64,000 nt of DNA from contig JASTWF010000048.1 in assembly GCA_030390025.1 (NCBI GenBank), positions 2,108,001-2,172,000 on the forward strand. Direction: 5' to 3'. Source of the stretch: Squalus acanthias. Its lineage: Eukaryota. This document shows, piece after piece, positions 1 to 64,000 of the stretch; position 1 is the first letter of the stretch, and every line of letters begins with the position of its first letter. Below the pieces are notes generated by a model that was given only the letters and a program-made list of their open reading frames with translations, made no database searches and was not told where the DNA came from. A program made the translations under genes and the position numbers.

Positions 1-214
1 ATAATTGACGAGCGGAAGGAAGTGATGCAGGCCACGCCCTCTCTGATTGACAGCATCGCTCATCCACTCCTACGCTGATTGACAGACCCGCCCCACTCTC
101 TGAAACATAGTCCCGCCCCCCACGCTGATTGACAGACCCGTCCTCACTCTCTGATACATTGTCCCGCCCCCCACGCTGATTGACAGTCCAACCCCTACCT
201 CTCTGTTTGGCAGT

Positions 215-1100
215 AAGGAGAGCAAACGGGAGCAGGTAGTTGCAGTGTTGAGCTAAACTGTTGAGTGAATGAGAAAAAACAGCGACAGCTAGAGTTTAAC
301 GTGGAACGTGGGCAAGTATGAGGCCAACCACTGGGGGCATAAGGAGGAAACATCAGTGTATTTTCTAACTGATGAGAAGCTGGAAACTGTCGAGGAGCAA
401 AGAGATTTAGTTGGCCCGGTACACAAATCAATAAAAACCAGGAGACAGGTGCAAAAAGGAATCAAACAGCTTAATGCAATGTTGGCCTTTATGTCAAGGA
501 GGCTGGAATACAAAAGGGAGGAAGTTATGCTTCAGTTGGGCAGACCTCTGTCAGACTCCAAGTGGCAAACGAGGTTCTGTTCTGGGGAACGCACCTCAGG
601 AAGGACGTTTTGGTCTTGCAGGGAGTGCAAGGCAGATTCACCAGAATGCTTAGAGGGTTAAATTATGAAGACAGGTTGCATAGAATATCCTTGTCTGCCC
701 TTGCATATACAAGATTGAGGGATGAACTGATTTAGTCTTTTGAGGTTAAAAGGTGTTGATAGGGTAGACAGAATGAAAGTATGTCCACTGGTGGCGGAGT
801 CCAAAACAACGGGGCATAACTTTACAGTGAGAGCTAAGCCTTTCTCGCGTGAGGGCAGGAAGCACTTCTTCACACAAAGGGCAGTGAGAATCTTCAATTC
901 TCTGCACGAAAACGATGTGGGTGCTGGCGGTCAAATAGAGATTTCTTTACCGAGATTGATAGATTTTTTCTTGAATTAGTTAGCAAATCAAGAGATAGGG
1001 AGCAAAAGCGGGTCGATGGATTTAAGTTAAGTTACAGCTATGATCCAATTGAATAGCGAAGTTGGGTTGACGAGCTGAATGGCCTCCTCCTGTTTCTGTC
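215..1100 (+). mobile_element. Old degenerate CR1 3' fragment upstream of V promoters (related fragments ~11245, 14920, 16960, 24725, 32975, 38435, 40790, 48280, 50345, 52870)
   Basis: Decayed ORF2 peptides (FNVGKCEV, NGMLAFI, LEYK, RFTRMIPG, RGHN..KHFFTQR) and 3'UTR stem-loop. Confidence 0.75.
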
Positions 1101-1677
1101 TTTCTATTAAACCATGTTCCAGGCACTGAAATCTTTCATGGTCCTAGACCGCCCTCTGCTGTCCTTGTGGAGAAACACAGCGTCAGTCGACAAAAACCCA
1201 CNNNNNNNNNNNNNNNNNNNNNNNNNNNNNNNNNNNNNNNNNNNNNNNNNNNNNNNNNNNNNNNNNNNNNNNNNNNNNNNNNNNNNNNNNNNNNNNNNNN
1301 NNNNNNNNNNNNNNNNNNNNNNNNNNNNNNNNNNNNNTCGTTCTATCTTTCTGTCTTTGTGCCATTCTTTCTCTATCCTTTTATTTTTATTTCTCTATCA
1401 CGATATCATTCTTTCCTTCATTACTTATATATTTAATTCTCTCTTTCTACCTTTTTTACATGCCTTCTTTCCTTTCTTTTTTTTGCTTTGATTATTTGAG
1501 TTTGTTTTGCTCAGCCCCAACTCCACCTATCACTGATAGCCAGTGACCTCGGCGGACTGAATGTGCTCAACACTTCAGACAGGACAGATTGATGTTGTGC
1601 CCAAGCAACATATCCTTCTATTGCTTTCTCATTCTTGTGTTTATGTAGCTTCCCCTTAAATGCATCTATGCTACTCG

Positions 1678-4222
1678 AAGTAACTGGCTATCTCATAGAA
1701 GGCAGAGGGTTTGGTGGATGGAAAATTTTCGGACTGGAGACCAGTTACCAGCGGTGTGCCACAGGGGTCGGTGCTGGGTCCTCTGCTGTTTGTGATTTTT
1801 ATCAATGACTTGGAGGAGGGGACTGAAGGGTGGATCAGTAAATTTGCTGATGACACCAAGATTGGTGGAGTAGTGGATGAGGTGGAGGGATGTTGTAGGC
1901 TGCAAAGAAACATTGATAGGATGCAGAGCTGGGCAGAAAAATGGCAGATGGAATTTAACATTTGGATAATCATAATTTAATAGGACAAAGTCAGCATGGT
2001 TTTACGAAGGGGAAGTCATGTTTGACAAATTTGCTGGAGTTCTTTGAGGAAGTAACATATAGAGTGGATAAAGGGGAACCAGTGGACGTAGTGTATTTAG
2101 ACTTCCAAAAGGCATTTGACAAGGTGCCACACAAAAGTTTATTGCTTAAGGTAAAAAATCACGGGATTGGGGGTAATATTCTGGCATGGATAGAGGATTG
2201 GCTATCTAACAGAAAGCAAAGAGTTGGGATAAATGGTTCATTCTCAGACTGGCAATCAGTAACTAGTGGTGTTCCACAGGGGTCAGTGCTGGGTCCCCAA
2301 CTCTTTACAATCTATATTAACGATTTGGAGGAAGGGACCAAGTGTAACATATCAAAATTTGCAGATGATACAAAGATGGGAGGGAAAGTAGTGAGTGAGG
2401 AGGACATAAAAAACCTGCAAGGGGACATAGACAGGCTAAGTAAGTGGGCAGAGATTTGGCAGATGGAATACAACACTGGAAAGTGTGAGGTGATGCACTT
2501 TGGCAGGAAAAATCCTAGAGCAATTTATTATCTTAATGGCAAGAAACTGGAGAGTACTGAAGTGCAAAGGGATCTGGAGGTCCTGGTGCACGAAACTCAA
2601 ATCGTTAGTATGCAGGTGCAGCAAGTGATTAAGAAGGCAAATGGAATGTTGGCTTTCATTGCTAGGGGGATAGAATATAAAAATAGGGAGGTATTGCTTC
2701 AGTTGTACAAGGTATTGGTTAGACCGCACCTGGAATACTGCATACAGTTTTGGTGTCCTTACTTAAGGAAAGACATCCTTGCTCTCGAGGCAGTGCAAAA
2801 AAGGTTCACTCGGTTAATCCCGGGGATGAGGGGGTGGTCATATGAGGAGAGGTTGGGTAGATTGGGACTCTACTCATTGGAGTTCAGAAGAATGAGAGGC
2901 GATCTTATTGAAACATATAAGATTGTGAAGGGGTTGGATCGGGTGGATGCGGGGTGGATGTTCCCGATGACGGGTGAGACTAGAACTAGGGGACATAGTC
3001 TTAGAATAAGGGGCTGCTCTTTCAAAACTGAGATGAGGAGGAACTACTTCACTCAGAGGGTGGTAGGTCCATGGAATATGCTGCCACAGAAAGCTGTAGA
3101 AGCTACATCATTAAATAAATTTAAAACAGAAATAGACAGTTTCCTAGAAGTAAAGGGCATTAAGGGTTACGGGGAGCGGGCAGGAATTTGGACATGAGTC
3201 TAGGTTCGGATCGGTCATGGCCCTGTGGGTAGTGGAGCGGGCCCAGGGACCGTGTAGCCTGATTCTGCTCCTATTTCGTGTGTGCAATTCTGTTAGATGC
3301 AGGAGATGGTTCTGTGATAGAAAGTCGATTGGCGGTTAGGATCAGATCAGCCATGATCTTATTGAATGGCGGAGCAGGCTCGAGGGGCCGATTGGCCTAC
3401 TCCTGCTCCTATTTCTTATGTTCTTATGTTCTTATGTAACACTGATAAGTGCGAGGTGATTCATTTTGGTAGGGCAAATTTGAATAAGGATTACAGAGTC
3501 AACGGCAGGGTTCTGAGGAACGTGGAGGAACAGAGGGATCGGGGGTTCATATCCACAGATCTCTGAAGGTTGCCATAAAGTGGACAGAGCAGTAAAGAAG
3601 GCCTATAGTATGTTAGCGTTTATTAACAATGGGTTTGAGTTTATGAACCGTGAGGATATGCTGCAACTGTACAGGACCTTGGTGAGACCACATTTGGAAT
3701 ATTGTGTGCAGTTCTGGTCACCTCACTATAAGAAGGACGTGGAAGCATTGGAAAGAGTGCAAAGGAGATTTACCAGGATGCTGCCTGGTTTGTGGGGGAG
3801 GTCATATGAGGAAGGATTGAGGAAGCTTATGCTTTACTCTTTAGAGCGGAGGAGGATGAGAGGCGACTTAATAGAGGTTTATAAGATGATGAGGGGGATA
3901 GATAGAGTGGATGTTCAGAGACTATTTCCTCGGGTGGATGTAGCTGTTACAAGGGGGCATAACTATAATGTGCATGGGGGGAGATATAGAAGGGATGTCC
4001 GAGGTAGATTCTTTACTCAGAGAGTGGTTGGGGTGTGGAATGGACTGCCTGCTGTGATAGTGGAGTCGGACACGTTAGGAACTTTCAAGCGGTTTTTGGA
4101 CAAGCACATCGAGCACACCAGAATGATAGGGAGTGGGATAGCTTGATCTTGGTTTTGGACAATGCTCGGCACAACATCGAGGCCCAAGGGCCTGTACTGT
4201 ACTGTACTGTTCTATGTTCTAT
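1678..4222 (+). mobile_element. 5'-truncated CR1 LINE split by the nested insertion
   Basis: ORF2 pieces 1711..1960 and 3442..4146. (TTCTATG)n tail. Uninterrupted paralog at ~42327..43395. Confidence 0.88.
1961..3436 (+). mobile_element. 5'-truncated CR1 LINE with open RT-bearing ORF2 fragment, nested in another CR1
   Basis: ORF 1962..3197 ([32 protein letters not shown]). (TTCTTATG)n tail. TAACA duplicated at 1956..1960 and 3437..3441. Confidence 0.92.
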
Positions 4223-4444
4223 GACTCAAACACTCCCTGTGGTAGCGAGTTCAACGTTCTCGCCATTCTCTGAGTAAAGAATTTTCTCCTGAATTCCCTA
4301 TTTGAATTTATCTTATATTTATGACCCCGAGCTTTGGTCTTTCCCACATGTGGAAACATTTTCGATACATCGATCCTGTTGAAACCGTTTCATAATTTTC
4401 GCTGTCAGCTTACCACTCAGTCTTCTCTTTTCTAGAGAAAGCAG

Positions 4445-4770
4445 CCTTCCCCGGGTATTGTCTGTGCCAGAACATGTTCGGGTTACCGACAGTCTTCACA
4501 GAGCATTTCAGTTCCACACGCTCCCGAGGTAATTTGTAGACAGCGGCGGGACTCTGGCGGATATTCTGCGAGCTCACATCTAGTATAGAGACGGGGAGAG
4601 GAAGAGGTCAGTAAACAGGGACATTCGGGCAATGGGAAAAGTGAGGAAGAACGAAAGAAAGAAAGTGACATAGAAAGAAATAAGTAAATTGTGATTGTTA
4701 GCAATAATTATTGTTATAACACCTTTCTTAAGGTTAAACTTGTTCAGCAGTCACTAACAGATAGTTATTT
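4445..4770 (-). pseudogene. 3'-truncated family B V pseudogene (B0)
   Basis: V exon runs from 4579 only to WHRQYPG, then CR1-derived sequence. Leader lacks ATG and donor. No RSS. Confidence 0.8.
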
Positions 4771-5752
4771 TATTTCAATGTTTACTTCCAATGAGGGAAG
4801 GAGCGAGAGCAGGAACTTTCACTGCTGCGAGGAGCCAAAGCGCACTTTTGAAATCATTGAGAGGAACATGAAAAGCTTAAGGAAGCGATAAAGGGATGGA
4901 TAGATCCCCTGTCTCCAGTTCAACCAATCGGAATCGACGTGTTTGCCAATGTCTCCCCTTGTTTATCACTGTCTCTCAATCTCACATTCTCTCTCTCTCC
5001 CTTTCGCTCGTGTCTCTCTCTATGTTCCTCCGGCTCTCTTTATCTCTCTCTGAAACTTTCATTGTTTGGCTGTATATGTTTCAGCATCTCCCGCTCTCTN
5101 NNNNNNNNNNNNNNNNNNNNNNNNNNNNNNNNNNNNNNNNNNNNNNNNNNNNNNNNNNNNNNNNNNNNNNNNNNNNNNNNNNNNNNNNNNNNNNNNNNNN
5201 NNNNNNNNNNNNNNNNNNNNNNNNNNNNNNNNNNNNNNNNNNNNNNNNNNNNATTTCTCTCTTTCATCTCATCTCTCATTCTCTATCTCTTTGTCTTTGT
5301 CTCTATCACTCCCTCATTCACTAACTCACTCTCTTGCTCTCTCTCTCTCTCTCTCACTTGAAACAAACTGCATTGAAAGGTACATGTGCGCTGATCAGAA
5401 CTGGTCTCCAGACTCAGACAGTGGAGCAGGAGTGAGAGATACGCGGTCCCACAGCCCCGCACTTCCATCACCCTCCGCCCCTCCTGATTCTTCCACAAAT
5501 GCACGGATTGGTTACTGGTTGCAGGGCGGGGATGACGTATCACGTCAGACGACACGCCTCACCATCTTGTCCACAGCCATTTAAGGAGGGGAGGGGAGAG
5601 GAGGGAGTATGGGATGCGAGGGGGAGGAAGGAGTAGGAGAGAGTAGAGGACAGGAGGGGAAGTATTGAAGGAGAAAGGAAGCACGGAACTAATATCTAGT
5701 GCTGCCACATGGTGGCGGATATGGAGCACTGAACTCCCAGTCGTCCGCTGCA

Positions 5753-5791
5753 GGTTTTTGTAGCTGGGGAGCCGCTTTCTCAAACGCTGTG
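5753..5791 (-). other. 23-RSS of A1
   Basis: CACAGCG-23-ACAAAAACC. Confidence 0.93.
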
Positions 5792-7037
5792 CGGTACTAC
5801 AAGCACAGTAATAGACAGCGGTGTGAGACGGAGAGGCGGCGCTCAGTTCCAAAGTAAACAGCGTAGCGCTGCTTCTTTCGGCCTTAAAAGACTCGGTCGT
5901 GTACTTCGTAACATCACCTGCTCCAACAGAAGTGAAAAGAGCTTCTAATGCCCGCTCGGGTTGTTGGCTGTCCCAGAGCATAAAGCTATAGCCAGTATTC
6001 GTCAGCGTGCATCTGAGCTTGGTCGACTCTCCTGCTCCAATCGATAGGACAGAAGGCGACTGCTCCACGTACGAGGCGAGTATTCCTGTCGAACGCAACA
6101 TCGATTAGTTTCTTGTTTATGGCATTAATTCATTAAAGCGTGGACTACAGAGAAAAAGAACTTCCATTCATAAAGCTCCATTCACGACTTCAGAAACTCA
6201 CAAAGCTCTTTAAAACCAATGAGGTACTGATTAAAGTGTAGTCATTGTTGTAATGTAGGAAAGGAGACAGCCACTTTTCCTCCGGGTGCTCCGGTTTCCT
6301 CCCACAGTCCAAAAATGTGCGGGTTAGGTTGATTTGGCTATGATAAATTGACCCTTAGTGTTAGGTGGGGATTAAATATGTGGGGTTATGTGGATAGGAT
6401 GGGATATGTTAGGGGGAATTAAATACGTGGGGTTACGGGGGTAGGGTGGGATATGTGTACTGTGGGGATTAAAGCAGGGACAGGGTACTGGATTTGAATG
6501 ATCAGCCATGATCGTATTGAATGCTGGAGCAGGCTCGACGGGCCGAATGGCCTACTCCTGCTCCTAGATTCTATGTTTCATTGTTTCTATGTTTCTATTT
6601 TGAGCACAGCAAGCTCTCACATACTGCCTTGAAATAAATGACCATTACATCTAGTTCTTGGTATTTGTTGTGGGGTTAATGTTGGACCAGGACACTGGCG
6701 ACAACATCACTGACTTTCTTCCAATAGTGCAATGGGATAATTTGTGTCCACCTGAGAGGGCAGCACAGTTTAACGCCTTATCTGAAAGATGACACCTCCG
6801 AAAGTGCAGCACTCCCTCAGTGCTGGCCTCGGGATTGCCAGCATAGATTTTGTGCTGAAGTCACATGAGTAAGACTCGAACACAAAACCTCTGATTCAGA
6901 GGCAAGGATTCTACCAGCTGAACAACAGCTGACATTATAGTACATTATTCTACAAAGACCTCTGCATAAGTTTGTTAATTTGACTTACGTGGGATCAGTG
7001 TCGCCATCAACGTTAGATAATGAGCTTCACTAAACAT
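5792..7037 (-). CDS. TRBV: TCR V segment, family A (A1); open frame but atypical FR2 (WDSQQP)
   Basis: Leader exon 6989..7037 (MFSEAHYLTLMATLIP, GTAAGT donor). V exon 5792..6085 after CAG acceptor, with Cys23, Trp41 and YYC. 23-RSS follows. Confidence 0.85.
6275..6598 (+). mobile_element. 5'-truncated HE1-like V-SINE in the A1 intron
   Basis: V-domain CTCCGGGTGCTCCGGTTTCCTCCCACAGTCCAAA, CR1-like 3' stem-loop and (GTTTCTAT)n tail. Absent from paralog A5. Confidence 0.8.
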
Positions 7038-7155
7038 GATTTATTCATTCGACACTGGCTCGCTGTGTGATCGGGTGCAGCTCAATACCACGTTTAAAGG
7101 CAGTTTCTCTGTTGGATCTGATTAAATACGAAACATCCGCTTATAAATGTCACTC

Positions 7156-7169
7156 TTACGTCACTTCCT
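7156..7169 (-). promoter_or_regulatory. Family A V promoter ETS+CRE element (also 20354..20367, 46019..46032; variants near 27197 and 35443)
   Basis: AGGAAGTGACGTAA ~120 bp upstream of the leader ATG, with TTTAAA closer to the ATG. Confidence 0.6.
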
Positions 7170-9607
7170 CTGTAACCCAAGCTCCATCCCATTCCTTCGG
7201 TAGTTTAGTTGCTTCATAGAACGGTACAGCACGGAATTTTAAGGAGCGAATTGAAAGAGATGATCAAAATTATGAAGGATTTTGATAGACTTGATAGGGA
7301 GAAACTAAATCCATTGGCAAGAGGGTCGTTAAGTAGAGCACACAAACTTAAGATAATTGGCAAACAAAAATAGCGGGGAAATGAGGAGACATAAATGTTA
7401 TTACACAGAGAGTTTTCATGGTCTGGAATGTATTGCCTGAACGGGCAGTGGAAGCAGATTCAATAATAACTTTCAAAAGGGAATTAGATATAAACTTGAA
7501 AAATAAAGAAAAACCAGGTCTGCGGGGAATGAGCAGGAAAGCCGAACTAAATTGATAGGAGCGACCAAAACTAAGGGTCACAAATATAAGATAAACACTA
7601 ATAAATCTAACAGAGAATTCAGGAGTAATAACTTCACACAAAGTGTGCTGGGAATGTAGAACTTGATACCACATGGCGTGGTTGAGGGAAATGGCATAAA
7701 TGTTTTTAAGTGGAAGGTAGATAAGTATGTGAGGGAGGAAGGAATAGAAGGAGATGATGATGTGGTGGTCGAAGAGGGGTGGGGTAAAGCCCGAGGGGAT
7801 TTCGTTGGGTAGGTCTTTCAAAGAGACGGCACTGGCTCGATGGGCCGAATGGCCTCCTTCTGTGCTTTACGATTTTATGCTTCTATAAGACACGCAACAT
7901 TGTTGGGACAAAGTGCTCTCCTGTTTCAGGCAGTGCGGGTTTCAGTTCCTGTGTGCTGAACAAGAATTCAAGGGTTACATATTGTACTGGGTTGAATTCG
8001 CAGAATCATTGAGGAACACATCAAAAGGCCCCTAGAGCCTGATAGAGAAGCGGCTAAACGGTTGTCAACAGAAGCTGAAACCGCCGCCATGATGCAGGTG
8101 TCCCGGTGACAAACATATCTGGAGACGCATCTCGACTTTGCACAGTGTAATAGTTCCTGTTGGTATGAGATAGTCCAACTTAGAGCAGAGCAGGATAAGG
8201 GGAGAATTGATAGAGGTGTTCAAAATCATGAAGGTTTTGCTGGAGTAATTAAGGGGAAATTCTCTCCAGTGGCCGCAGGGTCGGTGAGCAGAGGAGGCAG
8301 ATAAAAGGTGATTGACAGAAGAACCAGAGGGGGAGAAGAGGAGAATGTGTTTACTCTGCGAGTTGTTATGATCTGGAATGCATCGTCTGAAAGGGCAGTG
8401 GAAGAAGGTTGAATATTAACTTTCAAAGTGAATTGGCTAAAATCTTGCAGGGAAAATTTACAGGGCTATGGGGAAAGAGAAGGGGAGGGGGACTAATCGG
8501 ATTTCTCTTTCAAAGAGCCGGCACAGGTACAATGGGCCGAATGGTGTCCATCTGTGCTCCATCTGTGGTGCATCATTCTAAGGTTCTATGATAATCAGCG
8601 CATCTCTGATCACTACCGCAATCCGACAAATCGGGGAGGGATCTGCACCCACTCTGCTGAGGTGATCCTGGGAATTATTCAGAAGAATAATCGGGAGGTA
8701 CGTGTGAGATCCGTCCCATATTCCTCCATCCGTTCTTTCAACTCTGGTATTAACCCATTGAACCCACCGCCTCCTCTACTTCTTATAATGTAAAGAATAT
8801 CTTAAAGAAAAGGACATCCAAACCAGCAATATAGCATGTTTAATGATTAATAATAAATTAAATTCATCTAAGGTGACAAAGANNNNNNNNNNNNNNNNNN
8901 NNNNNNNNNNNNNNNNNNNNNNNNNNNNNNNNNNNNNNNNNNNNNNNNNNNNNNNNNNNNNNNNNNNNNNNNNNNNNNNNNNNNNNNNNNNNNNNNNNNN
9001 NNNNNNNNNNNNNNNNNNNNNNNNNNNNNNNNNNNNNNNNNNNNNNNNNNNNNNNNNNNNNNNNNNNNNNNNNNNNNNNNNNNNNNNNNNNNNNNNNNNN
9101 NNNNNNNNNNNNNNNNNNNNNNNNNNTAAAAAGATATATAGATACATCCAGAACAATTTCCCGACTTGAAATCTTTAGTTGTCTGCCCATTTTGTTTATT
9201 TCCTGCCGATGACCCACTGTATATTCCAGCTCCGTCTCACAAAGAAAACGCCATCTGAGACGCTTTCTCAGCCTCTTNNNNNNNNNNNNNNNNNNNNNNN
9301 NNNNNNNNNNNNNNNNNNNNNNNNNNNNNNNNNNNNNNNNNNNNNNNNNNNNNNNNNNNNNNNNNNNNNNNNNNNNNNNNNNNNNNNNNNNNNNNNNNNN
9401 NNNNNNNNNNNNNNNNNNNNNNNNNNNNNNNNNNNNNNNNNNNNNNNNNNNNNNNNNNNNNNNNNNNNNNNNNNNNNNNNNNNNNNNNNNNNNNNNNNNN
9501 NNNNNNNNNNNNNNNNNNNNNNNNNNNNNNNNNNNNNNNNNNNNNNNNNNNNNNNNNNNNNNNNNNNNNNNNNNNNNNNNNNNNNGCGGTAGGGTCTGAG
9601 ACGGGCG

Positions 9608-9646
9608 GGTTTTGGTCGCACGGTTCAGTCCGAGTGTGTCTCTGTG
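9608..9646 (-). other. 23-RSS of C1 (degenerate)
   Basis: CACAGAG-23-ACCAAAACC. Confidence 0.8.
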
Positions 9647-10982
9647 CATCACTGCAGACGCAGAAATACAGCGCCCTGTCGTTCGGCCGCACCATCGATA
9701 TCTTCAGATCGCTGGAGCTGTCTGCAGTTTTTTTGGCCCAATGTCGTTCCGTGATCCCGTCCGACCTGGTCGGGTCATCTCCCTGGAACGCCTACAGGAT
9801 GCGCTGGAGTCCCAGGCCCGGGAGCTGACGGTACCAGTACATGTAAGCATCAGACCCTCGTTGTGTGCACTGGGTAGTCACAGACCCGCCCTCTCTCACC
9901 GGCACTTACTCCCGGGACTGCACTGTCTTCTGAGACTCGCCAACTCCTCGAAGCAAAACAGGAATGAACAGCAAAGAGAGGCATTTATTTCCCCAGAAAT
10001 AAGACACCTTAAAATGTTTAATTATTAGCTGTTCCGTGACTGATATTGCTCTGTTTCTCACTCGCTTATTTTTTGATTTAATAGATTTATTCCCTGTATT
10101 TTCACTTAAGTCTAATTCAGGTGATTAAAGGCGTGAATACTGTAGATAGAGAGAATCAATATCCTCTGGTGGGGAGAGTCCAGAACAAGGGGGCACAATC
10201 TTAAAATTAGAGCCAAACCATTCAGGTGTGCTGTCAGCGAACACTTCTTCACAAAAAGGGTAGTGGAAATCTGGAACTCTCTCCCCCAAAATACATTTGT
10301 GGTTTGAGGTCAATTGAACATTGCAAATTCACGATTGATATTTTTTTGTTCGTAAGGGTATTAAGGTTTACGGGACCAATGCAGGTAAATGCAGTTGAGA
10401 TACCGACCAGCCATGATCTAATTGGATGGCGGAACACGTTCGCGGGACTGAGCGGCCTCCTCCTCTGTTGTTAACAGACACATACGATCTGCTTTTAATA
10501 GATACGTCAAGAACAGCATAATCTCCTAAACCCTCAGGCACTTGTGGTTATTTGGGAGACAGTTGTTTTATTGGAGCTCTCCCTGGAAAAGGGACAAATC
10601 TCAGGAATTGACGTGGAAATGTTCACTCACTTTTTTCAAATAAAACAGTAATAATCCTGTTATCTATATGTCCATCCCTCCTCTATTAACACAATGTATC
10701 TCCTTTATTTTTCACGACATTTTTACAGGCTATTTGCTCCAACAACCCTGTTGTATTTCTTTCACTGTTTGTTTGTTTCAATTTTATTTCTTTCGATCTC
10801 TTTCTTTCTTTCCATCTGTCCTTTATTCTTTCATTCTTTCTTTCTTTATTTCCTTCTTTCTTTCTTAATCTTTCTCCTGAACACTTGGTTTGTATTGACT
10901 GTGACAAATTTCTGCTCCAAACCTATAATCTTACCCGCCAACAGGACAGCAGAAACGTGCAAGAGAGGAGCCAAGTCCGCAT
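9647..10982 (-). pseudogene. Family C V pseudogene (C1)
   Basis: V exon 9647..9946 has two in-frame stops (TAA, TAG). Leader 10935..10982 has a 1-nt deletion. RSS nonamer ACCAAAACC. Confidence 0.85.
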
Positions 10983-12370
10983 GATCCTGGACAGGGGGGT
11001 CTGAGACCAGAACCCCCATGGCCAACATGCTGCCCAGTGACCGGAGTTATGAGACTGCTGTGTGCAAGGACGGAACTGGTGGGTGTAACCCGGAACCACC
11101 TTTATGATTCAAAAGATAACACTGAATATACAATGTCCGTCCCTTCCTGTTTGATTGACAGCCCTGTTCCTCCCAATTATATTGACAACCCAGCTCCGCC
11201 CCCATTGGTGGGTAACCCGGCACCTCCCTCTCTGATTGTAGGTAATAGAGCAGATGGGAACAGGGAGTTGGAAAGGGGAAATGGACAGATTAAGTGAGTG
11301 CGCAAACCTGTGGAAGTTTAAATTTTATGTGGGCAAGTGTGAGGTCATGCACTTTGGCCCTAAGAAAGAAAGGTGTCCAGGTACACAAATCACTAAACGC
11401 CAGTAGACAGGTGCAAAAATGAATCAAAAAGGACAATGGAATGCTGCCCTTCATCTGAAGGAGTCTGGAATACAAAGCGAGTAAGTTGTGCTCCTGTCAT
11501 ATAGAGCCTTGGTCAGACACCATCTGGAGTACTGAGATCAGTCTGGGCATCGCAACTCAGGAAGGATGTGTTAGACTTAGAGGGAATCGAGCACAGATTC
11601 ACCAGACTGATACCGGGGCTTAGATGGTTAAATTGTAAGGGCAAGCTGAGGATCAATTGGAGCTTTCAAGACTGTGATTGACCGATATTTGTTGGGTAAG
11701 GGTATCGAGGTATATGGAGCAAAGTTGATTAGTTGGAGTTGAGACACACATCAGCCATGATCTTATTGAATGGCATATCAGGCTCGAGTAGTTACACGGC
11801 CTTCTCCTGTCGCTGTTTAACAGGGTCGATGGCCAAATTGCCACTTCCTGCTCCTATGTAACAGGCTAGAGGGATGTATGACCTCTTCCTGCTCCTGTGT
11901 AACAGGCGCAACGGAATTGAATGACCTCCTCTTAATCCTTTCTTCCTGCCAAAACATTTTCAATAAACAGCGTATTTCATGCTCCTGGAGCGCCATCTGC
12001 TGTCCCTGTGGAGAAAGAAAACATTGTGTCAGTGTAAAAAAGCAAGCAGTCTTATAATTTTATTTTCTTATTTTTATCTCTCTATCCTTCTTTCTGCCAT
12101 TCTTTTGGTCTTTCTTTCGTTCTCTCCTTCTTTCCTTCCTTGTTTTTTTTCTTGATATCTTTTGCTTGTTTCTCTCTATCCAACTTTCATTCTATCATTC
12201 TCCACTACATCTAACTTAATCTTTCTTTGCACCTTCTCCGGTGCCTTTATATCTAATCTATCACTTTTCTTCGAACGCGTGTCAAAAACACGTTCGCTCT
12301 GCGAAACAAAACACAGCGGAAGGAAGCAACGCGCTGTGTTAGCGTATACAGGTGTCTCTTGCCTCGTTGG

Positions 12371-12409
12371 GGTTTTTGTTCAGCTCCTCCATCTCTCTGA
12401 GTCACTGTG
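12371..12409 (-). other. 23-RSS of B1
   Basis: CACAGTG-23-ACAAAAACC. Confidence 0.95.
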
Positions 12410-12762
12410 CAGACTCCAGGCGCAGTAATACACGGCCGAGTGATTCGCCCGCAGGCTGGAGCACTTCAGGTTGAACTCGTTGTCATTCGGTCGCTCGGCG
12501 CTAAAACCGTCCACCGCCCCCTCTGGGTCGACCATATTTGTACCAAAGGAGTAAAACACCAATTGCGGCTCCTTCCCCAGGTATTGTCTATACCAGGACA
12601 TTCGATTGCTACTGTCCCCCTCCGCATCGCACTTCAGTTCCACTCCAACCCCGGGAATGTTGGAGACAGCGTCCGGAGTCTGGAGGATATTCTGCGAGTT
12701 CACGGCTGGGAAAGAGACGGGAAGAGAGGAATTCAGTAAACGGTGATATTCGGGGTTATGGA

Positions 12763-12852
<90 letters not shown>

Positions 12853-12953
12853 ATTAAAGGAAGAAAACGTAAAGGAACATTATTAATAAGATTTATTGTT
12901 TGAAAAAGTCACTTACTGTGAAACAAGATCATCAGACCCAGTAACAGATACAT
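12410..12953 (-). CDS. TRBV: TCR V segment, family B (B1, TRBV30-like), apparently functional
   Basis: Leader 12917..12953 (MYLLLGLMILFH). V exon 12410..12705 SQNILQTP..C..WYRQ..YYCAWS. Consensus 23-RSS. Confidence 0.9.
12765..12852 (+). repeat. (GAAA)n microsatellite in the B1 intron (similar at 56380..56460)
   Basis: Perfect tetranucleotide run. Confidence 0.95.
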
Positions 12954-13590
12954 CTTTCAATTGAAGATTTTCTCTTAATAAGGAAAAGAGCGAGAACAGG
13001 AGAGTTGCGTCTTGAGAGAAGCCAACCCGCTCTTTTCAAATCATTGTGGTAAACATGAAGAGCGTGAGGAATGATGCAGGGTTGGACACGCCCCCTTCCT
13101 CTATCGAACCAACCAGAGTCGACGTGGTTGCTAATTACCAATGACTGACTGGACATTATGCCTTTCACATTCCCAGCAATGGTGTCCATTGCTCATTGAT
13201 TATTTCCTAATCAAAAATGCATTTCTGCACATCTGGATCCCAAGTTAGCCACATGTGACTAGTGGCTAACACATGGACAACACTGGTCGAAAGCAAAGCC
13301 ATTAGATAACAAGACGGTGCAACAATATTCGGATCACACGGGCTGTTCATCACTTCAAACGCACGGCTGGGCTCCTGGTTGGACCGTATGACGATCAGGA
13401 GGATTCAAAGAATCGCCTTGACTGGTGAACCTGCAAACGGCCCCAATGTATTCAGACTGCAGTGAACGCGTTCCACATCAGAGATAACTTTGGATGAGCT
13501 GGAACATGAATGGCCACCTTTGTGTGTGTGTTGTGTGTGTGTGTGTGTGTGCCTCGCTCTCTCTCTCTGTCTCTCCATCTATCACTCTTT

Positions 13591-14660
13591 CTGTCTTCTG
13601 AGGATCGCCAACACCTCGAAGCAAAACAGGAATGAATCGCAAAGACAGACATTTATTTCCCCAGAAATAAGTCACACTGACCTGTTTAATTATTAGCTGT
13701 TCCGTGACTGCTATTCCTCTGTCTCTCAGTCGCTTATTTTTGATTTTAATCGATTTAGTCCATATATTTTCACTTAAGTCTAATTCAGGTGATTACAGGC
13801 GTGGATACCGTAGATAGAGAGAATCAATTCCTTCTGGTGGGGAGAGTCCAGAACAAGGGAGCTAAATCTTAAAATTAGAGCCAGGCCATTCAGGGGTGAT
13901 GTCAGGGAGCACTTCTTCACAAAAAGGGTAGTGGAAAACTGGAACTCTCTCCCAATTAAAGATTGATAGTTTTTTGTTGGTAAGGGTATTATGGGTTATG
14001 GAACCAAGGCAAGTAAATGGACTTGAGATACAGACCAGACATGATCTAATTGGATGGCGGAACCGGTTCGAGGGGCTGAGCGGCCTCCTCCTCTGCTCTC
14101 AACAGACACATGCGATCTGCGACCTGCTGGCATTTAATCGATACGTCAAGAACAGCATAATCTCCTAAACCCTCAGGCACTTGTGGTTATTTGAGAGCCA
14201 GTTGTTTTAGTGGAGCTCTCCATGTAAAAGGGAAAATTCTCAGGATTTGACGTGGGAAAGGTCACCCACTTTTTCCAACAAAACCGTAATAATCCTGTTA
14301 TCTATATGTCCATTCCGCCTCCATTAACACAATGTATCTCCTTTATTTTTCACTAAAATTACACAGGCTATTTGCTCCAACGATCCTTTTTTATTTTCTT
14401 TCTTTCTGTCTTTCTTTCGCTCTTTCTTTCTTTCTCTCAATCTTTCTTACTCTCTTTCTGCCTTTCTATCTTTCTTTATTCTTTCCTTCTTTCTTTCTTT
14501 CTTTCTTTCTTTCCTTCCTTCCTTCTTTCTTTCCTTCTTTATCTCTCTTTCTATTGAACACTTGGTTTGTATAGTCTGTAATACATTTCTGCTCCAAACT
14601 TAAAACCTTACCCGCTAACAGGAACAGCAGAAACGTGTAAGACAGGAGCCAAGTCCGCAT
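13591..14660 (-). pseudogene. Family C relic (C3): intact leader plus ~24-nt V stub
   Basis: Leader 14612..14660 (MRTWLLSYTFLLFLLAG). Acceptor and GVGDPQKT stub at 13591..13614, then microsatellite. Confidence 0.75.
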
Positions 14661-15788
14661 GGTCCGGGACAGGGTGTCTGAGACCGGGCCCTCCATGGCC
14701 AACATGCTACCCAGTGACCGGAGTTATGAGACTGCTGTGTGCAAGGACGGAACTGATGGCTGTAACCCGGAAACAACTTTATGATTCAAAAGATAACACG
14801 GAATATACAATATCCCGTCCCTTCCTGTATGATTGACAGCCCTGTTCCTCCCACCCATATTGACAATCCAGCTCCGCCCCCTCTGGTGGGCAACCCGGCC
14901 CCTCCCTCTCTGATTGTAGGTAAGTAGAGCAGATAGGAACAGGGAGTTGGAAACGGGACATGGACAGATTAAGTGAGTCGACAAACCTGTGGAAGATGAA
15001 GTTTAATGTGGGCAAGTGTGAGGTCATGCAATTTGGCCTTAAGAAAGAAAGGTGTCCAGGTGCACAAATCACTAAACGCCAGTAGACAGGTAGAAAAAGG
15101 AATCAAAAAGGCTAATGGAATCCTGTCCTATATCTGAAGGAGTCTGGAATACAATGCGAGCAAGTTATGCTCCTGTCATACAGAGCCTTGGTCAGACACC
15201 ATTTGGTGTACTGCGTTAAGTCTGGTCACCGCACCTCAGGATGGATGAATTAACTCAGAGGGAATCTAGCACAGATTCACCAGACTGATACCCGGTCTTA
15301 GATGGTTAAATTGTAAGGGCATGCTGAGGATCAATTGGAGCTTTCAAGACTGAGATTGATCGATATTTTGGGTAAGGGTATCGAGAAATAAGGAGCGAAG
15401 ATGTATAGATGTAGTTGAGACACACATCAGCCATTATCCCATTGAATAGCAGATCAGGCTCGAGGGGCTGAATGGCCTCCTCTTGTTCCTATGTAACAAC
15501 TTGAGCAGTTACACGGCCTACTCCTGTAGCTGTGTAACAGGTTCAATGGCCAAATTGCCAATTCCTGCTCCTATGTAGCAGGCTAGAGGGACGGATGTGC
15601 TCTTCCTGTTCCTGTGTAACAGGCACAAGGGGATTGAATGGCCTCCTCATGTTCCTGTGTAACTGGTTCGATGGCCAAACAGACTATTCCTGTTCCTATG
15701 TAATAGGCTCAAGTGTAATGAATGGCCTCCTCTTATTCCTATGAACCTATCAAAACATATTCAAACAAAAGTGTGGTTCATGGTCCTA

Positions 15789-15806
15789 GAGCGCCCTCTG
15801 CTGTCC
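15789..15806 (-). promoter_or_regulatory. CTCF-like motif downstream of family B RSS (also 11988, 17877, 23327, 31290, 41719, 49137, 55356, 60266; degenerate at 1147, 39445, 51252, 57259, 59582)
   Basis: Minus strand GGACAGCAGAGGGCGCTC, matching the CTCF core CCASYAGRKGGCRS at most positions. Confidence 0.65.
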
Positions 15807-16166
15807 TGTGGAGAATGAAAACACAGTCAGTGTGTAAAATCCACCGGTCTTCTACTTTATTTCCTTTTTTCTATCTTTCTAATCTTCTTTCTGCCATTCT
15901 TTCTGTCTTTCATTCGTTCTGTCTTTCTTTCCTTCCTTTTTTTTTCTTGATATCTATTTCTTTTGTTATACCTATCTAAATTTCATTCTATCATTCTCCA
16001 CTACAGCTAAATTAATGTTTCTTTGCACCTTCTCCGGTGCCTTTATATCTAATCTCTTACTTTTCTTCTAACGCGTGTCAAAAACACGTTCGCTCTGTAA
16101 AACAAAACACAGCGGGAGGAAGCAACGCGCGGTTTTAGCTTATGCAGGTGTCTCCTGCCGCTTTGG

Positions 16167-16205
16167 GGTTTTTGTTCAGCTCCTCCATCTCTCTGAGTCA
16201 CTGTG
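16167..16205 (-). other. 23-RSS of B2
   Basis: CACAGTG-23-ACAAAAACC. Confidence 0.95.
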
Positions 16206-16718
16206 CAGACTCCAGGCGCAGTAATACACGGCCGAATGATTCGCCCGCAGGGTGGAGGATTTCAGGTTGAACTCGTCATCTGTTGGTCGCTCGGCGGTAA
16301 AACCGTCCTCCGTCCCCTCTGCATTTACACTTTGTTCAACTAGGGAGTAAAAAATCAACTGCGGCTCCTTCCCCGGGTATTGTCTGTACCAGAACATGCG
16401 AGGGTTACTGGTGCCCTTCACAGAGCATTTCAGTTCCACTCCATTCCCGAGAACTCTGGAGACAGCGGCGGGAGTCTGGCGAATAGTTTTCGAGTTCACG
16501 TCTGGGAAAGAGACAGGGAGAGAGGAGGATGTCAGTAAATTGGAACTTTCGGGGGAATGCAGCTGGAATGAAATGAAGTATGGAAACAGAGCAAGAAAGA
16601 AAGAAAGAAGGACAGAGAGAAAGACAGCAAGTAAGAAACAATGGTTGTTAACTAAAATTATTGTGTGAAAAAATCACTTACATTGAAATAATATCACGAG
16701 AACCAGTAACAGATACAT
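16206..16718 (-). CDS. TRBV: TCR V segment, family B (B2), apparently functional
   Basis: Leader 16682..16718. V exon 16206..16501 (CSVKGTSNPRMFWYRQYPG..YYCAWS). Consensus 23-RSS. Confidence 0.9.
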
Positions 16719-16830
16719 CTTTTACATTAAGCTATATTTTAATAAGGAAATCAGCGAAAACAAGAGCGTGGAGTATTGTGAGGATCGAACACGGTCTTTT
16801 GAAATCACTGAGGAAAACTAGAAAAGTGTG

Positions 16831-16843
16831 AGGAAGTGATGCA
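16831..16843 (+). promoter_or_regulatory. Family B V promoter ETS+CRE-like element (also 17, 24579, 40588, 50238, 54577)
   Basis: AGGAAGTGATGCA ~105-115 bp upstream of the leader ATG, followed distally by GC-box and CCAAT sequences. Confidence 0.55.
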
Positions 16844-17984
16844 GGTCCCCCTACCCATCTCGGACTGAAAACACCGCTTCTCCACTCCCAGGCTGTTTCA
16901 CAGTCCCGCCCCTCCCACGCTGATTGACATCCAGACCCTCCCTCTCCGAATGGCAATAAGTAGATCAGATGGGAGCAACAAGTTGCAAAGCAGAACTAAC
17001 CAGATTATGTGAATGAGAAAATCATTGGCAGGTGGAGTTTAATGTGGGCAAGTATGAGGTTAACCACGGTGGGCCTAAGGAAGAAAGATGAGAGTATTTT
17101 GTAACTGAGGAGAAACTCGGAAGAGTGAAGGAGCAAAGTTAATTGGTTGTTTAGGTATACAAATCACTAAAGGCAAAGATAGAGGTGCAAAAAGGAATCA
17201 AACAGCTGAATGCAATGTTGGCCTTTATGTCAAGGTTCGCTGGAATTCAAAAGGGAGGAAGTTATGATTCGGTTGTACAGAACCCCGGTCAGACTCTGGA
17301 ACACTACTATCAGTTCTGGTAACCGCAACTCTGAAAGGATACATTGACCTTGGAAGGAGAGCAGCAACGATTCACCAGAACGATACCGGGGCTTAGAGGG
17401 TTAAATTGTGGGGGCAGGTTGCAAGACTAGACTTGTATTTCCTTCAGTATGGAAGATTGAGGGATGAACGGAATTCGCTTTGTTTAATGCTAAAAGATTA
17501 TAGGATGGATGGAAACTATTTCCTATCGTGGGGGAGTCCAGAACAACGAGGCTTGACTTCACAATTAGTGCTTGGATTTCAGGGGTGAGATTAGGAAGCA
17601 ATTCTTCATATAATGGGTAGTAGAAATCTTAACTCTCTCCCACAAAAGGCTGTGGATGCTGGGGGTCAATCGAAGATTTCAAGACTGAGATAAATAGATT
17701 TCAGTCGGGTTGGGGTGTGGCGGGATATGGAGTAAAGGCAGGTAGATGGAGTTAAGATACAGCTCAGTTATAATCTAGTTGAGCGGTGGAGCGGGCTCGA
17801 AGGGCTGAATCGTCTCCTCCTGTTCCTGCGTTCCTATTGAACCGTGTTCCAGGCATTGGTGTGTTTCCTGGTCCTAGAGCGCCCTCTGCAGCCCGACTCT
17901 TCTCTACCTCTAAATTACCGGAACCCTTTCATAATTTTAAAAACCTCTGTCAGGTCACTCCACAGTCTTTATCTTTCCCGAGAA

Positions 17985-18425
17985 AGGAGCTTCCCCCAGG
18001 TATTGTGTGTACCAGAGTTTCTTAGGGTTACTGATAGTCTTCACAGCGCACCTCAGTTCCACATGATCCCGAGCTAATTTGGAGACTGTGGCGGGAGTCT
18101 GGCGAATACTCTGCGAGTTCACGTCTGGGAAAGAGACGGGGAGAGGAGGAGGTGGGTAAAAAGGGACATCCGGGCAATGGGGAATGGGAGAACGAGAGAA
18201 AGANNNNNNNNNNNNNNNNNNNNNNNNNNNNNNNNNNNNNNNNNNNNNNNNNNNNNNNNNNNNNNNNNNNNNNNNNNNNNNNNNNNNNNNNNNNNNNNNN
18301 NNNNNNNNNNNNNNNNNNNNNNNNNNNNNNNNNNNNNNNNNNNNNNNNNNNNNNNNNNNNNNNNNNNNNNTTATTGTTTGAAAAACTTCCTTACGGTGAA
18401 ACAAGATTATCAGTGACAGATGCGT
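17985..18425 (-). pseudogene. 3'-truncated family B V pseudogene (B3)
   Basis: V exon runs from 18124 to WYTQYLGEAP, then CR1 sequence. Leader ATG changed to ACG, with a deletion. No RSS. Confidence 0.8.
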
Positions 18426-19235
18426 CTTTTATTTTAATGTTTGCGTTTAATAAGGGACGGGGCGAGAACAGGAGCCTGGAGTTTTGTAAGGAGGCAACCC
18501 GCACTTCTCAAATCATTGCGGTAAACATGAAGAATATGAGCAAGCAATAGAGAGAAGGACAAGCCCACTTTCTGCAGTTCAACCAATCGGAATCGACGTG
18601 TTTGCTGATGTTTCTCACTTTCTATCTCGCTCTCTTAATCTCTCTCTCTGTCTCTCTCTGTTCCCTTTCATCTCTTTCTCTGTCCGTACTTCTCTCGCTC
18701 TCTGGATATCTCTCTCCATCTGACAGTGTGTGTGTCTCTCTCTATGTCTCTCACTCTCTGCATGGGTATCTCTCTGTCTCTCTCCCTGTCTCTCTCTCTC
18801 TCTCTCTGCCTCTCTCTCTCCCTCTGTCTCACCCTGTATCACTTTCTATCTCCCTCACTCACCCTCTATGTCTCTCACTCTGTCTCTTTTAAACAAACTG
18901 CGTTGAAAGGTAAACGTGCGCTGAACGGAGCTGATCTCCAGACTCAGACAGTGGAGGAGTGAGAGGTACGGGGTCCCATAGCCACGCTCTTCCATTCCCC
19001 TCCGCTCCTCTGAATCTTCCACAAATGCACGGATTGTTTACTTGTTGCGGGGGGTGGGGGGATGACGTATGACGTCGGACTACACGCCTCACCATCTTGT
19101 CCCCAGTTATTTAATGCGGGGAGAGTAGAGGAGGAAATAGGGGATGCGAGGGGAGGGAGAGGAAGGAGTAGGGGAGCAGAGAGGAGAGGAGGGGATGGAG
19201 TGAAGGAGAAAGGATGCACTGAACTAATATGTAGT

Positions 19236-19253
19236 ACTGCCACCTGGTGGCGG
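19236..19253 (-). promoter_or_regulatory. CTCF-like motif next to family A RSS (also 5701..5718, 26064..26081, 34315..34332, 44885..44902)
   Basis: Minus strand CCGCCACCAGGTGGCAG, 31-34 bp beyond the nonamer in all five family A genes. Confidence 0.7.
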
Positions 19254-19284
19254 AAAAGCACTGAACTCCCATTCATCCGCTGCA

Positions 19285-19323
19285 GGTTTTTGTAGCTGGG
19301 GAGCCGCTTTCTCAAACGCTGTG
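19285..19323 (-). other. 23-RSS of A2
   Basis: CACAGCG-23-ACAAAAACC. Confidence 0.93.
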
Positions 19324-20235
19324 CGATACTACAAGCACAGTAATAGGCAGCGGTGTGAGACGGAGAGGCGGCGCTCAGTTCCAAAGTAAACAGTGCAGTG
19401 CTGCTTCTTTCTGCCTTAAAAGACTCGGCCGTGTAGTTCGTAACAGCACCTGCTCCAACAGAAGAGAAAAGAGCTTCTAATGCCCGGTCGGGTTGTTGTC
19501 TGTACCAGAGCATAAAGCTATAGCCAGTATTCGTCAGCTTGCATCTGAGCTTGGTCGACTCTCCTGTTCCAATCGATAGGACAGAAGGCGACTGCTCCAC
19601 GTAGGAGGCGAGTATTCCTGTCGAACGCAACATTGATTAGTTTCTTCTTTATATCAATAATTGGCTAGAGCGCGGACTACAGAGAAAAATAAATTCCATT
19701 TATAAAGCGCCATTCACGACTTCAGAAACTCACAAACACTTTACAACCAACGAAGTACTTATTAAAGTGTAGTCATTGTTGTAATGAAAGAAAGGAGAAA
19801 GACAATTAGAGCACAGCAAGCTCCCACATACTGCATTGAAATAAATGACCAGTGCATCTGTTTTTTGGTGCTTGTTGTGGTTTTAATGTTGGCCTAAATC
19901 ACCGGCGAGAACTTCGCTGCTCTTCTTCCAATAGTGCCCTGGGAACATTTACGTCCACCTGATTGGGCAGCTCGCATTAACGCCCTATCCGAAAGATAGC
20001 ATCTCCGAAAGTGCAGCACTCCCTCAGTGCTGGTCTCGGGAGTGTCAGCATAGATTTTGTGCTCAAGTCTCAGGAGTAAGACTCAAACCCCAAACCTCTG
20101 GTTCAGAGGCAAGATTCCTACCAGCTGAACAACAGCTGACGTTATAATACTGTATTCTACAAAGTAAGTTTGTTACTTTGACTTACGTGGGATCAGTGCC
20201 ACCATCAACGTTAGATAATGAGCTTCATGAAACAT
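19324..20235 (-). CDS. TRBV: TCR V segment, family A (A2), apparently functional
   Basis: Leader 20187..20235 (MFHEAHYLTLMVALIP). V exon 19324..19617 YVEQSP..C..WYRQQP..YYCACS. 23-RSS. Confidence 0.9.
19695..20140 (-). mobile_element. tRNA-headed Deu-SINE (SacSINE1-like) in family A introns (copies ~6162..6933, 26527..26973, 34777..35222, 45346..45796)
   Basis: Minus strand begins GTCAGCTGTTGTTCAGCTGGTAG with a B-box-like GTTCGAGTC (variant in some copies), followed by a Deu-like GAGGGAGTGCTGCACT..GGAGGTG..TTTC core. Confidence 0.65.
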
Positions 20236-20550
20236 GATGTATTCATTTGACACTGGCTCGCTGTGTGATCGGGTGTAGCTCAATACCACGTTTAAAGGCC
20301 GTTTGTCTATTGGATCTGGTTACAGACGAAGCATCCGGTTGTACTGGTCACTCTTACGTCACTTCCTGCGTAACCCACTCTCCATCCCATTCCTTCGGTA
20401 GTTCAGCAACTTCACAGAACCGTACAGCACAGAAGGTTAAGGAGAGAACTGATAGATGTGTTCAAAATTGCGAATGGTTTTGATAGATTGATAGGGGGAA
20501 GCCATAGTCACTGGCATGGCAGTCGTTAACTAAAGCACACAGACTTAAGA

Positions 20551-21420
20551 TAAGAACATAATAAATAAGAGCAGTTGTAAGCCATACGGCCCCTCCAGCT
20601 TGCTCCGCCATTCAATAAGATCATGGATAATCATCGACCTAAACTCCACTTCCCCGCTTGGTCTCCATATCGCTTGATTCCCCCAGATTCCAAAAATCTA
20701 TATATCTTAGCCATGAATATACTCAAAGACTCAGCATATCACAGCCCTCTGTGTAGAAACTTCCAATGATTCACAACCATCTGAGTGAAGACATTCCTTC
20801 TCATCTGAGTCCTAAATGGCCTACCCCTTATGCTGAGACTATGCCCCCTTGTTCTAGACACTCCAGCCAGGGCAATCAACCTCTCAGCATCTACACTGTC
20901 AATTCCCTTCAGAATCTTGTATGTTTCAATGGGATCACCACTCATTCTTCTGAACTCCAGAGAGTATATGCCCATTCTACACAATCTCTCCTCATAGGAC
21001 AGCCCTCTCATCCCAGGAATCAATCTAGTGAACCTTCGTTGCACCGCTTCCAAGGCAAGTATATCCTTCCTTAGATAAGGAGACCAAAACTGTGCACAAT
21101 ACTCCAGATGTGGTCTCACCAAGGCCCTGTTGTATTGTAGCAAGACTTCCTTACTCTTATACTCCAAACCCTTTTCAATAAAGGCCTACATGCCATTTGT
21201 CTTCTTTATTGCTTGCTGTACCGGCATGCTAGCTTTCTGTGTTTCTTGCTCGAGGACAGTCAAATCTCTTCTGAACACCAACATTTGAAAGTTTCTCACC
21301 ATTTAAAGAGCATTCTGTTTTTCTATTCTTCCTACCAAAGTGAATAACCTTACATTTCCCTACATTATACACCATCTGCCACATTACTGCCCACTCACTT
21401 AGTCTATCTATATCCCTATA
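20551..21420 (-). mobile_element. CR1 LINE 3' fragment
   Basis: ORF 20739..21167 (LVRPHLEYCAQFWSPYLRKD) plus 3'UTR and tail. Confidence 0.85.
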
Positions 21421-23695
21421 ATTGGCAAAAGAACCAGCGGGGATATGAGGAAACATAAATTTTATTACACAGAGAGTCACAAATATAAGATAAATACTAA
21501 TAAATCTAACACAGAATTCTGGAGCAATATCTTCACCCAAATTGTGCTGATAATATAGAACTTGATATCACATGGAGTGGTTGAGGAAATAGCATAAATG
21601 CATTTAAGTGAAAGCCAAATCAGCGTGTGAGGGAGGAAGGAATAGAAGGATATGTTGATGGGCGTAATCGAAGAGGGTTGGGATGAAGCCGGTGGGGTCT
21701 CGTTGGGTAGGTCTTTCAAAGAGGCGGCACAGACTCGATGGGCCGAATGGCCTCCTTCTGGTGTTTCTATAAGGCACGCAACATTGTTGGGACAAAATGT
21801 TCTCCTGTTTCAGGCAGTGCAGGTTTCAGTACCTATGTGCGAAACGCGAATTCAAGGGTTAAATTTTTGCTGGGCTGAATACGCAGATTCTTTGAAAAAC
21901 ACATCAAAAGGCACCTAGAGCCTGATAGAGAAGCGGCTAAACGGTTGTCAACAGATGCAGAAACCGCCGTCATGAGGCAGGTGGCCCGGTGACAAACGTA
22001 TCTGGAGACGCATCTCGCCTTCGCACATCATGAAACACATTTAAGCATTCTAAGATTAAAAATTTCCTATTTGCATGAGATAGTTTTTCTTAAACCAAAG
22101 AAGGTTAAGGGGAGAATTGATAGAGATGTTCAAAATCATGAAGGTTTTGATGGAGTAATTAAGGGGTATTTGTCTCCAGTGGCCGCAGGATCGTAACCAG
22201 AGGAGGCAGATAAAAGGTGATTGACAGAAGAGCCAGAGGGGGAGAGGGGGAGAATGTGTTTACTCTGCGAGTTGTTATGGTCTGGAATGCACCGTCTGAA
22301 AGGGCGGTGGAAGAAGGTTCAATAGTAACTTTCAAAAGTGAATTGGATAAAATCTTGAGGGGATCATTTGCAGGGCTATCGGGAAAGAGAAGGTGAGTGG
22401 GACTAATCGGACAGTTCTTTCAAAGAGCCGGCACAGTCACAATGGGACGAATGGACTCCATCTGTGCCCCATCTGTGGTGCATCATTCTAAGGTTCGATG
22501 ATAATTAGCGCATCTCTGGTCACTACCGCAATCCGACAAATCGGGGAGGGATCTGCACCCCCTCTGCTGAGGTGATCCTAGGAATTATTCAGAGGAATAA
22601 TCGGGAGGTCCGTGTGACTCCTTCCCATATTCCTCCGTCTGCTCTTTCAATTCTGGTATTAACCCATTGAACCTTCCGCCTCATCTACTTCTTATAATGT
22701 AGAGAATATCTTAAAGAAAAGTATATTCAAAACAGCAATACAGCATGTTTAATGAATAATAATCAATTCAGTTCATCTAAGGTGACAGAGAGCAAGAGNN
22801 NNNNNNNNNNNNNNNNNNNNNNNNNNNNNNNNNNNNNNNNNNNNNNNNNNNNNNNNNNNNNNNNNNNNNNNNNNNNNNNNNNNNNNNNNNNNNNNNNNNN
22901 NNNNNNNNNNNNNNNNNNNNNNNNNNNNNNNNNNNNNNNNNNNNNNNNNNNNNNNNNNNNNNNNNNNNNNNNNNNNNNNNNNNNNNNNNNNNNNNNAGGT
23001 ATCTAGGTAGATGGAGCAAAGATGATTAAATGGAATTGAGACACATATCAGCCATGATATCATTGAATGTCAGGTCAGGTTCGAGCAGCTCAATGGCCAT
23101 CTCTTGTTCCTATGTAACAGTCTCGAGTGGTTACACGGTCTTCTCCTGTGCCTGTGGAACAGGTTCGAAGGCCAAAGCGCCACTTCCTGCTCCTGTGTAA
23201 CAGGCTAGTTCGATGTATGAACTCTTCCTCTTTCTGTGTAACAGCCGGAAGTGGATTGAATGGCCTCCTCTTAATCCTGTCTTCGTGGCAAAATATAATC
23301 AATCAATTGAGTGTTTCGTAATTCTAGAGCGCCCTCTGCTGTCCATGTGGGGAAAGAAAACACTTTGTAACAGTGTAAAATCCACCAGTCTTTTTATTTT
23401 TTCCTTCTATCTATCTTTCTATCATTCTTTCTGCCATTCTTTCTGTCTTTCTTTCGTTCTCTCTTTCTTTCCTTCCTTGTTTCTTTCTGGTTATCTATTT
23501 ATTTTTTCTTTGACTCAATCATCCGCCATTACATCTAACTTAATATTTCTTCGCTCTATCTCCGGTGCCTTTATAATCAATCTCTCAATTTTCTTCTAAC
23601 GCTTGTCAAAAATACGTTAGCTCTGTAAAACAAAACACAACAGGACGAACCACCGCGCGGCTTTAGCTTATACGGGTGTTTCCTGCCGCCTTTGG

Positions 23696-23734
23696 GGTTT
23701 TTGTTGAGCTCCTCCATCTCTCTGAGTCACTGTG
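23696..23734 (-). other. 23-RSS of B4
   Basis: CACAGTG-23-ACAAAAACC. Confidence 0.95.
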
Positions 23735-24465
23735 AAGACTCCAGGCGCAGTAATACACGGCCGAGTGATTCGCCCGCAGGCTGGAGGACTTCAGGGTGAA
23801 CTCGTTCCCATTCGGTCGCTCGGAGGTAAAACTGTCCACCGTCCCCTCTGCAGTTACACTTTGTACAGTTAGGGACATAAACATCATCTGCGGCTCCTTC
23901 CCTGGATGTTGTCTGTACCAGTACATGTAAGGTGTACTTGCTCCCTCGACAGTGCATTTCAGTTCCATTCGATCCCCAGGAATGTTGGAGACAGCGGCGA
24001 GAGTCTGGTGGATTGTCTGCGAGTTCAGGGCTTGGAAAGAGATGGGGAGAGAGGAGAAGGTCAGTAAACAGGGACATTCGTGGCAATGGAGAGAGAAAGA
24101 ACGAAAGAAAGTAAGAACAACATAATTAAATTCAGAGAACAAGGTTGTTGGAGCAAATGCACTATTTCTGGTTCGTCACAAATAAAGGAGATAAATTGTG
24201 TCAAATAAGGGCGGGATGGACATTTAGTTAGCAGGGTTCGTTCTGTAATATTTGAATCAATGAGTGACATTTCCACGCCAATCCATATTACAAGGAGAGC
24301 TCCACTAAACCTAATGGCTCCTGTCTAACTACAAGTGTCTGCGGGTTTAGAATATTAATCTTGAAAGAAAGAAAGAACACGTAAAGAAAGGCAATGAACA
24401 AAAATTAATTTTTGAACTAGTCCCTTACGGTGAAAAAAGATCATTAGACACAGTAACAGATACAT
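23735..24465 (-). CDS. TRBV: TCR V segment, family B (B4), apparently functional (AAG acceptor)
   Basis: Leader 24429..24465. V exon 23735..24030 (SQTIHQT..YYCAWS). Consensus 23-RSS. Intron enlarged by an inverted ~215-bp repeat. Confidence 0.87.
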
Positions 24466-26115
24466 TTTTTACTGTAACTTTTTCTCTTAATTATGAAAGG
24501 AGGGAGAACAGGAAAATTGTGTCTGGTGAGAATCCAAGCCGCTCTATTCAAATCATTCAGGAAAACATGAAGTCCGTGAGGAAGTGATGCAGATTTGGAC
24601 AGCCCCGCCCCTCCCTCTCTTATTGGCAGCCGCGCCTCTCCCCCACCCCCGCCCCCTTATTAACAGCCCCGACTCGCCCTCTCTGATAGGCAGCCCAGCT
24701 ACTCCCTCTCTGATTGGCAGTAATTAGAGCAGCCGGGAGCTGAATGTTGCAATGGGGACATAGACGAATTAAATGAATGAGCAAAACAGAGGTTGATGAA
24801 GCTTAAAGTGGGCAATGTGAGATCATCCACTGCCAACCTAAGAAAGAGTGATCAGAACATTTTCTGAATGGTGAAAACCTGGGAACTGTGAAGGTGCAAA
24901 GGGGTTTAGTTATCAAGCTACACAAATCGCTATCGGCCAGTAGACAGGTACAAACATCAAAAAAGGCTTATGTAATGTTGGCCTTTATCTCAAGGGTGCT
25001 GGAATACTGAGGAGAGAAAGTTAAGCTTCAGTTGAACAGCGTCCTGGCCAGACACCAACTGGAGCAGAACTTTCAGTTCTGGGCAACACAATTCAGGAAG
25101 GATATATTGGTCTTGGAGGGAGTGCAGCGATGATTCACCAGATTGATACCGGAGCATAGAAGACTTATTATGAGGACAGATAACATAGACTAGGCTTGTA
25201 TTCCTCTGATTATAGAAGATTGAGAAGTGATCCTACTGAGGTGTTTAAAAGATTCGAGACTGTCGATAGAGAGATGGTATTCCCTCTGGTGAGGGGCAGT
25301 CCAGAACTAGGCGGCATCAGCTTCGCTTTAGAGCGAGGCTGATCAGGGGTCCTGTCTGGAAGCACTTCTTGACACAAAGGGTCGTTCAAATCTGGCATTC
25401 TCTCGCCCAATTGGCTGTTGAGGCTAGAGGTCAATTGAAGATTTCGAAACTTCGATTTTTTTGGGTAAGGGTGTCATGGGCTGTGGAACGATTGGTGTTT
25501 TGTTTCAGATACTGAAAATCACACTATCGAAAATATATCAATCATTTAGAGAGGGTGCAGAGGAGATTTAATAAATGGTACCAGGGACGAGGGTCTCCAG
25601 TCACATTGAGAGACTAGAGGAGATGGGATTGTTCTCCTTAGGGCACGGACGAATAACGGGGGATTTAATGGAATTGTTCAAAATCATGAAGGGTTTTGTT
25701 AAAGTAAATCAGGAGAAACGGTTTCCAGTAGCAGAAGAGTCGGTAACCAGTGGGCACAAATTTAAAGACCAGATAAGGGTATGATGCTTTTTTATTGTAC
25801 AGCGAGTTGTTATGGTTTGGAATGCACTGGCCGAATGGGTGGAGGAAGCAGATTCAATAATAATTTTCCAAAGGCAATTGGATACACACTTGAACCGGGA
25901 CGGTTACTGGGCTGTGGCGAAAGGCACGGGAATATGATTAATTGGATAGCTCTTTGATAGACCCGGTACTGGCACGTGGGGCGGAATGACTTCCTTCCGT
26001 GCTGTACCATTCTATGGTTCTATGACCTGGGGGCAGAATAGTTGCACCGAAATAAAATCTAGTGCTGCCACATGGTGGCGGAGAATGATCACTGAACTAC
26101 CAGTCATCCGCTGCA

Positions 26116-26154
26116 GGTTTTTGTAGCTGGGGAGCCGCTTTCTCAAACGTTGTG
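26116..26154 (-). other. 23-RSS of A3
   Basis: CACAACG-23-ACAAAAACC. Confidence 0.9.
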
Positions 26155-27078
26155 CGGTACTGCAAGCACAATAATAGACAGCGGTGTGAGACGGAGAGGC
26201 GACGATCAGTTCCAAAGTAAACAGCGTAGTGCTGCTTCTTTCTGCCTTAAAATATTCGGACGTGTATTTCGTAACAGCACCAGCTGCAGCAGAATAGAAA
26301 AGAGATTCTAATGCACGGTCGGGTTGTTGTCTGTACCAGAACATTAAGGTATAGGCAGTGTTCGTCAACGTGCATCTGAGTTTGGTCGACACTCCTGTTC
26401 CAATCGATACAATAGAAGGCGACTGCTCCACGTACGAGGCGAGTATTTCTGTCGAATGCAACATCGATTAATTTCTTATTTTTGTCAATAATTGGTTAGA
26501 GCGCACAATACAGAGAAAAATGATTCCCATTCATAAAGCGCCACTCAAGACATCAGAATGAGACAAAGCTCTTTACAACTAATGAAGTACTGATTAAAGT
26601 GCAGTCATCGTTGTAATGTTGGAAAGGAGACAGACAATTCGAGAACAGCAAGCTCCCACATACAACATTGAAATAAATGCCCAGTACAGCTTTTTTATTT
26701 GGTGTTTGTTGTGGGATTAATGTTGGCCCAGGTCACCGGCGACAACTTCGCTGCTCTTCTTCCAATAGTGCCATGGGATCATTTACGTCCACCTGAGAGG
26801 GCAGCTCAGTTTAACGCCTTATCTGAAAGACGGCATCTCCGAAAGTGCAGCACTCCCTCAGCGCTGGCTTCGGGAGTGTCAGCATAGATTTTGTGCTCAA
26901 GTCTCAGGAGTAAGACTCGAACCCAAAACCTCTGATTCGGAGGCAAGGTTTCTACTAGCTGAACAAGAGCTGACATTATAATACATTATTCTACAAAGAC
27001 CTCTGCATAAATTTGTTTATTTGACTTACGTGGTATCAGTGCCACCATCAACGTTAGATAATGAGCTTCATGAAACAT
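26155..27078 (-). CDS. TRBV: TCR V segment, family A (A3), apparently functional
   Basis: Leader 27030..27078. V exon 26155..26448 open. RSS heptamer CACAACG. Confidence 0.9.
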
Positions 27079-27391
27079 GATTTATTCTTTCGACGCTGAC
27101 TCGCTGTGTCATCGGGTGTAGCTCAATACCACGTTTGAAGGCAGTTTCTCTGTTGGATCTGATTAAATACGAAGCGTCCGGTTGTAATTGTTACTCCCAC
27201 ATCACTTCCTGCGTAACCCACGCTCCTTCCCATTCCTTCGGTAGTTCAGCAACTTCATTGAAACGTACAGCACTGAAGGTTAAAGAGAGAACGAAAGGAT
27301 GTGTTCAAAATCATGAACGGTTTTGAGAGAGTTAATACGGTGAAACTATATCCACTAGCATGATGTTAGATAACAAGATCACAGAGACTTA

Positions 27392-28260
27392 AGATAAGAA
27401 CATAAGAAATAAGGCAGAATTAGTCCATAGGTCCCTCGAGCCAGCTCCGCCATTAAATAAGATCATGGCTGATCATTGACCTCAACTTGAATTTCCTGCC
27501 CGATCTCCATATCCATTGATTCCCCGAGAGTACAAGATTCTATCTGTCTCAGCATTGAATATACTCAAAAATTCAGCATTCACAGTCCTCTGGGGTACAG
27601 AATTCCAAGGATTCAAAGCCCTCTGTTTGAAGAAATTCCTCCTCATCTTGATCACAAATAGCCTTCCCCTTATCCTGAGACTATGCCCCCTAGTTCTAGA
27701 CATTCCAGTCAGGGGAAACAAACTCTCAGCATCTACCCTCTCAATCCCCTCCAGAATCTTGTATGTTTCAATGAGATCACCTCTCATTCTTCTAAACTCC
27801 AGAAAGTCTACACACTTTCTCCAAAATCTCTCATTATAGGACAGCCCTCTCATCCCAGGAATCAATCTGGTGAACATTCGTTGCACTGCCTCCACGGCAA
27901 GTATATCCTTCCTTAGATAAGGAGACCAAAACTGTGCACAGTACTCCAGGTGTGATCTCACCCAGGGCCTGTTTAATTGTAGCAAGACTTCCTTACACCT
28001 ATGCTCTAAACCCTTTTCAATAAAGGCCTGCATGCCATTTGCCTTCCTTATTGCTTGCTGTACCGGCATGCTAGCTTTCTCTGTTTCTTGCACGAGGACA
28101 CCCACATCTCTTCTGAACACCAACATTTGAAAGTTTCTCGCCATTTAAAAATCATTCTGTTTTTCTATTCTTCCTACCAAAGTGAATAACCTCACATTTC
28201 CCTACATTATACTCCATCTGCCACGTTACTGCCCACTAACTTAGTCTATCTATATCCCTA
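27392..28260 (-). mobile_element. CR1 LINE 3' fragment, same insertion site as 20551..21420
   Basis: ORF 27482..28144 and equivalent flanks. Confidence 0.85.
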
Positions 28261-28536
28261 TAATTGGCAAAAGAACGAGCGGGGAGATGAGGAAACATAC
28301 ATTTTATTACGCAGAGAGTTCTTATAATCTGGAATATATTGCCTGAAAGGGCAGTGGAAGCAGTTTCAATAATAACTTTCAAAAAGGAATTGGATATAAA
28401 ATTTAAAAAGAATGAAAAAAACAGGGCTATGGTGAATGAGCAGGTTAGTGAGACTAAATTTATAGGAGCGACCAAAACTAGGGGTCAAAAATATAAGATA
28501 AACACTGATAAATCTTACACAGAATTCAGGAGTAAT

Positions 28537-29281
28537 GGCCCAGAAATTGATCTCGCTCTGTTCCCGCGGGGGTAAGCCTTCCCCGCGATGTCTCACCTCG
28601 CTTATGCTTTTTCTGATCCAGCTCGCACGAACTTGATGTTCCAGACATCAGCTGTGCTGGGCTTGCGTATCCCAGCGGCGCAGTTAATTCGTGCGAGCTG
28701 TGGGATCACGTGACTCAGTTAGAGCCAATGGCAGCACACCATCTTCCATTCATAAGTCTCACAGCATGGCTGTGAGACTTATTAATCTTACACCCCCCCA
28801 AAATAACAGCTAAACCTCAATTAAATTTAAAAAAAAAACCATCACATTAATAAAATAAGTATAGTTAATTAAACTAACCATTTTAAATAAAAAATTAAAT
28901 TTTTGAAAAAATTTAAAATCTTTTAAAAAGTTATAAAAAATAAACTTACCTGTCTTTAAAGTCTATAAAAAATATATACCTGTAAAAAAAAATTCAAAAA
29001 AATACTTAATTCACTACTTACCTTCTTAAAAGCGGGTCTTACTCCTCCTTTTTACATTTCCAAAATCTTCCCTACTTACCTGCGCATCCAAAGCATGAAG
29101 TGCACAGCGTGCGCGCAGCCTGTAGCGCGCACACGATGCACTCAGGCCCCGCCCCCTTTTCGGAAGAGCAATTGCCGGTTTTCAGCGCATGCGCAGGGCA
29201 TGCAGAAAACCGGCAATTGGAGTGGGAATACGCGAGAGTATGCAGTGCGTACTCTCGCGTCCCGGGATCAAGTTTCGGCCC
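28537..29281. mobile_element. Non-autonomous DNA transposon (MITE, PIF/Harbinger-like)
   Basis: Imperfect ~16-bp TIRs (GGCCCAGAAATTGATC / GATCAAGTTTCGGCCC), AAT target duplication, empty site in the paralog near 21525. Confidence 0.8.
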
Positions 29282-30594
29282 AATATCTTCACCCAAAGTG
29301 TGCTGATAATGTAGAACTTGATACCACATGGAGAGCTTGAGGGAAATAGCATAAATGCATTTAAGCAGAATGTAGATAAGGATGTGAGGGAGGAAGGAAT
29401 AGAAGCATATATTGATGAGGGTAATCGAAGAGGGGTGGGATGAAGGCGGTGGGTTCTCGTTGGGCAGGCCTTTCAAAGAGGCGGCACAGACTAGATGGGC
29501 CGAATCGCCTCCTTCTGTGCTGTACGATTTTATGCTTCTATAAGGCACGCAACATTGTGGGGACAAAGTGCTCTCCTGTTTCAGGCAGTGCAGGTTTCAG
29601 TTCCTTTGCGCGAAACGAGAATTCAAGGGTTAAACTTTTTGCTGGGCTGAATACGCAGATTCTTTGAAATAACACGTCAACAGGCACCTAGAGTCTGATA
29701 GAGAAGCGGACAAACGGTTGTGAACAGAAGCTGAAACCGCCGTCATGAGGCAGGTGTCCCGGTGACAAACGTATCTGGAGGCGCATCTCGACTTTGCACA
29801 GTGTAAAAGTTCGGTGACACGTTTAAGGATTCTAAGATTAACAATTTCCTATTGATTTGAGATAGTTCAACTTAGAGCAGAGAAGGTTAAGGGGAGAATT
29901 GATAGAGGTGTTCAAAATCATGAAGGTTTTGATAGAGTAATTAAGGGGAAATTGTCTCCAGTGGCCGCAGGGTGGGTATCCAGAGGAGGCAGATAAAAGG
30001 TGATTGACAGAAGAGCCAGAGGGGGAGAGGAGGAGAATGTGTTTACACTGCGAGTTGTTATGATCTGGAATGCACCGTCTGAAAGGGCGGTGGAAGAAGG
30101 TTCATTCGTAACTTTCAAAAGTGAATTTGATAAAATCTTGAGCGGAAAATTTACAGGGCTATGGGGAAAGAGAAGGGGAGTGGGACTCATCGGACAGCAC
30201 TTTCAAAGTGCCGGTACAGGCACAATGAGCCGAATGGAGTCCATCTGTGCTCCATCTGTGGTGCATCATTCCAAGGTTCTATGATAATCAGCGCATCTCT
30301 GGTCACTTACGCTTTCCGACAAATCGGGGAGGGATCTGTACCCCCTCTGCTGAGGTGATCCTGGGAATTATTCAGAGGAATAATCGGAAGGTACGTGTGA
30401 CTCCTTCCCATATTCCTCCGACCGCTCTTTCAATTCAGTTACTAACCCATTGAACCCTCCGCCTCATCTACTTCTTATAATGTAGAGAATAACTTAAAGA
30501 AAATGACATCCAAACCATTAATACAGCATTCTTAATAATTAATAATCAATTGAATTCATCTAAGGTGACAGAGAGCAAGAAGATAGATGGAAAA

Positions 30595-30610
30595 ATAGAT
30601 AGATAGATAC

Positions 30611-30676
<66 letters not shown>

Positions 30677-30682
30677 CGATAG
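30595..30682 (+). repeat. (GATA)n microsatellite
   Basis: Tetranucleotide run abutting an N gap. Confidence 0.93.
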
Positions 30683-31559
30683 AAGGATNNNNNNNNNNNN
30701 NNNNNNNNNNNNNNNNNNNNNNNNNNNNNNNNNNNNNNNNNNNNNNNNNNNNNNNNNNNNNNNNNNNNNNNNNNNNNNNNNNNNNNNNNNNNNNNNNNNN
30801 NNNNNNNNNNNNNNNNNNNNNNNNNNNGGATGGATGGATGCACGGACGTACGGATGAGCGGATGGACGTACAGATAGGGCTTAGTTGGTTAAATTAAGAG
30901 ATCAGGCTAAGAATCAATTGGAACTTTCAAGACTGAGATTGATAGATATTTGTTGGGTAAGTGCATCGAGGATTATGGAGCAATGGTGATTAGATTGAGT
31001 TGAGACACCCATCAGCCATGATTTCATTGTTTGGGAAGTCAGGCTCGAGGGTCTGAATGGCCTCGTCTTCTTCCTAGGTGACAGGCTCGAGTAGTTACCC
31101 GGATTTCTCCTGCAGCTGTGTAACTGGTTCGATTGCCAGATTGCCACTTCCTGCTCCTAGGTAACAGGCAAGAGGAATATACGACCTCTTCCTGTTCCTG
31201 TGTAACAGACACAAGGAAATTGAATGGCCTCCTCGTAATCCTGTCTTCGAGCAAAACATATTCAATCAACTGAGTGTTTCGTGGTCCTAGAGCGCCCTCT
31301 GCTGTCCAAGTGGAGAAAGAAAACACAGTGTTCAGTGTGTAAAATCCACCAGTCTTTGTATTTTAGTTCCTTCTTTATATCTTTCTATCCTTCTTTCTGC
31401 CATTCTTTCAGTCTTTCGTTCGTTCTCTCTCCCTTTTTTTCCTGGTTTTCTTTCTTGATATCTATTACTTTTTTTCTCTCCTTCTACATTTCATTTTATC
31501 ATTCTGCAGTGCATCTAACAATCTATCTTTGCACCTTCTCTGATCCCTTTATATACAAT

Positions 31560-31856
31560 GGTCAAAGTGGGAGGTTTTAAGGAGCGTCTTAAAGGAGGAA
31601 AGAGAGGTAGCGAGGCGGACAGGTTTAGGAAGGGAATTCCAGAGCTTAGGGCCGAGGCAACAGAAGGCACGGCCACCGATGGTTGAGCGATTGTTATCAG
31701 GGATGCGAAGCAGGGTAGAATTAGAGGAGCACAGATATATCGGGGGCTTTGGGGGCTGAAGGAGATTACAGAGATAGGGAGGGGCGAGGCGAAGGAGGGA
31801 TTTGAAAACAAGGATGAGAAGTTTGAAATCGAGGCGCTGCTTACCCGGGAACCAAT
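31560..31856 (-). mobile_element. Probable L2-clade LINE 3' fragment
   Basis: Minus strand resembles an L2 ORF2 end (GGRAF..LGPKLWNSLP..FKT.LKT). Absent from paralogous cassettes. Confidence 0.55.
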
Positions 31857-32135
31857 CTTGAAGACCTCTATCAGGTCACCACTCAGACTTCTCCTTTCTA
31901 GAGAAAAGAGCCCCAGCCTGTTCAGCCTTTCATGATAGTTATAACTTCACAGTTCCTGTGTCATTCTTGTTATTCCTGATTTGCAGCTTCTCAAGTGCCT
32001 CTACATCTCATCTCTGAGGTTAAATCAAACACGTCTCCTCTTCTTCTCAAAAGCACGTTCGCTCTCCAAAATAAACCAAACAGGGCATAGCAGCGCGCGG
32101 TTTTATTTTAAACAGGTGTTTCCTGCCGCCTTTCG

Positions 32136-32174
32136 GGTATTTGTTGAGCACCTCCATCTCTCTGAGTCACTGTG
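32136..32174 (-). other. 23-RSS of B5
   Basis: CACAGTG-23-ACAAATACC. Confidence 0.85.
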
Positions 32175-32766
32175 AACACTCCAGGTGCAGTAATACACGG
32201 CCGAGTGATTAACCGCAGGCTGGTGGACTTCAGGTTGAAGATGTTGTCATTTGATCGCTCGGCGGTAAAGCCGTCCACCGTCCCCTCTGCAGTTAGACTT
32301 TTTACAGTTAGGGAGATAAACATCAACTGCGGCTCCTTCGCTGGATATTGTCAGTAACAGTACATGTTAGGGGAACCTGGTCACTCCACAGAGCATTTCA
32401 GTTCCGCTCCATCCCCAGGAATTCTGGAGACAGCGGCGGGCGTCTGGCGGATAGTCTGTGAGTTCACGTCTGAGAAATAAATGGAGAAGGTCAGTCAACA
32501 GTGANNNNNNNNNNNNNNNNNNNNNNNNNNNNNNNNNNNNNNNNNNNNNNNNNNNNNNNNNNNNNNNNNNNNNNNNNNNNNNNNNNNNNNNNNNNNNNNN
32601 NNNNNNNNNNNNNNNNNNNNNNNNNNNNNNNNNNNNNNNNNNNNNNNNNNNNNNNNNNNNNNNNNNNNNNNNNNNGAAAACGTAAAGAAGGGCTATTGAC
32701 AAGAATGATTTTTTTATATAATCCCTTACGGTGAAACAAGATAATTATACCCAGTAACAGCAACAA
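32175..32766 (-). pseudogene. Family B V pseudogene (B5)
   Basis: Leader ATG changed to TTG, Trp41 to Cys, in-frame TGA, 1-nt deletion in FR3, nonamer ACAAATACC. Confidence 0.88.
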
Positions 32767-34366
32767 CTTTTATTCATGCTTTTCCCTTAATAATGAAAAG
32801 AGCGAGAACAGGAGAGTTGTTTCTTGTGATGATCCAACCAGCTATGTTCAAATCACTGAGGAAATCATGAACAGCATTATGACAGCCCCGACCCATCCGC
32901 TCTGACACACAGCCCCACCTCTCCCTCTCTGATTGGCAGCCCAGCTGCTCCATCTCTGATTGACATTAATTTAAGCAGATGGGTACTGGAATTTACAAAG
33001 CGGACATAGACAGATTAAATGAATGAACAAAACAGAGATAGATGAACTTTAATGTGGGCAAAGGTGAGGTCATCCACTGTGACCCAAAGAAAGATAGTGT
33101 CGAGTATTTTCTAAATGGTGAGAAGCTGGGAACTGTAGAGGGGCAAAGGGATTTAGGTGTCGAGCTAGACAAATCACATAAGAGCCAGCAGGCATGTACC
33201 AAAATCAAAAAGGCTAATAGAATGTTGGCCTTTATCTCAAGGGTGCTGGAATACAGAGGAAAGAAAGTTATACTTCAGTTGTATAGCGTCCTGGTCAGAC
33301 TCCATCTGGAACAGGACGTTCAGTTCTGAGTAAACTCTTCAGGAAGGATATATTGGTCTTGGAGGGAGTGCAGCGAAGATTCAACAGAATGATACCGGGG
33401 CTTGGAGGGTTACTTTTTGAGGACAGATTACATAGACTAGGCTTGTATTCCATTGAATATAGAAGATTGAGCAGTGATCCTACTGAGGTGTTTAAAATGT
33501 TAAAAGTATTGGAGACTTTAGATAGAGAGAAGGTATTCCCTCTGGTGAGGGGCAGCCCAGAACTGGGGGCCATCAACTGAGCATTAAAGCGAGGCCGATC
33601 AAGGGTCATATCTGGAGGCACCTCTTGACCTAAAGGGTAGTGGACATCTGGAATTCTCTCTCCCATTTGGCTGCTGAGGCTAGAGGTCAATCGGGTATTT
33701 CAAAACTTAGATTTTTGTTAGGTAAGTGTTACGGAACCAGCTGGAGTTATGGTTCCTCTTCTGATCACACACTTTCGGAAGCATATCAAGGACTTCGACA
33801 GGGTGAAGAGGAGAATTACAAAATAGTACTAGGGACGAGGGTTTCCAGTCACATTGAGAGACTAGAGAAGATGGGATTGTTCTCCTTCGGGCTGAGACGG
33901 TTAAGGATCGATTTAATGGAAGTGTTCAAAATCATGAAGGGTTTTGATAGAGTAAATAACGAGAAACTACATCCAGTGACAGAAGCGTCTGTAACCAGTG
34001 GGAACATATTTAAGGACCAGATAGGGAGATGATGAGTTTTTTTATTGTAGAACGAGTTGTTATGGTTTGGAATGCACTGCCCGAATAGGTGGAGGAAGCA
34101 GATTCAATAATACGTTTCCAAAAGGAATTGGATACACACTTCAAGCGGAACGTTTACAGGGTTATGGGGCAAAGGCACGGGAATAGGACTAATTGGATAG
34201 CTCTTTGAAAAGACCAGTATAGGTATGTGGGGCCGAATGATCGCCTTCCGTGCTCTATCATTCTATGATTCTATGACTTGGTGGCAGAATATTTGCTCCG
34301 AAATAAAATCTAGTGCTGCCACCTGGTGGTGGAAAATGAGCAGTGAAATCCCATTCATCCGTTGCA

Positions 34367-34405
34367 GGTTTTTGTCGCTGGGGAGCCGCTTTCTCAAACG
34401 CTGTG
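34367..34405 (-). other. 23-RSS of A4
   Basis: CACAGCG-23-ACAAAAACC. Confidence 0.93.
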
Positions 34406-35323
34406 TGATACTACAAGCACAGTAATAGACAGCGGTGTGAGACGGAGAGGAGGCGCTCAGTTCCAAAGTAAACAGCGTAGTGCTAATTCTTTCGGCCTTA
34501 AAAGTCTCGGTCGTGTACTTCGTAACATCACCTGCTACAGCAGAATAGAAAAGAGCATCTAATGCCCGGTCGGGTTCTTGTCTGTACCAGTACATTTGGA
34601 AATAAGCAGTATTCCTCAGCGTGCATCTGAGCGTGGTCGACTCTCCTGCTCCAATCGATAGGACAGAAGGCAACTGCTCCACGTACGAGGCGAGTATTCC
34701 TGTCGAATGCAACATCGATTAATTTCTTATTTTTTTCAATAATTGATTTGAGCACGGACTGCAATGAAAAAGAACTTCCATTCATAAAGCGCTTTCACGA
34801 ACTCAAAAATTCACAAAGCTCTTTACAGCCAATGAAGTGCTGATGAAATTGTCGTCATTGTTGTAATGTCGGAAAGGAGACAGCCAATTTCAGCACAGCA
34901 AGCTCCCACATACTGCATTGAAATAAATGACCAGTACATCTAATTTTTGGTGTTTGCTTTGGGATTAATGTTGGCCCAGGACACCGGCGACAACTACGCT
35001 GCTCTTCTTCTAATAGTGCCCTGGGATCATTTACGTCTACCTGAGAGGGCAGCTCGGTTTACTGCCTTATCTGAAAGATGGCACCTCCGATAGTGCAGCA
35101 CTTCCTCAGTGCTGGTCTCGGGAGTGTCAGCATAGATTTTGTGCTCAAGTCTCAGGAGTAAGACTCCAACCCAAAACCTATGATTCCGAGGCAAGGTTTC
35201 GAACAGCTGAACAACAACTGACATTATAATACATTATTCTACAAAGATCTCATAAGTTTGTTATTTTGACTTACGTGGGATCATTGTCATCATCAATGTT
35301 AGATAATAAAATTCATGAAACAT
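34406..35323 (-). CDS. TRBV: TCR V segment, family A (A4), apparently functional
   Basis: Leader 35275..35323 (MFHEFYYLTLMMTMIP). V exon 34406..34699 open. 23-RSS. Confidence 0.9.
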
Positions 35324-36930
35324 GATTTATTCATTCGACAATGGCTCACAGTGCGAACTAGTGCAGCTCCAAACCACGTTTAAAATGCGATTTGTCGAGT
35401 GGATCTGATTAAATACGAAGCATCCGGTTGTAATTGTCACTCTTACGCCACTTCCTGTGCAAGTCACGCCCCATCCCATTCCTTCCCTAGTTTCGTAACT
35501 TCATAGAACCATACAGCACAGAACGTAAAGGAAAGGACAAATAGAGGTGATAAATATTAAACATTACGAATGGTTTCGATAGAGTTGATAGGGAGAATCT
35601 AAATCCACTGGCAGGAGGGTCGTTAACCAGAGGGCACAGATTTAAGATAATAGGCAAAAGGACCAGCGGGGAGATGAGGAGACGTAAATTTTATTGCAGA
35701 GAGTTGTCATGATCTGGAATGCATTGCCTGAAATGGCGATGGAAGCAGATTCAATAATTACTTCTGCAAGGGAATTGGATATAAACTTGATATGGAAAAA
35801 AACAGGACTATGGGGAAACAGCAGGGGAGTGGGACTAAATTGATAATCGGGACCAAAACTAGGGGCTTCTAGGATATACACTAATACATGCAAGAGGGTA
35901 TTCAGGAGTACCCTCGTTACACAAAGTGTGGTGAGACTCTGAAACTTGCTACCGCATGGAATGGTTGTGTCGAATAGCATAGCTGCATTTAAGGGGAGGC
36001 TAGATAATTACATGAGAGAGAAAGGAATTGAAGGATATGCTAATGGGCGTACTTGAAGAGGGGTAGGACGATGCCGGTGGGGTTCAAATTGGATAGGTCT
36101 TTCAAAGAGCCGCATCAGACCAGTCGGTCCGAATGGCCTACTTCAGTGCTGTAGGATTCTATGATTCTTGGAAAAATAGAACGTTGCTGGGAAAAATGCT
36201 CTCCTGTTTCAGGCAGTGCAGGTTTGAGTTCCGATGTGCTGAGCGAGAATTCAAGGGTAAATTCTTTGCTGAGCTGAATTCGCAGATTCTTTGAAAAACA
36301 AATCAAAAGCCATCTAGAGTCTGATAGAGAAGCGGGTAAACGGTTTTCAACAGATTCTGAAACCGCCGTCATGCGGCAGGTGTCCCGGAGACAAACATAT
36401 CTGAAGATGCGTCTCGTCTTCGCACAGTGTGAACCATCGGTGAGAATTGCAAGGGTTCTAATATTAAGTATTTCCTAATTGTATGGGGTGTTCTCCTTAG
36501 AGCAAAGAATGTAAGGCGGAGCTTTACCAGAATGATAGCAGGAGTGAGCGACTCAACTTTGCTGCAGAGACTGGAGAAGCTGGTGTTGTTCTGTCTACAG
36601 CACGCAATCTGGTTCTTAAATGACGATAATATCTTAAAAGAATGACATTCAGTACGTTGATATATTACATTTTTAATTAATTAAAAGCAATTTGTAATNN
36701 NNNNNNNNNNNNNNNNNNNNNNNNNNNNNNNNNNNNNNNNNNNNNNNNNNNNNNNNNNNNNNNNNNNNNNNNNNNNNNNNNNNNNNNNNNNNNNNNNNNN
36801 NNNNNNNNNNNNNNNNNNNNNNNNNNNNNNNNNNNNNNNNNNNNNNNNNNNNNNNNNNNNNNNNNNNNNNNNNNCCCGGTCTATCTAAATATGATTAGAA
36901 CTAGTTGGGGGTTGGTGTCTGAGACGGGTG

Positions 36931-36969
36931 GGTTTTTGTAGCACGGTTCAATCTGAGTATATCTCTGTG
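36931..36969 (-). other. 23-RSS of C2
   Basis: CACAGAG-23-ACAAAAACC. Confidence 0.93.
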
Positions 36970-38121
36970 CATCACTGCAGGCGCAGAAATACCGCGCCGT
37001 GTCGTTCGGCCGCACCACCGATATCTTCAGATCGAAGGAGTTATCTGCAGTTTTCTTTGCCCAAAATCTCTCCGTGATCCACTCCGACCTGGTCGGGTCA
37101 CCTTCATTCACCGCATACAAGAGGTCCTGGAGTCCTCGGCCCGGGACCTGACGGTACCAGTACATATAAGGATCAGTGCTGCGTTGGGTACACGGGATAG
37201 TCACAGACTCGCCCTCTATCACCGACACATACTCCCGGGACTGCACCATCTTCTGAGACCCGCCAACACCTGGAAGGAAAATAGAAGTGAACAGCAAAGA
37301 GAGACAGTTATTTCCCCCGAAATTAGACCCACTAACCTGTTTAATTATTAGTTGTTATTTGACTGATTTACCCCTTTCCCTCGCACTCTTGCTTTTCATT
37401 TCAATCGATGTATTTTCTGTATTTTCACATAAATCTAATTGAGCTGACCAAAGGATTGGATAGGCTAGATAAGGCGAAATTATTTCCCCTGTCTACCCTA
37501 TCACCGCCCTGTTCCGAAGCTCCTTAACAGACACAATCTACCGGCTCTACCGCACGACATTCTGGTTTAAGTCGATTTGGCAAAACAAGATTTATCTTCA
37601 AAAGCCGCAGGCACTTGTAATCAGACAGGAGCCAGTAGGTTTAGTGGAGCTCTCCTTATAATATAGATTGGCGTGGAAATGTCACTCACTGGTTCAACTA
37701 TTATAGAAAAATCCCTGTTAACTAAATGTCCCTCCCGCCCTAATTTAACACAATTTATCACCTTTATGTGTCACTAAAGAGATATAGTCTACTTGCTCCA
37801 ACAACCCTGTTCTCTTCCTTTCCTTTGTTCTTTCTTTCGATTTAGCTATTTTCTTTATGTCTTTCTTTTTTCTTTATTTATGTCTTTCTTTCCATCTTTC
37901 CTTCGTTCTATCATTCTTTCTTTCTATCTTTCTCTCTATCTTTTAATCTCATCCATCCATTCATTCTTTCTCTTTTTGTTGAAAATTAAAACTTGTTTTG
38001 TAGGCTCTTTAATAGATTCCTACTCCAAAAGCTGAAAACCTCCATGTGACACCGGGCTCTCGCATTACTTACCCGCCAATAGGAACAGCGGCAACGTGCA
38101 GGACAGGAGGCAAGTCCGCAT
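36970..38121 (-). CDS. TRBV: TCR V segment, family C (C2), apparently functional
   Basis: Leader 38073..38121 (MRTCLLSCTLPLFLLAG, GTAAGT donor). V exon 36970..37269 (SQKMVQSREY..C..WYRQVPGRGLQ..YFCACS). RSS CACAGAG-23-ACAAAAACC. Confidence 0.88.
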
Positions 38122-39911
38122 GGTCCGGGACAGAGCGTCTGAGACCGGGAGCCCCTCGACCAACAAGCTGTCCAGAGACTGGAGCAATGACACTGTTGTG
38201 TGCAAGGCCCGAACTGGCGCGTGTAAACGGCAACGTTCTCTATCATTCATAAGAAAACATTGAACATACAATGCACCGCCCCGCCCTCTATGACTGGCAG
38301 CCCCGCCCCTCACTCGATGATTGATAGCACCTTTCCGCCCTCTATATTTGACTGCCGCGTCATATTTCCCTAATTGACAGCCACCCCACCGTCTCCAATG
38401 AACAGTCCGGCCCCTCGCGCGCTGATTGGCAGGAAGTGGAACAGATGGGATCCGAGCGTTGCAAAGGGGACATAGAGATTAGTTGAGCGGGCAAAACAGT
38501 GCAAGAAGGAACAGTGGAACAAGTGGGGAAGTGCGAGGTCATCCACTTGGGATCTAAGAAAGATAGATCAGAGCATTTTCCAAATGGTGTTAAGCTAGGA
38601 ATTGCGGAGGAGCAAGGGGATTTAAGTGCCCAGGTAAACAATTCACTTAATGCCGGTAGACAGGGAAAAAAGGAATCAAAAGGCTAAAGGGATGTTGTCC
38701 TTTATCTGAAAGGGTCTGGAATACAAAGGGCAGGATGTTATTCTTCTATCGTATAGAGACTTGGTCAGACCCCATCGGGAGTACTGAGTTAAATTCTGGG
38801 TACCGCACCTCAGGAAGAATATATTAGACTTGGAGGGGATGCAGCGCTGATTCTCCAGACTTTTACCCGGGACAGAGGGGATAAAATTATGAGGAAGGAT
38901 TGCAAAACTTTGCCTATATTACGTTGAGTATAGAAGATTCAGTGCTGAACTAATTGAGATTTGTAAATGTTAAATCAAGTTGATAGTGTATATAGAGAGA
39001 AACTATTTCTCTGGTGGGGGAGTCCAGGACAGGGGGAGCGTAACCTTAAAGTTAGAGTTAGGTTTTATCAGGCATTGTGTCAAAAACACCTCTTCACAGA
39101 ATGGTCGTGGAAATGTGGAACTCTCTCCTCCAAGAGTCTGTTCAGGATAAGGGTCAATTGGAGCTTTCAGGACTGTGATTGATAGATATTTATTGGGTAA
39201 GTGTATCCAAATTCATGGAAAAAAAGCGGTTAGATAGAATGAAGATACTCATCAACCATGATCTTATTGGCTGGCATAGCAGTGTCGCGGGGCTGAATGG
39301 CCTCCTCCTGTTCCTGTGTATACGGTCCCGAGGATGCTTAATGGCCTTTTCCTGTTCCTATGTAACAGGCTCAAGGGGACTGGATGACCTCCTTCTATTG
39401 CATATTAAACCATATCACAAGCAAACGTGTGGTTCATGGTCCTAGAGCGCCCTCTTCAGTCTCTGTGGAGAAAGAAAACACATTGTCAGTGTGTAAAAGC
39501 TCGACAATCTTTTTACTTCATTTCAAAATTTTTAACTTTTTTTTTCTTTCTGTTTATCTTTCTTTCTTTCTGTCTATCTTTCTTCCTTTCAAACTGAATG
39601 TCTTTCTTTCTATCTTCCTTTCTTTCTTTTCGGACTTGTTTCTTTCTTCATATCATTCTTTCTTGCTGTCTTTCTGTCCTTTTTCGTTCTCCCTCTCCTT
39701 CTTTCCTTCTTTCTTTCTATCTTCCTTTCTATCTTCCTTGCGTTCTTCACTACATCTTTGCAGCTTCTCCAGAACCTTTTTTAAATGTAATTTCTCACAT
39801 TTGTTCAAACCCTTTCCTTCTTGTCAAAACACATTCGGTCTGCAAAATAAACCCAACAGGATGCGGCACCGCGCTGTTTCATCATCAACAGGTGTTGCCT
39901 GCAGCCTTTGG

Positions 39912-39950
39912 GGTTTTTGTTGAGCTCATCCATCTCTCTGAGTCACTGTG
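39912..39950 (-). other. 23-RSS of B6
   Basis: CACAGTG-23-ACAAAAACC. Confidence 0.95.
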
Positions 39951-40484
39951 AAGACTCCAGGCGCAGTAATACACGGCCGAGTGATTCGCCAGCAGGTGGT
40001 AGGACTTCAGGTTGAACTCGTTGTCATTCGGTCTCTCGGCGGTAAAACCGTAAACCGTCCCCTCTGCATTCACGTGATTAGCAATCGTGGAGTAAAACAT
40101 TAACTGCGGCTCCTTCCCCGGGTCCCGTCTGTACCAGTACATGTATCCGCTACTGGCGCCTTCCACCTCGCACTTCAGTTCCATTCCCTCCCCAGGAATA
40201 TTGGAGAGAGCGGCGGGAGTCTGGCGGATCGTCTGCGAGTTCACATCTGGAAAGAGACGGTGAGAGGAAGAGATAAGTAAACAGGCGAATTCTCTGTTGT
40301 GGTGTTAAAAAGAATTAAAGAGCGAGAGAATGAAGGACAGAACGAAGGGAAGAATAGAAAAAAACGAAAGGAATAAAGAAAGAAGGAAAGAAATAAAGAG
40401 TAAAGAAAGTTTATTGAAAAAGACTATTGTTTGAAAAAGTCCCTTACATTGAAATAAGATCATGAGACTCATTAACAGATACAT
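39951..40484 (-). CDS. TRBV: TCR V segment, family B (B6), apparently functional
   Basis: Leader 40448..40484. V exon 39951..40246 open. Consensus 23-RSS. Confidence 0.9.
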
Positions 40485-42326
40485 CTTTTATTTAAAAGAT
40501 TTACTTTTAAAAATGAAATCAGCGAAAACAAGAGCGTTGAGTCTCGTGAGGATCCAACCCGCTCTTTTCAAATCATTGACGAGCGGAAGGAAGTGATGCA
40601 GGCCACGCCCTCTCTGATTGACAGCATCGCTCATCCACTCCTACGCTGATTGACAGACCCGCCCCACTCTCTGAAACATAGTCCCGCCCCCCACGCTGAT
40701 TGACAGACCCGTCCTCACTCTCTGATACATAGTCCCGCCCCCCACGCTGATTGACAGTCCAACCCCTACCTCTCTGTTTGGCAGTAAGGAGAGCAAACGG
40801 GAGCAGGTAGTTGCAGTGTTGAGCTAAACAACTTACGTGAATGAGAAAAAACAGCGACAGGTAGATTTTAACGTGGAACGTGGGCAAGTATGAGGCCAAC
40901 CACTGGGGGCCTAAGGAGGAAACATCAGTGTATTTTCTAACTGATGAGAAGCTGGAAAATGTCGAGGAGCAAAGAGATTTCGTTGGCCCGGTACACAAAT
41001 CAATAAAAACCAGGAGACAGGTGCAAAACTGAATCAAACAGCTTAATGCAATGTTGGCCTTGATGTCAAGGAGGCTGGAATACAAAAGGGAGGAAGTTAT
41101 GCTTCAGTTGGGCAGAGCTCTGTCAGACTCCAAGTGGCAAACTAGGTTCTGTTCTGGGGAACGCACCTCAGGAAGGACGTTTTGGTCTTGCAGGGAGTGC
41201 AAGGCAGATTCACCAGAATGCTTAGAGGGTTAAATTATGAAGACAGGTGGCATAGAATATCCTTGTCTGCCCTTGCATATACAAGATTGAGGTATGAACT
41301 GATTTAGTCTTTTGAGGTTAAAAGGTGTTGTTAGGGTAAACAGAATGAAAGTATGTCCACTGGTGGCGGAGTCCAAAACAACGGGGCATAACTTTACAGT
41401 GAGAGCTAAGCCTTTCTCGCGTGAGGGCAGGAAGCAGTTCTTCACACAAAGGGCAGTGAGAAACTTCAATTCTCTGCCCGAAAACGATGTGGGTGCTGGC
41501 GGTCAATTGGAGATTTCTTTACCGAGATTGATAGATTTTTTCTTTAATTAGTTAGCAAATCAAGAGATAGGGAGCAAAAGCGGGTCGATGGATTTAAGTT
41601 AAGTTACAGCTATGATCCAATTGAATGGCGAAGTCGGGTTGACGAGCTGAATGGCCTCCTCCTGTTCCTGTCTTTCTATTAAACCATGTTCCAGGCACTG
41701 AAATCTTTCATGGTCCTAGAGCGCCCTCTGCTGTCCTTGTGGAGAAACACAGCGTCAGTCGACAAAAAACCACCNNNNNNNNNNNNNNNNNNNNNNNNNN
41801 NNNNNNNNNNNNNNNNNNNNNNNNNNNNNNNNNNNNNNNNNNNNNNNNNNNNNNNNNNNNNNNNNNNNNNNNNNNNNNNNNNNNNNNNNNNNNNNNNNNN
41901 NNNNNNNNNNNNNNNNNNNNNNNNNNNNNNNNNNNNNNNNNNNNNNNNNNNNNNNNNNNNNNNNNNNNNNNNNNNNNNNNNNNNNNTCGTTCTATCTTTC
42001 TGTCTTTGTGCCTTTCTTTCTCTATCCTTTTCTTTTTATTTCTCTATCACTATATCATTCTTTCCTTCATTACTTATATATTTAATTCCCTCTTTCTACC
42101 TTTTTTACATTCCTTCTTTCCTTTCTTTCTTTTTGCTTTGATTATTTGAGTTTGTTTTGCTCAGCCCCAACTCCACCTATCACTGAAAGGCAGTGACCTC
42201 GGCGGACTGAATGTGCTCAACACTTCAGACAGGACAGGTTGATGTTGTGCCCGAGCAACATATCCTTCTATTGCTTTCTCATTCTTATGTTTATGTAGTT
42301 CCCCTTAAATGCATCTGTGCTACTCG

Positions 42327-43395
42327 AAGTAACTGGCTATCTCAAAGAAGGCAGCGGGTGGTGGTGGATGGAAAATTTTCGGATTGGAGACCAGTTACCA
42401 GCGGTGTGCCACAGGGGTCGGTGCTGGGTCCTCTGCTGTTGTGATTTTTATCAATGACTTGGAGGAGGGGACTGAAGGGTGGATCAGTAAATTTGCTGAT
42501 GACACCAAGATTGGTGGAGTTGTGGATGAGGTGGAGGGCTGTTGTCGGCTGCAAAGAAACATTGATAGGATGCAGAGCTGGGCCGAAAAATGGCAGATGG
42601 AATTTAACCCTGATAAGTGCGAGGTGATTCATTTTGGTAGGGCAAATTTGAATAAGGAGTACAGAGTCAACGGCAGGGTTCTAAGGTACGTGGAGGAACA
42701 GAGGGATCTGGGGGTTCATATCCACAGATCTCTGAAGGTTGCCACTCAAGTGGATAGAGCAGTAAAGAAGGCCTATAGTGTGTTAGCGTTTATTAACAAG
42801 GGGTTTGAGTTTAAGAACCGTGAGGATATACTGCAACTGTACAGGACCTTGGTGAGACCACATTTGGAATATTGTGTGCAGTTCTGGTCACCTCACTATA
42901 AGAAGGACGTGGAAGCATTGGAAAGAGTGCAAAGGAGATTTACCAGGATGCAGCCTGGTTTGGGAGGGAAGGTCATATGAGGAAGGATTGAGGGAGCTTA
43001 TGCTTTAATCTTTAGAGCGGAGGAGGATGAGAGGCGACTTAATAGAGGTTTATAAGATGATGAGGGGGATAGATAGAGTGGATGTTCAGAGACTATTTCC
43101 TCGGGTGGATGTAGCTGTTACAAGTGGGCATAACTATAAGGTGCATGGGGGGAGATATAGAGGGGATGTCCGAGGTAGATTTTTTACTCAGAGAGTGGTT
43201 GGAGTGTGGAATGGACTGCCTGCTGTGATAGTGGAGTCGGACACTTTAGGAACTTTCAAGCGGTTATTGGATAAGCACATGGAGCACACCAGAATGATAG
43301 GGAGTGGGATAGCTTGATCTTGGTTTCGGACAATGCTCGGCACAACATCGAGGGCCGAAGGACCTGTACTGTGCTGTACTGTTCTATGTTCTATG
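42327..43395 (+). mobile_element. 5'-truncated CR1 LINE
   Basis: ORF2 RT C-terminal fragments ([25 protein letters not shown]) and TTCTATG tail. Confidence 0.9.
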
Positions 43396-43614
43396 ACGCA
43401 AACATTCCCTGTTGTAGCGAGTTCAACGTTCTCGCCATTCTCTGAGTAAAGAAGTTTCTCCTGAATTCCCTATTTTAATTTATCTTATATTTATGTCCCC
43501 GAGCTTTGGTCTTTCCCACATGTGGAAACATTTTCGATACATCGATCCTGTTGAAACCGTTTCATAATTTTCGCTTTCAGCTTACCACTCAGTCTTCTCT
43601 TTTCTAGAGAAAGC

Positions 43615-43945
43615 AGCCTTCCCGGGTATTGTCCGTGCCGGAACATGTTAGGGTTACCGATAGTCTTCACAGAGCATTTCAGTTCCACACGCTCCCGAGG
43701 TAATTTGAAGACAGCGGCGGGACTCTGGCGGATATTCTGCGAGCTCACATCTAGTATAGAGACGGGGAGAGGAAGAGGTCAGTAAACAGGGACATTCGGG
43801 CATTGGGAAAAGTGAGCAAGAGCGAAAGAAAGAAAGTGACATAGAAAAAAAGTAAGTAAATTGTGATTGTTAGCAATAATTATTGTTATAAAAATTTTCT
43901 TAAGGTTAAACGTGTTCAGCAGTCCCAGTAACAGATAGTTATTTT
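43615..43945 (-). pseudogene. 3'-truncated family B V pseudogene (B7), duplicate of B0
   Basis: Same breakpoint and decayed leader as B0. Confidence 0.8.
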
Positions 43946-44285
43946 ATTTCAATGTTTACTTCCAATGAGGGAATGAGCGAGAGCAGGAACTTTCACTGTT
44001 GCGAGGAGCCAAAGCGCGCTTTTCAAATCATTGAGAGAAACATGAAAAGCTTAAGGAAGCAATAAAGGGATGGTTAGATCCCCTGTCTCCAGTTCAACCA
44101 ATCGGAATCGACGTGTTTGCCAATGTCTCCCCTTGTTTATCACTGTCTCTCAATCTCTCATTCTCTCTCTCTCTCTCTTTCTCTCGTGTATCTCTCAATG
44201 TTCCTCCGGCTCTCTTTATCTCTCTCTGAAACATTCATTGTCTGGCTGTATATGTTTCAGCATCTCCCGCTCTCTCTCTCTGTCA

Positions 44286-44322
<37 letters not shown>

Positions 44323-44936
44323 GTCTCTCTGCCTGTCTCTTTCTCTTTCTCTCTGTCTCCCTTTCAATCGCTTTCTCTTTCTCTCTCGCTATCTCTTCCT
44401 CTCTCTTTCTCTATCTCTCACTCTTTATTTCTCTCTTTCATCTCTCTCTCTCTCTTTCTCTATCTCTTTGTCTTTGTCTCTCTCACTCCCTCATTCACTA
44501 ACTCACTCTCTTGCTCTCTCTCTCTCTCTCTCTCACTTGAAACAAACTGCATTGAAAGGTAAATGTGCGCTGATCAGAACTGGTCTCCAGACTCAGACAG
44601 TGGAGCAGGAGTGAGAGATACGCGGTCCCACAGCCCCGCACATCCATCACCCTCCGCCCCTCCTGATTCTTCCACAAATGCAAGGATTGGTTACTGGTTG
44701 CAGGGCGGGGAAGACGTATCACGTCAGACAACACGCCTCACCATCTTGTCCACAGCCATTTAATGAGGGGAGGGGAGAGCAGGGAATATGGGATGCGAGG
44801 GGAAGGGGAGGAAGGAGTAGGAGAGAGTAGAGGAGAGGAGTGGAAGGATTGAAGGAGAAAGTATGCACTGAACTAATATCTAGTGCTGCCACATGGTGGC
44901 GGAAATGGAGCACTGAACTCCCAGACGTCCGCTGCA

Positions 44937-44975
44937 GGTTTTTGTAGCGGGGAAGCCGCTTTCTCAAACGCTGTG
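44937..44975 (-). other. 23-RSS of A5
   Basis: CACAGCG-23-ACAAAAACC. Confidence 0.93.
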
Positions 44976-45900
44976 CGGTACTACAAGCACAGTAATAGAC
45001 AGCGGTGTGAGACGGAGAGGCGGCGCTCAGTTCCAAAGTAAACAGCGTAGCGCTGCTTCTTTCGGCCTTAAAAGACTCGGTCGTGTACTTCGTAACATCA
45101 CCTGCTCCAACAGAAGTGAAAAGAGCTTCTAATGCCCGGTCGGGTTGTTGTCTGTACCAGAGCATAAAGCTATAGCCAGTATTCGTCAGCGTGCAACTGA
45201 ACGTGCTCGACTTTCCTGCTCCAATCGATAGGACAGAAGGCGACTGCTCCACGTACGAGGCGAGTATTCCTGTCGAACGCAACATCGATTAGTTTCTTGT
45301 TTATGTCAATAATTAATTAGAGCGCGGACTACAGAGACAAAGAACTTCCATTCATAAAGCGCCATTCACGACTTCAGAAACTCACAAAGCTCTTTACAAC
45401 CAATGAAGTACTGATTAAAGTGTAATCATTGTTGTAATGTAGGAAAGGAGACAGCCAATTTCAGCACAGCAAGCTCCCACATACTGCATTGAAATAAATA
45501 ACCAGTACATCTTGTTTTTGGTATTTGTTGTGGGGTTAATGTTGGACCAGAACATCGGCGACAACTTCACTGATTTTCTTCTTCCAATAGTGCCCTGGGA
45601 TCATGTATGTGCACCTGAGAGGGCAGCACGGTCGAACACATTATCCGAAAGAAAGAACCTCCGAAAGTGCAGCACTCCCTCAGTGCTGGTCTCGGGAGTG
45701 CCAGCATAGATTTTGTGCTCAAGTCTCAGGAGTAAGACACGAACCCAAAACCTCTGATTCAGAGGCAAGGTTTCTACCAGCTGAAAATAAGTTGACATTA
45801 TAGTACATTTTTCTACAAAGACCTCTGCATAAGTTTGTTAGTTTGACTTACGTGGGATCAGTGCCACCATCAACGTTAGATAATGAGGTTCATGAAACAT
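44976..45900 (-). CDS. TRBV: TCR V segment, family A (A5), apparently functional; duplicate of A1
   Basis: Leader 45852..45900. V exon 44976..45269 open with WYRQQP. 23-RSS. Confidence 0.9.
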
Positions 45901-47602
45901 GATTTATTTATTCGACACTGGCTCGCTGTTTGATCGAGTGTAGCTCAATACCACGTTTAAAGGCAGTTTCTCTGTTGGATCTGATTAAATACGAAGCATC
46001 CGGTTGTAAATGTCACTCTTACGTCACTTCCTGTGTAAACCACGCTCCATCCCATTCCTTCAGTAGTTTAGTTACTTCATAGAACCGTACAGCACAGAAG
46101 GTTAAGGAGAGAATTTAAAGAGGTGGTCAAAATTATGAATTATTTTGACAGACTTGATAGGGAGAAACTATATCGTCTGGCAGGGGGGTCGTTAACCAGA
46201 GGGCACAGATTTATGATAATGGGCAAAAGAAGCAGCGGGGAGATGAGGAAACATAAACGTAATTACACCGAGAGTTTTCATGATCTGGAATGCATTGCCT
46301 GAACGGGCAGTGGAAACAGATTCATTAATAACTTTCAAAGGAAAATTGGATATAATCTTGAAAAAGAAAGAGAACACAGGTCTACGGGGAATGAGCAGGA
46401 TAGCCGGACTAAATTGATAGGAGCGACCAAAACTAAGGATCACAAATATAAGTCAAACACTAATAAATCTAACAGAGAATTCAGGAGTAATATCTTTACC
46501 CAAAGTGTGCTGGGAATGTAGAACTTGATACCACATGGAGTGGTTGAGGGAAATAGCATAAATGCATTTAAGCGGAAGGTAGATAAGTATGTGAGGGAAG
46601 AAGGCATAGAAGGATATGATGATGGGGTAGTCGAAGAGTGGTGGGATGAAACCCGAGGGGGTCTCGTTTGGTAGGTCTTTCAAAGAGACGGCACAGGCTC
46701 GTTGGGCCGAATGGTCTCCTTCTGTGCTGTAGGATTTTATGCATCGATAAGACACGCAACATTGTTGGGACAAAGAGCTCTCCTGTTTCAGGCAGTGCGG
46801 GTTTCAGTTCCTGTGTGCTGAACGAGAATTCAAGGGTTACATTTTTTACTGGGTTGAATTCGCAGAATCATTGAGAAAGACATCAAAAGGCCCCTAGAGC
46901 CTGATAGAGAAGCGGCTAAACGGTTGTGAACAGATGCTGAAACCGCCGTCATGAGGCAGGTGTCCCGGTGACAAACGGATCTAGAGGCGCATCTCGACTT
47001 TGCACAGTGTAAAAGTTCGGTGACACGTTTAAGGGTTCTAAGATTAACAATTTCCTATTGGTATGAGATAGTTCAACTTTGGGCAGAGAAGGTTAAGGGG
47101 AGAATTGATAATCAAACCATTAATACAGCATGTTTAATGATTAATAATCAATTCAATTCATCTAAGGTGACAGAGAGCAAGNNNNNNNNNNNNNNNNNNN
47201 NNNNNNNNNNNNNNNNNNNNNNNNNNNNNNNNNNNNNNNNNNNNNNNNNNNNNNNNNNNNNNNNNNNNNNNNNNNNNNNNNNNNNNNNNNNNNNNNNNNN
47301 NNNNNNNNNNNNNNNNNNNNNNNNNNNNNNNNNNNNNNNNNNNNNNNNNNNNNNNNNNNNNNNNNNNNNNNNNNNNNNNNNNNNNNNNNNNNNNNNNNNN
47401 NNNNNNNNNNNNNNNNNNNAGATTTGCAAACCTTAGTTCTGTCTCATACAGCAACGCCATTTGAGGCCCCACTGTATTCAGACTGCAGTTAACCCACCTC
47501 AGAGATACCTTTGGATGAGCTGGAACGTGAATGTCCACCTTTGTGTTTGTGTGTTTGTGTGTGCCTCGCTCTCACTCTCTGTTTCTACATCTATCACTCT
47601 CG

Positions 47603-47700
47603 CTGTCTTCTGAGACTCGCCAACACCTGGAAGTGAAACAGGAATGAACAGCAAAGAGAGACATTTATTTCCCCAGAAATAAGACACACTGACCTATTTA
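47603..47700 (-). pseudogene. Family C relic (C4): acceptor plus V stub, leader deleted
   Basis: GVGESQKT stub at 47603..47626, paralogous to C3. The region carrying the leader is deleted near 48250. Confidence 0.65.
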
Positions 47701-49516
47701 ATTATTAGCTGTTCCGTGACTGCTATTCCTTTGTCTCGCAGTCGCCTTTTTTTTATTGTAATCGATTTGGTCCCTGCATTTTCACTTAAGTCTAATTCAG
47801 GTGATTACATGGCCTATTACTGTAGCTTGAGAGAATCAATTTCATCTGGTGGGGAGAGTCCCGAACAAGGGGGCACAATCTTCAAATTAGTGCCAGGCCG
47901 TTCAGGGATAATGTCAGGGAGCACTTCTGCAAACAAAGTGCAGTGGAAATCTGGAACTCTCTCCCCCAAAATACTTTTGAGGTTGGAGGTCAATGGAATA
48001 TTGCAAATTTATGATTGATAGTTTATATTGGTAAGGTATTCAGGGTTACGGAACCAAGGCAGGTAAATGGATTTGAGATACATACCAGCCATGATCTAAT
48101 TGGATGGCGGAACACGTTCGAGGGTCTGAGTCGCCTCCTCCTCTGTTCTTAGCAGTCACTTGCGATTTGGGACCTGCTGGGATTTAATCGATTCGTCAAC
48201 AACAGCATAATCTCCTAAACCCTCAGGCACTTATGGTTATTTGGGAGCCGGCACATCCCTCTCTGATTGTAGGTAAGTAGAGCTGTTGGGAACAGGGAGT
48301 TGGAAAGGCGACATGGAAAGATTAAGTGAGTGGCCAAACCTGTGGAAGATGAAGTTTAATGTGGGAAAGTGTGAGATCATGCACTTTAGTCCAAAGAAAG
48401 AAAGGTGCCCAGTTACACAAATCAATAAACGCCAGTAAACAGGTACAAAAATGAAACAAAAAGGCAAATGGAATGCTGTCCTTTATCTGAAGGAGTCTGG
48501 AATACAAAGCGAGCAAGTTGTGCTCCTGTCATATAGAGCCTTGGTCAGACAGTATCTGGAGTACTGAGTGTAGTCTGGGCACAGCACCTCAGGAAGGATG
48601 TGTTAGACTCAGAGCGGATCTAGTTCAGTTTCACCAGACTGATACCGGGGATTAGATGGTTAAATTAAGAGGGCAGGCTGAGGATCAATTGGAGCTTTCA
48701 AGTCTGAGATTGATCGATATTTGTTGGGTAAGTGTATCGAGGAATATGGAGCAAAGGTGATTAGATGGAGTTCAGACGCACATCAGCCGTGAACTCATGG
48801 AATGACTGATTAGGCTCGAGGGGCTGAATGACCGCCTCTTGTTTCTAATTAACAACTTGACCAGTTACACGGCATTCTCCTGTAGCTGTGTAAGTGGCCA
48901 AATTGCCAATTCCTGCTCCCATGTAGCAGGCTAGAGGGTCGTATGACTTCTTGCTGTTCCTCTGTAACAGCCGCAATGGGATTGAATGGCCTCCTCATGC
49001 TCCTGTGTAGCTGGTTCGAAGGTCAAACTACCTAATCCTGTTCCTATGCAATAGGCTCAAGGGTAATGAATGACCTCCTCTTATTCCTATGTTTCTATCA
49101 AAACATATTCAATCAACAGTGTGGTTCATGGTCCTAGAGCGCCCTCTGCTGTCCCTGTGGAGAATGAAAACACAGTCAGTGTGTAAAATCCACCAGTCTT
49201 CTACTTTATTTCCTTTTTTCTATCTTTCTATCCTTCTTTCTGCCATTCTTTCTGTCTTTCTTTCGTTCTGTCTTTCTTTCCTTCCTCGTTTTTTCTTGAT
49301 ATCTATCTCTTTTTTTATACCGATCTAACTTTCACTCTATCATTCTCTACTTTATCTAAGTTAATGTTTCTTTGCACCTTCTCCGGTGCCTGTATATCTA
49401 ATCTCTCACTTTTCTTCTAATGCATATCAAAAACGCGTTCGCTCTGTAAAACAAAACACAGCGGGAGGAAGCAACGCGCGGTGTTATCTTATGCAGGTGT
49501 CTGTTGCCGCCTTTGG

Positions 49517-49555
49517 GGTTTTTGTTCTGCTCCTCCATCTCTCTGAGTCACTGTG
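49517..49555 (-). other. 23-RSS of B8
   Basis: CACAGTG-23-ACAAAAACC. Confidence 0.93.
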
Positions 49556-50124
49556 AAGACTCCAGGCGCAGTAATACACGGCCGAGTGATTTGCCCGCAG
49601 GCTGGAGGACTTCAGGTTGAACTCGTCATCTGTTGGTCGCTCGGCGGTAAAACCGTCTCCGTCCCCTCTGCTTTTACACTTTGTACAACTAGGGAGTAAA
49701 AATCAACTGCGGCTCCTTCCCCGGGTATTGTCGGTACCAGAACATGCGAATGTTACTGATGCCCTTCACAATGCATTTCAGATCCACTCCAACCCCGGGA
49801 ATTTTGGAGACAGCAGCGGGAGTCTGGCGGATAGTCTGCGACTTCACATCTGGTGAAAGAAAGGGGGTGAGGAGGAGGTCAGTAAACAGGGACCCGCGGA
49901 CAACGAGGAAATGAAGATGGTGAGAANNNNNNNNNNNNNNNNNNNNNNNNNNNNNNNNNNNNNNNNNNNNNNNNNNNNNNNNNNNNNNNNNNNNNNNNNN
50001 NNNNNNNNNNNNNNNNNNNNNNNNNNNNNNNNNNNNNNNNNNNNNNNNNNNNNNNAACATTAATTAATTTTAGTAATAGTCCCTTACAGTGAAACAAGAT
50101 CATTAGACCCATTAACAGATACAT
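49556..50124 (-). pseudogene. Family B V (B8), frameshifted as assembled; possibly functional
   Basis: Intact leader 50088..50124 and perfect RSS. V exon 49556..49849 lacks two single bases in base runs. Confidence 0.75.
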
Positions 50125-52039
50125 CTTTTGCTGGAAGCTTATCCCTTAATAATGAAAGGAGCGAGAACAGGAGAGTTGTGTTTTGTGAGGATCCAACCCG
50201 CTCTGTTCAAATCATTGAGGAAAACATGAAGAACGTGAGGAAGTGATGCAGGTTTGGACAGCCTCGCCCCTCCCTCTCTGATTGGCAGCCCCGCACCGCC
50301 CTCCCTTATTGACAACCCGGCTCTTCCTCTCTGATTGGCAGTAATTCCAGCAGACGGGATATGAATGTGGCAATGGGGACACAGACAGAATTAATTAATG
50401 AACAAAACAGAGGTAGATGAAGTTTAATGTGGGCAAGTGTGAGATCATCCACTGCCAAACTAAGAAAGAGTATCAGAAAATGTTCTAAATGGAGAAAAGC
50501 TGGGAACTGTGGAGGTGCAAAGGGATTTAGGTTTCAAACTACACAAATCGCTCTCGGCCAGTAGACAGATACAAAAATCAAAAAGGCTAATGGAATGTTG
50601 GCCTTTATCTCAAGGGTGCTGGAATACAGAAGAGAGAAAGTTATGCTTCAGTTGTACAGAGACCTGGTCAGACTCCATCTGGAACAGGACGTTCATTTCT
50701 GGGGAACACACTTCAGGGAGGATATATTGCCCTTGGAGGGAGTGCAGCGAAGATTCACCAGAATGATCCCGGGGATTACAGGGTTTATTATGAGGACAAA
50801 TTACATAGACTAGGCTTGTATTCCATTGAGAACAGAAGATTGAGCAGTGATCCTACTGAGGTGTTGAAAATGTTAAAAGTATTGGAGACTGTAGATAGAG
50901 AGAAGATATTCCCTCTGGTAGGGGCAGCCAGAACTAGGGGTCATCAGCTGAGCATTAAAGCGAGGCCGATCAAGGGTCATATCTGGAGGCCCCTCTCGAA
51001 ACAAAGGATAATGAAAATCTGCAGTTCTCTCGCCCAAAATTGCTGGTGAGGCCAGAAGTCAACTGGAGATTTCAAAACTTAGATTTCTGTATCTAAGGGT
51101 ATGAAGGGGTAGGGAACCAATGAGGGTAAATGGAGTTATGATTCAGATCAAACAGGATCTGATTGAACGGCGGAGCGGCTCGAAGGGCTGAATTGGCTCC
51201 TTCTGCTCCGAATAAACCATGTTCCAGGCATTGGTGGGTTTCATGGTCCTAGAGCGCCCTCTCCCTGTGGAGAATGAAAACACCGCGCCAGTGGACAAAG
51301 ACAACACGTCATCAGTGAATGAAAACCCAAACATCGTTTTACTTTCTTTCTTTCATTCATTCATTATTGCTACTTTTACTTCGTTTTTGCATTTGTTAAT
51401 ATTCTATTTTTGGGGTCTGAACCAGTTTCACCTCCCCTGACTGCGCTGGCACTCTGCTAACTGAATGTGCTCAATAATTCAGCACAGGATGGGTTGATAT
51501 TGTATACTATCAGCACTGCCTTCTATTCCTTTCTCCCTCATGTGCTTATCCCGCATTCCCTTAACTGTATCTGCGCCTTCGCCTCAACTACTCATTTTGG
51601 TAGCGAGATCTGCATCCTCCCCACTCTCTGGGTAAAAAAGATTCTGCTGAATCCCCTAATGGATTTATTAGTGACTATCTCATATCTAAGGCCACTAGTT
51701 TTGATCGTCCATACAATTGAAAATATCTATCTAAGTCTACCCTCTAGAATCCCTTCCAGAATTATAAAGACCTCTATCAGGTCATCCCTCGGTCTTCTCT
51801 TCTTTAGAGTAAAGAGCCCCAGCCTGTTCAGCCTTTCCTGATAGTTATAACCTCTCACTTTTGGTGTCATCCTAGTAAATATTTATTTTCTCCTCCTCCA
51901 GTGCCTCTATATCTAATCACCTCAATTCGATACAGACCCATCTCTTCTTGTCCAAAACACGTAAACTCTACAATATAAACATAACCGCTCGAGGCACAGC
52001 GCGGTTTCATCATCCACAGGTGTTTCCGGACGCCTTTGG

Positions 52040-52078
52040 GGTTTTTGTTGAGCTCCTCCATCTCTCTGAGTCACTGTG
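52040..52078 (-). other. 23-RSS of B9
   Basis: CACAGTG-23-ACAAAAACC. Confidence 0.93.
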
Positions 52079-52571
52079 AAGACTCCAGGCGCAGTAATAC
52101 ACGGCCGAGTGATTTCGGCTGCAGGCTGGAGGAATTCAGGTTGAACTCGGAGTCTTTCGGTCGCATCGGCGGTAAAACCGTCCACCGCACTCTTTGGATC
52201 CACGTGATTGGTAGCCGTGGAGGAAAACATATTCTGCGGCTCCTTCCCCGGATATTGTCTGTACCAGTAAATAGTAGGCGTACAGGTGCCCTCCACATCG
52301 CACTTCAGTTCCACTCCATCCCCGGGAAATCTGGAGACAGCGGCGGGGAGTCTGGCGGATAGTTTTCGAGTTCACTTCTGGGAAAGAGACAGGGAGAGAG
52401 GAGGAGGTCAGTAAATTGGAATATTATGGGGAAGGGGAGAAAAATAAAGAAGGGAAGGAGGAAAGAAGAAAGAAAGAGAGAATAGAGAAAAGGAAGTTTA
52501 TTAACAATAATTGTTTCTGTTCAAAGTCCCTTACGGTGAAACAAGATCATCAGACCCAGTAACAGATACAT
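52079..52571 (-). pseudogene. Family B V (B9), frameshifted as assembled; possibly functional
   Basis: Leader 52535..52571 intact, perfect RSS. V exon 52079..52377 has three single-base insertions. Confidence 0.75.
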
Positions 52572-53942
52572 ATTTTATTTTAAGCTGTCCCGTCAATAAG
52601 TAAAGGAGCGAAACAGGATCGTTGTGTGTTGTGAGGATCCAATCCGCTCTTCTGAAATCATTGAAACAAAACATGAAGAGCAAAAGCAAGTGGTGCAGGT
52701 TTGGACAGCCCCCGCCCCTCCCTCTATGACTGACAGCCCCGCCCCACCCTCTCTATTTGACAGACCCGCCCCCTCTCTGACAGAGAGCCCGCGCCCCTCC
52801 CTCTCTGATTGACAGCTCCGCCCCTGCCTCTCTGATTGACAGCGTGCCCCTCCCTCTCTGAGAGGCAGTGAGTCGAGCAGCGGGAGCTGGATGTTGCAAA
52901 GTGGCAGAGAAAGATTACTTGAATGAGCAATGCAGTGACACTGACAGATGGGAGTTTAATGTGGGCAACCGTGAGATCATCCCCTGTGCACCTGAAGGAA
53001 TGATAGATCGGAATATTGTTCAAATGGCGATCAGCTAAAAAAAGTGCAAACCTAATGATTGGCTGGCTTTTATCTCAAAGGGGGAGGAAGTTATCTTTCA
53101 GTTGTATAATGCTGTGATCAGACTCTGTCTGGAGAACTTCGTGGCATCTCTGGAATTCTGGGCAATCTATATCTGGAAGGATATATTTGCCTTGAAGTGG
53201 GGTGTCCGCATATTCACCAGAATGATAAGAGAGCAAAAAAGACTTTAATTATGAGAACAGGTTGTCAAAACTTTGCTTTATTCCCTTCAGGATAGAAGAT
53301 TAAGAGATGAGCTTATTGAGGTGTTTGAGAATGTTAAAAGAATTCGAGTTGGTAGATTGAGAGAAACTATTCCCTCTGGTGAGGACAAAGGGAAATAACC
53401 TTAAAATTATAGCTAGGCCGTTCAGCTTTCATATCTGGAAAGCACTTATTACACAAAGGGTAGTGGAAATCTGGAAATCCCTCACTCAGTTCACTGATGA
53501 GGTTAGAGTTCAATTGGAGATTCCAAAACTTAGATAGACCGATTATTGTTAAGTAAGGGTATCAAGGATTATGGTAACAACAGCAGGCATAAACGGGTCA
53601 TTTCGGGCTGGCAGGTTGTAACTAGTGGGGTACTTGGGCCTCAGCTATTTACAATCTAAATCAAAGACATAGATGAGAGGGCCAGTTTAATGTATACAAG
53701 TTTGCTGACGATACAAGGCTAGGTGGCAAAGTAAATTGTGAGGCGGAACGCAAAGTGGCTGCGACGGGATATAGACAGGTTTAATAAGTGGACAAATCGT
53801 GGAAGATGGAATATAATGTGATTTAACCACTTTGGTAGGAAAATAGAAAAGCAGAATATTTTCAAATGGTGGGAGACTGGGAAATGTTGGTATTCAGAGA
53901 GACGTCTGTGTCCTTGTACACGAATCACTGAAAGTTAACATG

Positions 53943-54463
53943 CAGGTTGAATTCGTTGCCAGTCGGTCGCTCGGCGGTAAAACCTCTGGATTCACACTTT
54001 GTGCAGTTAGGGAGTAAAACATCAATTCAGGCTCCTTCCCCGGGTATTGTCTGTACCAATACATATACTGAGCACTTGTGCTTTCTCGAGTGCACTTCAG
54101 TAAACACTCCATCCCGGAAAATCTGGAGACAGCGGCGGGAGTCAGGCGTATAGTCTGCGAGTTTCACACATGGGAAAGAGAGGGAGAGGAGTAGGTCGGT
54201 AAATTGGGACATCCGGGGCAATGGGAGAAAAAGAAAGAATGGAAGAAAGCAAGAAAGAAAGATAGAAAGAATGAATGAAGAAAAGAAATTAAAACGTAAA
54301 AGTAATTTTTTAACAAGAATTAATATCTGCCACAATTGGAGAAAAAGAAATAAGGGAAAGAGGAAAGAAAGAAAGACGTAAAAGTAGTTTATTAACAAAG
54401 AATTAATGTTTGATAAAATCCCTTACGGTGCAAGAAGAAAATAAGACCCAGCAACAGATACAT
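53943..54463 (-). pseudogene. Family B V pseudogene (B10), 3' end and RSS lost
   Basis: Leader 54427..54463. Acceptor AG lost, ~12-nt internal deletion, FR3 fused to CR1 at CAGGT. Confidence 0.82.
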
Positions 54464-55950
54464 CTTTTACATGAAGTATATCCCTTAATAATGAAAGCTG
54501 CGAGAACAGGAGCGTGGAGTCTTGTGAGGAGCCAACCCGCTCTTTAAAAATCATTGAGGAACCCCTGAGCAGCGTCAGGAAGTGATGCAGAGTTGGACAC
54601 GCCGCATCCAAGAGCGAACCAATCAGAATCGATGAGCTTTCTAATTACCAATGACGGACTGGACCTTATGCCGTCAACATCCCAACAATGGTGTCAATCG
54701 CTCGTTTATTGTTTGCTAATCAGAAATGAAATTATCCACGTCTTGGAATCCCGATTAGCCACGTTGTAGATTCCCAATTAGACCATACCTTGATTCCCAA
54801 TTAGCCAAATGTGTGGCTAACACATGGACAACACTGGTCTACAGTAAGCCCTTTTGATAACGTGAGGCAGTCGGTGCAACAATATCCGGGTCCCATCGGG
54901 CTGTTCATCAGTTCATCTCTTCTATTGCATGGTTGGGCCTAGGACGATCAGGAGGCCACAAAGACTCGGCCCTTGACTGGGGAACTTGCAAACGGCCCAC
55001 TGTCGCAGGCTGCAGTGAACCCGTTCCACATCAGAGATAACAGTCGCTGAGCTGGAACATGAATGGTCACGGATATAGAGCTAAATCGAAGAGGAAATCA
55101 TTTCCTAGGTCTCCTTAATGACCTTCATTATTGCAAATAAATGATATCAAGGGGGTAAGAGGTTAGAATTACAGATTAAAAGGATTAGCTGACGTAAGTG
55201 GATTAATGGCCTCCTCCCTTTCCTGTGTAAGAGGCTCGAGGGGCTGAATGGCCTCCTCCTGATCCTGTGTAAGAAACTCATGGGGCTGATGGCCTCCTCC
55301 TGCTCCTTTGTTCCGATTGAACCATGTACCGAGCACTGGTGTGTTTCCTGGTCTAGAGCGCCCCTCTACTGTCCCTGTGGCGAAAGAAAAGCACAATGTC
55401 AGTGTATAAAAAGTACTTTTAATTTTATTTCCCTCTTTCTACATTTCGTTTCTACTTTTGGTTAATATCGTTCTGCCTTTCTGATCATCTTTCCTTGTTT
55501 TCTCCACATTTATTTCCTTCTCTTTTTTCTTCCCCTGCCTTCCTTCCTGTCTTTTTCTTTATTTCGTTCTTCCATCATGTCTTCCTTTCTTTCAATCTTT
55601 CTTTATTTTTTTTTCCTTTTTCTTCCCAGCTTACTTTCTTTCTTTTATAATTTCTATCTTCTTTACTTTCTATCTTTCTCTCCTTGGCCTAACCTATCAA
55701 ACCACTGATAATACTCCAAGAACTGCGCCAGTCTGTTCAGAATTTCCTGATACTTTATAACCTCTCAATTCTGGCATTATCTTTGTTAATCTTTCTTTGC
55801 ACCTTCTCCAGTGCAGATATAAATCTAATCTCTCACTTTAATATCTAACCCGTCAATTCTTCTTGTCAAAAGCATGTTCGCTCTGCCAAATAACCCCAAC
55901 AGCACCGCGCGGTTTTAATCTTAAACACAGGTGTTTTCTGCCGCCTTTGG

Positions 55951-55989
55951 GGATTTTGTTGAGCTCCTCCATCTCTCTGAGTCACTGTG
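55951..55989 (-). other. 23-RSS of B11
   Basis: CACAGTG-23-ACAAAATCC. Confidence 0.88.
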
Positions 55990-56376
55990 AAGACTCCAGG
56001 CGCAGTAATATACGGCCGAGTGATTCGCCTGCAGGCTGGAGGACTTCAGGTTGAACTCGTTTCCAGTCGGTCGCTCCGGCGGTAAAACCGTCCACCGTCC
56101 CCTCTGGATTCAAGAGATTTGTACCCGTGGAATAAAACATAAATTGCGGGCTCCTTCCCCGGGTATTGTCTGTACCAGAACATATACTTATTACTGTGCT
56201 TTCCAGAATGCACTTCAGTAACACTACATCCCCGGGAAATCTGGAGACAGCGGCGGGAGTCCTGGCGGATAGTCTGCGAATTGACATCTGGGAAAGAGAC
56301 AGGAGAGGAGAGATGTCATAAACAAGAACATTCTGGGTGTTGGAGCAATAAAGCAAAATAGCAAGAACGAAAGGAG

Positions 56377-56462
<86 letters not shown>

Positions 56463-56552
56463 GTAACGTAAAGGAAGATTATTAACAAGAAATAATGATG
56501 AAAAAGTCCCTCACAGTGAAACAAGATAAATCAGACTCAGTAACAGATACAT
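55990..56552 (-). pseudogene. Family B V (B11), frameshifted as assembled; possibly functional
   Basis: V exon 55990..56287 has four single-base indels. Leader 56515..56552 is 1 nt long. RSS nonamer ACAAAATCC. Confidence 0.75.
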
Positions 56553-57848
56553 CTTTTACTTGAAGCGTTTCTCTTAATAATTGAAAGCAGCGAGAATAGG
56601 AGCGTGGAGTCTTGTGAGGAACCACCCGCTCTTAAAAATCATTGACGAAACCCTGAGGCAGAGTGAGGGAGTGATGCAGAGTTGGTCACGCCCCTTCCTC
56701 CAGCGAACAAATCAGAATCGATGTGCTTGCTAATTACCAATGACTGACTGGACCTTATGCCGTTAACTATTCCCAACAACGGTGTCTGTCGCTCGTTTAT
56801 TGTTCGCTAATCAGAAATGAAATTATCCACGTCTCTATTCCCGATTAGCCACATGTAGATTCCCAATTAGCCAAACCTTGATTCCCAATTAGCCACATGT
56901 GAATAGTGGCGAACACATGGACAACACTGGGCTAAAGTAAACCCTTTTGGTAACGTGTGGCCGTCGGTGCAACAATATCCGGGTCACAGCGGGCTGTTCA
57001 TCTGTTCTATTGCATGGTTGGGTCTGTGACGATCAGGAGGACTCAAAGATTCGCCCTTGACTGGGGAACTTGCAAACGTCCCCACTGTATTCAGACTGCA
57101 GTGAACCCGTTCCACATTAGAGATAGCACTCGCTGAGCTGGAAGATGAATGGCCACGGATTTAGAGCTAAATGGAAGAGGGGCTGAATGGCCTTCGCCCG
57201 TTCAAGTATCAGAGGCTCGGTGCGCTGAATAGCCGACTTCTGTTCCCGTGTTCCTATTGACCGCCCTCTACTGTCCCTGTGGAGAAAGACAACACAATGT
57301 CTGTGTAATAAAAAATAGTATTATACTTACTTACCTTCTTTATATATTTCGTTCTATTTTTATTTCTATCTTTCTGCGTTCTACCTTTCTTTCTTTTTTG
57401 TATTTTTCGTTCTATCCTTCTCCTTTTGTCTTTCCTTGCTTCCTTACTTTCTTTCTTCTTTCGTTCCCTCTTCCTTTATTTCTTTCTCTTTTTTCTTCCT
57501 TTCTTTCTTTTATTTTTTCCTATCTTCCTTTCTTTAATCTTTCTGCTGTACGCCTCCCCTATAAAAACAAATTGTTAATCTTTAAGGACCTCTGTCATGT
57601 CACAACTCAGCCTTCTCTTCTCTGCAGTAAACAGTCCCAGCCTCTTCAGCCTGTCCTGATAGTTAGTACCTCTCAATTCTGATCTCATCCTTGTTAATCA
57701 TTATTTCTACTTCTCCTGTGCCTCTATAATTAATCTCTCACTTTTAATCTTCCTGTTGTCAAAATCACGTTCGCTCTGTAAAATAACCCAACAGGACGCG
57801 GCGCACCGCGGGGTTTTACATTAAACAGTTGGTTTCCTGCCGCCTTTG

Positions 57849-57887
57849 GGTTTTTGTTGAGCTCCTCCATCTCTCTGAGCCACTATG
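57849..57887 (-). other. Inactive 23-RSS of B12
   Basis: CATAGTG-23-ACAAAAACC; invariant CAC lost. Confidence 0.82.
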
Positions 57888-58403
57888 AAAACTCCAGGCG
57901 CAGTATTACACGGCCGAGTGATTTCGCCCGCAGCTGGAGCACTTCAGATTGAACTTGTAGTCATCGGTCGCTCGGCGGTAAAACCGTCCACCGTTCGCCC
58001 TGGATCCACGGCATAGGTCGTCAAGGAGTAAAACATCAACTGCGGCTCCTTCCCCGGGTATTGTCTATAACAGGACATGCGATTGCAACTAGTCCCCCTC
58101 CACATCTCACTTCAGTTCCACTCCATCCCCGGGAAATCTGGAGAAAGTTGCGGGAGGTCTGGCGATATTCCTGCTAGTTCACGGCTGGGAAGAGACGGGG
58201 AGAGGAGGAATTCAGTAAACGGTGTTATTTGTAAATATGGAGAAGAGAAATAAAGAATGAAAGAAAAAAGGAAAGAAAGAATGAAAGAAAGTCAGAAAGA
58301 AAGAAGGAAAGAAGGACAGAAAGAAAGAGTAAAGGAAGCTAATTAACTAGATATATTGTCCCTTACGGTGGTGCAAAATTATAAGACCCAGTAACAAATA
58401 CAT
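57888..58403 (-). pseudogene. Family B V pseudogene (B12)
   Basis: Stops, indels, Trp41 lost, heptamer CATAGTG. Leader 58367..58403. Confidence 0.88.
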
Positions 58404-60019
58404 CTTTTACTGGAAGCTTTTCTCTTAATAATGAAATGAGCGAGAACAGGAGAGTTGAGTCTTGTGAGGAGCCAATCCGCTCTTTTCAAATCATTGAGGA
58501 AAACATGAAGAGCGTGAGGACGTGATGCAGGGTTGGACACGCCCCCTTCCTCCATCGAACCAAGCAGTATCTATGTGCTTGCTAATTACCAATGACTGAC
58601 TGGATCTTATGCCGTTCACATTCCCAGCAATGGTGCCCATTGCTCATTGTTTATTTACTAATCAGAAATGCATTAACGCACATCTGGATTCCCAGTCATC
58701 AACATCTGTATCCCAAGTTAGCCACATGTGACTAGTGGCGCACACATGAACAACACTCGTCTAAAGTAAGCCCTTCAGATAAGAAGAGGCAGTCGGTGCA
58801 ACAATATCCGGGTCACATCGGGCTGCTTATCTGTTCTGCCATGTGGTTGGCTCATAATGGGCGTATGATGACCTAGGAGGAATCACAGACTCGCCCTTGA
58901 CTGCGGAAATTGCAAACGGCCCCCACTGTATTCCGATTGCCGTAACCCGTTTCCACATCAGAGATATTACTGGCTGAGCTGGAACGTGAATGGCCACGGA
59001 TATAGAGCTAAATGGAACAGGGAATAATTTCCTAGGTGTGCTTAAAGACCCTCATTAATGCAAATAAAGTCCGGTTGTTGATATATTAGTTTTTTGAAAA
59101 TAATCATATAATAGTGCAGCACAGAAGGAGGTCATTCGCCGCATGGAGTCTGCGCCGGATTTTTCGAAGAACAATGCAGTTAGTTCACACTCCGCGCCGC
59201 TCTTTCCCCATATCCCTGCAGTTTCGCTCCTACGAATATTTATCCAAGTCCCTTTTGGAATGTGGAACTCTCGCCCCCAAAATGCTGCGGATGCTGGGGG
59301 ACAATTGGCACGCAAGGCCTGATTGGATCGATTCCATGTTGGGTTCGGATATCAAGGGATATGCAGCAAAGGCGGGTTAATGAGGTTGAATTACAGATTA
59401 AAAGGCAGAGCTGACGCAATGGAAGAATGGTCTCCTTTCAATTCCTATGTAAGAGGGACATGGGGGCTGAAAGGCCTCCTCCTGTTCCTGTCTAACAGGC
59501 CTCGAGGGGCTGAATGGCCTCCTCCTGTTCCTGTGATACGATTAAAACATGTTCCGGGCACTGGTTGTGTTTCATGGTCTAGAGCACCCTCTACTGTCCC
59601 TGTGGAGAAACAAAGCACAATGTCACTGCATGAAAAAGTACTTTTAATTACTTTCCTTCTTCTATATTTCGTTCTTTCTTTTCAATATCTTTCTTTCCTC
59701 TCATTTTTCTTCCCAGCCTCCAACCTTTGTTTTTCTTTATTTAGTTCTTACATTATTCTTCCTTTCTTTACTTCTTTCTTTCTTTATTTCCCTAAATTCC
59801 TGTCTTTCTTTCGGGGCTCAGAGGGCTAATTGCTGAGGACAGGTTGCATAAACTTGGCTTGCATCCCCTTGAGTTTTGGAGATTGAGGAGTGAACTGACT
59901 GAGGTGTTTCAAATGTTAAAATGATCCGATAGGGACGATACAGAGAAACTATTTCCTCTGGTGGGCGCATCCAGAACAGTCCCAAATGCGACTGAGTTAC
60001 AAATCAGGCATGATCGGAT

Positions 60020-60225
60020 AGAACGGCTGAATGGCCTCCTCCCGTTCCTCTGTAAGAGGCTCGTGGGACTGAATGGCCTCCTCTTGTTCCTGTGACATAG
60101 GCTCGAGGGGCTGAATGGCCTCCTCCGGTTCCTGTGTAATTGGCTCGTGGGGTTGAATGGCCTCCTCCTGTTCCTGTGTAAGAGGCTCGTGGGGCTGAAT
60201 GGCCTCCTCCTGTTCCTGTGTTCCG
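60020..60225 (+). repeat. ~41-bp minisatellite built from the CR1/SINE 3' stem-loop (also ~11780, 15455, 23075, 31040, 39285, 48810, 55200, 59460)
   Basis: Tandem GGCTCGAGGGGCTGAATGGCCTCCTCCTGTTCCTGTGTAA units. Confidence 0.75.
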
Positions 60226-60880
60226 ATTGAACCATGTTCCGGGAACTGGTGTATTCCTTGGTCTAGAGCGCCCTCTACTGTCCCTGTGGAGAAAGAAAGC
60301 ACAATGTCAGTGTATTAAATAATTGTTTTAATTACTATCCTTCTTTCAACATTTCGTTCTATTTATCATTACTATCGTTCTGCCTTTCTATCTTTCTTTC
60401 TTTTCACCACCATTCTTTCCTTTTCATTTTTCTTCCCTGCTTCCTTCCTTTCTTTATTCTTTATTTCCTTCTTTCATTATTTATTTCTTTCTGTCCTTCT
60501 ACCTTTATTTATTTCCACTTCCATCCTATCTTTCAATATTTTATACTTTCTATCTTCCTTTCTTTCTATATTTCATCACTACGCCTAACCTATCAACCCC
60601 ATTGATAATATTTAAAGATCTTTGTCAGGTCAGCACTCAGCCTTCTCTTTAAAGAGAAAAGAGTTCCAGACTGTTCAGCATTTCCTGATTGCTTAAAACT
60701 CTCAATTCTGACATTGTCCTTGATATTCTTTATTTACACCTTCTCCAGTGCCTCTATATCTAATCTCTCACTTTTATTCTAACCCGTCTCTTCTTGTTGT
60801 CAAAAACATATTCGCTCTGCAAAATAATCCCAACAGCACTGCGCGGTTTTATTTTAAACAGGTGTTTCCTGCCGCCTTTG

Positions 60881-60919
60881 GGTTTTTCTTGAGCTCCTCC
60901 ATCTCTCTGAGTCACTGTG
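60881..60919 (-). other. 23-RSS of B13
   Basis: CACAGTG-23-AGAAAAACC. Confidence 0.9.
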
Positions 60920-61389
60920 CAGACTCCAGGCGCAGTAATACACGGCCGAGTGATTCGCACGCAGGCTGGAGGACTTCAGGTTGAACTCGTTGTCATTCGG
61001 TCGCTCGGCGGTAAAATCGTCCACCGCGTTCTCTGGATTCACGTGATTGGTAGCCCCGGAGTAAAACAGAAACTGCGGCTCCTTCCCCGGGTATTGTCTG
61101 TACCAGAACATATACCTAGTACTGGTGCTTTCCAGAGTGCACTTCAGTAACACTCCATCCCGGGAAATTCTGGAGACAGCGGCGGGAGTCTGGCGAATAA
61201 TTTCCGAGCTCACGTCTGGGAAAGAGACAGGGAGAGAGGAGGAGGTCAGTAAATTGGGACAAACGTGGCAATGGGAGAAAAGAAAGAAAGCAAGGCAGAA
61301 CAACGTAAAAGTAGGTAATTAGCAAGAATTAATGTTTGAAAAAGTCACTTACGGTGAAACAAGATAATAAGACCCAGTAACAGATACAT
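60920..61389 (-). CDS. TRBV: TCR V segment, family B (B13), open frame; nonamer AGAAAAACC
   Basis: Leader 61353..61389 (MYLLLGLIILFH). V exon 60920..61215 open. 23-RSS. Confidence 0.88.
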
Positions 61390-61984
61390 CTTTTACTTGA
61401 AGCGTTTCTCTTAATAATTGAAAGCAGCGAGAACAGGAGCGTGGAGTCTTGTGAGGAGCCAACCCGCTCTTTAAAAATCATTGAGGAAACCCTGAGCAGC
61501 GTGAGGGAGTGATGCAGATATGGACACGTCCCCTTCCTCCAGCGAACCAATCAGAATCGATGTGCTTGCTAATTACCAATGGCTGACTGGACCTTATGCC
61601 GTTAACATTCCCAACAACGGTGTCTATCGCTCGTTTATTGTTTGCTAATCAGAAATGAAATTATCCACGTCTGGATTCTCGATTAGCCACATGTAGATTC
61701 CCAATTAGCCAAACCTTGATTCCCAGTTAGCCACATGTGACTCGTGGCTAACACATGGACAACACTGGTCTACAGTAAGCCCTTTTGTAACGTGAGGCAG
61801 TCGGTGCAACAATATCCGGGTCACATCGGGCTGTTCATCTATTCTATTGCATGGTTGGGCCTATGACGATCAGGAGGACTCAAAGACTCGCCCTTGACTG
61901 GGGAACTTGCAAACGGCCACACTGTATTCAGACTGCAGTGAACCCGTCCCACATCAGAGATAACACTCGCTGAGCTGGAACATG

Positions 61985-63672
61985 GCTTTGATCTTTGGGT
62001 CCTCACTGTCCACGGGAATGATGCCAGAGGACTGGAGAGTGGCCGAATGTTGTTCCTCATTCAAGAAGAGGAAATAGGAATGACCCTGGTAATTATAGGC
62101 CGGTTAGTCTACTTCGGTGGTTGGTAAGATAATGGAAAACGGTCCTGAGGGATAGGAGTTTATGACCATTGGAAAGGGGCAACTTAGTCAGGGATAGTCA
62201 ACACGGATTCGTGAAGGTAAGTCTTGCCTAACAAATGTGATTGAATTCTTTGAGGAGGTAACTAAGTGTGTAGATGAAGGTAGAGCAGGTTGATGTCGTA
62301 TACATGGATNNNNNNNNNNNNNNNNNNNNNNNNNNNNNNNNNNNNNNNNNNNNNNNNNNNNNNNNNNNNNNNNNNNNNNNNNNNNNNNNNNNNNNNNNNN
62401 NNNNNNNNNNNNNNNNNNNNNNNNNNNNNNNNNNNNNNNNNNNNNNNNNNNNNNNNNNNNNNNNNNNNNNNNNNNNNNNNNNNNNNNNNNNNNNNNNNNN
62501 NNNNNNNNNTTTAGTAAGGCGTTTGATAAGGTTCCCCATGGTCGGCTCATGAAGAAAGTAAGGAGTTGTGGGATAGAGGGAAATTTGGCCGATTGGATAA
62601 GTAACTGTCTATCTCATAGAAGGCAGAGGGTGGTGGTGGATGGAACATTTTCGGACTGGAGATCAGTTACCAGCGGTGTGCCACACGGGTCGGTGCTGGG
62701 TCCTCTGCTGTTTGTGATTTTTATCAATGACTTGGAGGAGGGGACTGAAGGGTGGATCAGTAAATTTGCTGATGACACCAAGATTGGTGGAGCAGTGGAT
62801 GAGGTGGAGGGCTGTTGTAGGCTGCAAAGAGACATTGATAGGATGCAGAGCTGGGCCGAAAAATGGCAGATGGAATTTAACCCTGATAAGTGCGAGGTGA
62901 TTCATTTTGGTAGGGCAAATTTGAATAAGCATTACAGGGTCAACGGCAGGGTTCTGAGGAACGTGGAGGAGCAGAGGGATCCGGGGGTTCATATCCACAG
63001 ATCTCTGAAGGTTGCCACTCAAGTGGATAGAGCAGTAAAGAAGGCCTATGGTGTGTTGGCGTTTATTAACAGAGGTTTTGAGTTTAAGAACCGTGAGGTT
63101 ATGCTGCAACTGTACAGGACCTTGGTGAGACCACATTTGGAATATTGTGTGCAGTTCTGGTCTCCTCACTTTCGGAAGGACGTGGAAGCATTGGAAAGAG
63201 TGCAAAGGAGATTTACCAGGATGCTGCCTGGTTTGGGGGGGAGGTCTTATGAGGAAAGATTGAGGGAGTTGGGGCTTTTCTCTTTAGAGCGGAGGAGGAT
63301 GAGAGGCGACTTAATAGAGGTTTATAAGATGATGAGGGGGATAGATAGAGTGGATGTTCAGAGACTATTTCCTCGGGTAGAGGCAGCTGTTACAAGGGGG
63401 CATAACTATAAGGTGCATGGGGGAGATATAGAAGGGATGTCCGAGGTAGATCTTTACTCAGAGAGTGGTTGGGGTGTGGAATGGACTGCCTGCTGTGATA
63501 GTGGAGTCGGACACTTTAGGAACTTTCAAGCGGATATTGGATAAGCACATGGGAGCACACCAGAGTGATAGGGAGTGTGATAGCTTGATCTTGTCTCGGA
63601 CAATGCTCGGCACAACATCGAGGGCCGAAGGGCCTGTGACTGTGCTGTACTGTTCCATGTTCTATGTTCTAT
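61985..63672 (+). mobile_element. 5'-truncated CR1 LINE inserted in the conserved block upstream of B13
   Basis: ORF 62549..63544 has RT motifs. TTCTATG tail. Flanks rejoin as GAGCTGGAACATG|AATGGCCACG, as in the paralogs. Confidence 0.9.
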
Positions 63673-64000
63673 GAATGGCCACGAATAAAAGAGCTAAATG
63701 GAAGAAGGAATAATTTCCTAGGTCTCCTAATGACCCACATTATTCCCCAAAAATCTGGCTTTTGAGTAAATAAGTATTTTGAAAACTCATAAAATCGTAG
63801 AGAGGTGTAGCACAGAAGGAGGTCATTCGGCCCATGCAGTCTGCACTGGCTCTTTCGAAGAGCAATCCAGTTAGTCCCACTCACCCGCTCTTTCCCATAT
63901 CCCTGCAGTTTTGCTCCTTCGAGTATTTATCCAATTCCCTTTTGAAATATGGAACTCTCGCCCCAAAAGGCTGCGGATGCTGGGGGACAATTGGAGCTCG

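What the first reader, a model, noticed from the sequence alone, without database searches (positions are those of the whole stretch)
5701..44902. CTCF-like motif at a fixed distance beside every family A RSS
Seen: all five family A genes carry CC(G/A)CCACCA(G/T)GTGGCAG on the minus strand, 31-34 bp past the nonamer (5701, 19236, 26064, 34315, 44885). In most copies a TTCAGTG element sits just 5' of it, reminiscent of the CTCF upstream motif. It persists in A3 and A4, where paralog homology ends ~25 bp further on. Known: RSS-adjacent CTCF-binding elements of mouse proximal VH genes impede cohesin loop extrusion and promote RAG access. Inference: a similar RSS-CTCF device may operate in a cartilaginous-fish TCR locus, which would make this logic very old.
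Basis: partly seen in the sequence, partly recalled or inferred. Interest (0 to 1): 0.8.

Follow-up and report, generated by a model that had tools for sequence, protein, structure and literature searches.

The report
CTCF-type sites behind shark TCR genes
In this stretch of a shark T-cell receptor beta locus, most variable gene segments are followed by a same-facing DNA motif for the chromosome-folding protein CTCF, which suggests, from sequence alone, that sharks may steer receptor gene assembly the way mice do.

Summary
Observation confirmed. The window is an elasmobranch TCR-beta V cluster. All five family A genes carry a CTCF-type motif 34 bp (31 in A2) past the nonamer. A2 and A4 score about 23 bits; A1, A3 and A5 have lost a finger-contacted G (15 bits; matrix recalled). 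Two new results strengthen the CTCF reading. First, family B has its own, unrelated CTCF-type motif on the same strand, 350-827 bp past the RSS, in 10 of 10 genes (7 strong), with substitutions milder than random (P 0.011). Second, read-through gene models place the A block at the same distance in sawshark (34 bp) and whale shark (35 bp), though with weakened cores. This resembles mouse RSS-adjacent VH sites and the co-oriented mouse Tcrb sites. No binding data exist here, the D-J-C position is unknown, and an E-box inside the motif is a live rival. A shared origin with the mouse device is not shown. No paper on this in sharks was found.

The parts
5700..5718 (-). A1 CTCF-type motif (CATGTG variant), 34 bp past nonamer of RSS 5753-5791
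   Evidence: 15.2 bits, p 2.8e-6; opposite strand 12.0; gap
19235..19253 (-). A2 CTCF-type motif (CAGGTG variant), 31 bp past nonamer of RSS 19285-19323
   Evidence: 23.6 bits, p 4.5e-9; opposite strand 17.1; exact match to degenerate core
26063..26081 (-). A3 CTCF-type motif (CATGTG variant), 34 bp past nonamer of RSS 26116-26154
   Evidence: 15.2 bits; opposite strand 14.5
34314..34332 (-). A4 CTCF-type motif (CAGGTG variant), 34 bp past nonamer of RSS 34367-34405
   Evidence: 22.6 bits, p 1.2e-8; exact match to degenerate core
44884..44902 (-). A5 CTCF-type motif (CATGTG variant), 34 bp past nonamer of RSS 44937-44975
   Evidence: 15.2 bits; opposite strand 14.7
5725..5734 (-). Upstream-motif-like 10-mer of A1 (also 19257-19266, 26088-26097, 34339-34348, 44909-44918); imperfect
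   Evidence: 5-6 of 10 to the paper's consensus, background 4.7%
5753..6077 (-). A1 V exon and 23-RSS
   Evidence: tryptophan motif reads WDS, leader start pattern not found
19285..20235 (-). A2 gene: leader start, intron, V exon, 23-RSS
   Evidence: 67% identical to a sawshark TCR-beta chain
26116..27078 (-). A3 gene: leader start to 23-RSS (heptamer CACAACG)
34367..35323 (-). A4 gene: leader start to 23-RSS
44937..45900 (-). A5 gene: leader start to 23-RSS
11988..12006 (-). Family B CTCF-type motif, 364 bp past B1 nonamer (12371)
   Evidence: 17.8 bits
15789..15807 (-). Family B motif, 359 bp past B2 nonamer (16167)
   Evidence: 18.6 bits
23327..23345 (-). Family B motif, 350 bp past B3 nonamer (23696)
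   Evidence: 21.0 bits
31290..31308 (-). Family B motif, 827 bp past B4 nonamer (32136; V exon frameshifted)
   Evidence: 21.0 bits
39445..39463 (-). Weak family B motif, 448 bp past B5 nonamer (39912)
   Evidence: 11.7 bits
49137..49155 (-). Family B motif, 361 bp past B6 nonamer (49517)
   Evidence: 18.7 bits
51252..51270 (-). Family B motif with a 5-base deletion, 769 bp past B7 nonamer (52040)
   Evidence: 8.8 bits
55357..55376 (-). Family B motif with one extra G, about 574 bp past B8 nonamer (55951); region rich in single-base indels
   Evidence: found by flank-only profiles; alignment
57259..57277 (-). Family B motif, 573 bp past the RSS of the B pseudogene at 57.9 kb (heptamer CATAGTG)
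   Evidence: 17.3 bits
60266..60284 (-). Family B motif, 596 bp past B9 nonamer (60881)
   Evidence: 18.0 bits
1147..1165 (-). Orphan family B motif without an RSS of its own (also 17877-17895, 41719-41737, 59582-59600)
   Evidence: 17.9, 16.5, 18.6, 14.2 bits; flank homology; V remnants nearby
34260..34275 (-). (CATAGAA)n end of a dispersed repeat 38 bp past the A4 motif (also 26009-26024 for A3); 'CR1-type LINE tail' is a recalled label
   Evidence: same state in the sawshark model

Best explanation
These are V-gene-linked CTCF-binding elements of a shark TCR-beta locus. Two unrelated ancestral sites, one about 34 bp past the family A RSS and one 350-830 bp past the family B RSS, both face the same way as V transcription and were multiplied by cassette duplication. 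Shown: motif, geometry, co-orientation, mild substitution pattern in B, same-position block in two other sharks. Inferred: (1) CTCF binds them in thymocytes, best at A2, A4 and the intact B sites; (2) D-J-C lies 3' of the V genes, so the sites face a convergent anchor there; (3) cohesin stalls or anchors at each site and brings the neighbouring RSS to the RAG-loaded recombination centre, by scanning arrest as in mouse Igh or by V-anchored extrusion and diffusion as at mouse Trbv1; (4) weaker variants (A1, A3, A5, B5, B7) lower the use of those genes, so site quality tunes the repertoire.
For: A2/A4 22.6-23.6 bits, the two best of the window; 17 matches over 15 bits against 0.6 in 60 shuffles, 15 of 17 on the V strand (recalled matrix). 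Matrix-free: 18 matches to a recalled degenerate core against 0.64. A site this good within 68 bp of an RSS has chance 3e-7 (G form) or 2e-4 (T form); the B site within 830 bp 2e-4. B site present at 14 flank-defined places, 10 of 10 B genes with an RSS; 9 distinct substitutions in the 11 ungapped copies cost 1.2 bits on average against 3.5 at random, P 0.011; variable positions are low-information, P 0.034; core identity 0.89 against 0.80 for the V exon of the same 10 genes. Sawshark and whale shark read-through models give their best possible CTCF score at gaps 34 and 35 (16.2 and 14.3 bits; 17 and 35 of 5000 shuffles); the whale shark block differs from A4 by at least 6 of 36 bases, like its V exon (46 of 282), while flanks do not align. 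Context from papers: mouse VH sites within 68 bp of the RSS (PMC6439775); all mouse Tcrb V-region sites point to D-J-C (PMC5859386); loss of the Trbv1 3' site cuts recombination 6-fold (PMC10772921); skate has the CTCF orientation code (PMC10115646); lamprey CTCF binds the same two-part motif (PMC5504073).
Against: Family A substitutions are no milder than random once the G form is taken as ancestral: P 0.38, and 0.49 with the inferred sawshark changes. 3 of 5 A copies lack the G, and sawshark the next purine, that finger 5 contacts (PMC10484683 section 12); whale shark has two further core changes at best. In sawshark the repeat tail past the motif is as conserved as the motif (4-5 of 48 against 4 of 21 minimum differences from A3/A4), so no motif-specific excess there. 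In B the 22 bases 5' of the motif are as conserved as the whole 19-mer (0.85 each), 3 of 14 copies are broken by indels or a replaced 5' side, and sites persist beside pseudogenes and RSS-less remnants, unlike mouse VH. Co-orientation rests on only two independent origins. The A motif is near-palindromic and scores 12-17 bits on the other strand. Upstream motif is marginal. Motif scans alone predicted real binding poorly in PMC5504073. No D, J or C segment was found in the window (no 12-RSS).
Confidence: 0.58

Rival explanations
1. Passenger DNA: CTCF-like words arose in two ancestral cassettes, were copied with the genes and are decaying; sharks' slow sequence change explains the cross-species likeness.
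For: A substitutions look random; sawshark flank as conserved as the motif; sites beside pseudogenes and remnants, and broken copies at B5, B7, B8; A motif identity 0.93 is close to the V exon 0.91 and RSS spacer 0.95, on only 3 changes.
Against: Two independent strong sites, both 3' of the RSS on the same strand, each with chance 2e-4 or less; B substitutions avoid high-information positions; A motif 0.93 against 0.82 and 0.79 for its flanks; whale shark block conserved while flanks are not.
Confidence: 0.17
2. The family A element is an E-box for E-proteins (E2A/HEB) that opens chromatin at the RSS; the CTCF likeness is incidental, or both factors use it.
For: CANNTG is intact in 5 of 5 A copies and the G/T change falls on its free position; the inferred sawshark and whale shark changes also spare it (reading); 8 of 9 B genes have CACCTG 16-17 bp past the nonamer, identity 0.93 against 0.76 for that region; E47 controls mouse V-beta chromatin (PMC7478721 passage).
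Against: A hexamer does not explain a 19-base match at p 1e-8; sparing four E-box bases in five changes over 13 positions has chance about 0.1 (hand calculation); the B CTCF-type motif is a separate element with no E-box consensus; CAGGTG and CATGTG are preferred by different bHLH classes (recalled).
Confidence: 0.13
3. The sites bind CTCF but act as insulators or promoter-side anchors between neighbouring V transcription units, with no direct effect on the adjacent RSS.
For: B sites are 350-827 bp away and their distance drifts with a purine-rich repeat; a CRE/CCAAT promoter-like block lies about 150-200 bp past the A1, A2, A5 sites; most mouse Tcrb sites are at promoters, only 2 of 18 near an RSS (PMC5859386).
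Against: A distance is fixed at 31-35 bp in three sharks; A3, A4 and sawshark have a repeat, not a promoter, downstream.
Confidence: 0.12

Closest known systems
RSS-adjacent CTCF-binding elements of mouse D-proximal VH genes (7183, Q52 and others; VH81X)
   Same: Site 3' of the V RSS within 68 bp, pointing away from V, one per gene of a family; natural strong and weak variants (PMC6439775, PMC7930373, PMC5859386 passages)
   Different: TCR-beta, not IgH; shark, not mouse; present also beside pseudogenes; no occupancy or mutation data; no homology between the sites can be shown
Mouse Tcrb V-region CTCF sites, especially the Trbv1 3' site
   Same: Same locus type; all sites co-oriented; site downstream of a V gene (PMC10772921, PMC5859386, bioRxiv 10.1101/2024.10.13.618029 passages)
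   Different: Mouse: 18 bound sites in a 666 kb locus, 2 near an RSS. Here 19 motif places in 64 kb, one behind 15 of 17 RSS-bearing V genes (2 C genes hidden by N runs); motifs, not bound sites
Two-part (core plus upstream) CTCF sites
   Same: 6-bp linker in 4 of 5 A copies; CAGT core of the upstream word in 4 of 5
   Different: Only 5-6 of 10 bases match; absent at B sites

Membership tests
TCR-beta V gene cluster (elasmobranch) | V exons related to TCR-beta chains, each followed by a 23-RSS | tested here: met
   16 23-RSS plus one with a CAT heptamer; A2 is 67% identical to a sawshark TCR-beta chain with C domain, 77% and 60% to sawshark and whale shark models. Families B and C were not searched in the databases; their class rests on linkage and likeness to A
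CTCF-binding element | Core motif match above usual scan thresholds | tested here: met
   5 of 5 A sites p 2.8e-6 or better, 7 of 10 B-gene sites 17 bits or more (recalled matrix); degenerate core 0-1 mismatch
CTCF-binding element | Finger-contacted core bases intact | tested here: inconclusive
   Intact in A2, A4; finger-5 G lost in A1, A3, A5; B sites keep it but have A for the first C
CTCF-binding element | Upstream motif at a 5-6 bp linker (optional, 13-15% of sites) | tested here: inconclusive
   5-6 of 10, background 4.7%
CTCF-binding element | Substitutions constrained as the matrix predicts | tested here: inconclusive
   B met (P 0.011, 0.034); A not met (P 0.38, 0.49)
CTCF-binding element | CTCF and cohesin occupancy in the rearranging cell | not testable with these tools
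   No ChIP or CUT&RUN data at hand
RSS-adjacent VH-type element | Within about 68 bp 3' of the RSS | tested here: met
   Family A 31-34 bp (limit from PMC6439775). Family B does not meet it (350-827 bp)
RSS-adjacent VH-type element | Oriented toward the D-J-C end, convergent with an anchor there | not testable with these tools
   Faces 3' of V, but no D, J or C found in the window
RSS-adjacent VH-type element | Present at rearranging genes, absent at non-rearranging ones | tested here: inconclusive
   Sites also at frameshifted genes and remnants; frameshifts may be read errors; no usage data
RSS-adjacent VH-type element | Loss of the site lowers recombination of that V | not testable with these tools
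   Needs editing or natural alleles
E-box (CANNTG) | Hexamer intact in all copies | tested here: met
   5 of 5 A; binding untested
Transposon-borne motif | Motif lies in a dispersed repeat or RNA-derived element | tested here: not met
   A region matches only its five paralogs in the window; no Rfam or tRNA match; limited to 64 kb, no repeat library at hand

The most novel reading that the evidence does not exclude
Shark TCR-beta pairs nearly every V gene with its own same-facing CTCF element, gained twice, one of them in the RSS-adjacent geometry known from mouse IgH and kept since before squalomorph and galeomorph sharks split; loop-extrusion control of V choice would then be as old as jawed-vertebrate V(D)J recombination, and the natural strong and weak alleles in one cluster would set V usage.
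Probability: 0.3. Interest if true: 0.8.

Novelty: new member of a known kind. Interest (0 to 1): 0.58.

Why it matters
CTCF control of V(D)J recombination has been dissected in mouse; the three searches aimed at sharks returned no paper on CTCF at a cartilaginous-fish antigen receptor locus. If the sites are bound, the earliest-branching lineage with RAG-based receptors uses the same architectural device, and the cluster offers a built-in test: near-identical V genes and RSSs that differ in one core base. It also shows that mis-predicted read-through gene models can report on the DNA past an RSS in other species.

Tried and rejected
1. No fetched CTCF matrix: a text search for it found 0 papers; the energy matrix in PMC5694663 is a picture; the PMC5504073 supplement was too large. 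Scores therefore rest on a recalled JASPAR MA0139.1 count matrix (column sums 913-908 are self-consistent), cross-checked by a degenerate pattern. 2. The 'A minus' test (P 0.003) took the T form as ancestral and is rejected; the corrected test is. 3. The whole-library profile search was swamped by the aldehyde dehydrogenase part of the sawshark model; none of its 150 hits was used. 4. Further read-through models: one search found 0 of 1 candidates, 3 of 267, 1 of 1508 (the same whale shark model). Cluster look-up could not be made, so further species stayed unchecked. No eukaryotic DNA collection was available, so cross-species evidence is from two protein models only. 5. A decayed tRNA-SINE head as origin of the A site (recalled resemblance): no support. 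6. A conserved read-through protein: rejected, the whale shark model reads another frame. 7. A splice acceptor as the reason for B conservation: the AG is lost in B3 and B4 while the motif stays at 21 bits, though the pyrimidine tract remains conserved and unexplained. 8. The five plus-strand 3-mismatch look-alikes at 8081, 21964, 29737, 36363, 46943 do not reach 8 bits. 9. PDB search only confirmed a V domain. 10. The shark-genome paper with CTCF ChIP-seq that I recall was not held; PMC12227049 had no passage on CTCF or TCR-beta. Pfam was not scanned (one search failed on frame).
Full report
Locus. The window holds a tandem V gene cluster on the minus strand: 16 V segments with 23-bp RSSs, one more with a CAT heptamer at 57.9 kb, and several remnants, in three families: A (5), B (10), C (2). 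No 12-RSS was found and no D, J or C segment was seen. A2 is 77% identical to a sawshark model, 67% to a sawshark TCR-beta chain and 60% to a whale shark model, so this is an elasmobranch TCR-beta V cluster. Self-comparison shows repeated cassette duplication.

Observation. The motif is at 5702, 19237, 26065, 34316 and 44886, 34 bp past the nonamer except 31 bp in A2. With a recalled JASPAR count matrix A2 and A4 score 23.6 and 22.6 bits (p 4.5e-9, 1.2e-8), the best in the window; A1, A3 and A5 score 15.2 (p 2.8e-6) because a near-invariant G is T. In the CTCF structure finger 5 contacts that G and the next purine (PMC10484683, section 12; mapping to matrix positions is mine). The site is near-palindromic and scores 12-17 bits on the other strand. 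The TTCAGTG element sits at a 6-bp linker in four copies but matches the upstream consensus of PMC12885311 (passages) at 5-6 of 10 bases, which 4.7% of random positions reach.

The five copies are one ancestral site. Within A the motif is 0.93 identical against 0.82 and 0.79 for its flanks and 0.91 for the V exon, on three changes only. With G as ancestral, those changes cost as much as random ones (P 0.38). The end of homology in A3/A4 borders a dispersed repeat that the sawshark model shares, so it marks one rearrangement.

New result 1: family B. The scan gave 17 matches above 15 bits against 0.6 in 60 shuffles, 15 of them on the V strand; a matrix-free pattern gave 18 against 0.64. Most belong to a second, unrelated motif behind family B. 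Profiles built from its flanks alone find 14 homologous places: 11 ungapped, one with a replaced 5' side, one with a 5-base deletion, one with an extra G. All 10 B genes with an RSS have it, 350-827 bp downstream, 7 at 17 bits or more; four places have no RSS of their own. In the 11 ungapped copies (the three others left out) nine distinct substitutions cost 1.2 bits on average against 3.5 at random (P 0.011; with the 5'-replaced copy 0.0014), and fall on low-information positions (P 0.034). Leaving out the two indel copies favours this result. Core identity is 0.89 against 0.80 for the V exon, but the 22 bases before the motif are also 0.85. The B tree is mostly unresolved, so substitutions were counted as distinct variants, not events.

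New result 2: other sharks. Two database gene models read through the RSS. In sawshark (Squalomorphii) the best CTCF score any synonymous back-translation allows is 16.2 bits at a 34-bp gap; in whale shark (Galeomorphii) 14.3 bits at 35 bp; 17 and 35 of 5000 shuffled peptides reach this at gaps 31-36, while anywhere in the tail 6% and 10% do. The whale shark block spanning the upstream-like word and core differs from A4 by at least 6 of 36 bases (null 19.9; 0 of 5000), like its V exon (46 of 282), while flanking blocks do not align; splicing in the model or indels could also explain the lost flanks. Both cores are weakened, and in sawshark the repeat tail beyond is as conserved as the motif. 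These are upper bounds from two protein models, not DNA.

Mechanism. Best reading (0.58): real CTCF elements, gained twice, facing 3' of the V gene. If D-J-C lies on that side they would be convergent with an anchor there, and cohesin stalling or anchoring at each would bring the neighbouring RSS to RAG. In mouse, proximal VH sites lie within 68 bp of the RSS and set usage (PMC6439775 passages; PMC7930373 passages); Tcrb has 18 bound V-region sites all pointing to D-J-C, 2 near an RSS (PMC5859386 passages); scrambling the Trbv1 3' site cuts recombination 6-fold (PMC10772921 section 7 and passages; bioRxiv 10.1101/2024.10.13.618029 passages). Skate has the orientation code (PMC10115646 passages) and lamprey the same motif (PMC5504073 passages), so the machinery is available. 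Binding, the anchor and any effect on recombination are inferred. Rivals: passenger DNA (0.17); an E-box, since CANNTG survives every change and 8 of 9 B genes have CACCTG 16-17 bp past the nonamer (0.13); insulator or promoter-side role (0.12).

Comparison and novelty. Family A works like an RSS-adjacent VH element in geometry; membership cannot be claimed without occupancy, orientation to D-J-C and a mutant effect, and family B fails the distance criterion. Searches for CTCF with shark or cartilaginous-fish receptor loci (listings and abstract starts only) showed no such report; most subscription papers and bioRxiv supplements are outside the library, and a shark CTCF ChIP-seq study I recall was not held. 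Other papers seen: PMC5694663 (passages, supplement part 1 of 2), PMC13470930 (passages: weaker cores go with upstream motifs), PMC12227049 and PMC7478721 (passages). Verdict: a new member of a known kind, interest 0.58. Whether the logic is inherited from the jawed-vertebrate ancestor or convergent cannot be told from this window.

Noticed in passing
   Followed up: yes
16-17 bp past the nonamer of B genes, e.g. window 12349-12354: CACCTG E-box in 8 of 9 B genes examined, more conserved (0.93) than its surroundings (0.76).
   Followed up: partly
five A sites: The three copies with a weakened core keep TTCAGTG at the 6-bp linker, while the two with a perfect core have it shifted (A2) or changed (A4); looks compensatory but rests on very few events.
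   Followed up: partly
window 5255-5660, 18789-19195, 44430-44844, minus strand: Block past A1, A2, A5 with two CRE-like words, CCAAT, GC box and an ATG-led hydrophobic stretch; found only in these three places; perhaps an orphan V promoter and leader.
   Followed up: partly
window 7158-7168, 20356-20366, 46021-46031: Ets plus CRE word about 120 bp before the family A leader (labels recalled), as in mammalian V-beta promoters.
   Followed up: no
22 bases 5' of each B motif, e.g. window 49156-49177: Conserved pyrimidine tract ending in CAG, like a splice acceptor; AG lost in B3 and B4; function unexplained.
   Followed up: partly
window 39986-40004, plus strand: A 17.4-bit CTCF-type match inside the B5 V exon, facing the other way; B5's own downstream site is weak.
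   Followed up: no
A1, A3, A5 between nonamer and motif: The T variant and a second change are shared by A3 with A1/A5 although A3 is only 86-87% like them elsewhere: gene conversion or recurrent change.
   Followed up: partly
window 49.5-58 kb: B6, B7, B8 and the 57.9 kb gene carry many single-base indels, possibly read errors, so pseudogene calls are uncertain.
   Followed up: no
protein P0001 (sawshark): Model fuses an aldehyde dehydrogenase 3B1 gene to B-like and A-like V pieces, which suggests that gene neighbours the V cluster in sawshark.
   Followed up: no
window 8081, 21964, 29737, 36363, 46943: Conserved GC-rich block with a CACCTG word about 2 kb upstream of each A V exon; weak for CTCF.
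   Followed up: partly
window 9278-9585 and 36699-36874: N runs start 22-56 bp past both family C RSSs and hide the place where a site could lie.
   Followed up: partly
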